A stretch of DNA of 64,000 nucleotides from a virus. The notes below the pieces were generated by a model. That model ran no database searches. It was given only the letters and a program-made list of their open reading frames with translations, and had not been told where the DNA came from. The stretch spans positions 64,001-128,000 of the IMG/VR virus record IMGVR_UViG_3300043395_003024; one strand, 5' to 3'. Positions 1 through 64,000 of this stretch are shown piece by piece (position 1 is the stretch's first letter; each line of letters opens with the position of its first letter). The position numbers were made by a program, and so were the translations under genes.

Positions 1-349
1 CGCTACGCACTACAGTTGTCAATCTATCTCGCATTAATGTGGCTGCTTCGTTGCCCTCGTCTCTCACCCATATATAGGTGCGCATGCTGTAGTTGACGCG
101 ATATAGGGGGTCTGCGCTGTCATAGCCAATACGCTCCAGTCCATTCATGGAAAGGGCTACTGTAATTATTGACGGCCATTCGTCTATCGCTAATGGCTCG
201 TGCGCTATGTACTGCGCTGGGTCCGGTAGGTCAGTGCTATCCAGATTCCAGCCATTTCTATATCTAATAATTCTTATCGGTATGTCACGCGCAAGATAAT
301 CGTTTACGTATTTTTTGGCAGCGTGAGAGCCGTTCATTAGGGGTGTCAC
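1..349 (-). CDS. Partial CDS, probable tail terminator/neck protein (runs off window start)
   Basis: Open frame from GTG at 349 (overlaps stop of 346..846), MTPLMNGSHAAKKYVNDYLARDIP...WPSIITVA...YRVNYSMRTYIWVR; follows head-tail joining genes. Confidence 0.55.
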   Translation of the reverse strand, partial: MTPLMNGSHAAKKYVNDYLARDIPIRIIRYRNGWNLDSTDLPDPAQYIAHEPLAIDEWPSIITVALSMNGLERIGYDSADPLYRVNYSMRTYIWVRDEGNEAATLMRDRLTTVVRS

Positions 350-846
350 GTTATTTTGCTCCCCTCAACGACATATTGGATTGTCTTTTTTTCAATATCT
401 CTATCAAAATCCCTCGGAACAAAAACAATTTTTCTTGCCGGCATATCCTGTGTGCCGAATTGATGGAATTTGGCAATAGGGTTGTCTACGACGAATTCTG
501 CAGACATATCTGTCATCACGTTTTTTGGACTCGAGCCGATACTTGCAACGCTCCTGAATAGACCGCCAGTTACGACAAGAGGTGGCGCTCCCGGGATATG
601 CATGAATTTCCAAGCTGCATACTCTTCATCAAGCGGAGGCCACGCACCCTTGAGCATTGCTTTTGCCGACATCGCGCCCATTGTTGTGAAGTTTTTTGTA
701 TAGGCACGTTCAAGGTGATTTTTTGCCCAGTGCAATACAGGCCCAAAATCTTGTGCCCTATCGCGCATATTTCTTAAGCGGTCTACGGCATCTTTCCCCC
801 GCCAATCAACGTCTTTTATATAGACATAAACCTCTTTTGACGCCAT
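346..846 (-). CDS. Virion morphogenesis / tail completion protein (Mu gpG / HK97 gp10-like)
   Basis: Motifs WPPL...Y...K, PLVVTGGLFRS, IAKFHQFGTQDMPARK. Confidence 0.75.
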   Translation of the reverse strand: MASKEVYVYIKDVDWRGKDAVDRLRNMRDRAQDFGPVLHWAKNHLERAYTKNFTTMGAMSAKAMLKGAWPPLDEEYAAWKFMHIPGAPPLVVTGGLFRSVASIGSSPKNVMTDMSAEFVVDNPIAKFHQFGTQDMPARKIVFVPRDFDRDIEKKTIQYVVEGSKIT

Positions 847-849
847 GCT

Positions 850-1494
850 TTATGCCTGAATTCTTCTATATTTACGCAGCGATGCAAGCTCGGAATCAAG
901 GAAGCCAGTCACAAGTGGGCCAGTGTTTCTTGTGTTCAAATCTTTTACGGCAACCACATCGTCGTGCATATTTTGCATCTCACGTGAAGCGGCACGAAGA
1001 ATCATCAGCTTTAATGCCGGTATCGAAGTACCGTCTAGACCTGCCGTATAAGTGACCGTGATTAGGTCGTCTGAGTACCCGTAGTAGTAGTCAATACCGT
1101 ACTTGCGAGGGATATAGTCCGTTTCTTCAACAAGTATTTTTTCAGCTCCAAATAAAGGTTTTACTTTAACCTCTATGATGGAGACAATCGGTGTATTGCG
1201 AAAGTAGATTGATGGCGGTGGGGTTGCCCATGTTGTCATATCGTTCCGCGGGCTAGTCGTAAATGACGAGTTATATGTGTTGTCATTTGCTGTGAGGAAT
1301 GTCCCCATGGGGACTCCTGTGTGTGTCGAGTCAAGTCGATGTTCTTCCTCGAACTCTGCAACTTCTATTGGCCGACGGAGGAATGCCTCAAGTTCGCTCT
1401 GCAGGCCAGCTAGAATCATTTCTGCAGCATCCTCTTGACGGGCAGATAGCCTGATGTCCATATATGTCTTGATGTCGTTGACTGAGACAATCAT
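850..1494 (-). CDS. Head-tail connector/adaptor (HK97 gp6 / SPP1 gp15-like)
   Basis: N-term VSVNDIKTYM, ITVTYTAG, ALKLMILRAA; AGGAG RBS upstream of ATG 1494. Confidence 0.75.
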   Translation of the reverse strand: MIVSVNDIKTYMDIRLSARQEDAAEMILAGLQSELEAFLRRPIEVAEFEEEHRLDSTHTGVPMGTFLTANDNTYNSSFTTSPRNDMTTWATPPPSIYFRNTPIVSIIEVKVKPLFGAEKILVEETDYIPRKYGIDYYYGYSDDLITVTYTAGLDGTSIPALKLMILRAASREMQNMHDDVVAVKDLNTRNTGPLVTGFLDSELASLRKYRRIQA

Positions 1495-1613
1495 GGCCAC
1501 TCCTGTTATAAAGCGATTTTGCAAATAAATGCAGTATCAAATTCTAACACCAAGTATATGCGTAGGGGTATAGGGAGATTGACTGAAGCATGTCATGGGT
1601 ATAAATTGTCCAT

Positions 1614-1916
1614 ATGACGGCCGAGCAACTATTTATGCCAACTATTGAATTCTCGGAAGGGGAGAGAGTTGCGGCAAATACCGACATCCTCGAAAGAGTG
1701 GCTCGGATACTTTTCGTAATATTCATGGACGACGACAACCCCATGAGCGAAGATGAAGTCGATGAACTCGCCGAAGACGTATTCGGGATGGCGTCAGTTC
1801 TCATGGCCGTTGCCGGAATGAATATTGTTGGAAGAAACTCAGAGGGCGACTATGTTGCCAGATTCAAGCCATATAAATCGCTGGAACACTTCTCAAAAGA
1901 AAAAGGCATCAAATGA
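1614..1916 (+). CDS. Small acidic hypothetical protein (paralog family with 1913..2317 and 58900..59145)
   Basis: ATGA overlap with next gene; similarity to neighbour. Confidence 0.7.
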   Translation: MTAEQLFMPTIEFSEGERVAANTDILERVARILFVIFMDDDNPMSEDEVDELAEDVFGMASVLMAVAGMNIVGRNSEGDYVARFKPYKSLEHFSKEKGIK

Positions 1917-2317
1917 CAGTCACAAATCCTGTGGACAATATAGCTGTACAGCGTTTTGCCAACGAAGCGGATAAACGCGCAGCAAATGCAAGAGTCCTAA
2001 AAAACGTTCTAGAAGTCATGTTTTTTTGGCTAGAGGAGGACCAGGAAAATCTTGACGACGATGACCAAGTAGAAATTTTTACTGACTTCTTATGGTCTAT
2101 TGCCGTTTCTGCCCTGTCTTCGACAAATATAAACATTATCGGCAAAGACGAGAATGGTCGCCTAATTGCGACAATTGAGCCGTATGAGTCGGTCAAGGAT
2201 TTCCTAATCAAGGAAGACATAGGCGAAGACGACCATGTCTTTTATGAGGATTTCCTAGAGAGTGTTGGGCTCGACTCTGGCTTTGGGCGTCACGACGACA
2301 AGTTCATGAGGTCGTAG
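1913..2317 (+). CDS. Small acidic hypothetical protein (paralog of 1614..1916)
   Basis: NIIGKDENGRLIATIEPYES vs NIVGRNSEGDYVARFKPYKS. Confidence 0.7.
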   Translation: MTVTNPVDNIAVQRFANEADKRAANARVLKNVLEVMFFWLEEDQENLDDDDQVEIFTDFLWSIAVSALSSTNINIIGKDENGRLIATIEPYESVKDFLIKEDIGEDDHVFYEDFLESVGLDSGFGRHDDKFMRS

Positions 2318-2336
2318 TTAAATAGGGTTAACCCTA

Positions 2337-3059
2337 TTACTTCTTTCTGCCGCCGCCAGTCTTCCCCTTGCCCTTACTGCCGGCGCCCTTAACATTCTTG
2401 GCCCGTTCTCTCTGCCGTTGCGCGTTGCGAATCGCTGACTTCGGCAAAGGCGGACGTATTGGTAGGCCCGGCTTTCTGGTTGTTGTTGCGCCACGCGGCC
2501 GGTTGACAATGTCGCTGGACCCAGTTCTTGCCTTGGCAATGTTGAGCTTGTCGACTTGGGCCAACAGATTGTCTGGCTTGGTAGAACGTGGTGCAATCTT
2601 GGTTTTACCAAAACTTGCGCCGTTTCTATTCATGCGGCGCTGAACCTTAGCCTCTAGCTCGCGGAACTTCTTCGGCCTCGTGCGTCCGACGTACCATGTA
2701 CCCTCTGGGGTCTTCGAGCTTCCAGCCTTGCGTCCGCCCGGCACGCCACGGTCGACGAACTCCTGGGTAACAGATTTCTTCATCTGCCCACCAGTTCTCC
2801 AGTCTTTGGCTATTGCGCTTCTCGGCTTTGAGCCGCCATACCTAGCCATCTCTGCCAGGTCACCAAGCTTGCCTTTCTCAAATCTATCGCCGCCAACACC
2901 AAAAATATCTTTTGCTATCTGCTTGTATGAGGTATATCTGGCTGTATCACGCTTGCTGAGTTTCAGGCCCTTACGCATGCGGGCTTGGGCGTCTTTAACA
3001 AAGTCAACAATTTCAGCAGCATCGTCTGAAATGTCTGGGCCGTAGCGTACTCCGGGCAT
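2337..3059 (-). CDS. Highly basic K/R/G-rich protein, possible nucleic-acid-binding virion protein
   Basis: 240 aa, GAGGAG RBS, K/R-rich composition. Confidence 0.6.
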   Translation of the reverse strand: MPGVRYGPDISDDAAEIVDFVKDAQARMRKGLKLSKRDTARYTSYKQIAKDIFGVGGDRFEKGKLGDLAEMARYGGSKPRSAIAKDWRTGGQMKKSVTQEFVDRGVPGGRKAGSSKTPEGTWYVGRTRPKKFRELEAKVQRRMNRNGASFGKTKIAPRSTKPDNLLAQVDKLNIAKARTGSSDIVNRPRGATTTRKPGLPIRPPLPKSAIRNAQRQRERAKNVKGAGSKGKGKTGGGRKK

Positions 3060-3106
3060 AGTGCTCCTCTAGTCTGTTCAACAAATATACCAGAAAACAC
3101 TTTTAT

Positions 3107-3664
3107 TTATCTGTCAGGATTTGGCGGTCTTTCGATAGAAAATGATTCCTGCTCAACTGAGCCAGGTGGAGCCTCGATTGGAATCCATGCGCGGGCGTAA
3201 ATATGTTCTTTTAGTTTTCTTGTTTTTAGTAGTGAGCCATCGAGCATTATTGATAGCTCTTCTGCTCGCATGCAAAGCATGTCCTCAAAGTCCGATACAC
3301 CGTATTTGCCTGAACGCTTTACAGCTCGCACTATTTCAGACGTCTTTTTGGCTAAAACCTGGGAATGACCTCTATTTAGCCTGAGGTGCAGAAGCATTGC
3401 GTCGATTTTATCTAAATCATGGAATATGACAGGAATCTTGCCAGAGCTCTTTTTTAGTATTTGCGGAATATTCGTCGCTAGAAGAAACCGCTCAGAGCCG
3501 TCAATAATTTCCCCCGTAGCCAGCCTTACGTGAATCGGTTGAATAAAACCAAACTGAGATAGTGATGCTGATATGACAAGCATCTCTGGACGAAGCGTAT
3601 ATGTTGCTCTCCATTCTGGGACCGAAAGAACCGATGGGTCAACGTATTCAATATTAATACTCAT
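3107..3664 (-). CDS. ParB/Srx-like protein (IbrB-like)
   Basis: SLSQFGFIQPIHV, EIIDGSERF, HLRLNRG; overlaps PAPS-reductase gene. Confidence 0.75.
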   Translation of the reverse strand: MSINIEYVDPSVLSVPEWRATYTLRPEMLVISASLSQFGFIQPIHVRLATGEIIDGSERFLLATNIPQILKKSSGKIPVIFHDLDKIDAMLLHLRLNRGHSQVLAKKTSEIVRAVKRSGKYGVSDFEDMLCMRAEELSIMLDGSLLKTRKLKEHIYARAWIPIEAPPGSVEQESFSIERPPNPDR

Positions 3665-4793
3665 AAATGTCTGCTCTTTCCATTTCGACGGCCCTTATTG
3701 CGTGAGCCTTAGTCTTTGGCCCAACTGGCGTCGGCGAGTTAACGTCTATGTCGTTGAGCATCAGGTTTCTGATTAGCCAGCTAACTGGGTAACCATGAGG
3801 GTCAGTCAGGTGTTTCTTTCTGAATTTTGAAACATATGCTCTTGCTTCTGTTTTTCTTCTATCGCCGATTAGGTACTCGTCGATAAAACTTGATGCACCG
3901 TCAAACCCAAGACGCGCATAGCTTTCTATTAGCTGCTCGGAGTCAAACTCTGGCCAAAGCCTGCGCTGCGCATCGATGTATGGAAAGCACTCAAAAAGCC
4001 TGTCATAGAATTCTGGCTCAGTCGCTATAACGTCACCGATTCTTCGAATTGCGGTTGCGTGGAGGGGTATGCCAACGCGCGTATTGCTTCCAGTCATTGC
4101 GGCCAGGTCATAATACTCGCAGTACTCAGCACCATGTTCTTCAATGATGAACTTGAAAACATCATTCGTGTTCCAGTCATAAATGACTTTTGCGAACTTG
4201 AGTGGTATTCCTTTTTTTAGCTTGTATGGCGTATTGATATAGTTTTCATGCAGCTTTTGAACAATTGACCTATACCTGACCATTGATTCACTTGCGCGTA
4301 CTCCTGTAAGAAAAGCAACATTTCCTCTTTTGCCCTGCATTGTGTAGTAGTCGGTTTGCTCTGGCAGCGAAACGCTGTGACTGAGACCAAAATGTTTTCC
4401 GCTTATTGCCCAGGGCGGCATTTGACGGACCCATCTATCCTGGTCGAAGCGCTCCTGGCTCCACAGCAGTGTTGTGATTCTGTAACCGAGCACCCATATT
4501 TCGGCAGGATACGGAAGGCAGTACCATTCCATGTCGACCCAATCATAATTCCGTACTCTTTCGACGTAGTCTGCAACGACAGGGCTAACCATTTCTTCGT
4601 CACGGAAAATAACCTTCACAGGGCCAAGACCGCGCTCTTCATGCACTTCTTTTGCAAGCAGCAAGACAGCGGTGGAGTCCTTGCCGCCAGAAAACTGGAC
4701 ACAGACAGTGTCAAATGTGTCGTAAACGTGTCTGATTCTTTGTCGAGCAGCGTCTACGCAACTCATGTCTAGGAAAAGCCTCTGACGTGTCAT
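3654..4793 (-). CDS. PAPS reductase-family PP-loop protein (IbrA/DndC-like)
   Basis: VQFSGGKDST PP-loop, FRDEE, TGVRASESMVR, IYDWNTNDVF. Confidence 0.85.
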   Translation of the reverse strand: MTRQRLFLDMSCVDAARQRIRHVYDTFDTVCVQFSGGKDSTAVLLLAKEVHEERGLGPVKVIFRDEEMVSPVVADYVERVRNYDWVDMEWYCLPYPAEIWVLGYRITTLLWSQERFDQDRWVRQMPPWAISGKHFGLSHSVSLPEQTDYYTMQGKRGNVAFLTGVRASESMVRYRSIVQKLHENYINTPYKLKKGIPLKFAKVIYDWNTNDVFKFIIEEHGAEYCEYYDLAAMTGSNTRVGIPLHATAIRRIGDVIATEPEFYDRLFECFPYIDAQRRLWPEFDSEQLIESYARLGFDGASSFIDEYLIGDRRKTEARAYVSKFRKKHLTDPHGYPVSWLIRNLMLNDIDVNSPTPVGPKTKAHAIRAVEMERADIYEY

Positions 4794-4794
4794 G

Positions 4795-4995
4795 TCAGTA
4801 TTTTGCGATTTGGTTCAGGCGTAGATTTTCGGCTCTAAGTTCATTGTTTATGCTTAGGGCCTGTTCAGCTATTGACTTCCAGTGGTCGCATTCAGCAATG
4901 CGTTTTGTGAGTACTTCGAGCACTTCGGCGCATTCTGTTTTTGAAATACGACCTCTACCCAGGAGGTAGATGCATTTTTGCTCAATTTGGTCCAT
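4795..4995 (-). CDS. Hypothetical protein
   Basis: Fills the gap exactly in a tight minus-strand operon. Confidence 0.6.
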   Translation of the reverse strand: MDQIEQKCIYLLGRGRISKTECAEVLEVLTKRIAECDHWKSIAEQALSINNELRAENLRLNQIAKY

Positions 4996-4996
4996 T

Positions 4997-5869
4997 TTAA
5001 ATCTCGATGTGTTGGTCTATGAAATCGATTAATTTTTCCGCTGTTGTGTTTCCGACAACTGCTGGGTCAGAGCGAAGCCACTTAATGAATTCGTACCACC
5101 GAGCTTGTTGCGCAGTATTGTCAAACACTAGCGTGTATTGGACTACGGCCTGTGGAGCGGAACCAGGAGCAACCGTTGTTGAGCCTCGAACGACTGCGTC
5201 GTTTTGGTCAATCCCCGGTCTGATATCTATGCGCTGCTTGCCGTCGTCCGTCTGCGTAACGGAAACAGCATTTCTGTCTAGCGCCGGCCTGGCGTGGGAT
5301 GGTTCTTCATGCTCATCCTCCTCGTAATCTTCGTACCTATCCAGTTTTGTGCTTCCGGACGTAAACCCATTCCCGGACGTATCGGAAATAACTGGAGGGA
5401 TAAATCCAGCCCCAGGCTCAATAATCCTGTTGTCCTGGCGAATGACCTTTTGCTCTATCTCCGCAGTAGAAAACTCATCCCACCCCAGGCCCGTCATTAG
5501 TTCTGGGTAGACATCTGCAAGCTCCAGAATGACTTCGTTTAGAAGCTCCGGCTCAGTGTATCCAAGTTCCATTGTTCGGTTGTCCGCAATGGCAAACGCA
5601 ATAGCCCGCTCGCCGTCAACCTCGTATGGAACGGCTGCTATTTTGTCCCACCCAAGCTGCTTGGCTGCCTGTAGCTGGTGATTTCCGGCGATTACGGTTG
5701 CCGTGCCATCATCGTTTGGGCGTATAACGATTGGCTTGACCTGCCCAAACTCTTTGTATGACGACATAATCGCCGCAACATCGCCGCGCCGCGGGTTATT
5801 GTCGAGGGGGATAAGGTCGTCTATGTCGACAGCCAGGGAAATGAGCGATTCATGTATTCCGTGCGCCAT
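4997..5869 (-). CDS. ParB N-terminal domain protein
   Basis: NNPRRGD, FGQVKPIV, VIAGNHQLQAAKQLGW, IADNRT. Confidence 0.85.
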   Translation of the reverse strand: MAHGIHESLISLAVDIDDLIPLDNNPRRGDVAAIMSSYKEFGQVKPIVIRPNDDGTATVIAGNHQLQAAKQLGWDKIAAVPYEVDGERAIAFAIADNRTMELGYTEPELLNEVILELADVYPELMTGLGWDEFSTAEIEQKVIRQDNRIIEPGAGFIPPVISDTSGNGFTSGSTKLDRYEDYEEDEHEEPSHARPALDRNAVSVTQTDDGKQRIDIRPGIDQNDAVVRGSTTVAPGSAPQAVVQYTLVFDNTAQQARWYEFIKWLRSDPAVVGNTTAEKLIDFIDQHIEI

Positions 5870-5873
5870 TGTG

Positions 5874-6215
5874 TTATACCTGCGTTCTTACGTTTGCGTT
5901 AAGGGTTCTTATTGCATCCATGGAGGAGCGAACAGAGAGAAGTTTTTCCCTTTTTGCTTTGACCAAGGCCTCGGCACATTTGTACTCAAATAGCTCTTGG
6001 TCCAGCTTGTAGTCAGCCCAAGCCTCGCGTTCCTTAATTGAACCCTTGGCAGAAAGGTACTCACGGGCCCAATTAGCCTTGTATAGGGCCTCTTTTTTGG
6101 CCATGTCCATCGATAGCGACTCGAACTGCTCTGTTTCGTTTTCAAGACTGTCCATCAGTCTTAGAAGTTCTTGCTCAATATCTACCTGACTGATAGGTGT
6201 CGTTCTCATTCTCAT
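5874..6215 (-). CDS. Helical hypothetical protein (possible recombination mediator)
   Basis: Coiled-coil composition; overlaps RuvC gene. Confidence 0.55.
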   Translation of the reverse strand: MRMRTTPISQVDIEQELLRLMDSLENETEQFESLSMDMAKKEALYKANWAREYLSAKGSIKEREAWADYKLDQELFEYKCAEALVKAKREKLLSVRSSMDAIRTLNANVRTQV

Positions 6216-6742
6216 ATTCCCTCTTCAATTAAGTCGTTTATCGGCGACCAGTCTACTTTTGTCAAGCCGTCGAGCTGTTCTTTTGTCCAGAATATTGTTG
6301 ACTTTTTGGTGTATGTAAGAACCATTTGCTCCAGCACCCAGGCATCGCATTCATCGTCTGCGCCGGCACCGAGAAACGTGAGACCAGTCTTTGCCGATAT
6401 TGCCGATATGACTTCGGCCTTCCCGGCATTCCCCTTCCCGGTTGCGAACTTCGCCCTACAGGTGGGCGGAACGTCGACAAACGGGATTCCTGACTCCCAA
6501 AGCCTCATGCGGACAGCTCCGCCAAGTTCACCAATACTGTGCGCCTGGCTATTGCGTGAGGCAAATGAATACCCTTCGATAATAACGGCGTCTATATTAT
6601 GTTTGATAATTAAATCAATAATCTCATTAGAGACTATTGACAATCTTTCTGGGCCTTTTGTTTTTGTTGAGATTATTCCGGTTTCGCCGTTTATGCAGTA
6701 TCCGGTAGACGTGAGTGAAAGGTCAAGCCCCAGAAAGTGCAT
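6212..6742 (-). CDS. ruvC: RuvC-like Holliday junction resolvase
   Basis: LGLDLSLTSTG, IIEGY, ELGGAVR, KFATGKGNAGK, DDECDA. Confidence 0.85.
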   Translation of the reverse strand: MHFLGLDLSLTSTGYCINGETGIISTKTKGPERLSIVSNEIIDLIIKHNIDAVIIEGYSFASRNSQAHSIGELGGAVRMRLWESGIPFVDVPPTCRAKFATGKGNAGKAEVISAISAKTGLTFLGAGADDECDAWVLEQMVLTYTKKSTIFWTKEQLDGLTKVDWSPINDLIEEGI

Positions 6743-6857
6743 AATCGCTGACTATAGCAAATACAAAGGCGGGCAGTTGCTCAACTAGAACATCCACCCG
6801 CCGATGTACCTATACCATCCCCAGGTAGCGATTACTGAGAATGATTAAATAATACAC

Positions 6858-7214
6858 TCACTCCCAGGAATGCTTGGCCAGTCCTAGAGAAAAAGCCAAT
6901 TCTGGCTCATTTCCTATCCGCGTATGGCATTGACGGCATACGGATACAAGGTTTTCCCTGTCAAGAATTGAACCACCCTGCGAACGTCTAATTAGCTCGT
7001 GAATGTCAACGCTATTTCTATGGATGAACGTTGATAGCCCATCATGTTTTGCGAACAGCGGACAAGCAAAACAAAGCGGAAACTCGGCCAACATTTCAGC
7101 GACAATCTTGCGACGCTCAACATAGACCTTCTCTGTTTTTTTACTGCGTTTTGCTATTGGTTTAGCCTGACGCTTCAGTGGCGTCCGCTTCATCGGTTTC
7201 TTACGCTCCATCAA
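6858..7214 (-). CDS. Small HNH-type nuclease
   Basis: CFAC ... DIHELIRRSQGG ... NLVSVCRQCH. Confidence 0.75.
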   Translation of the reverse strand: MMERKKPMKRTPLKRQAKPIAKRSKKTEKVYVERRKIVAEMLAEFPLCFACPLFAKHDGLSTFIHRNSVDIHELIRRSQGGSILDRENLVSVCRQCHTRIGNEPELAFSLGLAKHSWE

Positions 7215-7228
7215 AGCGCAAGACTACA

Positions 7229-7744
7229 TCAAAGATTGTCGTTGTTAATGAGGTCGAACGTCCATTTTCCGTCAAGACAGTCCCAAAGTGAACGGTCGAT
7301 TGCCGTATCCTCAAGGTCAAACTCTCGGAGCATATTGCGGTGTGTGATAATAGCCCTGCGGTAGAAGTCGACTTCTTTCCAGCCATCGCTTTGCGTGGCC
7401 TCGCCGGTTTCAATCATCACGCAGACTTCGTCAAGCTTTCTATCAACATGGTACTTAAATCTCTTGATTTTGCTTGCCTTGTCGTCGTAATAGCGGCGAG
7501 TTTCGTTCGTAAGTTTGTTCCCCTTGGAACCGAGAGAGGAGTATCGCCTTTGGTCTGACTCGTTGTCTGCCTCGATTGATTCAATCTGACGCTGCAGATT
7601 CTCGGAAAGAGCAACAAGTGCTCGCTTCCATCTATCCCAGTTTTCTGGACGACGGAGTTCTTCACGCTCAATAGGTGTTACCTTGTTTTTGACCTCTTCG
7701 GCAACCATTCTGGCGAAGGTGTCATCATTCCATTTTGCGCTCAT
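7229..7744 (-). CDS. Hypothetical coiled-coil protein
   Basis: Start re-called at ATG 7744 (MSAKW), after the stop of the upstream gene. Confidence 0.65.
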   Translation of the reverse strand: MSAKWNDDTFARMVAEEVKNKVTPIEREELRRPENWDRWKRALVALSENLQRQIESIEADNESDQRRYSSLGSKGNKLTNETRRYYDDKASKIKRFKYHVDRKLDEVCVMIETGEATQSDGWKEVDFYRRAIITHRNMLREFDLEDTAIDRSLWDCLDGKWTFDLINNDNL

Positions 7745-7754
7745 AAAAGATTTC

Positions 7755-8537
7755 CTATCGCTGCCACGCTGGGCAAATCGACTTGAATCCACACCAGTTA
7801 CAGAGGATTGTTTTGTTTGGCTCAAAATACCCTTCCTTGCATCTCTTTTCGATTCCCTGTCTTACTTCGGCGATAACTGACGCGACTTTATTGACATCAT
7901 CTGCCGTAATTTCTTTCGCAAACCTCACTCCATCTTTCAGATAGAGAAGTTCCACTTCAAGTTTTTCTGCATCAATTCCAGCGCTTTTTAGCAACTGAGT
8001 GTAAATGATTAATTGGAAAAACTTGTCATCGATGTAGTTTTTTTTCGGAGTTTTGCCGGTCTTATAGTCAGAAACTTTTGCCGTATTTCCAGAAAAATGA
8101 AGTCTATCTATAAATCCATGCAGTTTAATCCCGGAAATCTCGCCCTCCACATGCTCTTCTATGGCATAGGGCTCAACTTCCATTGGCTCCTCAAGAGCCC
8201 ATAGATTTTCAACACACCACCACGCAGTCCATCTGAAAAGCTTTAACTCTTTTTCAGAACGAATGAGCGTTGTTACTTGTTCTTCCCACTTTGACGCCCA
8301 TAAATCACGGGCCAGAATTCTCGCCGTGTCCTGCGTTCTCTGTTCTGCCGGAAGCGCATACATCGTTTCGAGTATTTCATGAACAAAGTTTCCCAACATT
8401 GTTGCCTCTGTTGGCGAATCCATGAGTCCATCTATCTTGCTGAACTTGAACTTCAGCGGGCATTGCTGAAACGTGGAGATGGAAGACGGTGAAAGTCTGT
8501 CTGGGGCTACAAGGAGCGCTGGCTCATCAGTTGCCAT
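7755..8537 (-). CDS. PD-(D/E)xK RecB/Cas4-like exonuclease
   Basis: LSPSSISTFQQCP, GNFVH, GFIDRL, DYKTGK, C-terminal CNWCGFKSICP. Confidence 0.9.
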   Translation of the reverse strand: MATDEPALLVAPDRLSPSSISTFQQCPLKFKFSKIDGLMDSPTEATMLGNFVHEILETMYALPAEQRTQDTARILARDLWASKWEEQVTTLIRSEKELKLFRWTAWWCVENLWALEEPMEVEPYAIEEHVEGEISGIKLHGFIDRLHFSGNTAKVSDYKTGKTPKKNYIDDKFFQLIIYTQLLKSAGIDAEKLEVELLYLKDGVRFAKEITADDVNKVASVIAEVRQGIEKRCKEGYFEPNKTILCNWCGFKSICPAWQR

Positions 8538-9204
8538 CTGTTTCCTCTACTAGCGTTGCGCCGAAAGATAGACGCATTGCTTCGACAACAAGCGCGTCGA
8601 TGTCGTCTTCGGTTGCAGTAGTCAGTGTCGGCTTGGGCTTGCCGCCAGAGTGCTTTTCCCAGAAGCTATTCAGTGAATCCTTTTGCTCCTGTGACAGCGT
8701 CTTGGTGATTGAAACGAAATTGGACCACTTCTCTCCGAGGGGGGAGACTGGCTGTTCCTGTGGGGCTGAGTAGATGGCATCTTCGGCGTCCAACGCATCT
8801 GCTGAACGGGCCAGGTAGAGGCCAACTCCGAGCTGCTGGGCGGCTTTCTTGAGTGCGTCCGAAACTGCGCCCTTGAAATCATTGCCGAGGTCAACTGGCT
8901 TGTTGTCCTTTTTCTGTCGCTTAACCGTCTGGCCGCCGAATCCGTCCTTGACAACCTTGTTTCCGTTGATGGTTGCAGTCAGAGACACGTGAGCGATTAT
9001 TTCGTCAGTGTCAACGTGGTCACGGTACACGGACTGAATCTTGAAAGACCAGCTGTCAACGCCTAGAACCTTGTTGAGCCTATTGATTACTTCGCTGATT
9101 GGTAGATAGACGAGCGAGACACCGCTCTTTACGAGCGTCTTTTCCATTTCTTCGGGAAACGGCTCCGCGAGCAGTCGAGCGATTTCGTTGCTATTTGTTG
9201 TCAT
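8527..9204 (-). CDS. Rad52/Sak-like single-strand annealing protein
   Basis: YLPISEVINRLNKVLG..WSF, KDGFG, KGAVSDALKKAAQQLGVGLYL. Confidence 0.85.
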   Translation of the reverse strand: MTTNSNEIARLLAEPFPEEMEKTLVKSGVSLVYLPISEVINRLNKVLGVDSWSFKIQSVYRDHVDTDEIIAHVSLTATINGNKVVKDGFGGQTVKRQKKDNKPVDLGNDFKGAVSDALKKAAQQLGVGLYLARSADALDAEDAIYSAPQEQPVSPLGEKWSNFVSITKTLSQEQKDSLNSFWEKHSGGKPKPTLTTATEDDIDALVVEAMRLSFGATLVEETDGN

Positions 9205-9215
9205 TTTCTTTCTTT

Positions 9216-9710
9216 CTATGACTTTGGTTTGCGGACAATGATGCTGGTCTTGAGGTCGCCAACTTCGCTGAAGTTATCTGCGTTCAGACCAATTTTGTTC
9301 AGTTCTTTGATTCTCCAGTACGAAGGAGCGCAGTATGTAAGCATCTCCTCTGCTATCTCTTTTGGAGACTTTGTGATTTCTCCGGTGTCCATGTCAATTG
9401 ACATCTTCACGAGGCGGTCGGCAACGGCAGAACCGAGGTCAGCATGCTTCCAACCCTTTCTGTCGTAAGAAGACTTCTTTTCAATTGTTGTTCCATCTGG
9501 GAGAAGAAGCGTCTCGGTAGGTCCCATTATCTCGGAAAGTGCTCCAGCAAATGAGTCATAGACGATGGAGACATCTCTCTTCAGAAAGTTCAGTTCAGCG
9601 AGAGCGACACCAGCTTCTTCTGCTGTGGGGTTGTCTCTCAGAAAAGACGCAACGACATTATCCAAATCAATGATTGCGGAACGGAGTTCTTGGATTTTAT
9701 CCAAGCTCAT
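9216..9710 (-). CDS. Hypothetical protein
   Basis: 164-aa ORF with GAGG RBS in recombination operon. Confidence 0.65.
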   Translation of the reverse strand: MSLDKIQELRSAIIDLDNVVASFLRDNPTAEEAGVALAELNFLKRDVSIVYDSFAGALSEIMGPTETLLLPDGTTIEKKSSYDRKGWKHADLGSAVADRLVKMSIDMDTGEITKSPKEIAEEMLTYCAPSYWRIKELNKIGLNADNFSEVGDLKTSIIVRKPKS

Positions 9711-9746
9711 TATTAGTACCTCGTATGTGTCTAGTTTGGTGATGGT

Positions 9747-11060
9747 CTAGAAGATTATAGAAGCCCTCTTGCGCTGCGGCAACCCTAGCCCAGTCAAAAA
9801 GGTAAAAGCCCCAACAGCGGAGTCAACCTGGTCATCATGGTTTGCTGCTTCAGGAAATGAAGAAAATTCATCGAGCCAGTCGGTGAGCCACGCAGAGCGG
9901 ACTAACCGAACATTTCCATTAGCGGCTGCGGCAGCGAATGGCCTAGCCCTGGTCACCTTATCTCCGGTCGGCCTCATGGCGCCAAAGTCATAGCCCGGAA
10001 CTACGTATCTGGCATATTGGTCAACAAGTGCCTTGCCGGAAGAACCAGGTTCCTGCTCCATCCTTATTGAAACTCCGTACCCATCGTCTTCCGCGGTCTC
10101 GGCAATCAACTGTTCGACCTTTTCACCCCTAACGCGGGCTTTCTTTACGTCCAAGATGTATGCGATTCCGCCGTCAAATAGCATCAAGGTACCCACCGTC
10201 CAGTCTGGGTCTGGATTCCCGGCATGTGGTTCCGTGGCGGCAAGGTCCCAAAACCTGACAACCCTGGCAGAATTAGTGATTAGGGGTATCTCGTCTGGGT
10301 CAATAATTATGAAAGATTCCCGCTGGAAAAGGCTTCCCAGGGTGGTCGACCACCAGTCGCCCTCCTCTAGCCGCCTTCTTTCCACGGGGTCCAGGGCGGA
10401 TAGGGCCTGACGGTAGGAATCAGCGTCAATTCCGGGGTTATCCTTGAGTGTGGATGGGACAAAAACCCTTCCGGCTTCCTTGCCTTCTACAATAAACCTC
10501 TGCCGGACCCAGTTGGGGGCGGGGTTTGACGCGGCCCTCATTCTGAGCGGAACCTGGGCAATCGGGCCGCTGGCTGGACGACGGAGTCGGGAGAACAGGT
10601 ATCTGTAGTCAGATTCACGTATTTCGGTGACCTCATCCATGCCTATGAACTGGAATTCAGAGCCCTTATAGCGTAAATAGTCATTAACATTATTTAGATA
10701 TCCAAAAGAAATGCGCGCTCCAGAGGGGAAGGTCGCCACGAATGTGTTGTTATTCCAGTGAACATCGTCGTAGTTGCTCATCCATGACTTAAAGCGGTCC
10801 ATTAGAGCGCCGGGCAGCGATAGGTCAGCAAATGTGCGGCGGAAAAGAATTGCCGAGTAGTTAGGTACATCTACATACTGGAGAGCCGCCATGAGAAGAG
10901 CAGAAGATTTACCCCCACCGGCCGCTCCCCCGAAAAGGCCCTCCAGGGAGTTGGTTCTCAGGAATACTTTTTGGTTTATCGATGGCTCTTCGGGGCAGTA
11001 TGGCGGCATTTTAGGGCTGAGATACTCCAGTACTTCTTCCCAATTTGCTTTTCCAGCCAT
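9747..11060 (-). CDS. terL: Terminase large subunit
   Basis: Walker A GGAAGGGKS, Walker B IGMDEVT, ASNP, nuclease RFWDLAA and HDDQVDS. Confidence 0.95.
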   Translation of the reverse strand: MAGKANWEEVLEYLSPKMPPYCPEEPSINQKVFLRTNSLEGLFGGAAGGGKSSALLMAALQYVDVPNYSAILFRRTFADLSLPGALMDRFKSWMSNYDDVHWNNNTFVATFPSGARISFGYLNNVNDYLRYKGSEFQFIGMDEVTEIRESDYRYLFSRLRRPASGPIAQVPLRMRAASNPAPNWVRQRFIVEGKEAGRVFVPSTLKDNPGIDADSYRQALSALDPVERRRLEEGDWWSTTLGSLFQRESFIIIDPDEIPLITNSARVVRFWDLAATEPHAGNPDPDWTVGTLMLFDGGIAYILDVKKARVRGEKVEQLIAETAEDDGYGVSIRMEQEPGSSGKALVDQYARYVVPGYDFGAMRPTGDKVTRARPFAAAAANGNVRLVRSAWLTDWLDEFSSFPEAANHDDQVDSAVGAFTFLTGLGLPQRKRASIIF

Positions 11061-11129
11061 AAAATTATAAGAACCAATCAACAAGACTCTTTGTGCATCA
11101 GAGCCAACTTATGCGCTACTGTATCGTAC

Positions 11130-11396
11130 ATGCCCCCAGCGCAAGTAGAATTAAAAAACACACGGCGAAAAATCAAAAAGGCACTGAAGGCCGCCTCATC
11201 TCGAATTGTATTGACAGCGAGAATCTTTCGCAGATGGGTCCAAAGCAAGGCTAATCGCGGAACTTTCGCAAATATATTAATGCTTTGCTTTATAATATTT
11301 TGTAGTATTGGAGCAGGAATGATATTTTTCCCTGCCGGTTGGGTGGTCGCTGGTGTCTGTTGCGGAATTTTCGGTTTCTTGTTGGGTGCTGAGTAG
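11130..11396 (+). CDS. Small membrane protein upstream of portal
   Basis: Basic N-terminus plus two hydrophobic segments. Confidence 0.6.
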   Translation: MPPAQVELKNTRRKIKKALKAASSRIVLTARIFRRWVQSKANRGTFANILMLCFIIFCSIGAGMIFFPAGWVVAGVCCGIFGFLLGAE

Positions 11397-11403
11397 ATAG
11401 CGC

Positions 11404-13503
11404 ATGGGTTGGAACTCGCCTCAGAATAAAGACATAAATTCCCAGTCCCGCAAGGACATTGGGTATGGAGCACCAATCTCCGTCAACCCCTCGCTGGCTG
11501 GCAAGGCATATCGCGACTCATGGGATATTGAGCGCGCCTACCGAGAGGGAATGTCAAAAATCACCTGGGTTAATAGGTGTATCGACGCTATAGCCGGCAA
11601 CCAGGCTAGATTGCCGATAATTCTCAGAAAAGATAATTCTAACCAGGGTGAGATTGTTCGTGGCAGAGAAGCAAACCGCTCTCCGCTTCTTGAATTGCTA
11701 AACACAAAGGCCAATGTTGGAGAAAACTCGTTCATTTTCCGTTATCGACTTTCCGCACAACTTCTCTTGGGAACACGCGGAGCGTTCATTGAAAAGATTT
11801 ATGGCCGAGACGGTCGAATTATTGGGCTAAATCTTTTGCCGCCACAATCAACTGCCCCAATCCCGGACCCAAAAACATTTGTATCTGGATATGAAGTGCA
11901 GATGCCTTACGGGGAAAAAAAATTTCTAAAGCCTGAAGACGTTGTTTGGGTAAGACGCCCGCATCCGCTTGACCCATATCTGTCCCTGACTCCGCTAGAA
12001 GCCGCAGGAGTGGCTATTGAGATTGAAAATCTTGCCAAATTGTATAACAGAAACTATCTGCTCAATGACGGCCGGCCTGGCGGATTGCTTGTCGTTAGAG
12101 GCGCTATTGACGAAGACGACAAAGAAGAACTGAGAAGCAGATTCCGTGGAAATCTCGCAAAAGCGGGCCATACAACAGTTATAGCCGCAGATGACGGGGT
12201 CGACTTCGTTGACACTTCCGCTAATCCACGCGATGCTGCTTACATTCAGATGCGCCAGATAACAAAAGAAGAAATACTTTCTTCGTTTGGCGTCCCTGAA
12301 TCGGTAATCGGCAATGCTGCCGGAAGAACATTCAGTAATGCAGCAGAAGAGATTCGTGTTTTCTGGATGGAGACGATGCTCCCCCATTTGGAACCATTGG
12401 CACGCGCGCTTGACGAGCTCGACGAAAAGTATTATTTAGACTTTGATACATCGGAAGTCCCCATCCTCATGCTCTATAAGCAGGAGCGAGATAAGTATCT
12501 GCTCCAGGAGTTTCAGTCTGGCCTGATTAGTGCCAACGAATATAGAATCGGTTCTTCGCGTAAAGAGGTAGAAGCCGACCTAGCCGATTCATTGCTTCAG
12601 AACCCAAACCTCATCCCAATTGCAAACACGAAAAAGAAAATGGAAGAGGGGCAAACGCAGATTCCCGGGGCACCAGGTATGCCGGGCATGCCGGGTATGC
12701 CAGGTATGCCGCCAGGTGCGCCACCAGGAATGCCACCGGGGGCACTACATCCGGTTGGGCCAGCTGGAGAACCAGTACCGCTTGACGTCAACACAATGGG
12801 CGGTGCGCTCGCAGAGTCAGCGCAAGAAGGACAGCTTGCTCAAACCACAGTTCCGCCAGAGGCCATGGGGGGGGTGCCGCAGACAGCCATGCCGCCAATG
12901 CCGACAACGGCAGCTTCTGCTCCCGAATCGGAAATTGAAACAAAGTCAAATGACTTAGAAAAAGAAGAGCTTGACCGTACAGAGCAGTCAATTGAAAGAT
13001 GGTCAAACATTTTGGCGCGCGGCATGGAAAGACTGATAGAGCGCCAGCAGCGCGTTGTACTTGAAAAAGCAAGCGGCGCAAGGGCAAAGAAAGCGCTTAT
13101 GCACGGAACGCTTGACATCGAGTCCGTTTTGTCAATAGATACATGGAACAAGCAATTTGAAGACGACATCAAGCCCGTTATCTCCTCAATTATCAACGAT
13201 TCTTTCGAATCCCGAGTCAACGCAGCCTCGGAAAAAGGCTTAAGAATCAAGGCAATGCCGGCGAAAGACGTCAGGGCCATGGTTGATGCCCACGTTTCAA
13301 GGATTAAGAAGATTAACGAATCTCATTTCAACGAAATCAACGCGATGATGCTGAAGTCGTTCGAATATGCAGACGAAGACAAGAGGTTCTCTTTCTTCCG
13401 CGACAGCCTTGTCGAGATGTTTACAGACTTTTTTGCTCATCAGCAAGAATCAATCGCGGAACGCGAAGCTCGGTCCGCGTGGGGATTTGGGCAGACCGTT
13501 TAG
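11404..13503 (+). CDS. HK97-family portal protein with Pro/Gly/Met-rich linker and C-terminal extension
   Basis: WVNRCIDAIA, LLLGTRGAF, SPL-like TPLEAA, NDGRPGGLL, EILSSFGVP, FSNAAE, GLISANEYR. Confidence 0.92.
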   Translation: MGWNSPQNKDINSQSRKDIGYGAPISVNPSLAGKAYRDSWDIERAYREGMSKITWVNRCIDAIAGNQARLPIILRKDNSNQGEIVRGREANRSPLLELLNTKANVGENSFIFRYRLSAQLLLGTRGAFIEKIYGRDGRIIGLNLLPPQSTAPIPDPKTFVSGYEVQMPYGEKKFLKPEDVVWVRRPHPLDPYLSLTPLEAAGVAIEIENLAKLYNRNYLLNDGRPGGLLVVRGAIDEDDKEELRSRFRGNLAKAGHTTVIAADDGVDFVDTSANPRDAAYIQMRQITKEEILSSFGVPESVIGNAAGRTFSNAAEEIRVFWMETMLPHLEPLARALDELDEKYYLDFDTSEVPILMLYKQERDKYLLQEFQSGLISANEYRIGSSRKEVEADLADSLLQNPNLIPIANTKKKMEEGQTQIPGAPGMPGMPGMPGMPPGAPPGMPPGALHPVGPAGEPVPLDVNTMGGALAESAQEGQLAQTTVPPEAMGGVPQTAMPPMPTTAASAPESEIETKSNDLEKEELDRTEQSIERWSNILARGMERLIERQQRVVLEKASGARAKKALMHGTLDIESVLSIDTWNKQFEDDIKPVISSIINDSFESRVNAASEKGLRIKAMPAKDVRAMVDAHVSRIKKINESHFNEINAMMLKSFEYADEDKRFSFFRDSLVEMFTDFFAHQQESIAEREARSAWGFGQTV
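12664..12740 (+). repeat. Imperfect 9-bp tandem repeat encoding (PGM)n in portal linker
   Basis: ccaggtatg ccgggcatg ccgggtatg ccaggtatg. Confidence 0.7.
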
Positions 13504-13634
13504 TTGATGTTTCAGTAAACTATCGTGTTTCTAACAATAGTTTCTTTAAACAAAAACTTTAAGTAATAGTTACATCGAGCAGACTTCCCAATCGCTTATT
13601 ATCTTCAATAGACACGACTTGAAGGGTCTATTGC

Positions 13635-16600
13635 ATGCCATCTGAACTGTTCGAATATAAGTCAAGTTCGCTTGGCAACTCCCTCTCATCCAAGGGTGGA
13701 AACATCAACCTGGACGAGGCTCAGGGCATAGTTGAGTGTTTCGTGGCCGGTATTGGGAATAAGGATTCGGTCGGTGACATCGTCGCAAGCGGCGCATTCA
13801 CAAAGAGCCTTCAGCGCCGTAAGCCACGCGTTGTTTGGGGCCACAGCTGGAATGACCCGATTGGCAAAGTTCTAGAGATTTACGAAGTTCCTAACACAGA
13901 CAACCGCCTACCGCTCAAGATGAAGATGGCTGGGATTGGCGGTCTTTTCGCTCGCGTCCAGTTCAACCTGAATTCAGAAAAGGGCCGCGAAGCCTTTGCG
14001 ATGGTTGCCTTCTTCGGCGAGGAACAGGAATGGTCAATTGGCTACAAGACGCTGCGAGCCCAGTTTGACCAGAAGTCTCAAGCAAATGTCATCTACGAAC
14101 TAGAGCTTTATGAGGTTTCGCCAGTTCTCCACGGAGCAAACCAGCTAACCGGAACAATTTCGGTTAAGTCGGACGAGCTCGCAGACAGAATGTCTGCAGT
14201 AATGGAAGATAGCGGAAGTGCTATCGATAAGGCCGAAATTGAGAAGCAATTGGCCGCGATTCTCGGTGAAAAAGTATCACTCATGGACGTAAACGATGAC
14301 GAGGTTACGTTCGCTCGCAGAATGCCCAACGGCGAAGTTGGCCGCTACAAGTGCGGCTTTAGTGGCAGCCGTGGTCGGTATATGTTCGGCGCCCCAGAAC
14401 CGATTGTTGTTATGCCAATGCGTAGGCCAATCGCGCCAGCGGCAAATATGCCGATGGCTGGACCTAGCATGCCTGCCAACGAGCCACAAAGAGTCATCCG
14501 ACCATCGCAGATGCCCTCAATGCCTGTGGCGATAAAGCCAGGCGAGAATGGCAATCGCATGGTTCCGCTCCCGCCAGTGGAGTACGAAGATGGTGGCAAA
14601 GACAGGGAAGAGCCAGAGTTCGACCCCAATAACCTAGACAGGGAAGAGGCCGACCTCAGGGATGCCCTTTTAAAAATTGTGAAGCGTCACGGTCGTTTTA
14701 ATGAGGATTCAACTGGTGTTTACGCGGCATACAGCTCGCCCGAGGAGAACGAAGTTGCCTCAATCGGAGTTAAGTGCGCAAACTGTGTTTTTTACCAAGG
14801 TGGAAATTCCTGCAAGATAATCGCAATGGATGTAGAGCCAGAAGGCAAGTGCAGATTTGCGGTTATCCCGAAGGGTGTCGTTAAGGGAAGCACGGCAGAT
14901 ACCAAGAATTATGAGCTCGATGAGGAGTTCGCGGAAGAGGACTACCTTGCCGAGCTTGAAGTTAAGTACCCAGGGGAACTAGCTGTTGCAGCTGTTCGTG
15001 GAGCAATAGGAAGACGCCGCAAGAAGCGTCGTAAGTTTAAACTTCTTGGCGAGTTTGGTTCAAAACAGGACGATTTTGATTTTGACGACAAGCCATACCT
15101 GTTGCCAGTTGTTCCGCAGTTTGCATTCCAGGTAAAACAGGCGCTTGACCCAATATTTGATTACCACAATGTTGACTCTTTTGTCGATGTAAACGGAATT
15201 GTCATCACATCTGGCGTTAGCTTTGAGTTGATTGAGGCAATTGACACAGCTGTCGAAAATCTAAAAAAAAAATCTCTAACTGAAAACGACATAGAGTGGA
15301 AGGCGGCTAGTTACCGCCTCGGTCGTGCTATCGGAAGTCGCCTAATTGACCGTCCAAACATCGGCGGTGGACGTACGCGTGGAAGATTCTTCACTTCAAT
15401 AGGCGCTGAAGACTTCGACCCATTTACAGCCCGTGATGCGAATCTAAACGGAATCGTTGGTGAAGGTTTGTTCCTTCGTGGTATAGCGCTAGCAACACCG
15501 GACCCCACCCCAGACGGCCCTGGCTCCATAAGGAACCCAAAGCCATCACCACGTCAGCTTTCAAAGCCGGAATCGGAAACAGTAGCCCGTATTGAGAATG
15601 CTGCCGGAAAGCTTTCATCGGGGAAAATAGAGCTAGACCTTCCACGATTTGATGACCCGGATATCGATTCGGCAGAAAAGTTTGGTGCAGCAGAGTCGCG
15701 GCGCGATGAACTTCAGGGCGTACTTGATGGTGCTACCGACCCAGAACAAATAAAGAAGCTAGAAAGAGCAATTTCAGAACTCGACAAGTACATGAACCGC
15801 GTCGAGAAGTTGGCCGAAAGCGAGATGGCTCAGTCTGAGAAGCCAAAGAAGAAGCCTGCAGCTGGAAAGGTAATAAAGGCCGGTCAGAAACTTTCTAGCG
15901 GATATGCAAAATACCTAGATAAGCCGAAATCAAAGCGTTCAATCGATGAGATAAACAAGTTTGATGGCCCGATTAGCGCTGCCTTGTCGTCTGGGAAATT
16001 GCCAGATAAAGCAGAGATTCCAGAAGATTCGCCGATACTGTCGGAAATGTATAAGCGGATGGCTGATGAAATAATCGCTGTTCTACAAGACCTGATTGAT
16101 AACCCCGAAAAGGCAAAACAATGGAAGATGCCGTGGCGAAATCCTGAAATTTTTGCCAGAAACCCAACGCGTAATCGTGTTTACCAGGGCATGAACCAGC
16201 TTGCACTTCTTCTGACTGCACAAAGTCGTGGATATACAACAAATAGATGGGCCGGAAAGACGCAGTGGCAGAAACTTGGTGGAAAACTAAAGCCAGGAGC
16301 TAGCGCACGCGGCGTTTCAATCCTCGTGCCGCGTGAGGGACGAATTCTAATGAACGCAGATGGCCAGCCGGTTGAGACTGGCCGCTACTACGTTGTTCAG
16401 ACTGTTTACAACGTCGATGATGTTGCTGGTCTGCCAAAGAAGTTCTACGAGGTTGAGGATAGCGCCATCAACCAGGAAGAGCGCCTACAGGACTTGGAAA
16501 ACGTAATTCAGGAAATAGGTCCTAAGTTTGTAGAGTCTAAAGGTCAGCAGGCTTTTTATCGCCCCATGACCGACAGCATCCACATGCCGGCGTTTGACCA

Positions 16601-19600
16601 GTTTGAAAATGCACTCGCATTTTATTCAACAGCAATGCACGAGACAATTCACTGGACTTCGCACCCAACGCGACTAAATAGAACTCTTGGCAAAGAGTTT
16701 GGTGATGAACAATATGCTTTCGAGGAGCTTATTGCCGAAATAGGTTCAGCATTTGCTCTTGGCTCAATGGGTCTCGAGCCAACAGTCCGCGAAGACCATC
16801 TTCTGTATCTAAATAGCTGGCTAAAGAAGCTCAAGTCAGACCCACTTGCGATACATAGGGCAATAGTCCAGGCACAGCAAGCAAATGACTATCTTCTTAA
16901 CCGTTCGGCGACAATGCGAAGACTTGCTGGCATACCTGACGATGAGCGTAAGGGCAAGGACGATATATGGTTCGAAGTTCCTATGCTCGCCGGCTATGAG
17001 GATATTGAGCCAATAAAGCCAACAACAACAATAACTGGCCCACTAGAGGACCTGCTTGACTCAGAAGCATGGGATGAATTTGTCCCAGATTCACCAAATC
17101 TGAGTATCGCGGAGCGCGAACTTCGTTCATACGACGTAGCGCCAAATGCGCCGTCAAAGAACAAGGCAGGAGTTGTTATTACTCCGTCCGGAGCGCTTGC
17201 AAGCGGTAAAAAGGCTGGGAAAATCAAGGGTACAAAGCCTGGCGTTCCAGAAATCGACAGAATTGCTGAAGATGTATCGCTAAAGCTTGCATTTGGTCTG
17301 GCTAATGAGCCCACAAATGAGCAGCGCGACATTATGGCTGTTGCTCTATCGCTTATCCACGGCAATAATCCTGCAATTTTAAGTGTTCTTGCTGGTGCTG
17401 GAACTGGAAAAACGACAACGCTTAAAAGCATCGCGTGGGCTCTTCAGAGAGAATTCGACCTATGGCCGGAAGGTGACCCAAGAAGGGCGGAACAGCTTGC
17501 TTACCTATCGGATAGATATGGAATTGATTTCAGCAAGATAAAACCAGAGAAGATTGCTGATGCAGTAACTGAGTTAGCAAAGAATAATAAAACCGGAAAT
17601 CTTTACTATACGGTTTTCAACACAAAAAACCAACTAGAAGCCGAAACAGAATTCCCACGAAATACGGGTATTGCTACTACGGACAAGCTCTGGCAGTGGT
17701 CGCTCCGTCTTGGTCAGGGTGACAAAAAGTATGGACCGGGCATGCGCAGAAAAATGGGCATGCTAAACAAGAGCCGAGAGAGCAAAAAGTCCATGCGTAG
17801 AAATCCGGCATGGAAGAGCGAAGAAGAGACGCCAGGCGTCGAAAAAATGATTGGAAAAAATTTCGTCAGAGAAAAATTTGACGGAACAACCGAAACGTTT
17901 GTTGGTGAGGACCCTGGTTTTGAGGCTCTTGGCTGGACAATGCTTCAAAAAGGTGACGACTTTGCTGAGCATCTTGGCCTAGAGAAATGGCCAGATGTTG
18001 TAAAAAGAAAGAAAATGAAGCCAGACGTGGATGCTTCCGGCAGGCCTATTCGTGATGAAAAAGGAAAAGTAAAGAAGTCAGAAGTAGAAGTAGAGGGTTT
18101 TGAACTTCCAAACGGAACGTTCCTTGAACTTTCCGAAATGGGCGACCTTCTATCTAACGCCCTTAAGCGCTGGGGTCTGTCCAAAGAAGAAAAAGTTACA
18201 GCACAACACTTCATGCCTCCAAAACAGAGACTTGAAGACATGGATACGCCGCGTGGAAAGGACAATCAACCCACAGGCGTTGACAGCATTCTCACCGAAG
18301 AGCAAATTCCTAAAAAATGGATTGAGGCGGTCCAGTCAATCGTGGACGAGATTGCAGATGGCGACTCTAACCTGCTACCAACAATGGAACTTGTGTCTAA
18401 ATTCTGGATGATGACAGACCCTGACCTGAGAACAGACCCAGGTTTAATTACGCACTCTTCAGCTCAAACAAGAGTAAAAGTATCCGTTCCATCATCGCTA
18501 CGCGAAGGCGATACATACGTTTATGACGGCGAAGAGTGGGTTGTTACAGGATTAACCAAAAAGGCTGGGAAAACATCAAGTGCTACCTTACGTAAAAAGA
18601 TGGCATCAAAGGAAAATCCCCTCGGTGCATTCTTGCTAGACGAGGTGCAAGACTCAAACGAGGTTCTCGAAACAGTTCTAGATAGGAATAGGGATAAGCT
18701 CCCTATTATTCTTGTCGGAGACGATAGACAGGCTGTCTATGCATTCCGCGATGCAAAGAATATTCTGGCGTCACTTGATTCAGAGTACTCACAGGACATT
18801 ACAGAGTCGTTTAGATATGGCGAAACTGTAGGTCATGCCGCAAACCTGGTTCTTGGAGCACAAAATGTTCATCTGCGTAGACAGGGTGTTAAGCAACAGC
18901 CGTGGAAGCACGTTAAGGGCCAGGCGCAAACTGTTATCAATAGGCAGTTTGACCCACTATTGCCAGAAAAAGATAGGCTCGGCAATAATCCGGTCGATGA
19001 AATAGATGATGCAACACGCCAGATATTGATAGCCGATATAGAGAAAAAATATTCTACTCCAGAGAAGAAGCTTGACCTGCTGTCACTAGATAGACCAGCA
19101 CAGGACAAGGCCTTAAAGGAGCTTAGGGATACGCTTTATGGACCAAAAGCTGGTCAAATAGTAGATAGATATGCAGAGGCCGATAAGGGCAATCTGCCAA
19201 CGATGATTCTCTGTAGAACAAACGGTGAAATAATCAACGAAGCTCTAAAGTTTATAAATATAGTCATAAATAGTAAGGCTGTTGAGCGTGATGAACGAGG
19301 CATGCCAAAACTACCTGAAGTAATTATTCCAGCTAGCAAGTGGGAGCAGCTTCTTACATTTACTAAGCACCTTGACTTCATAATGCGTTCACCTGCAAAG
19401 CAGCAAGAATACATAGCAAGATTTGGTAAGCCAGAGATGTCATCATGGCTCGGACCGATTTGGACACAGGGCACCTTGCAGAAAGCTCTCAATCAGTCAA
19501 AGTATCAACAGGCGCGCAGCGCATACAAACTGATAATGCAGCCGCCAAAGAGCGACCCAACTGCTCCGCCACTTGGCACTCGCGGCATGCTTGAACTTTT

Positions 19601-30200: not shown

Positions 30201-31686
30201 AAGCGATATAGCCGCGGCGCGCGAAAGACAACTTGATGAGGCGATAAGAGCGGCAGATATAGAACGTTCCGGCCGCTTATCAAGTGGCAAGAAAGGTTCG
30301 CCTGGTAGACAGAGCGTTGGACGTTTAGCAAAAATGCGCAAATCTAAGGCTGATAAGCGCAAAATTGAGCGCGAGCGTGAGCTACGTAATCTGTATGGCG
30401 AAGATGTTGGAGATATAACACGTTATTTCAGTGGAATGCTGTCTCGCGACGATGCTGACCTAATGATTTACAATGATTTTGTTGAGGGCGGCGAAAAAAT
30501 TGAAAGAGTGGCCCGCAGATATGAGATATCAACTGATGAAGTAAATAGTGCTATCGAGCGATTTAAAAATCTTGATGCAGAAACACAACAGGAACTACGG
30601 GATAGGGCAATAACACGAAATGGCCCATTACCAACAGAAACATCAGGAAGATTATCGTCTGGGAAAACACTCAACAGGTCGTCTGAACAGTATGCACGTG
30701 AATACTATTCTCGAATAGGTCTTCCAGAATCCGTAAGCAACGACTCTCTGCCAGTAAGCGGATATCTAGTTCACAAGTCGCATCTTGATGCCAAGAGACA
30801 GCAAATAATGAATTCAAAGAATGGCAACCTAAGGCCGGATGCTGTTTACGAGATAGGGGACGAAGACGTTGTTGGCGATGGACTGACAGCATTTGGCGAC
30901 ATAGAAATTGTTCTTAGACCATCAGTATCCGAGAGAACTGCTTATGGTCGCGGCAATTCAATATCGTCTGCTCATCGACCTGTCAAGCTAAACTCCCGCA
31001 ACAGAGAAGACGTTGCTGATGCTATATTGAACCCAGACGGCATCAACGGAGATAAGCAGGCGCAGGAAGCGTTCCTGCACATGCTTTCGTCGTCAATAAA
31101 TAACGATTTCTCAAACGTAAACGCGTCAAGAGGCTCGAAAGGAACAATGCCAAGTTCCTTTGACAAGAATCTTCCAGATGGTTCATCAAGAGAGCCGTTT
31201 GAAGCGCAGATACTTGGTGGATTTGACATAAATGAAGTCGAACAAGTCAATATCCCATTCAAGAGGCTTCAGTCTGCTGGCGAAAAAGAAAATATTAGCG
31301 ATGCGGTCAACGAGCGGTCAATAGCAGAGAAACTGAGGTCTGCTGGGTTCTCTCCAGAAGAGATTCAATATTTTTACTCAATCGGCGGTGGCAAAAATAT
31401 CAACACGCAAAGCATGGCAATGCTGCGACAGTACAGAGCATCTCAAAAAATAAAAACAGACATGGCCAGCAAGGGTCTTAATAATGTCAAGTTTGCCCAT
31501 CCAACCGGTTTCAACATAGAAGACCCGCGGTCGCACTCCAAGGCAGCAAGGGGAGGAGAGTCGGTCGAGTCCGTCCTGATTAGGGCTATTGGGGATGAAA
31601 TAGTCGAAGCTGCGAAAGACATGATGAAAGAAATGAAAAACAGCCGTAAGCCGCAAATAACGTCAACTTCTGGTGGAATGCTATGA
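24211..31686 (+). CDS. Giant polyprotein 2: zincin HExxH, degenerate ART-like, ParB/Srx-like, HTH and DUF3626-like segments
   Basis: HESAH (26017) + ALEASAELW; PILTTRDKYILDGHHRW (~29800); FGDIEIVL..R..GNS...EAQILGG; 5 LSSG linkers. Confidence 0.8.
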   Translation: MAKTPQTRERVIVSARLIVPTSCCGGFNEKAVRFRTSINSSVSSGRLQAEMATKAITSGFGIRVKAYVDTDNKKREFTGDSRPGVESNEYGYRWEKSATWEPGSRLVISPSFKSREGMGTEPNVGWIKPDKNAPKNFAETLERIRSKPTIKLSKYKVNPKTDEVIPDSEQVIDPFGITAGLSYEEKQKAIQKYKGNLIEKKMLPGRSLESRVPGGSLLSRAAAVFGILRDENNKFRCPPGTPAANQFTDATGSNCFGFSPSRFARFAARQAAKLTAEGEYQGLRNNARSFFNFLYNDQYSAEARGVADPALLGRSVYWDSISGDRFKPPSWREIEVPGNLRMFKNGAVRGQDDIARQKASVARIVESLGIDPADPDASLKAAQALRKMWEDTGGAAGWDLEILNVSGDGAALLDDFEIKQFMEARLQSVPGWGALSKEERDRLLLSDIGRYKETQKAMFDTLLDLFSKDPAGMRSIGRIEYNFFSDDEAGTSLYRDAPKLVQALNPDGTPRLDRDGNPVMRKVPGEMRTAIHINMAEILSNQESMLPDMRPDQRLAISAVGARSEAEGRLAVADFLINADYASRGMAGLLDGVYSFSSHIMLHESAHHKQAQLFQEKIMSEIADKGFITVPVIRDGVKIGERNVDSIYKLSGDDLMAIMTDTADSINLDSLNDAMERIKAIAPLAGSYPRDTYIEGSEVWALEASAELWALRERGIIYGEDIDAALEWMDSASFAAAARERASADDDSAMDSMDDVFRIPTPTTVPDDMPDDVIEETLADRDERLASELREEIKRFKTVFGELPEEEMFDEAAIIASQRDNAKRRLDAVRDFEIDPTLPDDERISLESMKAEAIKDCQRALDYHTKKYDEASKIWRKKYGVGASGEKKRFEDSVREVREREGLLDVGEMEEIARLADLDDLRESVKGMPEKKVIRKLADDEVRLSTMDPASPEARDLAERIDVIKDQHAKNLKEAGDTRSITAVKRDIDKKVKDTISPPPKPSKKFKSAKEASDHGARERRRVKATPEQKKAMKELGDVAESDVGMLLDPATQTRAGRAMNKRNARLKRLGLEVDPMSSDEADTVQQVEKLLIPTMEAIDGTSVADPFEMEAIIDFEAGVLKGKLDGKEVDVDKFVSGRVITSRTKKTDMPERGRRDAKTGRTSRRVVVQVREGDRGLFPATGGEGEQKFVAPPGRLRIIGRDSDGTIRAEISYQKDAVEVVDGMADSLSKNKTDAIWAQSHAKKIQAVADKYVSKRRASGKTFPGSRSDYDDVAAKSTSDVLDDVIDAGGSFGEGIDDLPPDGPSGRSGSLSSGAVNGKRSALGVPATRQQRTQSRESRMSSVTRNIKTALGGGRGDGSISRGDIHPEVADLIAGLPEEVLISRAQATAYRMHEGFDRRVRVRATDADIERLSSGRGIRSPFSSPSDETARASRRAERLAGMPPEQRSARLSSGRTIDSSENLAERRRQEKDVAKRALSVFDDVINSGQNVNDMSDDEISKRFGGSVKRSARKSISEKDSNLYEVDDVSTAVALMMLGHHVEVRDQDIRLTEQAQKVFEKEVKSVAKKHIKENHPRWRAFQEEYALKNPGLDIDNPDVRKAMESEYVGNYQADLCSLYNPANNLMCSGHIGIDREKMPQTNGRSSGQNTKAIMALKAGVAAGKWEPSKDGITRNRELEIEFAEELDAKIAKINRKRSQEIPPKDAVSDDEIPGILYEIIADKHSLRNELSGKTQREHMEDSFSLLSDKAKQWLYENTDWNDTEVNLETPFINWLNGVIDVEDPQNGAAVRLRKVDPSEYAPSQQQLVASKVDSTAQTIQETAIKIAEQIRAASPGISDEEFRVKYLEEMGKEWFMQPILTTRDKYILDGHHRWAGIVVGNRSLPPELQIPLSANEVQTDIIEGLTLGKVFQDAFGIKEARLGAELRWDGKQENIPQISPDEFDAISTDLTANAPRLIDEKYNQGDYIQLGSVGLRNNPDYAQAVEFRQRLARTRGQSDIAAARERQLDEAIRAADIERSGRLSSGKKGSPGRQSVGRLAKMRKSKADKRKIERERELRNLYGEDVGDITRYFSGMLSRDDADLMIYNDFVEGGEKIERVARRYEISTDEVNSAIERFKNLDAETQQELRDRAITRNGPLPTETSGRLSSGKTLNRSSEQYAREYYSRIGLPESVSNDSLPVSGYLVHKSHLDAKRQQIMNSKNGNLRPDAVYEIGDEDVVGDGLTAFGDIEIVLRPSVSERTAYGRGNSISSAHRPVKLNSRNREDVADAILNPDGINGDKQAQEAFLHMLSSSINNDFSNVNASRGSKGTMPSSFDKNLPDGSSREPFEAQILGGFDINEVEQVNIPFKRLQSAGEKENISDAVNERSIAEKLRSAGFSPEEIQYFYSIGGGKNINTQSMAMLRQYRASQKIKTDMASKGLNNVKFAHPTGFNIEDPRSHSKAARGGESVESVLIRAIGDEIVEAAKDMMKEMKNSRKPQITSTSGGML

Positions 31687-32198
31687 AGTCAATACTCGTA
31701 GGTCTCCTCAATGACAGCAGGGTCTACTACAACGCTGAGGCAAAGCCCGGGGAAAAAGACGCAATAATAGAAAAACCAGATGGGACTACTATCAAGGGGT
31801 ACATAATGAGCATTTCAACAACTGCTCGTGACTTCAGGAAGCTTCGTTCAACGCCATTTCAGAGATTTCTATGGGACGCGCCCAAGGACCCGACGTCTGG
31901 AGCGTGGTATGAAACTTTTATTGAAAAAACACGCCCAATAAAAGACTCAATGCTTGACAAGATGCCAGCCAAAAAGTCTGTTGGCAAAAACAAGAAAAAG
32001 ATTGACAAAACTGAAAGGGCTGTCAAATCATTCATTGATAGAGACATCGAACAGAAAATGCTGACGAGCTCATGTTGCGATGAAATGATAAAGTTAGATG
32101 TCAATATATATAAATTCAAAACGCTGGAAGAGCGTGATTTTGCATGGAAAGCCATGCTTCTTCTTCGCGAACTAGAGGAGAACAATAGTGTCAACTGA
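31683..32198 (+). CDS. Hypothetical head-module protein
   Basis: ATGA-coupled to polyprotein 2. Confidence 0.7.
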   Translation: MKSILVGLLNDSRVYYNAEAKPGEKDAIIEKPDGTTIKGYIMSISTTARDFRKLRSTPFQRFLWDAPKDPTSGAWYETFIEKTRPIKDSMLDKMPAKKSVGKNKKKIDKTERAVKSFIDRDIEQKMLTSSCCDEMIKLDVNIYKFKTLEERDFAWKAMLLLRELEENNSVN

Positions 32199-32841
32199 TG
32201 ATTTTATAAAAGCGGACCCGCTTGGTGGGTTACTTCCTCAAGAGTTAATCACTGGCGACATACTTAAGGGCAGAGGACCGCGACGCGGCAATCTCGAGCG
32301 CCTACTCCGTTATTGGCGTCCAATAATGAAAAAGCCCGGCGGCTTTCGGCGTTGCAGGCTTATTCTTGCAAACCACCCAGAGCTTTATCCATTAAGCAAC
32401 ATCTGCGCATGGCTGCACCATGAGACAACCGGCCTTTGGCCAAATGAGGGGTGCCATCACCCTACAATGAAGAATTGCAGAAAAAAGCTGCGCAAGCTAA
32501 TGAACTGGAACGATTCACAGTTTGCCAGAGCCCTGGCTGGCAAGAAGCCAAAGAACACAATTCGTTCCGCTGGTAAATCAATAGAGAACGGATACTCTGA
32601 CGTTTTCTTTTACGAATATCCGGACATGGATGTCAAGTCGGACGATAACTACGTCGTAACTGAAGAAGACATAAATCACGCAATAAAGGTTCTTGGTGAA
32701 TTCTGCGAGATGGAGCCAGATTTTACAAAATTCCTACAAAACGACGAAAACTGGCAAGTTGAGGGCGAAGACGCGACGGGCCAGAAGGTTTATTCCGTAT
32801 ATGTGAGCACAAAATCAATAGAAGATGAATGCTGTGGATGA
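32188..32841 (+). CDS. Hypothetical head-module protein with Cys/His motif
   Basis: LLRYW...GGFRRC...CAWLHHETTGLWP; overlaps neighbours. Confidence 0.7.
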   Translation: MSTDDFIKADPLGGLLPQELITGDILKGRGPRRGNLERLLRYWRPIMKKPGGFRRCRLILANHPELYPLSNICAWLHHETTGLWPNEGCHHPTMKNCRKKLRKLMNWNDSQFARALAGKKPKNTIRSAGKSIENGYSDVFFYEYPDMDVKSDDNYVVTEEDINHAIKVLGEFCEMEPDFTKFLQNDENWQVEGEDATGQKVYSVYVSTKSIEDECCG

Positions 32842-34858
32842 TTTTGGACAGTGCTGTGGGGATAGTGAAGTTCTCGTAACGCGAGTACTTCTTTTTAACC
32901 CTGCACAAAAACAAAACATTGACCACATACGCGGCATTAAGGCATTTTCTCAAGAAGCTACCGACTATAAGGCTCTTTCAAAGCGGTTCGGCAACACCAG
33001 GCGCACACAGCGAAATGACGTTACGAATGGTATGCAGTTCAAGGCAAATGCAGCGCGTCAAATAGGGAGCACGGTCCTTAGCACAATACTTCCGGGAGAT
33101 ACTGGACCACTTCGGTCTCCAGTTCGCTCTGCATTTTACCGAACAGTAACTCCTGGATTTGGTGGCGGACGGCGCGGTGGTTCTCTTCCTGGTCAGAATA
33201 GGGCAGCAAGATGTCCCGAGGGCTACCAATTTGGTGGCCGATTTACCGACAACCGCCTGTCAACATGCGGCGCAAAATTGTTTGACATACCGTCAGTTCT
33301 TGGGCTAGCAATCGGAGCAGCAAGACGAGCACTTACATCTGGGATATCTCCACAAACTCGCGGAAGAGATATCACCGGAGCCCCATACGATAGCTCGATA
33401 ATTCTTTCAAGGGCTCCGCAAATCCCGAAGGTCACATCGGGAAATCCAAGACTTGCCGCTGGAAGAGTCACCGATGAAATAAATGCCATAGGAAAATTCA
33501 ATAAAGAATCTGGCATCAAAGCAAGAAGGATGGTTCGACGAGACGGATTTGTCCTGGAACCAGTAGTTCCAAACAAGGTTCTCCGCGCAATACCTGACAA
33601 CAGAGATATGGAGGGCGCGTCATTCCTTATGTCTGCGCTATCCCCCAGGGATATTGGCGGTGAAGAGTTAGGGCTCTTGTCAAACACTGGCGTGAAGTCA
33701 CTTATTTACGTCCTTCCAGGAGGTTCGTCTATCACGCTAGAAAAAGCAAGACCATTGGAAATAGGCGAAAGACGCAAGCTTGGACGCGTCGTTAACCAGG
33801 TTGTGTCAATTGACAATTCACGTGACCCCTCAAAACGTCTCCGTTTCGTGGCTGATGAAATTGGAACCGGCCTTAAGTACTCAGAAAACTTCAAGGGCGT
33901 GAAGAATCCCAACGAAATAATCAAGGGAAGAATTAGTTGGGCCTCCCAGGTATGGGGCGGAAGACTTGCTTCTCAGCCAGAATCTTCGTCAATAAGAAAC
34001 ACGGAAACATTTGGGCCACGTCGCAAACTGATAAAGAGTGTTGATGAGGCGGTGCAGTTCCTGGTCGATGGTGGGAGCATGTCTGCAATTGACCCATCAA
34101 TAATGCCGAAAGTATTAGCTAAATCTGGTGTAATCCAAAAACAGAGGATGGCTAACAACATCACCGCAATCGCTACGCCATCAGAAAACCTGTTTCTATA
34201 TGAAAAGCCAAAAACGTTTCAGCACATTGGCGAAAGATTTGCCTCAGACGTTCAGCAGGCACTGGGGCTCGAGTCTCCTGACGTTATTTTTGCTGGTAAA
34301 CCCGGAGACACTAGGCAGTTCCTACGGCAAGAAGTTACATCTGCAATACCTGGTAGTAACTTCAACCCGGATGCAAAATTCAACGAGCTGGAGCCACGTG
34401 ATGTGGCAGCGATGCTCGTATCGGATTTCTTAACCGACCAGCGTGAGCGCCCAATGACGTCAATATATACGCTTGACACTCCAGATGCTCGACGTCTGGT
34501 TCTTGGACAGAATTCAACTTCTGGATTAATTGATTTATCAAAGATTGAAATTACCAAGAGAATGAAGCTGAGCCTTGAAGAGTTTTATTCATCGCAATTA
34601 ACGCCGTCTTACTCTGATTATTATCAGGCCCTTAAGGCCGAGCAGCGCATTATTTTTATGAAATACCTCTCGGAAATGATTAATCGCGCAAGAAAGTTTA
34701 ACCCAAATAACTTTAAAGACTCACTCAACCAGTATGGATTGTCCGAAGGTGAAAAAATCCATCTAAATATTCTTGGCAAACTTTTTGAGTCGCGCCTTGA
34801 AGTTCTAAAGATTCAAAAAAATACTCTAAGGAAGATAGTTACTGGAGCTTCGCAATGA
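32825..34858 (+). CDS. Head-module protein with degenerate HipA/PI3K-like kinase C-terminus
   Basis: ERFASDVQQALGLESP and VSDFLTDQRERPMTS resemble E..A...LGL..P and D....N.DRH..N. Confidence 0.6.
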   Translation: MNAVDDFGQCCGDSEVLVTRVLLFNPAQKQNIDHIRGIKAFSQEATDYKALSKRFGNTRRTQRNDVTNGMQFKANAARQIGSTVLSTILPGDTGPLRSPVRSAFYRTVTPGFGGGRRGGSLPGQNRAARCPEGYQFGGRFTDNRLSTCGAKLFDIPSVLGLAIGAARRALTSGISPQTRGRDITGAPYDSSIILSRAPQIPKVTSGNPRLAAGRVTDEINAIGKFNKESGIKARRMVRRDGFVLEPVVPNKVLRAIPDNRDMEGASFLMSALSPRDIGGEELGLLSNTGVKSLIYVLPGGSSITLEKARPLEIGERRKLGRVVNQVVSIDNSRDPSKRLRFVADEIGTGLKYSENFKGVKNPNEIIKGRISWASQVWGGRLASQPESSSIRNTETFGPRRKLIKSVDEAVQFLVDGGSMSAIDPSIMPKVLAKSGVIQKQRMANNITAIATPSENLFLYEKPKTFQHIGERFASDVQQALGLESPDVIFAGKPGDTRQFLRQEVTSAIPGSNFNPDAKFNELEPRDVAAMLVSDFLTDQRERPMTSIYTLDTPDARRLVLGQNSTSGLIDLSKIEITKRMKLSLEEFYSSQLTPSYSDYYQALKAEQRIIFMKYLSEMINRARKFNPNNFKDSLNQYGLSEGEKIHLNILGKLFESRLEVLKIQKNTLRKIVTGASQ

Positions 34859-35535
34859 AAATAGGTTTTATCAAAAATGCATTCGGCAACATGCCGCATG
34901 CTGTGGCGACAGAGGCCGATGGGAAGATTGAAGTAAAGTCAATAACTGAATTTGGCAAGTCAATAATCAACAATTTTGATTTTGATAAAGACAACATATC
35001 GAGTACTTTGCCGGAAGGATTCGTGTTTACGGGCTTTACGGAAAAAGCCATTCCAGCAGAATTTGAACAATCGCCAGACCATGTCAAAACAAAATCACTT
35101 GCATATTCCTGTTCATTTACTGCAGAGCAAATCGGCAAAAAATCAGCAGTTTCTAACATTTCAATCAACAAATTTACAAACAGCGCCGACAAATTAAATG
35201 CAATTTCATTTAAGGCATCAGCCTTTAAGTCATCAAGCAGACGTGGGGAATTTTTGGCCAGAATAAGTTCTAAAAAAATCTTGTTCGACCAGAGGCTTGC
35301 GCGTGTTTCTAATAACCCCAAATTTGCATTCAGCCATCTGGAAGAAGAGGGTTTAAAGAGTTATTTCAGTGACGGGTTCATGAGAAAGACTGCTCAAAAA
35401 ACAACGCTGAATCGCCGTGCGGCTAGGCGTGCTCGCGTTCTTTCGAGTATGAACGAAGAAGAAAAATCAAAGCCAAAGAAAAACATACTTTCACGTATTA
35501 ACACAGCTCGTAAGGATGTTAAAAATGGCCGCTAA
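34855..35535 (+). CDS. Hypothetical head-module protein
   Basis: ATGA-coupled ORF. Confidence 0.65.
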   Translation: MKIGFIKNAFGNMPHAVATEADGKIEVKSITEFGKSIINNFDFDKDNISSTLPEGFVFTGFTEKAIPAEFEQSPDHVKTKSLAYSCSFTAEQIGKKSAVSNISINKFTNSADKLNAISFKASAFKSSSRRGEFLARISSKKILFDQRLARVSNNPKFAFSHLEEEGLKSYFSDGFMRKTAQKTTLNRRAARRARVLSSMNEEEKSKPKKNILSRINTARKDVKNGR

Positions 35536-36181
35536 AAAAGAAGCAGTTAAAAAAGCAGATGCGCTGCGTCTAGCGAAGGAAATTGGATGCTCTGGTGCGC
35601 ACAAAGATAAAAAGGGAAATTGGATGCCATGCGCATCTATGGAAGAGCTTGAAAGAATATCTAATGTTGCGGAAACATCAAAGTGGCGCAGTGTTGTACC
35701 TGGGTACAAATCGTCAAAGGTAAGAACAAAGGGCAAAAACAAAAGGCGTCGTGATGATTGGGAAAACCTCAGGGAGGCACCAATCAGAGGTATTGCAACC
35801 CTGGAGGACGGAAGCATAGTTTCTTCACCATCTCTAAGTGGTAAATCACTTGACTGCTGTGGAACAAAGGGGATTGGTCCTGAATTCGTGAGGGACAATG
35901 ACCCTGACGTGTTCATGGACGCTGAATCCGCGAGATTTAGGTCTCGGCAGCTTGGGTGCATAGGCATAAGCAGGCGAGTCAGCAAATCTGGAAGAACCGT
36001 CTGGATGCCATGCACCAATATGAGCGACTACGCAAATAGGGCGGGGTCTACTGATTTAGGCCGCAGAAATATGAATAAGCGGCGTGAAAACGAGACTAGA
36101 CAGGCCGTGCGTACAGTCCTGCGCGAAAAGCCAAAAGCAACTCTTAAAAGAAAAACATCTCTTGCCAAAGAGCTGCTTTAA
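35525..36181 (+). CDS. Protein with two GC.G...WMPC repeats (DUF3721-like)
   Basis: IGCSGAH...WMPCAS and LGCIGI...WMPCTN. Confidence 0.65.
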   Translation: MAAKKEAVKKADALRLAKEIGCSGAHKDKKGNWMPCASMEELERISNVAETSKWRSVVPGYKSSKVRTKGKNKRRRDDWENLREAPIRGIATLEDGSIVSSPSLSGKSLDCCGTKGIGPEFVRDNDPDVFMDAESARFRSRQLGCIGISRRVSKSGRTVWMPCTNMSDYANRAGSTDLGRRNMNKRRENETRQAVRTVLREKPKATLKRKTSLAKELL

Positions 36182-36342
36182 TTAAGCAAATATCTATTTA
36201 CACACTTTAGTTTCAAAATCTTATTAGTTCCACTAAAGAGTGTAAATCATCTGTTATTTTTATTTATACGTAGGGCTGGGTGCTGACCTAAGCCATTGCT
36301 AACCCAACAACCCAAATCACTTTCACAAACAAGGAGAAAGTA

Positions 36343-37701
36343 ATGTCGGAAGACAAAGCCCGTATCGAGGAGCTGCAATCAGCCCTCCGTCAGAAGATGG
36401 CAGACAATAAGACCATCGCTGACTCATTCAGAGTTGAGGACGGCACCGTTGTCGTTACTCCAGAGCAGAAGAGCGCGTTCGACAAGAACATGCGCGACAT
36501 CAAGGAAATCAAGGGCCTTCTCGGCGACCTTGAGACCATGAACTCAGTTGATAGCTGGGGTTCAGAGCCGTCAGGCGATTCAGCAGCCGCCGCTTACGCA
36601 GCTGCTGCCGCAGACATGAACCAACTGTCATCTCGTGAAATCAAGAGCATTGGTCAGATGTTCCTTGAGTCAGCAGAGTTCAAGGCTCTCAACGGTGGCC
36701 GTAATGGCGCAAACATGGCCGCTCCGTGGCAGGTTGCCGCTTCGCTAACATCTGGCTACAACGTCAAGGACGTGTACTCAGGTCTGCCTACAACAGACGT
36801 TACCGGTAGCCGTCTCGGTTCATTCGGCACGGTTCAGCGTGACCCAATGGTAACACCGCCAATGCGCACAAAGCGCGTTCGCGACCTGTTCCCAACACGC
36901 ACCACAAACGCTGCAGTGATTGAGTACTTCCGTCAACTCGGCTTCACCACGCTTCAGGCTGGTCATGGCACGAACTCGGCTTCTTCGGTCGCTGAGCGCA
37001 ACGCCGGCAACACAGCATTCGGTATCAAGCCGCAGTCATCGTTCGCCTTTGTTGGCGAGCAGGCGCCGGTTCGTACGCTCGCCCACTGGGAAGCAGCGCA
37101 CCGCAACGTCCTCGCAGATGAGCCGCAGCTGCGTTCAATCATCGACAACGAGCTCATGTATGGTCTCCGTCTCCTTGAGGACAACCAAATCCTCAACGGT
37201 GACGGCGTCGGCGAGAACCTGCTCGGCGTTCTGAACACCCCGAACATCCAGGAGTACGCATGGTCATCCGGTGCCGTTACCCCGGTCCCGGACACAAAGG
37301 CTGATGCTCTCCGTCGCGCTGCGACCCTCTCATTCTTGGCATACTACGAGCCGTCAGGCATCGTGGTTCACCCGAACGACTGGGAAGACATCGAGCTGAC
37401 AAAGGACGCCAATGGTCAGTACCTCATCGCGGTTTCGGTCGCAATGGGTGGCGAGCCACGCGTCTGGAGAATGCCAATCGTGGACACCCCGGCAATGACC
37501 GAGGGTACAGCACTGGTCGGTGCGTTCGGTACCGGCGCACAGCTGTACGACCGCGAGCAGGCGAGCATCCGCATCAGCGAGCAGCACTCGGACTTCTTCG
37601 TCCGCAACGCCATCGTCATCCTCGCGGAGCAGAGACTGGCACTCGCCGTCAAGCGTCCGGAGGCCTTCGTGAAGGTGGACTTCGACAACGCCCCTGACTG
37701 A
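36343..37701 (+). CDS. Major capsid protein, HK97 fold
   Basis: Coiled-coil N-terminal delta domain, VRTLAHW, LEDNQILNGDG, VVHPNDW, KDANGQY, RLALAVKRPEAF; AAGGAG RBS; strongly biased codons. Confidence 0.95.
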   Translation: MSEDKARIEELQSALRQKMADNKTIADSFRVEDGTVVVTPEQKSAFDKNMRDIKEIKGLLGDLETMNSVDSWGSEPSGDSAAAAYAAAAADMNQLSSREIKSIGQMFLESAEFKALNGGRNGANMAAPWQVAASLTSGYNVKDVYSGLPTTDVTGSRLGSFGTVQRDPMVTPPMRTKRVRDLFPTRTTNAAVIEYFRQLGFTTLQAGHGTNSASSVAERNAGNTAFGIKPQSSFAFVGEQAPVRTLAHWEAAHRNVLADEPQLRSIIDNELMYGLRLLEDNQILNGDGVGENLLGVLNTPNIQEYAWSSGAVTPVPDTKADALRRAATLSFLAYYEPSGIVVHPNDWEDIELTKDANGQYLIAVSVAMGGEPRVWRMPIVDTPAMTEGTALVGAFGTGAQLYDREQASIRISEQHSDFFVRNAIVILAEQRLALAVKRPEAFVKVDFDNAPD

Positions 37702-37716
37702 TAGAGGCTGAGTAGT

Positions 37717-37771
37717 GGGGTAACCCCCGGGAGTAATCGCTCAATGCGGTGAAACCGGGGGTTTTACCTTT
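37717..37771 (+). terminator. Probable intrinsic terminator after MCP
   Basis: AACCCCCGG (37722-30) / CCGGGGGTT (37755-63) stem followed by T-rich tract. Confidence 0.65.
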
Positions 37772-37802
37772 ATGGACGACAATATGTGGGAAGATGGTGT
37801 GT

Positions 37803-38618
37803 ATGACAAATCCTATTGATGACACCGAAAAACTCTATGAAGAGCTACAGTCGGTAGCCGACCATATAGAGACAGAGCTAGAGCTGGAGCGCATCGCCGA
37901 GCAGTCGCTAATAGAGCTAAAGCGGCTAGAGATGATGCCAATTTTTGACGAGTACTATGCGTCTGATTTATTTGCCGACATAGCGGAGAAGGGCACTAAG
38001 AGGCCAGTTTTGAGAGACCCCAAAGGGGGATTAACGGCTGCGGGAAGGGCATACTTCAAAAGGAAAGAGGGGGCCAACCTCAAACCCGGGGTTCGCGGTG
38101 CGGCAAATACGCCTGAAAAAATGCGTCGCAAGGGTTCATTTCTGACAAGATTTTTTACCAATCCATCTGGTCCAATGAAGGATGAAAAGGGACGTTCCAC
38201 AAGATTGGCACTCTCTGCCGCCGCGTGGGGGGAGCCGGTTCCTCAGGACATGGAGGATGCCAGAAAATTGGCTGCCAAGGGGCGGCGAATGCTTGAAAGA
38301 TATCAGAATACAAAGAAGAAAAAGAAGTCTGATTCAGAAGTTGACATCTTCAACAAAACAGCAAGCGAGAACTATTTTTCCCATAAGAACGACCCAGACA
38401 TGGAAGGCGTGTGGAGCGGAAACATCGTCGATTTAGACGACTTTGATTTTGAAGCAGAAAAGAATATGCGTATTGCAATAAGAAGCAACCTTGCGCATAT
38501 GGGTGCATCCAAAAAGTCAATTACCTCATATGTTCCTAGCGACGAAGATACGAAGAGGCGTATACACCATGCCGCTAAAGTGATGAACAAGCGTCGGAAT
38601 AAGAAACAAAATGGCTGA
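37803..38618 (+). CDS. Hypothetical protein with basic DPKGGLTAAGR domain (DUF6321-like)
   Basis: DPKGGLTAAGRAYFKRKEGANLKPGV...RRKGSFLTRF. Confidence 0.65.
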   Translation: MTNPIDDTEKLYEELQSVADHIETELELERIAEQSLIELKRLEMMPIFDEYYASDLFADIAEKGTKRPVLRDPKGGLTAAGRAYFKRKEGANLKPGVRGAANTPEKMRRKGSFLTRFFTNPSGPMKDEKGRSTRLALSAAAWGEPVPQDMEDARKLAAKGRRMLERYQNTKKKKKSDSEVDIFNKTASENYFSHKNDPDMEGVWSGNIVDLDDFDFEAEKNMRIAIRSNLAHMGASKKSITSYVPSDEDTKRRIHHAAKVMNKRRNKKQNG

Positions 38619-39012
38619 GCAATACTGGTACTCCGCAACGGTTCTCAAGGTAATCGATGGCGACACCTTGGACGTGATGATTGACCTTGGATTCAATATT
38701 CACCACAAAGCAAGGGTCCGGCTATATGGTGTAAATACCCCGGAGTCACGGACAAAGGACCTCGCCGAGAAAGACATGGGCCTTAAGGCAAAGTCGTTCA
38801 CATCAGACTGGACTACCCGTCATCAAACTGTGTTTTTGCAGACAATTGCTGGCAAGGATGACAAATACGGGAGAATACTTGCCCAAATATATTCAGATAA
38901 AGACATAAAATCAGAGCAGACAGCATGCCTCAATGAGGATATTGTGTCTTCTGGTTACGCTAGGGCCTACTTTGGCGTTGGCGATAAGACATGGGAAGAG
39001 TTTAAGAAATGA
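38611..39012 (+). CDS. Thermonuclease (SNase-like)
   Basis: KVIDGDTLDV, VRLYGVNTPE, DKYGRILA. Confidence 0.88.
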   Translation: MAEQYWYSATVLKVIDGDTLDVMIDLGFNIHHKARVRLYGVNTPESRTKDLAEKDMGLKAKSFTSDWTTRHQTVFLQTIAGKDDKYGRILAQIYSDKDIKSEQTACLNEDIVSSGYARAYFGVGDKTWEEFKK

Positions 39013-39464
39013 CAGAGACAACATGGGGTTCGTACAGAGGCCCTATTAAGGGAATTCGCATCGAAGTGAAGGCTGATGGCGAGCAGTGCCCAACAGCAAC
39101 ACAGGACATCGCAGTTAACCTAAAAAATAGAGCAAAAGCCATTGCTGTTGCGGACTATGGACCACTTAACCCAGGCGAAGCAAACGATGGTTACTGGGCA
39201 AAGATGGCCAAAGAGTGGGATGTAACACCAGAAGAGGCGCAAAAGCAGCGCTGTGGAAACTGTGCAGTCTTCATAGTTAGCCCTAGAATGAAATCCTGCA
39301 TTGAGTCTGGCCTTGTCGGGGAGGATAGACCAGACGAGTGGGGAGCAATTGATGCTGCCGGCGAACTTGGGTACTGCGAAGCTTTCGATTTCAAGTGTGC
39401 ATCAAAGAGGACATGCCGTGCGTGGGTGACGGGTGGACCGATACGTGAAGAAAAGCCTAAGTAA
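39009..39464 (+). CDS. Cys-rich hypothetical protein
   Basis: RCGNCAVF...GYCEAFDFKCASKRTCRAW. Confidence 0.7.
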   Translation: MTETTWGSYRGPIKGIRIEVKADGEQCPTATQDIAVNLKNRAKAIAVADYGPLNPGEANDGYWAKMAKEWDVTPEEAQKQRCGNCAVFIVSPRMKSCIESGLVGEDRPDEWGAIDAAGELGYCEAFDFKCASKRTCRAWVTGGPIREEKPK

Positions 39465-39570
39465 AGCATTTTCGTGGCTGACCGTAATAGTCGGCTCTTT
39501 TGTAATTGCTAAAACTGCTGTCGGAATTAAGCGAGCAGTAAACCACCCTAACCCAGAAATGTGGGAATAG

Positions 39571-39936
39571 CTATCTCTTGTCTTCGTGTTCGTCGCATGA
39601 AGTGTACATGTACCCACCAACGCCCAACCGCCTCCTATAGCCAGGGGCTCCGCATTCTTCACATGTCTCAAGAGACCTCTCTTCAATCGCCATGACAATT
39701 GAATTAAGGCGACTGTACTGCTTCATATCCGATGGGTTGAAGTAAAACCGCAAGCCCCCAAACTTTTCCTTTATCTGGGCAATTACGTAATTGGGGTCCT
39801 GAGCGAATAGGGCGGCGTCACATTCCCTTATAAGTTCAGCCCAGCCATATCCACAGTCGATTCTCGCCGGGATATCATCGGCAAAACGGTCGAGTATGTT
39901 CTGGAACTCTGGGTCTGATTCTATGTACTCTTTCAT
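39571..39936 (-). CDS. Conserved phage hypothetical protein
   Basis: GW..L...QIKEKFGGLRFY...CEECG. Confidence 0.7.
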   Translation of the reverse strand: MKEYIESDPEFQNILDRFADDIPARIDCGYGWAELIRECDAALFAQDPNYVIAQIKEKFGGLRFYFNPSDMKQYSRLNSIVMAIEERSLETCEECGAPGYRRRLGVGGYMYTSCDEHEDKR

Positions 39937-39957
39937 GACAGCAGTTTATACATAAAA

Positions 39958-40033
<76 letters not shown>

Positions 40034-40039
40034 CTGAGT

Positions 40040-40546
40040 CTACTTTTTCCTACGCTGATATTTTCGTTGATATTCGCGCTGGTATTGCAAGTAGGCCTCT
40101 CGTGTTTCAGGATTCGTCCTCATATTTTTGGCCGCAATGCGCTTGCACTCCCGGCAAATTCTGTCAACTGTTCCGTTCTTTCTTTGTTTCTCATAGACGC
40201 CAAACTCATCAAACGAATGGCCTCGCCTGCAGTGTGTCCTTTTTCTGGAAGACGAACCATTTCTGTCTTTGGTGAACATGTCGCGGTTATTGTCAGCAGT
40301 TGTCCCCACCCAGAGGTGCTCAGGATTTACGCAATGCCTTACGTCGCACGAATGGCAAACAACCATTCCTGCCGGTATTTCACCTACATACAATTCGTAA
40401 GAAAAGCGATGGGCGCTGACAGATTTGCCGTTGACACCAATGGAGCCATACCCCTGTGAATTGAGTGCCCCCGTCCACAACCAGCACGAATCCGTTTTAG
40501 TGGTTTTCTGAAGAAAACGCCCCTCGAGGGACATATATTTCGCCAT
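40040..40546 (-). CDS. Free-standing HNH homing endonuclease
   Basis: CWLWTG, AHRFSY, VCHSCDVRHCVNPEHL, GTTADNNRD; C-terminal HCRRGH...CRECK. Confidence 0.9.
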   Translation of the reverse strand: MAKYMSLEGRFLQKTTKTDSCWLWTGALNSQGYGSIGVNGKSVSAHRFSYELYVGEIPAGMVVCHSCDVRHCVNPEHLWVGTTADNNRDMFTKDRNGSSSRKRTHCRRGHSFDEFGVYEKQRKNGTVDRICRECKRIAAKNMRTNPETREAYLQYQREYQRKYQRRKK

Positions 40547-40550
40547 ATGG

Positions 40551-42476
40551 CTACTTTACTGGGCATGCTCCGGTAGCGCAATCATCCATATCGATATCGC
40601 CGTTGAACCTGTCTTGAACAAGCGGGATGGAGAAGTCAATCTTTGACACCATCTTTTCGTATGTCTGCTTGTCGATTTCCTCATACGGAGGGAGAACGAA
40701 ATTGTGGTCGCTGTGAAGCAGGAAAGACACTGACTTTACTCCCTTGTCATAGTTCTTCGACAACCAGTCTTTAATGCTGTCTAGCTCTTCTTTACGATAG
40801 TACACAGTCACGGAAACTGCGTTGTCTGCCCATTCTGTTTGCATCTTCTTGACCCACTCAAGCTGTTGCACTGCAGTCATTTCGCTCGCCATTGTTGAAC
40901 CCTCTGGGGACATGCAGGGGAACTCAACAACATAGCGAGTATGGTCTTCTCGGCCGTCGATTCCAATATCCCAAACGACCTTGTATCCGCGCTTGCGGCA
41001 AGCGTCAACGAGCGGGTCGGCAGAGCCGAAACGAACGCGACGAATGTAGTATGGGGCAAATGCCGGGTGGACGCCAGGTGTGACTCCTGGAAGAAGCGAA
41101 AGCGTGCCAGACGGCTGAACAGTTGTCATGCGCACAGACTCTGGGAATCCCTTTTCGGCAGAGTACTCCTTATCGAGGTCGCGAAGGTACTGGTACGTGG
41201 CATCTAGCCATGCAATTTGCTGTTCTGTAGCCTGAAGAACGCCTGTAATGCTCTGACCAAGGCGCGCGTTTGCGCGGACAATTGACGTCGTCTTCTCATA
41301 AGGATATGGAAGGCGCGTAATCTGCTTTTGTGTCATGTACAAGAGGCGTGAAATCGACAAGAGCTGCGGAAGCGACTCGATGTTCGGCAGGAAAATGGTT
41401 GCAAGATTGCACGACTCACCATCTGCCAAAGCAATTTCCGCGCACGGATTGAAACCCTCGATTGTTGGGTCAGGGCGCTTCTCGCCAAGGCGCCCGTATG
41501 TGCGCGCCAGCTTGCGATTCACGAGACCGTATGGTTCCCCTGAACCGTCATAGCCACGCCACAGTTCCGTGGGCATCTCGTCCCATCCGTCGGCATAGAG
41601 GGAGTTGTTGCTATTTGCACGCCATCCTGGGATATTCCCGGAACCCCAGTTCTTTGCACGAAGGAAAAGAACATCATCCGGGTCTCCCATTGCTATTTGC
41701 GCCGACCGCCTAGACGAGCCGGAAACAACAATGCGACCAATAATGTTGCAAATATCAAGAACATCAACTGACCTCAACTTCTTGCCGACGCGGTTGTCGA
41801 GAACTTTACAAATATCGGTGATTCCATCAATGAGTGCGCCAGGACCAGATGCGGTTCCGCCAAATGTCTTGAGAGGCGCACCAAACTCGCGAATAAGAAT
41901 CGTGGAGTACGTAAATGACTTACCAGTGTCGAAGTAAGACTTAAGAACGCTGTGCAGTAGACGGCGCCAGCCAGTGCGGCTATCTGGGACGATGATATCA
42001 GCATCATTGGTTCTTTCATGTGAAATAGAAACACCACTCTTGACCTTCGGTAGGTCGTGAATCTTCGAGCGCTCCACGGAGAAACCAACTCCGCCGCCAA
42101 GCATCAGATAATCAAAGAGGAACTCAAAGTCTTCAATCTTCTCGATATTTGTGAAGTAACAGTTATTGAGTGACGCACCACCAAAACGCGCGACCATCGA
42201 CGTGCCGAGTTGCCATAATGCGCGCCCACTCATTGAGCAGCGGAGGTTATACATGTGGTCGAAAAGTTCTTCAGCTTCGGCACGGGTATAAGGGACGCCG
42301 ATTTCTACTGCGCCATTGATAACACGCTGAACTGTTTCTGCCCACGTCTCGATGCTCCCATTGTCTTTCGTGCGGCTATATGTGCGTAGGAAGACAATTT
42401 CTCCCATGCCATTAAATCCCCAGGGAACTGGACGATTGGCGTACGAAGCAACGAATTCATCATCAATGAGGCTCAT
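40551..42476 (-). CDS. nrdJ: Class II adenosylcobalamin-dependent ribonucleotide reductase
   Basis: RTYSR, SLNNC, GGGVGFS, RRSAQIA, FNPCAEI, TTVQPSGT, C-terminal CATGACPVK. Confidence 0.93.
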   Translation of the reverse strand: MSLIDDEFVASYANRPVPWGFNGMGEIVFLRTYSRTKDNGSIETWAETVQRVINGAVEIGVPYTRAEAEELFDHMYNLRCSMSGRALWQLGTSMVARFGGASLNNCYFTNIEKIEDFEFLFDYLMLGGGVGFSVERSKIHDLPKVKSGVSISHERTNDADIIVPDSRTGWRRLLHSVLKSYFDTGKSFTYSTILIREFGAPLKTFGGTASGPGALIDGITDICKVLDNRVGKKLRSVDVLDICNIIGRIVVSGSSRRSAQIAMGDPDDVLFLRAKNWGSGNIPGWRANSNNSLYADGWDEMPTELWRGYDGSGEPYGLVNRKLARTYGRLGEKRPDPTIEGFNPCAEIALADGESCNLATIFLPNIESLPQLLSISRLLYMTQKQITRLPYPYEKTTSIVRANARLGQSITGVLQATEQQIAWLDATYQYLRDLDKEYSAEKGFPESVRMTTVQPSGTLSLLPGVTPGVHPAFAPYYIRRVRFGSADPLVDACRKRGYKVVWDIGIDGREDHTRYVVEFPCMSPEGSTMASEMTAVQQLEWVKKMQTEWADNAVSVTVYYRKEELDSIKDWLSKNYDKGVKSVSFLLHSDHNFVLPPYEEIDKQTYEKMVSKIDFSIPLVQDRFNGDIDMDDCATGACPVK

Positions 42477-42563
42477 AATTTCCTTAACGTAGGTTGATTA
42501 ACAACTGGAGGAAAAGAGTGTAGCGCAGATATGAATACAGAAAAAGTCGAGAGTAGATGTGAT

Positions 42564-42899
42564 TTATTGGATTAGGCCAAGACGCTTCGCTTCGCCAAGC
42601 GGAATACTCTTACCCTTCTTGTGGATAACCACTCGTGTTGTGATTCCAGGCGCAATTTCTCGCTCTTCAATGTAATCATCTTCTAAATAAAAAGTAACAG
42701 ACTCATCTAGTGATGAATTAGTATTGAATCCCCACACCGTTTCCTGCCTCAATGTCTCACTGTCGCCCACACAGTCGCCGGTAGGGTGACCGCATACTGG
42801 ACACGGCATTCTGTCAGCCCTGGCAATTTTAACTTCGCCTGATGGGCTCTCAAAAATCGATACCTCGCCAAAGCCCGGACTCGTATAAAATGGATTCAC
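42564..42899 (-). CDS. Hypothetical protein with CxxC motif
   Basis: CPVCGHPTGDC. Confidence 0.65.
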   Translation of the reverse strand: MNPFYTSPGFGEVSIFESPSGEVKIARADRMPCPVCGHPTGDCVGDSETLRQETVWGFNTNSSLDESVTFYLEDDYIEEREIAPGITTRVVIHKKGKSIPLGEAKRLGLIQ

Positions 42900-42912
42900 A
42901 TTTATATTTTAT

Positions 42913-43551
42913 CTAAATAATGCTCTGCATAACAAAACCTAGATTGACAATATTGGATGCAGCAGCATTGAGTGTTTCATCATTTATTGACTCATCTGGG
43001 GACATTTGCAGAACACGGCGTAGCATGGCTGGGTATCTTGTTTGTTTCGTGTGCTGTTCGGCCTTCTCGGGATAAACCAGAACTTCTTTCCACTGCACTT
43101 TTCTGCCGACGTTAATTTTGTAGGGGGCGGCAACCATGGAAACTGGGGCTATATGGCCAGTATCTTCATCTATAGAGATATGGCTAATCGTTATACATTC
43201 GTAGACGGGCAATTTTGGGTCTGCAAAGGCCGTGGCGAGGTCCATGTTGTTTGTCTTGGAGGAGTCGAGCGAGCAGTAACCTTCTGAAACCATCGTTAAA
43301 GCCGTACACCACAGGTCTTTCCTGAGAATCTTGCATAGCTCTTTACATCTATTAAAACGCTCATCGGGGTCCATCTTGCTGGTATCCGCACCCATCTGGC
43401 AGATTGCGATTAACCCATCATCTACCCATGCGAGAAAGTGAACAGCTATCTCCTCGCCCACGCCATGTTCCTGGACTGCATCATCTTTAGCCATTTGTGC
43501 AGACGTCAACGCAAGCGCCATTTTACTAAAATCATTGACATACTGTTCCAT
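42913..43551 (-). CDS. Hypothetical protein
   Basis: 212-aa ORF in minus-strand operon. Confidence 0.65.
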   Translation of the reverse strand: MEQYVNDFSKMALALTSAQMAKDDAVQEHGVGEEIAVHFLAWVDDGLIAICQMGADTSKMDPDERFNRCKELCKILRKDLWCTALTMVSEGYCSLDSSKTNNMDLATAFADPKLPVYECITISHISIDEDTGHIAPVSMVAAPYKINVGRKVQWKEVLVYPEKAEQHTKQTRYPAMLRRVLQMSPDESINDETLNAAASNIVNLGFVMQSII

Positions 43552-43644
43552 GCATGAATACTAAACAAATATGTCTACATTTTAAGGTAAAGAAATAAAC
43601 GTCTTTTCACTCGCGCGCCACACGTATGCGCTAGTGTCTTCGAT

Positions 43645-44082
43645 ATGAGCGATAGCAAGAAAAAGACCCCAGCCAAGAAGCAGCCCGCCAAGAAGGCTCC
43701 TGCAAAGAAGGCAACAGCCAAAAAAGTTCCTGCTAAAAAGCAGGCCGCCAAGAAGGCCCCCGCAAAGAAGGCCCCTGCCAAGAAGGCGCAGCCAACAAAG
43801 GCTCCTGCTAAGAAGAAGAAGACGCCTGTCGAGACTGCTTTTGAGGCGATTGATTCGATTGAAGCACATGAGCTGCATCATGAGGAAATGATGAACGCCC
43901 TCAACAGCCACATGATGAAGGCTCTCGATGCCGCTGAGACAATAAAGATTGATTTTATCGACGACACTCGCGACAACATTGTTGAGTGGGCCCAGGAGTG
44001 GGTTACCCCTGACTCGCCATCAACACCGGTGGCAAAAAAGGGATTCTTCAAGCGCTTCATTGCTTCGTTTATTAAGCGCTAA
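43645..44082 (+). CDS. Histone H1-like (PAKK repeat) protein
   Basis: Repeated KKAPAKK units in N-terminal half. Confidence 0.75.
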   Translation: MSDSKKKTPAKKQPAKKAPAKKATAKKVPAKKQAAKKAPAKKAPAKKAQPTKAPAKKKKTPVETAFEAIDSIEAHELHHEEMMNALNSHMMKALDAAETIKIDFIDDTRDNIVEWAQEWVTPDSPSTPVAKKGFFKRFIASFIKR

Positions 44083-44110
44083 ACGAATTCGGTAAGAGGG
44101 GTCTTGCCGA

Positions 44111-44524
44111 ATGACTACGGAAAGACGAAGAGCGCCAAGGCGCAAAATATTATCTATCGAAAAAATTGGTAGATGGGGACAGCTAACGTACAACCACAAG
44201 CTCGAGTGTGGTCATGTCGATGTTAGAAAAAGAGCTGCGAACTCTGACGAAATAGCATGTATGTGGTGTTTGCGCGCCGAAGAACAAGCAGTAGAACTAA
44301 AGAAGTTAACAGCACCGCCAGTTCAAAGCGTTTTCTATGACGACAACCTCGCAGAAGAGGAGACGCGAATTGAAAAAACGCGAGCGGCAATAGCGGCAAG
44401 AATTGGTGTGCCCATGGAGGCCGTCGATATTGCCGCAGAGGATGTTGGCGGAATTCTTGTAATCCGCAGCGCCGTCGTGTATCTTTCTGCACGTGATGTA
44501 AATCGCATTTCGGGGGACACCTAG
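44111..44524 (+). CDS. Hypothetical protein with putative zinc site
   Basis: LECGH...CMWC. Confidence 0.65.
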   Translation: MTTERRRAPRRKILSIEKIGRWGQLTYNHKLECGHVDVRKRAANSDEIACMWCLRAEEQAVELKKLTAPPVQSVFYDDNLAEEETRIEKTRAAIAARIGVPMEAVDIAAEDVGGILVIRSAVVYLSARDVNRISGDT

Positions 44525-44550
44525 CCTCCGGTAATTCATGGGAGGGCCAG

Positions 44551-44886
44551 ATGAAAGCAATTAGTCGCATAGACGAACTTCCACGCGGAGGTGACTGCGC
44601 TGGGCATGACCCCGACATTTGGTTCCCGATGGCCGATAAATCAGAGCCCGGCGAATTCTCCCGAAAAATCCGTGAGGCCAAACTAAACACAGAGATTGCC
44701 AAGAAAATCTGCTCAACTTGCCACATCCGGCAGGAATGTTTGTCCTACTCGCTTTATCACGAAATGTTTGGAATATGGGGTGGGGCGACAGAGCGGGAAC
44801 GTCAGAAGATTCGTAAACAGCTGAACATTGTTCCCATACCACGCATACCTGTTAATCTGCTTTTCCTCTCATCGCAGGCAAATTAA
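44551..44886 (+). CDS. whiB: WhiB-family transcription factor
   Basis: C...DPDIWFP...AKKICSTCHIRQECL..GIWGGATERER. Confidence 0.93.
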   Translation: MKAISRIDELPRGGDCAGHDPDIWFPMADKSEPGEFSRKIREAKLNTEIAKKICSTCHIRQECLSYSLYHEMFGIWGGATERERQKIRKQLNIVPIPRIPVNLLFLSSQAN

Positions 44887-46730
44887 TGACAACAGTTCCA
44901 TCAGAAGAAACAGAAAATTTTCTCGGCCTGCTTGACGGCGTCAGAAGAGCTGGCTCTGGCTGGGTGGCGCGTTGTCCGTGCAGAAATGACGACTCAAATC
45001 CATCGCTTTCCGTCGGGCAAGGAGCAGATGGCCGAGTCCTTGTTACGTGTCATCGTGGAATGTCCTGCAATGTCGAGGAAATATGTGCGGCTGTTGGTCT
45101 TAGCGTCGCTGACTTGATGCCTAAGAAAGACGATTTTGAACAGACATACAAAACCGACCATAGGCCGCCACCGGCACCAAAAAAGACAGAGCAAAAACAT
45201 GTAACGCCAAAGCAGGTTGAGCCACCAAAAAAACAAACACTTGTAGCCACATATGACTACACGGATGAAAACGGCGTGCTTCTTTTCCAAAAACTGCGAT
45301 ACGTAGATGAAGACGGAAAGAAAACGTTTCGCCAGCGCAAACCAGACGGGAAAGGCGGATGGGAATACAGTCTTGGTGACGTGCCAAAAGTCCTATACAA
45401 CTTGCCAGCTGTTATTTCTGCCAAAACATATAACGCTCCAGTGTGGGTTGTAGAGGGGGAGAAAGATGCAGACACCCTCATAGAGGCTGGATTTATCGCA
45501 ACGACAATGCCAGGCGGAGCTGGGAAATGGCTAGATATCCACACGGAACCACTCGCTGGAAGTCTTGTTGAAATAGTTGCAGACAATGATGAAGTCGGAA
45601 TCAAGCATGCTCTTGATGTTCAACAAAAACTAAATGAAGCTGGCTGTGATGCGCAGGTATGGATTTGCCCATCGCACAAAGACATCACAGACCATCTTTC
45701 ATCAGGTAAATCCATCGATGAACTTCTTGCCTACGAAGAGCACGCAGAAACATATTCTGCGAACGTTTCTGAAGATGGTTTTAGCGATATTGAGCCAGCA
45801 GTACACCGAATTGACGATGAGGCGTCCCCAGAAGGGCTTGCGCTTTTAAAGTTACAGGAGCTGTTAGAGCGCGACGACCTCAATACAAAACAGAAAATTG
45901 CAAAAAGCAATCTCATCCTCTCAACAGCAACTGTGTCATTTACTCTTGATACAGGCCGACTGGTTCATTGGAATGATTTTCTTAAAGAAACAGACGGCGA
46001 CTCGTACGAATGGGCAATACCAGGACTAATTGAGAGAGGCGAAAGAGTGATTGTTGTTGCCGCCGAAGGTGTCGGCAAGACAATGCTCGCTAGGCAAGTA
46101 GCACTCCTGTCTGCCGCCGGAATCCATCCGTTCTCGTTTCAGCCGATGAATCCAATCAAGACACTTACGGTAGACCTTGAAAACCCTGACAGAATTATTC
46201 GCCGAACTGGACGCTCAATCGCGATGCAGGCAATGGCTCATGCCCGGGTTTCAAGACTGAACGCAGAACTACTAACACGCCCATCAGGAATGGACCTGCT
46301 TAAAGCTTCGGATAGGGCAATTCTCGAGGATACCCTCGACAGGGTTAAGCCAGAGTTACTAGTGATTGGGCCTCTTTACAAGGCGTTTCTTGACCCAGGC
46401 GGAAGAACGTCTGAATCAATTGCGCTAGAGGTTGCAAAATACCTTGACACCATTAGAACCATCTACAAGTGCGCCCTATGGATTGAACATCACGCTCCAC
46501 TGGGAACCAGCATGACGAGCAGAGACCTTCGGCCCTTTGGTTCGGCAGTCTGGTCGCGCTGGCCAGAATTCGGTATTTCCCTTCAGCCAGACCCCACGGC
46601 CCTCGGGGCATATGTTTACGATGTTCGACATTTCCGTGGTGCTCGTGACGAGCGTCAGTGGCCGACTAAAATGAAAAGAGGCGTCAGATTTCCATTTGAG
46701 GTCATCGAGTGGTCTAAGGCTGTTAAATGA
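44886..46730 (+). CDS. DNA primase-helicase (zinc finger + Toprim + RecA-like AAA helicase)
   Basis: ARCPCRND..PSLSV, VVEGEKDAD, VADNDEVG, Walker A AAEGVGKT, IEHH, FGSAVWSRWPE. Confidence 0.88.
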   Translation: MTTVPSEETENFLGLLDGVRRAGSGWVARCPCRNDDSNPSLSVGQGADGRVLVTCHRGMSCNVEEICAAVGLSVADLMPKKDDFEQTYKTDHRPPPAPKKTEQKHVTPKQVEPPKKQTLVATYDYTDENGVLLFQKLRYVDEDGKKTFRQRKPDGKGGWEYSLGDVPKVLYNLPAVISAKTYNAPVWVVEGEKDADTLIEAGFIATTMPGGAGKWLDIHTEPLAGSLVEIVADNDEVGIKHALDVQQKLNEAGCDAQVWICPSHKDITDHLSSGKSIDELLAYEEHAETYSANVSEDGFSDIEPAVHRIDDEASPEGLALLKLQELLERDDLNTKQKIAKSNLILSTATVSFTLDTGRLVHWNDFLKETDGDSYEWAIPGLIERGERVIVVAAEGVGKTMLARQVALLSAAGIHPFSFQPMNPIKTLTVDLENPDRIIRRTGRSIAMQAMAHARVSRLNAELLTRPSGMDLLKASDRAILEDTLDRVKPELLVIGPLYKAFLDPGGRTSESIALEVAKYLDTIRTIYKCALWIEHHAPLGTSMTSRDLRPFGSAVWSRWPEFGISLQPDPTALGAYVYDVRHFRGARDERQWPTKMKRGVRFPFEVIEWSKAVK

Positions 46731-47395
46731 GCGACGAAAAATCAAAACCGATTACTACTAAAGAGTTTCTCAACGAGAGAGACATGCGTATTTTCAAGAT
46801 GCGCCAGGCCGGTACGTCTGTCAATGAGATAGCCAGAAGATTCGGCATCTCAACATCGTCTGTTTCACGCTCAATTCAGCGTCAACTGGAAAAGATGAAT
46901 AAGGAAGCCATCCTGGCCTACCCAGAGGTGCTCAGAATGGAGTTGGAGCGCCTAGACAACCTCCAGCAGGCTATTTGGCCCATGACGCAGCACAGGCGCG
47001 TTGTAATGGACGACGGTACAGAGATGCAGGTAGAACCAGACCTGAAAGCAATCCAGCAGGTGCTCTCAATTATGGACAGAAGAACGAAACTTCTTGGCAT
47101 GGAGCAAACAAATGTCAATGTAAATATTGACGGGAATATCAACTCTCAGGTTCGCGCAACAATTGCTGGCCAGCCTGGAGTTACGACGCCGGCGTCTGGT
47201 TTTGACGCTGAATCTGAAGCTAAAAAGCTGCTTGAACTCATGGCGATTTCTGGCGTATTGCCGGAGGAAACTGTTTCTTCAATTCTTCGGAAACATCAAG
47301 AAGATGAAGGTTTGATAATTGATGCTGAAGTAGTATCTGACTCAGAAGAAGAGCCTAGATACAGGGATTTCAGCGACGATGAGCCAGGAAAATAA
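46727..47395 (+). CDS. HTH protein, probable terminase small subunit
   Basis: HTH SVNEIARRFGIS; ELERLDNL...AIQQVLSIMDRRTKLLG. Confidence 0.65.
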   Translation: MSDEKSKPITTKEFLNERDMRIFKMRQAGTSVNEIARRFGISTSSVSRSIQRQLEKMNKEAILAYPEVLRMELERLDNLQQAIWPMTQHRRVVMDDGTEMQVEPDLKAIQQVLSIMDRRTKLLGMEQTNVNVNIDGNINSQVRATIAGQPGVTTPASGFDAESEAKKLLELMAISGVLPEETVSSILRKHQEDEGLIIDAEVVSDSEEEPRYRDFSDDEPGK

Positions 47396-47702
47396 CCAAG
47401 AAGAGACTGACAACATCCGCTCCGCCATGGACAAGGTGGCGGAAACGTTAACCCCCAGCATTTCCACGTCAATAGATGCTGAAGATGGGCCAGCAGACAA
47501 GCAGGTTCTAATCAGAACTAACGATTATGAACGAAATCGCTGGAAAGAAGCCGCCTCCATTGAGCAGATTTCCCTTTCTGCGTGGATTCGAACAGTCCTC
47601 AATTCTGAAGCAAAGCGCCTCCTGGAATGTGACCATCCAATGAATATGGTCCGCTTCTACCCGTGGTCAAAAATATGCACCAAATGCGGTAAGCGCCTCT
47701 AA
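47379..47702 (+). CDS. Ribbon-helix-helix-like protein with C-terminal zinc motif
   Basis: VLIRT...WKEAA...SLSAWIR; CDH...CTKCG. Confidence 0.6.
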   Translation: MSQENNQEETDNIRSAMDKVAETLTPSISTSIDAEDGPADKQVLIRTNDYERNRWKEAASIEQISLSAWIRTVLNSEAKRLLECDHPMNMVRFYPWSKICTKCGKRL

Positions 47703-47736
47703 TTGGCCTTTATTTGTAATGGTATTATTTATTTAG

Positions 47737-50700
47737 ATGTCTGCAGATAATCAAGAGTTTCACATTCCCTTTGAGGAATCTCGTCGCGGTGCAAATTCAA
47801 GCCCGGAAAAGAAAGCTGCCCTAGGAAGACTTGGCCGCTATCTTGGCTCAAGAGCTATCGATAGGCCACGAATTGGCGACGGTCACCGTGATAGAAGACG
47901 CGGAAGGGACCATGGATTAAACATAGACCTGCCGACCGGCGGTAGACCGGGAAACAGACGCCCAACCGGTAGCCGCCTAGACCCAGATAATGATGGCTGG
48001 GCAGACGAGGGGACAACTAAGCCGGTATGGGTTGGCATTGGCGGTGCTGAAAATCGCAATACCCGAGCGTCAGGTACGAGAATGGCGGAAGAGCCAGACA
48101 CGTCGAGAACGCTTTCTTCAGGGAAGAAGTATCAGGAGATTGTTGATTCCCAGCCACCCGTGTCTGACGAAAAGAAAAAACTTGCATCTGAGTTTATAGA
48201 CGATATAAAGCAGGGTGAATTTTTAAAAGAAGACGTATACGAGGAAGAAAAAGGTCCTCGCCCACCACGGCCGCCTGGAATGCCGGAGCCAAAACCGTTA
48301 ATGGTAATCCAGGACAATGAAGACAGGAAGCTAGAAAAACAGCGTGTCCGCGATTTGTTGGCTGAGCTTTTTAAAGGTGAAATGACACTTGATGAAGACA
48401 TTATTATTACCACCGACGATGGGAAAAAAATAAATATAGGCAACAGGGTATTGATAGACATTGCTCCTAGCAGTGACTCGAAATACTCTACTTCTGTAAA
48501 AGTTCATAAGGCTAACGATGCGGATATCGCTGATGCCAAAGAGCTATATGGTGATACATTCGAACCGGGCGACATGCTGACCGAGGTTCAGCTTGGGTTT
48601 TTGGTTAGACCGCTTCCAGAGTACGAAAAAGAACTCATCGAATCATTAACGGACGAAAATAAAAAATCATTTCTCTCCTATGAAGATGGACGTTTATCGC
48701 TAGCACGCGCATATAGAACATATATCAATGTTTCTAATGACGAAAAAAACCTGGGATTAATTTCTCATGATTCATTTTATGTTCTTGGCATGGCTCAGGG
48801 CCAGGGGATAGGTTCGGCGTTTAATGCCAGAAATGAAAAACTATATAACGAGCTTGATGTTGCTTCGATATATACACACGGCCATTCAGGCAAGGGGGCA
48901 CGCGGCGCTGTCCATTGGCCCAAGAATGGATTTACGTGGGCTGGAGAAAACGACAAACAGAAGTTCTTATCGATAATCGACAAGGCCATCACGGAGCAAC
49001 CAGAAATATTCTCTGCGGAAGATAAAAAGAAAATATCTTCTCTATATAGAAAAAATCCAGATACTGGGCTTTTTGAAACAGAAGCAACAGCCGAGGAGCT
49101 TGTCGACTTCCCCGCCGCATATGAAGTATTTGCGGATGAAGAAGCACAGATAATGTACTCAAGGCCGCTAAAACAGCTCGCAGTGGCATCCTCGGGCCGT
49201 CTATCGTCCGGCTCAACTAAGCGTAGCTCTCGTGGAGTCCACGTATCAGAGCTGTACGACGGCGACTATGGCACGTGGGAAGAGGGGGCATTGCTCACTC
49301 CAGAATCACTATACAGACTCATATCTAGAGTGTTTGAAAAAAACGATATAGATGCGTCTTTGCCTAAATACGATGGAGCTCTTGAAAAAATAACTGAGTA
49401 TAAAGATTTTGGGTCAGTAATTAATGACTCACTAAGGCTGGGTTACACATTTGATGACCCGCGGTCCCCCAACCTGTACGAATATGCGTCTATGCAGCGG
49501 CTCCTAATGGACAACAGAATAACCGCCGGCATAACGTTGTATAGGTCAATCGCGAATACGCCAGAAATTGCATCGCTTAAAGAGGGTGACACATTTGGCG
49601 ATAGGGGCTTCCAGAGCTTTACAGTGATGGCCCCAGGCCAATACTCTGGAATGGGAGACAAAAGGCCAATAGTTCTTCGCTTATTAACAACAAAGAACAC
49701 GCGTGGCAGATACATATCTAGACGCCCAAATGACTATAACCTAGAAAACTTTGATACCCGGAAGCCTCTCGACGAAAGATATTTTGGAATAAATGAACAC
49801 GAAGTATTGCTGCCTGCTGGTGCAACATACAAGCTGGTTAAGAAGACGCAGACTGATGATGGACGTGAAATCTGGGACGTCAAACTTTCCGGTCAAGGCA
49901 AGCTCAGTTCTGGGGCAAAAGAAGTAGCACTAGATAATGTTGATTCCAATACGCTAAGTAGCGGGAAACCACCACGTCACCCAAGAACGCCAACGCTTGG
50001 TGCATTTATCGGTACTGCTGATGAAGAATTCGCAGACATAAAATCGTGGGACGAGTTTAAGAAGCTGTACGACGACAAAGAAGTTATATTTTTTGACTAT
50101 GAAACAACCGGATTAGTTTTTGACGAATTCGGGAAAGAGATTAGTAAAGGTGCGCCAGTCCAGTTCGGTGCCGTGAAAATAAAAAACGGCAAAGAGGTCG
50201 AAAGAATAAATCTGTTCATGAATCCTGGAGAGCCACTCGGTGAGTGGTCTAGGAATAATCTCAAAGATAAAGACGGAAATCCACTAACAGATGAATGGCT
50301 GGGCAGCCAGATATCTATAGACGAAGCACATAAGCAGCTGATTGAGTTTGCGGGCCCAGAAGCAATATTTGGCGTTCAGAATGCCACATTTGATAAGGGA
50401 GTTCTTGACGGCGTTCTGGAACAAATGGGTGAAAAGTGGCGCCCATCTGGATACCTGGACACGAGAGAAATAGCTTCCCTAACTCTCCCAAAGTGGACCC
50501 CGGAAACGGATGACGGTCCGTTCATGCTTGACAAAGAAGGAAATAAAAAGCCATCTAGTAGCCTTGCTGCAATAACCGAATATCTCGGAGTAAACCTCGG
50601 CGATGGCCACCATAACGCTGACTCAGATGCTTTTGCAACAAGCCAAGTAATGCGCCGGATTATTGATGGGGCTATCGAAAAGAATTGGCCGACAGATGCT

Positions 50701-53700
50701 CTGAATAAACAAAAGCGCGATTCGCTGCATAAGCAAACAGTCGACAAATTTAATGAAGAAGTAGCCCAGTTTGAAAAAGACAAAGCTTCGTATTTCGAAT
50801 CACTTTCATCAAATTCTGAGTCGCTTTCATCTGGTCGCAACCGGCCGGTCATTCAAATCAAGCCAACACAGGAACAGAAGCCAACAGAGCCAGGTAAGCG
50901 CGCGGTCAAGGGCTATGGCCAGCCTGATGCATCCGGAAAAGAAGTACGCAGAACCAACACCAAATGGCTAGCTGGGATGACTCCTGACGAAATCGCGCAA
51001 GTGGTTGTCCCAACCAGCGACGAACAGCGTTTTGAAATGTGGGCTGATGACATAGCCGGTGATACTTGGCGCACAAATCGTAAGTGGAGAAAATTCCTAG
51101 AAAAGTATTATTCGGAACTAGGCAAAGCTGACAATTCTCTACCTATTGATTATTCCCCAGAGTCGGTAAAGGCAGCACAAGACCTTGTTCGTGGGCTACT
51201 TGAGTCGTCCCCGCAGATGAGGTGGATGTTCGAGAACCATGGCGCCCCCCTGATAACAGTGTTTTCACGCGAAGCTGTAGATGCTTACGAAAACAACGGG
51301 GATATGAAACAGCGCATGGAGCAGCTACGGATTCAGCGCGGGGTAGAGAAGACGCCATTCGTTAGTGGGCTCGCAGTGCGCGAATACGGGCTCATTGGAT
51401 TTACACCGCGAGCAATAATTGATAGGGAGTCGTTAACGACATCCGAAAAGGGCGTATATCCAATTTCACTAAATCCAGACAGGCTCCCAGAACCGCGCGA
51501 TGCACATATGGACAGAAGCCTTGAGGGCACACTAGTGCACGAATATGGCCACTGGCTCCACTATCGCGCCATATGGGATACGGAGACAAATGGGGCATCC
51601 GGCAAGGCGCGTTCGTACTACGGAAATGGCGATTTAAGGGACCCTAAATACACCGCAGCACTCGATGTTGCTGAGGAATATGCAAACCCCGATACGGACA
51701 ATGAAGCAATAGAAATATATACGCAGTTTGTTGACCTGACTGGTCGTGACGCCGAGGAAATGTTTAGGGCAAATCCGGACAAAGCGCTAACTGCAACATC
51801 TTATGGAAATGTCAATAAGCGCGAAGCAATAGCTGAGGCGTTTGTTGCAATAATGCACCCAAACAGAGAAATGGCAAAGCGCGCTTTAAGCAAAAAATTG
51901 CGCGATGACATTTACACCCTTGCTGGGGTAGATAAAGATGACCTTCCGTGGGATAGACGTGCGGACGGGCGTCCGACAATAAGACTTTCTTCTGGGGCTA
52001 CGCAAAAACCAGAGCGCGAGAAGCGCAGGGGACGGATGGCCAGGGCGCTAAGACAGCTCATAGGCGGGGACGAGGCTGCCGAAGAACCAGAGAAGACTCA
52101 GGAGCCATACACATTCGAGGCCCCAGAAAGGCCGGAAGGCCTAGCATCCTTTGCTACAGGACCATCTGAGCGCCTGCGCGCCTCGCTTCCAATACCCTCA
52201 GAGGAGGATTTAACTGCGGAACTAGAACATGACGTGAGGGCAATGATTCTTGACCCAGTTATCGAGGGCCTATCCACACTTGATGTAACAGGGTTTGGCG
52301 TAAGCATGTTTTCATCCGAGGAGGATAGAAAAGCTAGCTCCTCAGCAAAGAGAATGATTGCGTCAAATATTGCAGAAACAGCAAAGATTGAACCGCGTGA
52401 ATTCATTAAATCGTTCTCTGAAGAATCAATTAAAGAAAGCGGTCTAGATTTAGCTGCTCAACGAAGATTTTTCCATGCGGCTGCAAATTTCAGGGCACTA
52501 AAAGGAATATTTGATGCCGTTGACAATCTTCCAGAAAATGCAACTGAAGAAGAAAGGCGTGCTGCCGGAAGGTTTGCTATTGACAGGTCCTCTGGCGCGG
52601 TGGTGTCCGTAGAGAAGCATGACAAAATAATCCAAAAGAGGTTCTGGTTTGACGAAATCATAGATGAGCTGGAAAAACGCTCATACGAGGACCTGTTCGG
52701 CGACAAATGGAATGAACTAACAAACATTGCGCTAGGCGACGAGAAGTCAATATTGACTCCATACTTGATAACGCGTCTTGGTGGAGACGAAATCAAAAAA
52801 GACATGCTCAATTTTGGCCTCCAAATAAGGACAATGTTCAACGATTTAATAGCGGAGATGAAGGGCGCTAACGGCGCCGACCGTAAAGACCCGCTAACTG
52901 GAAGACCATTGAAAGACGGGGATGGATTAGCCCTAATGTTCTCTCCAATGGGCGAGATTGACCCACGCACAGGAAAGCCTGGGATGGCATTGATTTCTAA
53001 GGGTGGCTCAATAAGTGACCAGTACGCAAGGGATTTCAAATCACTTATCCGTGATGGAAAGATTGTTCCAGAGCTAGAAAGAACAGATGAGCAACACAAG
53101 GCCTACGACAGACTTTACGTAAATTACGGAGCGAAAGATGACTACCTGGAGAGGGTGGCAGCTGCTGGATTATTTGTTGTTGACGCAACAAATGTTGATT
53201 CCCCAGAAACAAAAGAATTATTAAAAAACTTTTTGATAAATAGATTGCGGTTTATTGCCGGCAATGCAGAGGATTATAAAGCGCGTTATGAATACAAGAG
53301 CGGTATTTCATTTTTCGATATAAATTCTCCGGAAGGGATAAGAGAGGCGCGGTTAGCAATAGTTTCCGACATCATCCATACATGGGCAATTTCTTCCAAT
53401 AACTCAAACCCTGTAGCCATGGCAATACAGCACGAAGCACGAAAAATGTTTGGGCTGGACGATGCAGTTGGTTGGTACGGAGGCGTGCGTGGCAAGAGAA
53501 ATGACATTCTCTACGATTCGGCTATACCGATTGAGCGGCGTTCAGAGTTTGGCGACCTTGCTTTTGACGATACCCCAGAACTTAGCGAAAAACAGTCAGA
53601 AGTGATTCGCTCTGTAGTGAAGGCAATATACGACGCTACGCAGCATTACTACAAGTCAAAAGGAATTACGCATCTTGGTGTATGGCGAGGCATGAAAGCC

Positions 53701-56583
53701 ACGCCACAAATGGCAGTCGGAAGAGGAGAGATTGCCGAAAGAGAAGTGGCTATGCGTCCGCTTTCGTCGTGGACAACGAGCAGCACTATGGCCCAGGCTT
53801 TTTCAACATCGCTCGCTGCCGCTAAAAAACCAGGGATAGATGCGCTAGAGGAAGCTCAGGCTGTATTTGATTCAAACGTCCTCATGAAGGCATACATTCC
53901 TGTAGAACAAATATTCTCAAACCCACTAACCGGATTTGGCTGCCTCGGAGAGGACGAGGTTGTAGTGCTTGGTCGTCCAACAAAGACGTTGATGATTACT
54001 CCTCCGGCTAATTTCCTTCCGGAAATGCCATCTGATGGCGAAGGGACGGAAGGTGCTCGCGAAGTCATCCAACAAACACTTGATATTGCTACAAACAGAG
54101 ACAAGATTACAAACGCCGCATATAGGGAATTGCGTAGGACGGGATTTGACAAATTCAGCAGTGGTCCAACGCGTAATGATTCAGAAAGACTTTCGTCAGG
54201 CGCCAGACTGTCCCAGGTCACGGAAAAACTACCGATAGAGGGAGAGCTTAGCGTAGCTGAAACGACCGGAGAAACGGAAGGTGGCATATCCAAGATTGCA
54301 TTTGGAAAAAGAATTGCCGCAGTACTTGAAAAGACACTTGGAATTACTCTCGATGACTATCAGAGAAAAACAATTCAAGATATAATGCCAAATCTTCTTA
54401 AAGCGCTGAACAAAAGAAGGCTTCAGGAAGTGAAGCCACACCCCGCGTTCAGTGATACAGGAAGACAATTACTAGACTCAATATCGATAAGCATCGCTGC
54501 AGACGGTATACCCTTCGTGTCGGCTGACCCAATCCCGCAGATAGCGGAACACATACCAAAGAAAATTGATTGGAGAACAGTGGAACTTCCTTCGCGTAGT
54601 TCGTTGCTTCCAATCCTTGACAGGGCAGTGGCCGGTTCGCTGTTGTTTGACGACGAAAAGAAAGAATGGTTAGATGTTTTGGGCAACGCTGTTGCAAGAC
54701 AAGCTTCAGTAAATGGTGAATCAGTTCTCCAATATGTAGACGAAGCGGCAAAAGCTAAATTCCCACTTTTGGAAGCTATAGCACCAAAGGGTTATGTACT
54801 ACCATCCGACGCAATAGGGAATAGCGCCCTCCAGCGTGATGTGCTGCCCGGGATATATGGCGAAGCATGGCGTAAACACAGCGAATTTATGATGGAGCTG
54901 GCTGCAAAAGCTGGCGCAGCGATGGGTGACAATTCCCTGTTTGATGGAACGAAAAACAGAAGAGATTCCAGTTCTTTTGTTGAGTCGTACGTCGGAGGAA
55001 TAGAGGACCCTATCTACTTCAATATGGGCCTATCTGGAAAGGCGCTTCAGGCCCTCCACGACCTATTCGGACACCTTGGTACTGGCCGCGCATTTGACAG
55101 ACACGGAGAATGGGCAAATGACATTGCCATGATGTCAATGGCGGACCACCCCGACTCTCCGCTATCCGACTTAGAGAAGCTTGCTGTAAAGCATTTGCAC
55201 TTCCAGTTATATGCAGCAAGAAGACTTGGACGCTCACGGCGAGATGATTCTGGCGACCCCGGCTTCATACATGCAGTGACGGATACGTTTGGTATAAGGG
55301 ATGGCGAGCTCAGGGGGAGGCGGGTTTCGCTTGTTTATGCAGGCGACTTCCGAACGGCAGCCGAGGAGATGGAGAGGGTCTCGATTAACAACAAGCTGTC
55401 ATCAGGCAGAAAGAAAATTCAAGATGCGTCAAAAGACGATATAGAGCTAGCCGTAGCCCAGGACATTATCGGCCATAGTGAATCACGAGCCAGGCGATTC
55501 AAGCCAAGCAAATCAACTCGCTTATCTTCTGGGAAGGTTATTAAATATAACCTGATTGAAGCGCGCATGAAGGCCAGCGATATGAGGATTACTTTCAATC
55601 GTGACCCGGAGAGAGTTGCCGCGGTGAAAGCAACGCTCACCAAGGGCTTTATGGGCGGCTTTACCGTCGAAGTCGACAGGATGGATGACATAAAAGAAGG
55701 TATAGCCATAGCCAGAAATAAGCACGGCATGAAAGTTGACGCCGTAGCAGATTTTGACGCTGAAGGTAATCCGTCTGACGAGCTAGTAGAAACCTTCTTG
55801 TCATGGATGGACTTCCATGGGCCTAAAACGTTTGCAAACCCAAAGCAGGGGGCAGACAAAACAACAATCGGCGGATGGGTTTCCGATGGGACAGTCTACC
55901 TTGATGTTGTTGACGTTTATCCAAACAATGAAGAGAACCTTTCCAGGGCTGCCGACATGGGGCTCCAGGAAGACCAAATAGCCGTAACCGACCTGAACAA
56001 GCTTTGGGAATTGCTTGGACGAAATGAAGACCCAAGCCCTGCATTTATTGACTCTGGTGGCACTGGTGGATTCACCCTAGACGAGGAGTCGGTAAGAAAA
56101 GTTAGTGCCGCACTGAGCGAACTTAAGTCAAACAAGTTCAATACTGGCTCTTCGCATCTCAAACGAATTGGTAACACCAGGAAATTTACCGAGGGCCCAA
56201 TAACTGGAGCTCGTAGGGTCAGGAATACAGATTTATCCACAGGTGAAACCAATGATTACTGGGTAATTTCCGGAGCGGACGGAATGGTAAAAGTATTTAC
56301 GCATGAACAGTACATCAAGGTAAGGGACGGAAAAATACAGGGCCTATTTGACAAAATGTCAAATCCTTCTGACATTCTCAGAAGCATGTTCGAGGCTGAG
56401 AAGTTGAAGCCAGCGGCCACGATGTCTTTCGGAAGTAGGCGTACGGTTGGCAAGCCGACGATATCCAAGGAGCATAAGGGTCGCGGTCTGGCTGCGGCGA
56501 TGGCAAATCTATATGGATTTGCAAATGGCCTAAATAATGTCGGAGTTCAAATGGGCGACAAGGTTGTCGCGGCTATGGCGTGA
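47737..56583 (+). CDS. Giant polyprotein 3: GNAT, ART, DEDDh exonuclease, zincin, second ART, HDxxGH domain, unknown/GNAT-like C-terminus
   Basis: Domains listed separately; 9 LSSG + 1 FSSG at segment junctions. Confidence 0.85.
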   Translation: MSADNQEFHIPFEESRRGANSSPEKKAALGRLGRYLGSRAIDRPRIGDGHRDRRRGRDHGLNIDLPTGGRPGNRRPTGSRLDPDNDGWADEGTTKPVWVGIGGAENRNTRASGTRMAEEPDTSRTLSSGKKYQEIVDSQPPVSDEKKKLASEFIDDIKQGEFLKEDVYEEEKGPRPPRPPGMPEPKPLMVIQDNEDRKLEKQRVRDLLAELFKGEMTLDEDIIITTDDGKKINIGNRVLIDIAPSSDSKYSTSVKVHKANDADIADAKELYGDTFEPGDMLTEVQLGFLVRPLPEYEKELIESLTDENKKSFLSYEDGRLSLARAYRTYINVSNDEKNLGLISHDSFYVLGMAQGQGIGSAFNARNEKLYNELDVASIYTHGHSGKGARGAVHWPKNGFTWAGENDKQKFLSIIDKAITEQPEIFSAEDKKKISSLYRKNPDTGLFETEATAEELVDFPAAYEVFADEEAQIMYSRPLKQLAVASSGRLSSGSTKRSSRGVHVSELYDGDYGTWEEGALLTPESLYRLISRVFEKNDIDASLPKYDGALEKITEYKDFGSVINDSLRLGYTFDDPRSPNLYEYASMQRLLMDNRITAGITLYRSIANTPEIASLKEGDTFGDRGFQSFTVMAPGQYSGMGDKRPIVLRLLTTKNTRGRYISRRPNDYNLENFDTRKPLDERYFGINEHEVLLPAGATYKLVKKTQTDDGREIWDVKLSGQGKLSSGAKEVALDNVDSNTLSSGKPPRHPRTPTLGAFIGTADEEFADIKSWDEFKKLYDDKEVIFFDYETTGLVFDEFGKEISKGAPVQFGAVKIKNGKEVERINLFMNPGEPLGEWSRNNLKDKDGNPLTDEWLGSQISIDEAHKQLIEFAGPEAIFGVQNATFDKGVLDGVLEQMGEKWRPSGYLDTREIASLTLPKWTPETDDGPFMLDKEGNKKPSSSLAAITEYLGVNLGDGHHNADSDAFATSQVMRRIIDGAIEKNWPTDALNKQKRDSLHKQTVDKFNEEVAQFEKDKASYFESLSSNSESLSSGRNRPVIQIKPTQEQKPTEPGKRAVKGYGQPDASGKEVRRTNTKWLAGMTPDEIAQVVVPTSDEQRFEMWADDIAGDTWRTNRKWRKFLEKYYSELGKADNSLPIDYSPESVKAAQDLVRGLLESSPQMRWMFENHGAPLITVFSREAVDAYENNGDMKQRMEQLRIQRGVEKTPFVSGLAVREYGLIGFTPRAIIDRESLTTSEKGVYPISLNPDRLPEPRDAHMDRSLEGTLVHEYGHWLHYRAIWDTETNGASGKARSYYGNGDLRDPKYTAALDVAEEYANPDTDNEAIEIYTQFVDLTGRDAEEMFRANPDKALTATSYGNVNKREAIAEAFVAIMHPNREMAKRALSKKLRDDIYTLAGVDKDDLPWDRRADGRPTIRLSSGATQKPEREKRRGRMARALRQLIGGDEAAEEPEKTQEPYTFEAPERPEGLASFATGPSERLRASLPIPSEEDLTAELEHDVRAMILDPVIEGLSTLDVTGFGVSMFSSEEDRKASSSAKRMIASNIAETAKIEPREFIKSFSEESIKESGLDLAAQRRFFHAAANFRALKGIFDAVDNLPENATEEERRAAGRFAIDRSSGAVVSVEKHDKIIQKRFWFDEIIDELEKRSYEDLFGDKWNELTNIALGDEKSILTPYLITRLGGDEIKKDMLNFGLQIRTMFNDLIAEMKGANGADRKDPLTGRPLKDGDGLALMFSPMGEIDPRTGKPGMALISKGGSISDQYARDFKSLIRDGKIVPELERTDEQHKAYDRLYVNYGAKDDYLERVAAAGLFVVDATNVDSPETKELLKNFLINRLRFIAGNAEDYKARYEYKSGISFFDINSPEGIREARLAIVSDIIHTWAISSNNSNPVAMAIQHEARKMFGLDDAVGWYGGVRGKRNDILYDSAIPIERRSEFGDLAFDDTPELSEKQSEVIRSVVKAIYDATQHYYKSKGITHLGVWRGMKATPQMAVGRGEIAEREVAMRPLSSWTTSSTMAQAFSTSLAAAKKPGIDALEEAQAVFDSNVLMKAYIPVEQIFSNPLTGFGCLGEDEVVVLGRPTKTLMITPPANFLPEMPSDGEGTEGAREVIQQTLDIATNRDKITNAAYRELRRTGFDKFSSGPTRNDSERLSSGARLSQVTEKLPIEGELSVAETTGETEGGISKIAFGKRIAAVLEKTLGITLDDYQRKTIQDIMPNLLKALNKRRLQEVKPHPAFSDTGRQLLDSISISIAADGIPFVSADPIPQIAEHIPKKIDWRTVELPSRSSLLPILDRAVAGSLLFDDEKKEWLDVLGNAVARQASVNGESVLQYVDEAAKAKFPLLEAIAPKGYVLPSDAIGNSALQRDVLPGIYGEAWRKHSEFMMELAAKAGAAMGDNSLFDGTKNRRDSSSFVESYVGGIEDPIYFNMGLSGKALQALHDLFGHLGTGRAFDRHGEWANDIAMMSMADHPDSPLSDLEKLAVKHLHFQLYAARRLGRSRRDDSGDPGFIHAVTDTFGIRDGELRGRRVSLVYAGDFRTAAEEMERVSINNKLSSGRKKIQDASKDDIELAVAQDIIGHSESRARRFKPSKSTRLSSGKVIKYNLIEARMKASDMRITFNRDPERVAAVKATLTKGFMGGFTVEVDRMDDIKEGIAIARNKHGMKVDAVADFDAEGNPSDELVETFLSWMDFHGPKTFANPKQGADKTTIGGWVSDGTVYLDVVDVYPNNEENLSRAADMGLQEDQIAVTDLNKLWELLGRNEDPSPAFIDSGGTGGFTLDEESVRKVSAALSELKSNKFNTGSSHLKRIGNTRKFTEGPITGARRVRNTDLSTGETNDYWVISGADGMVKVFTHEQYIKVRDGKIQGLFDKMSNPSDILRSMFEAEKLKPAATMSFGSRRTVGKPTISKEHKGRGLAAAMANLYGFANGLNNVGVQMGDKVVAAMA
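48124..49200 (+). other. GNAT-like acetyltransferase segment
   Basis: AQGQGIGSAF acetyl-CoA motif; GAVHWPKNGF. Confidence 0.65.
49213..49902 (+). other. R-S-E ADP-ribosyltransferase (VIP2/Alt-like) segment
   Basis: ITLYRSI, DRGFQSFT, NEHEVLLPAG. Confidence 0.8.
49966..50823 (+). other. DEDDh 3'-5' exonuclease (DnaQ-like) segment
   Basis: FFDYETTG, QNATFD, YLDT, HNADSDA. Confidence 0.88.
50836..51984 (+). other. Zincin metallopeptidase segment
   Basis: TLVHEYGHWLH (51538) + TSYGNVNKREAIAEAF. Confidence 0.8.
51997..54153 (+). other. Segment ending in a second ART-like domain
   Basis: VWRGM, PLSSWTTS, GEDEVVVLG at ~53670-53990. Confidence 0.65.
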
Positions 56584-56594
56584 GGTTAAAGACA

Positions 56595-56849
56595 ATGGCT
56601 GAACTAATGATTATTGATGATTCACAGGAAAACTGCGATTTTACGAAATTTAGGCAATTGGACATTCCCGGGGTTAGCAACATCTACCAGCTCATGGAGC
56701 GTGCTGGTGTTGAGTATCAGGCGGAAGACGGCGACGAGCAGGTTGTGCGTTTTGCCGAATCTCATCCATGGGTTGACAACATGAACCTAGAGACAGCATG
56801 GATAATTAATAGCGCCCGCAAGCGGGTAGAGAAGAAAAACAAACCATGA
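56595..56849 (+). CDS. Small acidic hypothetical protein
   Basis: Immediately downstream of polyprotein 3. Confidence 0.6.
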   Translation: MAELMIIDDSQENCDFTKFRQLDIPGVSNIYQLMERAGVEYQAEDGDEQVVRFAESHPWVDNMNLETAWIINSARKRVEKKNKP

Positions 56850-57343
56850 GAGAATATAAAAACTCCATAGAGTCCCCGGCGTGGGTAGAAGATTCGATTA
56901 TCAAGTTTGTTGAAGACGCGCCGGGCATGCTTGAGAAGACGGCAAAAATGTCTTATACAAAGCCAGAGCTGCGCGAGAAAATCAAGAATCGTATTATGGC
57001 TGGTTCGCGTGGCGGGAAACCGGGGCAGTGGAGCGCGCGCAAGGCCCAGCTCGTTGCCATGGAATACCGCAAGGCTGGCGGTGGGTACAGGGGCAAGCCG
57101 AAGAAGGCCCAGCGCTCACTGAAGAAGTGGACAAGAGAAAAATGGACTACATCCGATGGAAAACCGGCAATCAGAAAGGGCGGCACGCGGAGATATTTGC
57201 CAGCAAAAGCATGGTCAAAGCTGACACCAGCGCAAAGAGCCGCCACTAATCGTAAGAAGGTAATAGGAAGCCGCAAGGGCAGGCAGTTTGTAGCGAATAC
57301 AGAATCTGCGGCCAGTGCCGGGAAAAAAGTTAGAAATAGCTAA
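56846..57343 (+). CDS. Basic protein (DUF5872-like)
   Basis: YTKPELRE...GGKPGQWSARKAQL...YRKAGGGY...LKKWTREKW. Confidence 0.75.
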   Translation: MREYKNSIESPAWVEDSIIKFVEDAPGMLEKTAKMSYTKPELREKIKNRIMAGSRGGKPGQWSARKAQLVAMEYRKAGGGYRGKPKKAQRSLKKWTREKWTTSDGKPAIRKGGTRRYLPAKAWSKLTPAQRAATNRKKVIGSRKGRQFVANTESAASAGKKVRNS

Positions 57344-57355
57344 AGGACGATTATA

Positions 57356-57541
57356 ATGTCATCACGTTTTGATGAAGACGACGACGAGTATTTAGAGCTT
57401 CTGGCCGAATACGAGCGATATATCCAGCACAGCCCTGGGGCATACGAGGACTTCGACGACTGGCTTGAAGTAGAGTATGGTAACTCACGACGCAAAGCCC
57501 TGAAGAGGAACGTGCGGCGCTCTAAAGAGAAGGACTTTTAG
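57356..57541 (+). CDS. Small hypothetical protein
   Basis: AAGGA RBS, acidic then basic halves. Confidence 0.55.
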   Translation: MSSRFDEDDDEYLELLAEYERYIQHSPGAYEDFDDWLEVEYGNSRRKALKRNVRRSKEKDF

Positions 57542-57542
57542 T

Positions 57543-57743
57543 ATGACATTCCCGGGATTCGATGGAGATATACGTCTTCTGGCAGACATTGCTGCAGTTG
57601 ACCAAAAGCGAAATATTCAGGGAGAAGAGCGCGCCCTGGACTTGGTCGCCGCATACGAGCACATGCGTCGCAACATGCGCTACAAGACTGGAGAAAAGGT
57701 ATTCCCTGAATTAGAAGACGAGGCTCAGGATGACGGAGAATAG
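57543..57743 (+). CDS. Small hypothetical protein
   Basis: Tight operon spacing. Confidence 0.55.
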   Translation: MTFPGFDGDIRLLADIAAVDQKRNIQGEERALDLVAAYEHMRRNMRYKTGEKVFPELEDEAQDDGE

Positions 57744-57879
57744 ACTTCCCCGAGTGCGACCAATTCCCGACGACATCTTCAACAAATCTGATGAAGAGCG
57801 CCGGGAATGGGCCAAGAGTTTTCTTCGTGATTTCATTCGCCCTGGAGAAACCAAGGACGAACCGCCAACCGAGGACTAA
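57730..57879 (+). CDS. Small hypothetical protein (49 aa)
   Basis: MTENRLPRVRPIPDDIFNKSDEERREWAK...; overlaps previous gene. Confidence 0.45.
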   Translation: MTENRLPRVRPIPDDIFNKSDEERREWAKSFLRDFIRPGETKDEPPTED

Positions 57880-58127
57880 GACTTACGAGTCTTCTTTGTC
57901 TTCGGAGCTGCTGTTGTCGCTGACTGCTCCTTGATGAGGTCGTTCATTTCCGTCTCGTAGATTTCGTTGAACTCATCAGCGTGACGAGCCTTGAGAACTA
58001 GATGGGCACGGCGACGAGCCTCTTGGCGAAGCGAGTTGCGAAGCTGCGAAGCAGCCTTTTGCTCAGGGCTATGACGAGGGCGACCTCGATTGATTCCCTT
58101 TTCGCGAAGCTTGTTGTATTCCGACAT
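57876..58127 (-). CDS. Small basic protein with AT-hook-like RGRPR
   Basis: GGGGAG RBS; NRGRPR. Confidence 0.65.
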   Translation of the reverse strand: MSEYNKLREKGINRGRPRHSPEQKAASQLRNSLRQEARRRAHLVLKARHADEFNEIYETEMNDLIKEQSATTAAPKTKKTRKS

Positions 58128-58258
58128 TTCTATCTCCCCGTTTATAAGTAGGTGAATGGGTTGAGCAAATCATAAGGCACTGTTTTTTGTTTGGCAACAC
58201 TTTCGCAGAGATTTTTTTGAGATATTTTTTTCTTCAAAAATCACCCCCAAAATGCAGA

Positions 58259-58324
58259 AAACCCGGCCATTCTGGGTTTCCCCAGGGGCCGGGCCTGCTG
58301 TCCGTCTAGGCCTCTCAGGGCCTA
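58259..58324 (-). terminator. Hairpins downstream of ssb (probable terminator)
   Basis: CCCGGCC/GGCCGGG stem followed on the minus strand by TTTT; second TAGGCC/GGCCTA stem. Confidence 0.5.
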
Positions 58325-58343
58325 TTTAACGGCTATTTCGTTC

Positions 58344-58826
58344 TCAGAACGGCTCGTCTGCCTCTGGGTCTTCCAGCATCCCGCCGCCGGCAGGAACCTT
58401 TGCGGTGCTCGGACGGGCACGGCGCGGCTGAGCCGAACCGCCGCGGTTAGCCCCACCATCTGAGTTTTCGCTGCGCTGGCGACGCTCGATTGACTCCAGT
58501 GACTTTGTTGAGATTGCAACATCCTCTGCGACTAGCTCGACAATGGAGCGCTTAACGCCTTCCTTGTCCTCGTAGCTGCGCTGCTCGAGGCGCCCGTACA
58601 CGACAACTCCAATTCCCTTTTCAAGGGTGCGGGCGGAGTTCTCTGCGAGGTACCGCCATGCAGTCACGTTGAAGTAGCTGGTCTTTTCCTGCTTCTCATT
58701 GTTTGCGTCATACCAGATGTGGGTATTTGCAACGGAGAAGCTGAGCTTTGCTTGCCCGTTAGTTGTGTAGGTGAGTTCGGGGTCTGCTGTCAGATTCCCG
58801 ATGATTGTCACTGGTGACAGGTTCAT
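58344..58826 (-). CDS. ssb: Single-stranded DNA-binding protein
   Basis: IIGNLTADPEL, FSVA, VTAWR.LAEN, VYGRLEQRSY, acidic tail ending PF. Confidence 0.95.
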   Translation of the reverse strand: MNLSPVTIIGNLTADPELTYTTNGQAKLSFSVANTHIWYDANNEKQEKTSYFNVTAWRYLAENSARTLEKGIGVVVYGRLEQRSYEDKEGVKRSIVELVAEDVAISTKSLESIERRQRSENSDGGANRGGSAQPRRARPSTAKVPAGGGMLEDPEADEPF

Positions 58827-58899
58827 TGGTTTGTCTCTTTTCTCTTAAGAATGCCATAAGGCATGACCAGACTACATGGTCAGTGCTAGTGTGTCAACC

Positions 58900-59145
58900 A
58901 TGACAAAGCAGAGCTCGGCAGAACTAAAACTTTCCATAAACGAATTAATAGCAAACACAATTTATAACTTTTTAGATAATGAAAACGCCAGCCCTGAAGA
59001 CGATAGGGAAAACAGGCTCGCTACAGAAGACGCCGCTGACAGCATCCTGGGAATTATCGGATTAACCGTTAACGATGGACCAAACGAAAATGGCGAAATC
59101 GAAGCCACTCTTACTAAGGCCATTCCCCATGAGTTCCGCATTTGA
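58900..59145 (+). CDS. Small acidic hypothetical protein (similar to 1614..1916)
   Basis: ADSILGIIGLTVNDGPNENGEIEATL. Confidence 0.55.
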   Translation: MTKQSSAELKLSINELIANTIYNFLDNENASPEDDRENRLATEDAADSILGIIGLTVNDGPNENGEIEATLTKAIPHEFRI

Positions 59146-59578
59146 TATACCGGCACGGAAATTTGATTTCCAAGCAGACCTAGAATTTGGCAAGCAAAGC
59201 GAAAAAGATATATCCGGCTTCCTAGACGACCTATCTGATGGTGCGTTCGAAGTCAAAACAGACCGATACAGAAATGGTCGAATGGTAGTTGAGACAGACC
59301 AAAACCCGCGAGGAATGCGCGACGAGGATGGACAGCGGGTCTGGACAAAGAGCGGGATAAACGTGACGGAAGCCAAGTGGTGGGTTTACGTTTTCTCACC
59401 GGCTCAGGGTTTTGTAATCGTAGATGTCAGACGCCTTAAGAGGTACCTACGCTTCAACAAAGATAAATTTAATGAGAGCACAAAAATATCACTCGGCGGA
59501 GAAGACAATCCAGCCAGGGGGTTTTTGCTCATGGCCGACGACGTGAAAGACTTGCTTACTAACGAACTTTATGACTAG
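59129..59578 (+). CDS. PD-(D/E)xK-like nuclease
   Basis: DLEFG..E, FEVKTD, SGINVTEAKWW. Confidence 0.65.
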   Translation: MSSAFDIPARKFDFQADLEFGKQSEKDISGFLDDLSDGAFEVKTDRYRNGRMVVETDQNPRGMRDEDGQRVWTKSGINVTEAKWWVYVFSPAQGFVIVDVRRLKRYLRFNKDKFNESTKISLGGEDNPARGFLLMADDVKDLLTNELYD

Positions 59579-59619
59579 AGTAAATAGATAACTAAACCAA
59601 CAACTAAACGGGAGGGAAA

Positions 59620-60051
59620 ATGCAGACGTTCGTACCGTCTACAGATATTTACGAATGTGGCCACGTGCTAGACAGGGCACGGCTTGGAAAACAGCGAGTT
59701 GAAACATTGCAGTTGATTCGCTGCAATCTCGACGTGACCCTCGGGTGGAAAAATCACCCTGCAGCAAAGATGTGGGCAGACAACGTAAACGGTCTTATTG
59801 CCTATGGAATTACCATGTGCGACATTTGGATTGCGCGCGGCTATAAGGATACGTGCCGAGAGAAGATGCTTTCATACGGCGAGCCGGACTTCGAAGACAT
59901 GCCTTTATGGTGGGGAGATGAAAGAGTTCATTCTTCACACAGGGCTAACTTGTTGCGTAAAGACATCGTCCACTATTCACAGTTTGGTTGGACAGAAAAT
60001 CCAGAGACACCGTATTTCTGGCCTACTGAAGATGTAGTATCTGCGCTATGA
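59620..60051 (+). CDS. Pyrimidine-dimer DNA glycosylase-like protein (MSMEG_6728/DenV family)
   Basis: MQTFVP...LDRARLGKQRVE...GWKNHPAAKMW...HSSHRANLLRKD. Confidence 0.85.
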   Translation: MQTFVPSTDIYECGHVLDRARLGKQRVETLQLIRCNLDVTLGWKNHPAAKMWADNVNGLIAYGITMCDIWIARGYKDTCREKMLSYGEPDFEDMPLWWGDERVHSSHRANLLRKDIVHYSQFGWTENPETPYFWPTEDVVSAL

Positions 60052-60377
60052 CAATAGAACTAACAGCAGATACTTACGACGAGTTCGTCAACAGTTCAGA
60101 AGTTCCCGTAATTGTGGATTTCTGGGCACCATGGTGTGGTCCATGCAAGATGATTGCACCAATTATTGATGAACTATCCGTGGAGATGGAGGGCGAAGTA
60201 GCATTTGCAAAGCTCAACATTGAGGAGTTCCCGGAATTCGGCATCAAGTACGACATCAAGTCAATACCTGCGCTAGTCGTCCTCAAGAATGGCTCATACA
60301 TGGGCCGAGTTGCCACAGCAAGTGGATTCCAGAAAGGCCGCCTCACCGAGAACATTCGAATAGCCATCGCCGACTAG
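60048..60377 (+). CDS. trxA: Thioredoxin
   Basis: VDFWAPWCGPCK, SIP. Confidence 0.95.
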   Translation: MTIELTADTYDEFVNSSEVPVIVDFWAPWCGPCKMIAPIIDELSVEMEGEVAFAKLNIEEFPEFGIKYDIKSIPALVVLKNGSYMGRVATASGFQKGRLTENIRIAIAD

Positions 60378-60397
60378 GCATTTCATAGTCAGCGATG

Positions 60398-60473
60398 GCT
60401 GGAGTATCGGCTCACTCTTATAAAGTGTAGAAACCGTAGCGGTGACACGCGGGTTCAAATCCCGCCTCCAGCA
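60398..60473 (+). ncRNA. Atypical tRNA-like element, UAU anticodon, no recognisable D-arm
   Basis: GCTGGAG/CTCCAGC acceptor, CACT-CTTATAA-AGTG, ACCG/CGGT extra arm, GCGGG-TTCAAAT-CCCGC T-arm. Confidence 0.65.
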
Positions 60474-60478
60474 CTTTT

Positions 60479-60637
60479 ATGAACGATAAGAATCAATATA
60501 AAAAAGTAGTACTACATCTTTCGCCAGAAATGGTCGAAAGGATGGAGCGTGCGTCCGCAAAGAATAAACTTTCGTTTGGCTCGATAGTGAGAGAAGCGGT
60601 AAAGCGGTATTTAGATGAGTCAGAAAAGGGCAAATAA
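60479..60637 (+). CDS. CopG/RHH-like small protein
   Basis: VVLHLSPEM...SFGSIVREAVKRYL. Confidence 0.55.
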   Translation: MNDKNQYKKVVLHLSPEMVERMERASAKNKLSFGSIVREAVKRYLDESEKGK

Positions 60638-60639
60638 AC

Positions 60640-60852
60640 ATGAGTCATAGCGACTCTGTCAAGAAATCTCTTCTAAAAACTACGACATGGTATTTCTCTG
60701 ACCTCATCCTTACGTTTGCAATCGCATTTGCCGTAACGCGTAATGTGCGCTCATCGATTGCTATTGGAGTTGCTCAACAGACGTGGGAGCTTCTTTTGTA
60801 TTTCGTACACGAAAGAATTTGGGTAAGATTCTCAAAACACAGGGGCGCTTAG
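60640..60852 (+). CDS. DUF2061-like small membrane protein
   Basis: SLLKTTTW...LYFVHERIW. Confidence 0.7.
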   Translation: MSHSDSVKKSLLKTTTWYFSDLILTFAIAFAVTRNVRSSIAIGVAQQTWELLLYFVHERIWVRFSKHRGA

Positions 60853-60914
60853 CTCAGCGGTAGAGCAACTCGTTTACACCGAGTAGGCCGGGGGTTCGAG
60901 ACCCTCAGCGCCCA
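60843..60914 (+). tRNA. tRNA-Val(UAC)
   Basis: Cloverleaf, loop TTTACAC. Confidence 0.9.
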
Positions 60915-61236
60915 CAAAATGAAAGGACAATATATGACCGTACTCTTGATACTTTGCCTAATAGCAACATTCGGAGTCCTTGACTACATGTTTGGGGATT
61001 AGCCGCACATGGAAGACGAATGGGATTGTGATACCCCAAGGCCAACCGGGTTTACCTATCACATGAACGTCACAGTATGTGATGAGTGCGGATTAAAATT
61101 TCCGTACTATGACTGTTACTGCGAGTTGGAACATGAATGCGAAAAGGGTAAATACCTCAATGCCTAAGTTCTCACAAAATGAGAATTTAATTTCACATTG
61201 TGGATAATCGCGGTAATATTTGACACAATAAATCTA

Positions 61237-61309
<73 letters not shown>

Positions 61310-61349
61310 CTATAGTTGCGAAAGCAACTCTTAAAAGAAAGCAAAGTAA

Positions 61350-61745
61350 ATGAAGAAACTAGCGATTACCGCAATTGTGTTGACGGCAGCATCACTATCA
61401 GCATGCGGAACACGTACTATCGTCGTAGAGAAGGCAGTACCCGATACTGTTGCCGCCACTCAGCAAACAGCAGCTCCAAAGCCTATTGACAGGGAAGAGC
61501 AGTTTCTCAATAACGTTGCAGCCGACTATCCAGCAGAGGTGACACGTCTTGGGAAGGTTGGCGTTCTGAAGATGGGGCGCCTTACGTGTGACGCAATCGA
61601 TGAGGGCTCGACACTTGCAGACTTTGTCAATATGGCCCAATCTAGCGGTGTTGACTCCGGCTTTATCGGTACGCTAATTCGCGAAGCAGTGCATAACTTC
61701 TGCCCAGAAAACCAGTGGTTTATTGACTCTGCCCTCAACGCCTAA
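61350..61745 (+). CDS. Lipoprotein with DUF732-like domain
   Basis: Signal peptide and lipobox LSAC; G.LTCDAIDEG...AVHNFCPE. Confidence 0.75.
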   Translation: MKKLAITAIVLTAASLSACGTRTIVVEKAVPDTVAATQQTAAPKPIDREEQFLNNVAADYPAEVTRLGKVGVLKMGRLTCDAIDEGSTLADFVNMAQSSGVDSGFIGTLIREAVHNFCPENQWFIDSALNA

Positions 61746-61790
61746 TACCGGCAAAACGTGTAACATCTACCTACCGTGTGAAGGTAGTTT

Positions 61791-61877
61791 GGAAGAGTGG
61801 CAGAGCGGCCGAATGCACCTGTCTTGAAAACAGGAGTGGGTTTGCGCCCACCGGGGGTTCAAATCCCTCCTCTTCCG
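61791..61877 (+). tRNA. tRNA-Ser(UGA)
   Basis: Cloverleaf with long variable arm, loop CTTGAAA. Confidence 0.92.
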
Positions 61878-62083
61878 CTGAATGGTGTAGTATTTGGCTA
61901 CCATGGAAACGCACGAAGCTCTTGCTGAGCGCATAATAAAAATGCAACAAGAGATAAATCAATGGCGAGATATCGCGTACCGGTTAACAATGCCGCATCA
62001 TGATGACAATTGCGAATTTGCCGCTCAATGCTCTTATTGCTTAGCAATACAAAAAGCCTCTAAACGGTAATTCCAATCCTCAA

Positions 62084-62165
62084 GGGGATATGGCGGAATA
62101 GGCATACGCAGGGGACTTAAAATCCCTGGCCGTAAGGCATGTGGGTTCAAGTCCCACTATCCCTA
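62084..62165 (+). tRNA. tRNA-Leu(UAA)
   Basis: Cloverleaf with variable arm, loop CTTAAAA. Confidence 0.92.
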
Positions 62166-62809
62166 CTTTTTTGCTCCACAACAGAACCAATTCTGGGTAG
62201 CAACCTTGCCGACCCGCTCCATGCGCTTCTCAACGTTTCCCCATCTGGTGTAGTTATGTCTCCACCGTTCAGAAACTGGCCATATGAACCAGAAACAATA
62301 ACCAGGTCTGCTACGCCAAAAAGCGCAAGAGTAACTCTTTTCCTTCTCCATTTTTCATAAACAAGAATCTGCTGAATCTTTGATGAATCTTTAAACCATT
62401 GAACAAATCCAACCGTCTCGGATTCTCCTACACCAGAATCCGTTGGAATCTTACCAATTGCTTTAAGTTTTTCGGCAGTGACTATTGTTCCCGAATCAAA
62501 GTCCGGACCGTGCATGGCATATAAGAAAACAAACGGAATTTCTGGCCCACCAGGAAATGGACGGTTAACTTCTTGGACAAAGTACCATAACGGGGGAACA
62601 AACCCCATTACCTCCCCGTCTCTCCAGTTTATAAAAAGATTCTCATTGGCATCAATGGAGCCAAACCAGATTGATTCAGAAATTGTTGGTTTATTTTCGG
62701 AAACGACAATAGACGGACGCTCGAACTCATCCGTAGAGAATGCATGAACTTCAGCCCATTTGTCTGTTAATTGTCTAGGTTTCCAGAACCATAGTTGTTT
62801 AAAAGCCAT
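62147..62809 (-). CDS. Hypothetical protein, possible GNAT-like C-terminus
   Basis: IQQILVYEKWRRKRVTLALF. Confidence 0.55.
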   Translation of the reverse strand: MAFKQLWFWKPRQLTDKWAEVHAFSTDEFERPSIVVSENKPTISESIWFGSIDANENLFINWRDGEVMGFVPPLWYFVQEVNRPFPGGPEIPFVFLYAMHGPDFDSGTIVTAEKLKAIGKIPTDSGVGESETVGFVQWFKDSSKIQQILVYEKWRRKRVTLALFGVADLVIVSGSYGQFLNGGDITTPDGETLRSAWSGSARLLPRIGSVVEQKSRDSGT

Positions 62810-62818
62810 AAGGCCATA

Positions 62819-63499
62819 TTAGTCATTCCACCATGCTGTCCATGGCTTGGGAGAAGCAGAAGAAGCATCTGGGAAAGACATTCCCGTATAGGCAACACAG
62901 ATTGTGACCTTTGCGTCATTTTCATAGTCAGTCCAGTCTCCACCAGAGTTGTATACAAACATCTGAAGGAATTCGTCTGTATTCATTACCGCAACGTCAG
63001 CCAGGTATGTCTGCGCGTTGAATTCGCTTTCGTTCCAACTATTATTAAATGCATGAGCCTTGTCAATTGGTTCTGCTGCAGTACTACGAAGGTCAAGTGC
63101 GCCGCTTCCCCAGTATTGCTGCGTAGTCCAAGCACCGACTCTTCCTGCAGCATTATCGGGATTTCCAAGCCACATTGTTGGCTTTAGGTCTTCGTTTACG
63201 TCGCCATAATATGCAACATCCTCAAAACCAAATACCCAATCTGATGGATTATCGTATGTGCGATGCTGCGTCTTTGAATTCTTATTTTTGATTACAGCAA
63301 GAGATAATTGCCTCTCGGTTGTCTCAATATTGCTAACGCCCTCATAAAGGCCCTGTGTTGAGCCATAAATCTGCTGTGTAGTGAACCATATTTTTTCAAT
63401 CTTTACCCTAAAAGGGAATGAGACGTTTAAGTAGGATGGGTCACTGATTCTGACAGTCCAGTCATAGCTAACTATTGACGGCGGGATAATTCCTGACAT
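62819..63499 (-). CDS. Hypothetical protein
   Basis: 226-aa ORF, GAAGGA RBS, upstream TATAAT. Confidence 0.65.
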   Translation of the reverse strand: MSGIIPPSIVSYDWTVRISDPSYLNVSFPFRVKIEKIWFTTQQIYGSTQGLYEGVSNIETTERQLSLAVIKNKNSKTQHRTYDNPSDWVFGFEDVAYYGDVNEDLKPTMWLGNPDNAAGRVGAWTTQQYWGSGALDLRSTAAEPIDKAHAFNNSWNESEFNAQTYLADVAVMNTDEFLQMFVYNSGGDWTDYENDAKVTICVAYTGMSFPDASSASPKPWTAWWND

Positions 63500-63618
63500 A
63501 ATGTTCCTTCCGGATGGTGCAACGCTAATAATTATACTTTATTTATTATTTCTCAATAAATAGAAAGACCAGAACGTTTGTTTTTTCGCAAGCATCTGTA
63601 CATAGAATGTCGTCACAG

Positions 63619-63691
63619 TGGCGAGTAGCTCAGTTGGCAGAGCAAGGGACTGTTAATCCCTGGGTCGCAGGTTCGAGCCCTGCCTCGCCAG
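63619..63691 (+). tRNA. tRNA-Asn(GUU)
   Basis: Cloverleaf, loop CTGTTAA. Confidence 0.92.
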
Positions 63692-63695
63692 CTAA

Positions 63696-63767
63696 TGGGG
63701 AATGGTGTAATTGGCAACACGACTGGTTTTGGTCCAGTAGTTCAGGGTTCGAGTCCTTGCTCCCCAA
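63696..63767 (+). tRNA. tRNA-Gln(UUG)
   Basis: Cloverleaf, loop TTTTGGT. Confidence 0.88.
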
Positions 63768-63795
63768 CAAAGCAGTTGATATCATTGCGCCACAT

Positions 63796-63875
63796 GGGTT
63801 CGTGGCGGAATTGGCAGACGCGCCAGGTTTAGGTCCTGGTTCTACGGAGTGAGGGTTCGAGTCCCTCCGGACCTA
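63796..63875 (+). tRNA. tRNA-Leu(UAG)
   Basis: Cloverleaf, loop TTTAGGT. Confidence 0.9.
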
Positions 63876-63890
63876 CGGAAAGGAATAATT

Positions 63891-64000
63891 ATGACTGATG
63901 ACATTGTGACCCGACTACGGGAGCATTACGCCGACCCTGCCGACTTTACATTTGCGGATTTGAGTGATGCCGCTGATGAGATTGAACGCCTACGCCAGCA
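63891..64000 (+). CDS. Partial small phage protein
   Basis: AAGGA RBS; MTDDIVTRLR...DAADEIERLR. Confidence 0.55.
   Translation, partial: MTDDIVTRLREHYADPADFTFADLSDAADEIERLRQ

Follow-up and report, generated by a model that had tools for sequence, protein, structure and literature searches.

Three very large proteins encoded by a 145-kb uncultured phage genome (IMG/VR IMGVR_UViG_3300043395_003024) carry a repeated tetrapeptide, LSSG, in the linkers between their modules, and we consider it probable, judging from sequence, that these junction peptides are processing sites at which virion-delivered polyproteins are cut into separate enzymes. The proteins, here called giants A, B and C, are encoded in the window, the 64,000-nt stretch that was analysed (positions 64,001-128,000 of the genome). 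They sit among head-assembly genes, in the order terminase, portal, giant A, a 533-aa ORF, giant B, further ORFs and the major capsid protein (MCP):

11404..13503, plus strand: portal protein (PHROG 2662/12), directly upstream of giant A
13635..22466, plus strand: giant A, 2943 aa (ORF; Pfam domains; 22 non-redundant orthologues), directly 3´ of the portal gene
24211..31686, plus strand: giant B, 2491 aa (ORF; 13 non-redundant orthologues)
36343..37701, plus strand: MCP (PHROG 10; alignment of 49 sequences)
47737..56583, plus strand: giant C, 2948 aa (a leader, then about ten modules)

LSSG occurs four times in giant A, five times in giant B and nine times in giant C (18 copies in total), against chance expectations from composition of 0.07, 0.09 and 0.10 per giant (~0.26 summed; Poisson P for at least 18 copies = 4e-27). 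For each giant separately, the observed count was matched in none of 5000 shuffles. An earlier note on this DNA had reported these counts, the 18 Leu-codon coordinates, an LASG at 17196 and an FSSG at 54154, all of which are correct, and the excess over shuffles that it had asked about is very large. Its point on codons also stands: given that the Leu and Ser codons differ among copies, LSSG is not a DNA repeat, and an origin in a DNA-level repeat was ruled out. The residue preceding LSSG is most often Arg, then Ser or Lys, and the residue following it is Arg, Ala or Lys. The six-frame translation of the window has five further LSSG sequences, as many as chance would give, and most of them are in short frames that are not genes. 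The LSSG of a 614-aa primase (45696) was rejected as a junction and attributed to chance, since an orthologue lacks it. Across the whole 145-kb genome, more than one LSSG outside the giants was found only in a 1604-aa tape measure protein (TMP), which has two copies.

Giant A begins with a prohead protease domain and has junction peptides at residues 660, 753, 784, 1188 and 2405:

13728..14159, plus strand: S78 (HK97 gp4-type) prohead protease domain, residues 32-175 (PF04586, 45 bits against a cut-off of 21)
15297..15554, plus strand: leader module, residues ~555-640, preceding the first junction site and conserved in orthologues
15612..15623, plus strand: junction LSSG, residue 660 (exact in 17 of 22 orthologues; flanks gap-rich)
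15891..15902, plus strand: junction LSSG, residue 753 (motif count; orthologue alignment)
15984..15995, plus strand: junction LSSG, residue 784 (exact motif match in 21 of 22 orthologues)
15996..17195, plus strand: ArdC-like module (Pfam: ArdC-N 804-895, MPTase-PolyVal 953-1076; HExxH at 16638-16652)
17196..17207, plus strand: junction LASG, residue 1188 (motif match in 22 of 22 orthologues, LSSG in most)
17208..20846, plus strand: UvrD/SF1-like helicase module, residues 1192-2404 (PF00580, AAA_19)
20847..20858, plus strand: junction LSSG, residue 2405 (motif count; orthologue alignment)

The MPTase domain was assigned through PF18818 (138 bits). Residues 804-1093 align with stand-alone ArdC-like genes of phiCbK-type phages, and the module from 784 to 1188 is the equivalent of a free-standing ArdC-like gene in other phages. 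The leader (RLIDRP...GGxRR, with DxDGWxDEG in some orthologues) recurs at the N-terminus of giant C, where C 24-57 matches A 554-584 with 65% identity (BLASTP). Megablast of giant A against cultured phages gave no match. Actinomycetia phage DSL-LC01 (OQ999401) was set aside: it has the Cys-rich part of A1 in common, but its 3.3k-aa giant is without an enriched junction peptide. The cultured relatives closest to the MCP and the protease point to an actinobacterium as the probable host.

Giant B consists of a conserved N-terminal module, B1, followed by modules separated by five LSSG copies:

24211..28143, plus strand: B1, conserved N-terminal 1311-aa module and candidate cutter (HExxH at 26017-26031)
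28144..28155, plus strand: junction LSSG, residue 1312 (inside a pLDDT <50 stretch, model residues 850-909)
28447..28458, plus strand: junction LSSG, residue 1413 (motif count; AlphaFold model)
28564..28575, plus strand: junction LSSG, residue 1452 (motif count; AlphaFold model)
30277..30288, plus strand: junction LSSG, residue 2023 (orthologue HSPs stop at ~2045)
30652..30663, plus strand: junction LSSG, residue 2148 (orthologue HSPs begin at 2148-2151)

No LSSG lies within B1, where VSSG occurs once, at residue 42, and the first LSSG comes directly after it. B1 with its HExxH was found in all 13 orthologues and also in distant lineages, and H603, E604 and H607 are invariant. The AF2 model of B1 is confident, with an ART-like fold near the C-terminal end. 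Pfam assigned B1 to no peptidase family, and Foldseek with the giant B model returned only C3-like ART folds and no named zincin family. An MCSG/LCSG at about residue 1626 was discarded as a junction; it belongs to a conserved part of a folded module.

Giant C has the most junctions, several of them doubled:

47794-48036, plus strand: leader, residues 20-100 (match to the giant A leader)
48112..48123, plus strand: junction LSSG, residue 126, closing the leader
49201..49212, plus strand: junction LSSG, residue 489 (motif count; HSP ends; AlphaFold model)
49213..49902, plus strand: ADP-ribosyltransferase module, residues 493-722 (PF03496, E 8e-8)
49903..49965, plus strand: double junction, LSSG at residues 723 and 740, 13-aa spacer (motif count; AlphaFold model)
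49966..50823, plus strand: DEDDh/DnaQ-like exonuclease module, residues 744-1029 (PF00929; Foldseek: PolC-exo, DnaQ, RNase T)
50824..50835, plus strand: junction LSSG, residue 1030 (motif count; HSP ends; AlphaFold model)
50836..51984, plus strand: HExxH module, residues 1034-1416 (HExxH at 51538-51552; weak Peptidase_Mx match)
51985..51996, plus strand: junction LSSG, residue 1417 (motif count; HSP ends)
54154..54201, plus strand: junction pair, FSSG at residue 2140 and LSSG at 2152 (motif count; HSP ends)
55396..55533, plus strand: junction pair, LSSG at residues 2554 and 2596, 38-aa spacer (motif count; HSP ends)

Giants B and C have one HExxH each. Searching cultured phages by tblastn with giant C yielded only scattered exonuclease matches.

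The proposal in the earlier note that LSSG brackets domains was borne out by Pfam, AlphaFold and orthologue alignment, all of which place the sites between folded domains and not inside them. All eight sites covered by AlphaFold models are in low-confidence coil (in or beside pLDDT <50 stretches of the giant B and giant C models) at the edges of confident domains. Among giant A orthologues, identity is 0.8-1.0 in the motif columns and 0.25-0.30 in the flanks (9th-24th percentile of the protein), and for insertions four of the five giant A sites rank within the top 11% of the protein. In the orthologous giants of ~80 related uncultured phages, LSSG ranks first among tetrapeptides, with 244 distinct contexts clade-wide where 3.5 would be expected. 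Across the clade the Gly and the Ser at position three hardly vary, and F/I/V/M-SSG and LASG/LCSG are tolerated. Module order differs between genomes and the permutation breakpoints coincide with the sites: in permuted giant C orthologues, the median distance from a BLAST HSP end to a site is 11 aa, compared with 90 aa for random positions. Modules added to giants carry their own copy of the motif. Related giants thus retain the linker motif while modules are swapped, permuted and added, the pattern for which the same note had suggested looking in homologues.

More distant S78-fused giants use other codes (FSSG, GLASG, GLAS, GLRS, GMRS, DGFASRG, GPVGxM[AS]), and the first junction after B1 follows each genome's own code. 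In the wider family, 246 S78-fused relatives were found at E<1e-30. On this comparison, LSSG is one lineage's version of a drifting junction code. Although all three giants are enriched for the motif, as first noticed, it is not confined to them: in 10 genomes, an N-terminal and a mid-protein site of the TMP, near residue 36 and near residue 580, carry the code of the same genome's giants. The TMP was assigned from gene order (sheath, tube, chaperone, TMP), a search of PHROGs and Pfam having returned no family for it. Being rich in Gly, Ser and Ala, the TMP shows no more than moderate enrichment for the motif (P 0.002-0.04 per protein).

The giants are, by domain content and context, a form of polyvalent proteins. 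Members of that group are very large chains that bring together ArdC-N, zincin MPTase, helicase, ART, ParB-like and nuclease domains, and their genes lie beside portal and packaging genes (PMC5512222). The prediction for them is that they enter the virion, travel with the DNA into the cell and are processed by peptidases within their own chains (Iyer, Burroughs, Anand, de Souza, Aravind 2017; PMC5512222). Each giant combines several unrelated conflict-type domains in one chain (S78, ArdC-N, MPTase-PolyVal and UvrD-like in A; HExxH and ART-like in B; ART, DEDDh and HExxH in C) in a virion and packaging gene context, with a zincin-like MPTase as hub (PF18818 in A; HExxH in B and C). No conserved junction peptide was described for the polyvalent proteins of PMC5512222, whereas here one code, drifting between lineages, is common to giants and TMP. 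Their assemblin-like peptidase is also "always at the C termini" (PMC5512222), while the S78 domain here is N-terminal.

In the processing that we favour, the giants would enter the capsid as uncut polyproteins, every junction would then be cleaved by a site-specific protease of the phage, and the released enzymes would act in the newly infected cell. Capsid loading is suggested by the head-gene context, the S78 start of giant A and the leader that precedes the first junction in A and C. The predicted products are an ArdC-like anti-restriction protein, an SF1 helicase, ADP-ribosyltransferases, a DEDDh exonuclease, zincins and several unassigned modules; "anti-host effectors", the term that the earlier note used for the products, would be a plausible description of the ArdC, ART, exonuclease and helicase modules. 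Packaging, cleavage, the bond that is cut, the enzyme that cuts it and host delivery are our inferences. The architecture is as expected for the earlier idea of virus-style polyproteins cut by one site-specific protease, with a short motif recurring wherever two modules meet.

Two phage proteases are candidates for the cutter, and we slightly favour the zincin module of giant B over S78. The B1 module might cut in trans, before assembly or after ejection, a tentative assignment that we would put somewhat short of even. It is universal, with an invariant HExxH, and diverges fast (24-37% identity), as does the code. A cis-acting zincin in every giant was rejected: several distant code-bearing A-type giants are without HExxH, so any zincin cutter must work in trans. 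That the S78 prohead protease of giant A is the cutter appears possible but doubtful. The domain does lie in the head module (A 32-175, directly after the portal gene), and a few subsite changes could still suffice to alter its specificity; against it count its high identity across different codes (77-83% between LSSG, GFAS, GLAS and GMAS lineages), the code-independent MCP boundary and the TMP, a protein of the tail pathway. No [LF][SA]SG was found in the MCP sequence. At the expected border between delta domain and N-arm, its boundary QLSS-RE-IK/SIG (the slash marking the boundary) is unchanged in GLAS, GFAS and GMAS lineages. K/SIG, which we take to resemble HK97 K103/S104-L-G, is the probable maturation site by sequence, and the junction motif is not common to it. 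The MCP QLSSRE was dismissed as a junction site, as its position does not track the code in other lineages. The putative substrates are likewise not restricted to the procapsid interior: the TMP has the code at two conserved places, so the cutter probably is not limited to that compartment either. Should both candidates be packaged, the TMP could be cut only by activity before assembly or after ejection, which is speculative. An extension that we regard as rather unlikely is that the code is read by a dedicated, fast-evolving giant B zincin, which would allow cassettes to be added, dropped and reordered freely, and that cutting, given the code in the TMP, happens only after ejection, with unfolded "trains" of enzymes threaded through the tail and cut into active proteins in the host.

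The same observations bear on explanations that involve no phage protease. The peptide could be a short linear motif without a proteolytic role that a phage component reads, for instance as a signal for virion loading or tail-channel threading or as a site of Ser modification. It would then serve in docking or handling and mark whatever protein exits by way of the tail, the TMP as well as the cargo giants. The carriers are indeed the TMP and probable capsid cargo, and one Ser is invariant across nearly all codes. A single copy per protein would do for such a signal, yet nearly every module boundary has one, copies are often doubled (13-38-aa spacer) and new modules bring their own. Module separation therefore fits better than recognition of whole proteins, and we judge a docking signal unlikely. 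Cutting after ejection by a host protease rather than a phage enzyme would explain why TMP and capsid cargo have a common code regardless of their location in the virion; no host enzyme with such a specificity is known to us. The codes differ between close lineages (LSSG, FSSG, GLAS, GMRS, GFAS) in which MCP and S78 are 72-83% identical, and a co-evolving phage reader fits this better than a conserved host enzyme, which leaves the host enzyme very improbable.

Lowest in our estimate, with hardly any probability assigned to it, is a passive remnant of cassette linkers or a recombination scar that nothing reads. The coincidence of sites with recombination and permutation breakpoints is what such a remnant would predict, but codons vary freely, so no DNA homology is driving recombination, and four residues are held while their flanks drift and gain or lose residues. 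Moreover, each genome uses one code across all its code-bearing proteins, the unrelated TMP included, which requires selection by a common reader.

Polyvalent proteins are widespread, and their processing and its sites have so far been prediction. The sequence now pinpoints candidate cut sites and offers two candidate proteases along with natural code variants, which makes processing by a phage protease directly testable. If it occurs, dsDNA phages would rely on real polyprotein processing to bring in a modular and quickly reshuffled arsenal that works against host defence and for host takeover, and the junction code would resolve giant "hypothetical" proteins, dozens of them, into discrete enzymes of unassigned function. 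A short portable cut site with its protease might also serve as a laboratory tool.

A literature search for LSSG and phage returned nothing relevant, and no paper joining polyprotein, ejection proteins and cleavage motif was found. Motif-directed processing of head and ejection proteins is documented for T4 gp21, phiKZ gp175 and SPN3US gp245, the latter two cleaving at S/A/G-x-E or A-x-E (PMC5694885). [quoted passage not shown] In T4, phiKZ and SPN3US, propeptides are removed from separate proteins, all of them head proteins and including the capsid protein, whereas here the motif splits up to ten modules per chain, is absent from the MCP and is present in the TMP. Architectural parallels are RNA-virus polyproteins and ASFV pp220/pp62, an analogy already drawn by Iyer et al. 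(PMC5512222): a single translation product contains its own protease and has a short cleavage motif repeated from junction to junction, cleavage being predicted in our case. The differences are the unrelated proteases, the bacterial host and the cargo, shuffled accessory conflict enzymes rather than a fixed replication or structural set. The Dar proteins of P1 (DarB, DdrB) and the N4 virion RNA polymerase are likewise very large capsid-packaged proteins with roles in anti-defence or early infection, as is presumed for the giants. DdrB is proteolytically processed and N4 vRNAP is packaged unprocessed (PMC5512222); these are single proteins without a repeated junction code, in contrast to the modular chains of giants A, B and C.

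The window comes from a single-contig virus of 145,204 bp, of which it covers bases 64001-128000. Sheath, tube and tail chaperone genes, the gene for a 1604-aa tape measure protein (TMP), and then baseplate and fibre genes lie upstream of the window, and the phage is therefore a myovirus. Actinobacteriophages are the nearest cultured relatives of its major capsid protein (MCP) and protease, at low identity; searches of cultured phages with giants A and C, two of its three very long chains of enzyme modules, found no close relative. Relatives in IMG/VR number in the hundreds. The genes are arranged as follows (window coordinates unless marked genome):

minus strand, in the window: large terminase, recombination genes, ParB/PAPS-reductase cluster, head-tail adaptor and neck genes
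11404-13503, plus: portal
13635-22466, plus: giant A
22595-24196, plus: acidic, Glu/Asp-rich ORF of 533 aa between giants A and B
24211-31686, plus: giant B
plus, listed between giant B and MCP: five ORFs of unknown function
36343-37701, plus: MCP
plus, listed between MCP and giant C: primase
47737-56583, plus: giant C
genome 56024-60838 (from 7,976 to 3,162 bases upstream of the window), minus: TMP (locus L177), assigned by the order sheath, tube, chaperone, TMP

An earlier note had proposed that the peptide LSSG separates the modules of the giants as a cut site, and the positions it gave are all correct, with four, five and nine copies in A, B and C, LASG at 17196 and FSSG at 54154. Composition predicts 0.07-0.10 copies per giant, the observed count was reached in none of 5000 shuffles of any giant, and the joint Poisson probability of the three counts is 4e-27. 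Leu and Ser codons vary from copy to copy, as had also been claimed. LSSG occurs at chance level outside the giants (six-frame translation of the window), only the TMP having more than one further copy in the whole genome; the LSSG of the primase is missing in its orthologue. The enrichment is real and strong.

Searching IMG/VR with giant A matched 422 stretches, from which 78 loci (31-81% identity) were retained. LSSG is the top tetrapeptide in nearly all related giants, reaching 13 copies in proteins of 2,900-4,900 aa, and 244 distinct LSSG contexts were found across relatives where 3.5 are expected. FSSG, I/V/M-SSG, LASG and LCSG are tolerated, the second Ser and the Gly are almost fixed, and R (more than S or K) is preferred just before the motif and R, A or K just after it, the farther flanks being nearly uninformative. 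Aligning 23 non-redundant A proteins with MAFFT showed that each of the five sites of giant A has an exact match in 17-22 of the 22 orthologues; identity is 0.8-1.0 in the motif columns versus 0.25-0.30 in the 40 flanking residues (9th-24th percentile). For insertions, four of the five sites rank in the top tenth of the protein, and the extra modules of longer orthologues each bring their own copy.

AlphaFold models built from orthologue alignments covered B 420-1500 and C 1-1100. The copies had been said to bracket domains, and indeed all eight modelled sites (B 1312, 1413 and 1452; C 126, 489, 723, 740 and 1030) lie in low-confidence coil between confident domains, in or beside stretches of pLDDT <50. 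Modules between sites include:

A residues 788-1187: ArdC-N + MPTase, a module corresponding to stand-alone ArdC-like genes of phiCbK-type phages
A residues 1192-2404: SF1 helicase
C residues 493-722: ART
C residues 744-1029: DEDDh exonuclease

C-type giants of five complete or near-complete relatives share modules that differ in order and number, the linker being kept while domains swap. BLAST aligned segments end close to sites: the median distance to a site or terminus is 11 aa, versus 90 aa for random positions, and 76% versus 24% fall within 40 aa. In giant B, the N-terminal module (about 1,260-1,310 aa) is collinear in 13 of 13 non-redundant orthologues, the first junction always follows it, and modules farther downstream are variable. 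Modules travel as cassettes bounded by sites, and the polyprotein architecture is well supported.

When A 1-660 was used as query in an exhaustive search without a profile, 246 proteins matched at E<1e-30; many are S78-fused giants, which reach 5,358 aa (S78, HK97 gp4-type prohead protease domain). The over-represented junction peptide differs from lineage to lineage: RLSSG, RFSSG, RGLASG, GLAS[ST], GLRSS, GMRS[RST], DGFASRG or GPVGxM[AS]. They share a core in which a hydrophobic L/F/M is followed by Arg or a small residue and, in most, by Ser, with a Gly at one end or the other; LSSG is one dialect of this wider code. The cassettes of two distant S78-fused giants (P0031, P0054) include modules of pentapeptide repeats (GANL/GADL arrays). 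B-type giants follow suit: that of a GMRS-type contig bears GMRS directly after its zincin (HExxH-bearing N-terminal) module, and those of GLAS, GMAS and GFAS genomes carry each genome's version. In this phage's TMP, LSSG is found at residues 36 and 580. The TMPs of six LSSG-type genomes have two [LF][SA]SG copies each (P 0.002-0.04 per protein). Every one of the six has a copy at about 570-610, and five have one near residue 36; TMPs of GLAS, GFAS and GMAS genomes carry the G-first version at both corresponding places. The code is thus genome-wide and not specific to one protein; its presence in unrelated proteins of a genome, with joint change between genomes, implies a common phage-encoded reader. 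By eye, the TMP C-terminal segment shows an M23-like HxxxD...HxH pattern, which gave no match in the family search.

We infer that the junctions are cleaved. The N-terminal S78 domain of A and the N-terminal HExxH module of B both occur in all genomes examined, and 14 sequences all keep the HExxH. Of these two candidates for the cutter, the zincin module is slightly favoured over S78, each being less likely than not. S78 is fused to cargo, and in T4, phiKZ and SPN3US a motif directs the processing of head and ejection proteins, a precedent for such a role (PMC5694885). Against it, S78 keeps 77-83% identity across lineages whose codes differ (zincin module, 24-37%), the MCP lacks the junction code, and the TMP, a code carrier, is no head protein. 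MCP residues about 94-106 hold a conserved QLSS-RE-IK/SIG (slash, boundary) at the expected junction of delta domain and N-arm, where K/S-I-G resembles the HK97 gp5 cleavage site K103/S104-L-G. The boundary is kept in lineages whose junction code differs and does not change with that code, a hint that S78 has a separate code for cleavage; such a code is also suggested by the leaders of A and C, which start right after a similar E-x-K/[AS]. A zincin acting in cis was rejected: several distant code-bearing A-type giants lack any HExxH, and a zincin could therefore serve only in trans. Towards its end, the zincin module of B contains a beta-rich domain (B residues about 1080-1270; window about 27450-28020), for which Foldseek matched C3/Vis-type ADP-ribosyltransferases (E about 2e-4), a fold-level likeness of a predicted model.

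In the features compared, the giants agree with the polyvalent proteins of Iyer et al. (PMC5512222), which are predicted to be processed by embedded peptidases. However, no junction motif was described for those proteins, and assemblin-like peptidases were found only at C-termini in that survey, whereas S78 here is N-terminal. The searchable literature contains no mention of the junction peptide.

Giants A and C, but not B, share a leader module, LGRxxGSRxIDRPxIGGxRR (15297-15554, A residues 555-640; 47794-48036, C residues 20-100), which ends before the first junction and possibly targets the proteins to the capsid. In some orthologues it is extended by PTGGxPGxRxPTxxxDPDxDGWxDEG, a DxDxDG-like loop. 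All A orthologues carry a nearly unchanged Cys-rich block (GVKCANCVFY...GKCRFAVIP; A residues about 337-417, window 14640-14890). Related genomes also encode it at other loci in ORFs of its own, of 99-128 aa, and Actinomycetia phage DSL-LC01 has it within its 'capsid maturation protease' gene. The acidic 533-aa ORF matched no family and lacks the junction code; it may encode a scaffold or an internal protein of the head, and its position is taken by an acidic 651-aa ORF in a distant contig of GMRS type (L185). On the minus strand (2337-5869), a PAPS-reductase-family protein is flanked by two ParB-like proteins and adjoined by exonuclease and Erf-like annealing genes, a cluster that may serve in DNA modification or recombination.

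Follow-up and report, generated by a model that had tools for sequence, protein, structure and literature searches.

The window that we analysed is a stretch of 64,000 nucleotides (positions 64,001 to 128,000 of IMG/VR record IMGVR_UViG_3300043395_003024), and it encodes two giant multidomain proteins, PP1 and PP3, of a phage that is uncultured and has a genome of 145,204 bp (145 kb). The PP1 gene has the portal gene (11404-13503) on one side and the capsid gene on the other, with the terminase gene upstream, and Pfam gives its product an N-terminal S78 prohead protease, then, behind the leader module that concerns us here, an ArdC-N domain, a zincin of the MPTase-PolyVal type (E=2.6e-40) and a UvrD-like helicase. 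The PP3 gene lies outside this head module, downstream of primase-helicase and HTH genes, and PP3 and its relatives carry RNase_T, GNAT and ART domains. The features of the two genes that bear on the argument are as follows.

13635..22466, + strand: PP1, a polyvalent protein of 2943 aa (ORF list, Pfam)
13728..14159, + strand: HK97-type prohead serine protease domain (Peptidase_S78), PP1 residues 32-175 (PF04586, E=1.7e-11)
15263..15272, + strand: A10 run, with x-Lys-Lys-Lys codons, 10 codons upstream of the PP1 E-x-K site
15294..15305, + strand: predicted protease site in PP1, Glu554-Trp-Lys556 / Ala557, resembling HK97 Lys103/Ser104
15300..15371, + strand: leader copy 1, PP1 residues 556-579
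15303..15623, + strand: PP1 cargo head-piece (leader, Arg/Gly tract, DxNxNG loop, Pro-rich stretch, first LSSG)
15435-15467, + strand: PP1 DxNxNG loop
15612-15623, + strand: first LSSG of PP1
47737..56583, + strand: PP3, a cassette protein of 2948 aa with an RNase_T exonuclease and other modules
47737..47814, + strand: acidic pre-sequence of PP3, residues 1-26, ending E-K-K, conserved in PP3-type proteins
47812..47883, + strand: leader copy 2, PP3 residues 26-49
47815..48123, + strand: PP3 cargo head-piece (leader, Arg/Gly tract, DxDxDG loop, first LSSG)
47980-48012, + strand: PP3 DxDxDG loop
48112-48123, + strand: first LSSG of PP3

The two leader copies were already described in an initial annotation of this DNA, and we recover them at the same positions with the same 17 of 24 residues identical; the best ungapped 24-mers between PP1 and 30 shuffled PP3 sequences reach just 9-11 identities. 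That annotation also held the two proteins to be otherwise unrelated, which is what BLASTP returns: between two sequences of ~2,950 residues each, the leader is the sole significant local match (16/23, E=0.002), and the next HSP has E=1.3. The DNA of the copies has 34/72 bases in common and the codons differ at 15 of the 17 identical residues, so the pair is not a recent repeat, and with so few bases shared the match is maintained by selection on the protein; synonymous sites are saturated. Across all 145,204 bp there are two copies of the leader, none besides those of PP1 and PP3. A further giant protein, PP2, has LSSG joints and lacks the leader: it begins with another conserved sequence, its V-S-S-G lacks conservation, and BLASTP of PP2 against PP1 and PP3 gives no match.

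The surroundings of the copies likewise turned out as first described, with E-x-K upstream of both and, downstream of both, an Arg/Gly tract, a D-x-[DN]-x-[DN]-G loop and the first LSSG. At the heart of a conserved module of ~100 residues lies the 24-residue match; the module is a ‘cargo head-piece’ that marks where the effector cargo starts, and whose order is an invariant Lys with Ala or Ser, a basic Gly-rich segment, the Arg/Gly tract, a loop of the DxDxDG type and the first LSSG. The leader has a pI of 11-12 in proteins of pI 5.3, and the tract that follows it is likewise very basic. Pfam finds no family over PP1 residues 540-660 or PP3 residues 1-130, and AlphaFold2 predicts disorder throughout the module outside one helix and the loop, the helix lying at PP3 residues 23-41 at low confidence (pLDDT ~54) and bearing Gly or Ala at every fourth position. 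We considered an amphipathic helix and dropped it, the hydrophobic moment being no higher than in shuffled sequences.

Of 15 related IMG/VR records, 14 have the module twice, three complete genomes with terminal repeats among them, and both the position and the sequence of the leader are kept in relatives down to 48% identity. In all PP1 relatives examined the leader sits at residue ~540-585, right behind a conserved Lys-Lys-Lys, and in PP3-type proteins it always falls within residues 22-56, starting at residue 22-25. Scanned with a leader profile, 1.84e9 proteins yielded 34 matches, 33 of them in these two placements and the last in what is likely an N-terminally cut PP1 fragment; none of the 1.84 billion proteins carries the leader outside this uncultured phage family, and tblastn of both modules against 50,697 GenBank phage records found no relative and no cultured phage with the leader. 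The expectation that such a search would find the leader heading diverse multidomain proteins of phages at large thus held for the cargo, which is very diverse, and failed for the spread, which comes down to two fixed placements in one family. The cargo behind the PP3 leader is so shuffled that the first residue of the RNase_T domain ranges from 151 to 2506 among relatives. The distance from leader to first LSSG, taken over both proteins and their relatives, runs from 85 to 285 residues. The modules are also exchanged between the two proteins: the PP3-type module is seen in PP1 of other genomes, and within-genome pairs are closer than between-genome pairs (p=0.002 and 0.001), a co-variation that drops to p=0.03 and 0.06 without the two lineages in which whole modules were exchanged. 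Of the original reading, in which a common mature N-terminus acts as a packaging or ejection signal, the comparison bears out that the leader is a conserved functional unit and that, throughout a large family of relatives, the cargo of both proteins begins with it.

The Lys ahead of the leader is invariant and followed by Ala or Ser, and the Glu and Lys of the site are unchanged across 36 distinct leader copies. The HK97 prohead protease, an S78 enzyme like that of PP1, cuts its capsid protein at Lys103/Ser104 (PMC10275583), and this analogy lends indirect support to a prohead-protease cut after the invariant Lys (E-x-K, then A/S), which we infer. The capsid protein of the phage itself, in which the following features fall, gives further indirect support.

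36343..36702, + strand: scaffold (delta) domain of the major capsid protein, with three leader-type E-x-K-[A/S] sites
36463-36480, 36637-36654 and 36676-36693, + strand: the leader-type sites in the scaffold domain

A P3-P3' PSSM derived from the leaders gives three matches in capsid residues 1-120 and none in 121-452, an enrichment of about 40-fold in the scaffold domain (P~1e-4 from shuffles), obtained with a 6-column window that was picked after the capsid motif had been seen. One of the motifs, E-I-K/S-I-G, was tried as the capsid maturation site and rejected: with unbiased leader PSSMs of 11 and 7 columns the capsid sites do not come out among the best-scoring, and homology to D3 (mature N-arm from residue 114) and HK97 places the final cut some 40 residues further on, at about residue 135-145 and off the leader-type sites, the site of phage D3 itself being different from Lys/Ser. 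We keep in its place the weaker claim that the scaffold domain is enriched in leader-type sites.

A second element at the PP1 junction is the A10 run. Among 38 distinct relatives its length is A10 in 31, A11 in four and A9 in three, with synonymous changes all around it, and in 36 of the 36 relatives tested a stop follows within 4-9 codons once a single A is gained or lost. We think that it is a probable slip site giving a cargo-less form of the protease, which suggests short and long forms of PP1 in the manner of Gag-Pol.

Our preferred explanation is that two giant polyvalent proteins travel in the phage head, that the head-piece is the point from which their effector cargo begins, and that the leader is probably a tag by which both are loaded, trimmed and delivered; to the explanation as a whole, in all its steps, we would give about an even chance. 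The precursors would be brought into the procapsid by the parts upstream of the head-piece. For PP1 this vehicle would be the HK97-type protease with a middle region of ~370 residues, much as in Gag-Pol, and slippage at the A10 run would probably also yield cargo-less protease; for PP3 it would be the conserved 26-residue pre-sequence, a candidate propeptide, possibly aided by the leader. We also considered the pre-sequence as a shared signal of the T4 type and discarded the idea, the sequence being unique to PP3 in the genome. Since PP3 sits among replication genes and not head genes, it is the shared leader by itself that argues for its packaging. The prohead protease would then cut behind the invariant Lys, at a type of site of which the capsid scaffold domain has three, so that both cargos would begin with the same strongly basic, Gly-rich leader. 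This leader may serve to retain the cargos, whether on the packaged DNA or at shell or portal, until both exit with the DNA. The LSSG joints would be cut separately, perhaps by the zincin carried in each protein; if that happened inside the head, the leader would be parted from the enzymes and unable to guide their exit.

Several other explanations have to be weighed against this one. Perhaps the module of ~100-125 residues is a removable address label that binds the procapsid interior, with either the scaffold domain of the capsid protein or PP1's protease-scaffold half as its putative partner and E-x-K as part of the binding motif instead of a cut site, and that is cut off at the first LSSG, much like the T4 capsid-targeting sequence or the propeptides of SPN3US ejection proteins. 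This we regard as possible if doubtful, for an LSSG-type joint does bound the module downstream in both proteins and their relatives, the predicted disorder outside the helix and loop would suit it, the within-genome co-variation fits a common binding partner, and long N-terminal targeting propeptides removed by prohead proteases have precedent (PMC7411985). However, PP1 is already carried by its protease, which should make a further address needless, the distance to the first LSSG has a three-fold spread, and the label would explain neither the invariant Lys with the small residue behind it nor why the scaffold domain is enriched in such sites. The leaders might instead serve as a pairing handle, associating helix to helix through small-x-x-x-small spacing so that PP3 rides in on PP1, itself brought in by its protease half. 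There is one copy per protein and two in each genome, the copies co-vary, and the Gly and Ala residues recur with the right period; yet the helix prediction is weak and the co-variation is driven largely by the two module-exchange lineages, and we think this very improbable. A more elaborate scheme, in which loading would be Gag-Pol-like, with the A10 run setting the ratio of a cargo-less protease-scaffold form to the protease-cargo fusion, the site and leader acting as a universal coupling transferable to any array of cargo, and PP3 entering by leader pairing, strikes us as unlikely.

It is also conceivable, if rather improbable, that the module works in the infected cell and is no virion signal at all, either as a docking or activating element when the polyproteins are processed by their own zincins, possibly Ca2+-dependent through the DxDxDG loop, or as a tag for nucleic-acid binding or localisation. 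PP3 lies away from the head module, beside genes for a primase-helicase and an HTH regulator, and this fits such a role, as do the strongly basic leader and tract and the zincins themselves, which are Pfam-supported in PP1 and amount to zincin-like His-Glu-x-x-His motifs in the translations of PP2 and PP3. Against it, PP2 has such a motif and LSSG joints yet does without the leader, the PP1 module lies exactly at the junction of prohead protease and slip run, and the leader occurs in no protein beyond this phage family. Chance or low-complexity resemblance without function might have been entertained for an Arg/Gly-rich region with a lone pairwise E-value of 0.002, but the comparative data refute it and leave its probability negligible: position and sequence are conserved to 48% identity, 14 genomes have two copies, synonymous sites are saturated and 17 identities stand against 9-11 in shuffles.

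On our preferred reading, the leader is a variant added to the known capsid-targeting and processing signals. A close parallel is the CTS of T4 IPI-III and Alt, a short peptide shared by head-packed, injected and otherwise unrelated proteins beside a prohead-protease site (PMC7411985, PMC9024508), just as the leader is common to two otherwise unrelated proteins, here and in 14 related records. The differences are considerable, however, since the T4 CTS comprises 10-20 residues at the extreme N-terminus, upstream of a cut on its C-terminal side, and is removed, whereas our leader lies downstream of the predicted cut, with the E-x-K site on its N-terminal side and the first LSSG ~100 residues downstream, and has its PP3 copy behind a conserved pre-sequence (start residue 24-26) and its PP1 copy internal, at residue 556; the protease is S78 HK97-type here and gp21 in T4, and we found no sequence similarity between leader and T4 CTS. 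In P1, the first 30 residues of the anti-restriction protein DarB (250 kDa) send the protein or a reporter into the capsid, whose major protein includes the scaffold as one of its domains (PMC9024508). PP1 likewise has ArdC domains, which are anti-restriction, but the Dar proteins have no consensus signal, whereas here a clear signal is found in two proteins and is coupled to a protease-type site. The module matches in size the ejection-protein propeptides of SPN3US and phiKZ-like giant phages (111-130 residues, cleaved off by the prohead protease, with prohead targeting as their proposed role; PMC7411985), phages with a T4-like protease and cleavage motif for which no common leader is reported.

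With HK97 the phage shares the S78 protease (PF04586), an N-terminal scaffold domain on the capsid protein and, at the predicted site, Lys at P1 with a small P1' residue, but the HK97 protease is a free protein of 225 residues, where ours is the N-terminus of the 2943-residue PP1, and effector cargo is not known in HK97. A C-terminal targeting region of the HK97 protease was reportedly described by Duda et al. in 2013. Polyvalent proteins are giant strings of unrelated enzymatic domains, predicted to be head-packed and injected (Iyer et al. 2017, PMC5512222), and PP1 and PP3 resemble them in joining disparate domains in one chain (zincin MPTase, ArdC-N and helicase in PP1; exonuclease, GNAT and ART in PP3 and its relatives); PP1, although not PP3, also lies among virion and packaging genes (terminase, portal, capsid). 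In that survey an assemblin-like protease is found at C-termini only, unlike the N-terminal S78 protease of PP1, the vehicles are MuF or portal domains, and no shared leader, E-x-K junction or slip run is described. Retroviral Gag-Pol and herpesvirus UL26/UL26.5 offer an analogy of working and not of membership: enzymes enter the capsid as extensions of an assembly protein, one gene gives a short and a long form, and a viral protease frees the parts, with the difference that our long form is in-frame and the putative short form would come from A10 slippage.

How phages choose the proteins that are packed in the head and injected is known for a few models such as T4 and P1, and not for the widespread giant polyvalent proteins. 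In a family with hundreds of metagenomic relatives, the leader offers a short, defined and transferable cargo-start sequence coupled to candidate protease and slip sites, a handle for asking which residues load, which are cut and what stays on the cargo. It might be put to use for packaging, as a tag in HK97-type capsids and related nanocompartments, and the Gag-Pol-like scheme, if true, would make it a portable tag by which any chosen protein could be loaded into HK97-type capsids in megadalton amounts.

Some smaller observations concern the capsid protein. An R-L-S-S-G just past its stop codons (37708) is not conserved in relatives and is thus put down to chance, and our literature search on LSSG in phages and on protease sites of phage T5 found nothing useful. 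The AlphaFold2 model has mean pLDDT 35 beyond residues 1-66 and so does not place the boundary between scaffold and N-arm; within the scaffold domain it shows helices at residues 2-27 and 40-67 (pLDDT 70-84). The strict six-residue pattern of the E-I-K-S-I-G type occurs in PP1 and the capsid protein only.

The source record is 145,204 bp long at 48.6% G+C, and the part of it considered here, bases 64001-128000, carries a cluster of head genes together with three giant ORFs, PP1, PP2 and PP3, the first and last of which encode polyvalent, enzyme-carrying proteins. The features that matter most are these (window positions):

9747-11084, minus strand: large terminase, in the head-gene cluster
11404-13503: portal, in the head-gene cluster
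13635-22466: PP1, 2943 aa, an N-terminal Peptidase_S78 prohead protease followed by ArdC-N, an MPTase-PolyVal zincin and a UvrD-like helicase (Pfam)
15263-15272: A10 run encoding x-Lys-Lys-Lys, ten codons before E-x-K, at the protease/cargo junction of PP1
15300-15371: leader copy 1, in PP1
24211-31686: PP2, 2491 aa, without a clear Pfam domain
36343-37701: HK97-fold major capsid protein, in the head-gene cluster
47737-56583: PP3, 2948 aa, with an RNase_T exonuclease (Pfam)
47812-47883: leader copy 2, in PP3

The capsid protein finds its closest GenBank relatives in actinobacterial phages (47-49% identity), and the PP3 gene lies outside the head cluster, downstream of genes for a primase-helicase and an HTH regulator. 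LSSG motifs, here called joints, number 18 over PP1, PP2 and PP3 together, and no more than one or two in each other frame of the window.

The initial annotation had proposed that PP1 and PP3, otherwise unrelated, share a leader of 24 residues, and this is indeed the case: both peptides lie at the positions given, 17 of their 24 residues are identical, and the leader is the sole significant BLASTP match between the two proteins (E=0.002, against E=1.3 for the second-best HSP), while PP2 has no BLASTP match to either. The best 24-mer obtained against shuffled PP3 has only 9-11 identities, and the whole 145,204-bp genome holds no third copy. The underlying DNA agrees at just 34 of 72 positions, with different codons for 15 of the 17 identical residues, so the similarity must be old and kept by selection on the protein.

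Leader modules have no relatives among GenBank phages, and it is in IMG/VR that we found 459 stretches related to PP1 residues 1-700, along with more relatives of the N-terminus of PP3. All PP1 relatives examined, the most distant at 48% identity, have the leader at residue ~540-585, straight after a conserved Lys-Lys-Lys, and in PP3-type proteins it occupies residues 22-56 behind a conserved acidic pre-sequence. The consensus of 36 distinct copies, [I/L]-E-x-K-[A/S]-x-G-x-R-[L/I]-G-x-x-x-G-S-R-x-[I/V]-D-R-P-x-[I/L]-G-G, includes an invariant Glu, Lys, Pro and one Arg; copies at greater distance retain the Lys followed by a small residue, while the Glu is sometimes absent. Two copies are found in 14 of 15 related records, three of the 14 being complete genomes with terminal repeats, and the fifteenth was estimated to be 55% complete; a third match in one related record scores only 14 bits. 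A leader profile run against 1.84 billion representative proteins gave 34 hits. All but one lie in the same two placements: at residues 536-590 in proteins of ~2,850-4,100 aa and in a fragment of 856 aa, and at residues 20-56 in proteins as long as 4,703 aa. The remaining hit, in a protein of 1191 aa, probably represents a truncated PP1. The leader is thus restricted to one uncultured phage family, where it takes two fixed positions, and the expectation that it would head diverse multi-domain proteins is borne out only in that the cargo behind the PP3 leader varies. Some relatives of ~1,700-1,750 aa that match the PP3 N-terminal profile (P0053-P0055) have RNase_T together with HTH or Mor-like domains, and may represent fusion of the upstream HTH gene to PP3 or a gene-calling artefact.

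What is shared extends beyond the leader itself to a head-piece of ~100 residues. The noted succession of leader, Arg/Gly tract and D-x-[D/N]-x-[D/N]-G loop holds, and the first LSSG-type joint follows in most lineages, 85-285 residues downstream of the leader. Three types are distinguished for the stretch behind the leader: the one borne by PP3 in this window is found in PP1 of other genomes, and some genomes have the same type on both proteins. Across 10 non-redundant lineages, the PP1 and PP3 copies of the module are closer within a genome than between genomes (p=0.002 over 30 residues, 0.001 over 125 residues), and leaving out two lineages with whole-module exchange gives p=0.03 and 0.06, respectively. 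Since types swap and copies within a genome are more alike, the module is exchangeable between PP1 and PP3. Behind their fixed N-terminus, the modules of PP3-type proteins are freely shuffled, with the RNase_T exonuclease starting anywhere from residue 151 to 2506 (P0011-P0027 and the window's PP3) and GNAT and ADP-ribosyltransferase (ART) cassettes gained or lost.

The leader has a pI of 11.4-11.8 against 5.3 for the whole proteins. From an alignment of 12 PP3 N-termini, AlphaFold2 predicts one helix at residues 23-41 (pLDDT ~54), a better-defined loop region at the DxDxDG motif (pLDDT 72-76) and disorder in the remainder. The predicted helix has Gly or Ala at every fourth position; its hydrophobic moment is no higher than that of shuffles, and we dropped the idea that it is amphipathic.

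Is the E-x-K|A/S at the start of the leader a protease site? Judging from sequence, cleavage after the Lys is likely. The PP1 protease belongs to the HK97 family (Pfam), and the HK97 capsid protein is cut between Lys103 and Ser104 (PMC10275583), a site that we confirmed in the HK97 sequence. With a leader-only profile of six columns (P3-P3' around the predicted cut), a window picked only after the capsid motif had been noticed, three sites in capsid residues 1-120 score 6 bits or more, and none does in residues 121-452; profiles of 11 and 7 columns do not rank the capsid sites near the top. Residues 1-120 form the helical scaffold domain, the classic substrate fragmented by such prohead proteases (PMC12749128). 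Genome-wide, leader-type sites occur at 0.6 per 1000 residues, and composition-preserving shuffles of the scaffold domain gave three hits in 2 of 20,000 trials. All three sites are kept in the capsid proteins of 5/5 aligned relatives; the Lys is followed by Ser, Thr or Ala, and at the first site Asp replaces Glu in two of the five. Phage D3's own cleavage site is not Lys|Ser, and by homology to D3 and HK97 the capsid protein should receive its final cut near residue 135-145, away from the leader-type sites. Just upstream of the capsid gene, a 226-aa ORF (34855-35535) has three E-x-K-[A/S] sites of the leader type, and its product may be another protease substrate, for example a scaffold or internal protein.

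The A10 run at the PP1 junction is a probable programmed slip site, also giving a cargo-less protease form that ends just before the leader. The run is kept at the level of bases: among 38 distinct relatives it is A10 in 31, A11 in four and A9 in three; the neighbouring codons each vary synonymously, and in the codon before the run the residue varies while the third base is always A. PP1 otherwise prefers AAG for Lys (131 codons vs 87 AAA). In 36/36 relatives tested, a shift by a single A in either direction runs into a stop within 4-9 codons. Three loci (L053, L068 and L077) have a reading frame interrupted at the Lys-Lys-Lys run; bases were read for L053 and L077, and both have A9. Cleavage at E-x-K would leave the long form with a nearly identical protease fragment, an arrangement like Gag-Pol or herpesvirus UL26/UL26.5.

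We favour, as a working model, parts upstream of the head-piece carrying the precursors into the procapsid: for PP1 this would be the protease half, and for PP3 the 26-residue pre-sequence, perhaps aided by the leader. The prohead protease would then cut after the Lys, so that both cargos begin with the same basic leader, which would keep them bound to DNA, the shell or the portal until exit with the DNA. That the module is interchangeable points to a single function shared by both proteins. In the main competing reading, the module as a whole would serve as an address label and be removed by cleavage at the first LSSG, which would parallel the targeting sequence of T4 and the SPN3US propeptides of 111-130 residues (PMC7411985). 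Lesser contenders are a handle by which leaders pair with each other and an activity inside the infected cell that is independent of the virion.

How do tethered cargos, as we favour them, sit beside known systems? Short N-terminal packaging signals are already known in T4 and P1 (PMC9024508), and polyvalent proteins have been described as head-packaged effectors loaded via MuF or portal domains, with assemblin-like proteases reported at C-termini only (PMC5512222), whereas the PP1 protease is N-terminal. A shared leader downstream of a protease-type site, the two-copy rule and the slip run are apparently undescribed, no account of any of them having been found in the literature.

Finally, the surroundings of the capsid gene offer some minor observations. 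An R-L-S-S-G lies in frame at 37708-37719, two codons past the gene's double stop; it is missing in four relatives and is most likely chance. Two small ORFs 3' of the gene, 37749-38618 (matched by DUF6321) and 39009-39464, have a Cys-rich domain in common, and a C-G-N-C ... C-E-A-F-D-F-K-C-like pattern occurs both in 39009-39464 and at PP1 residues ~380-410.
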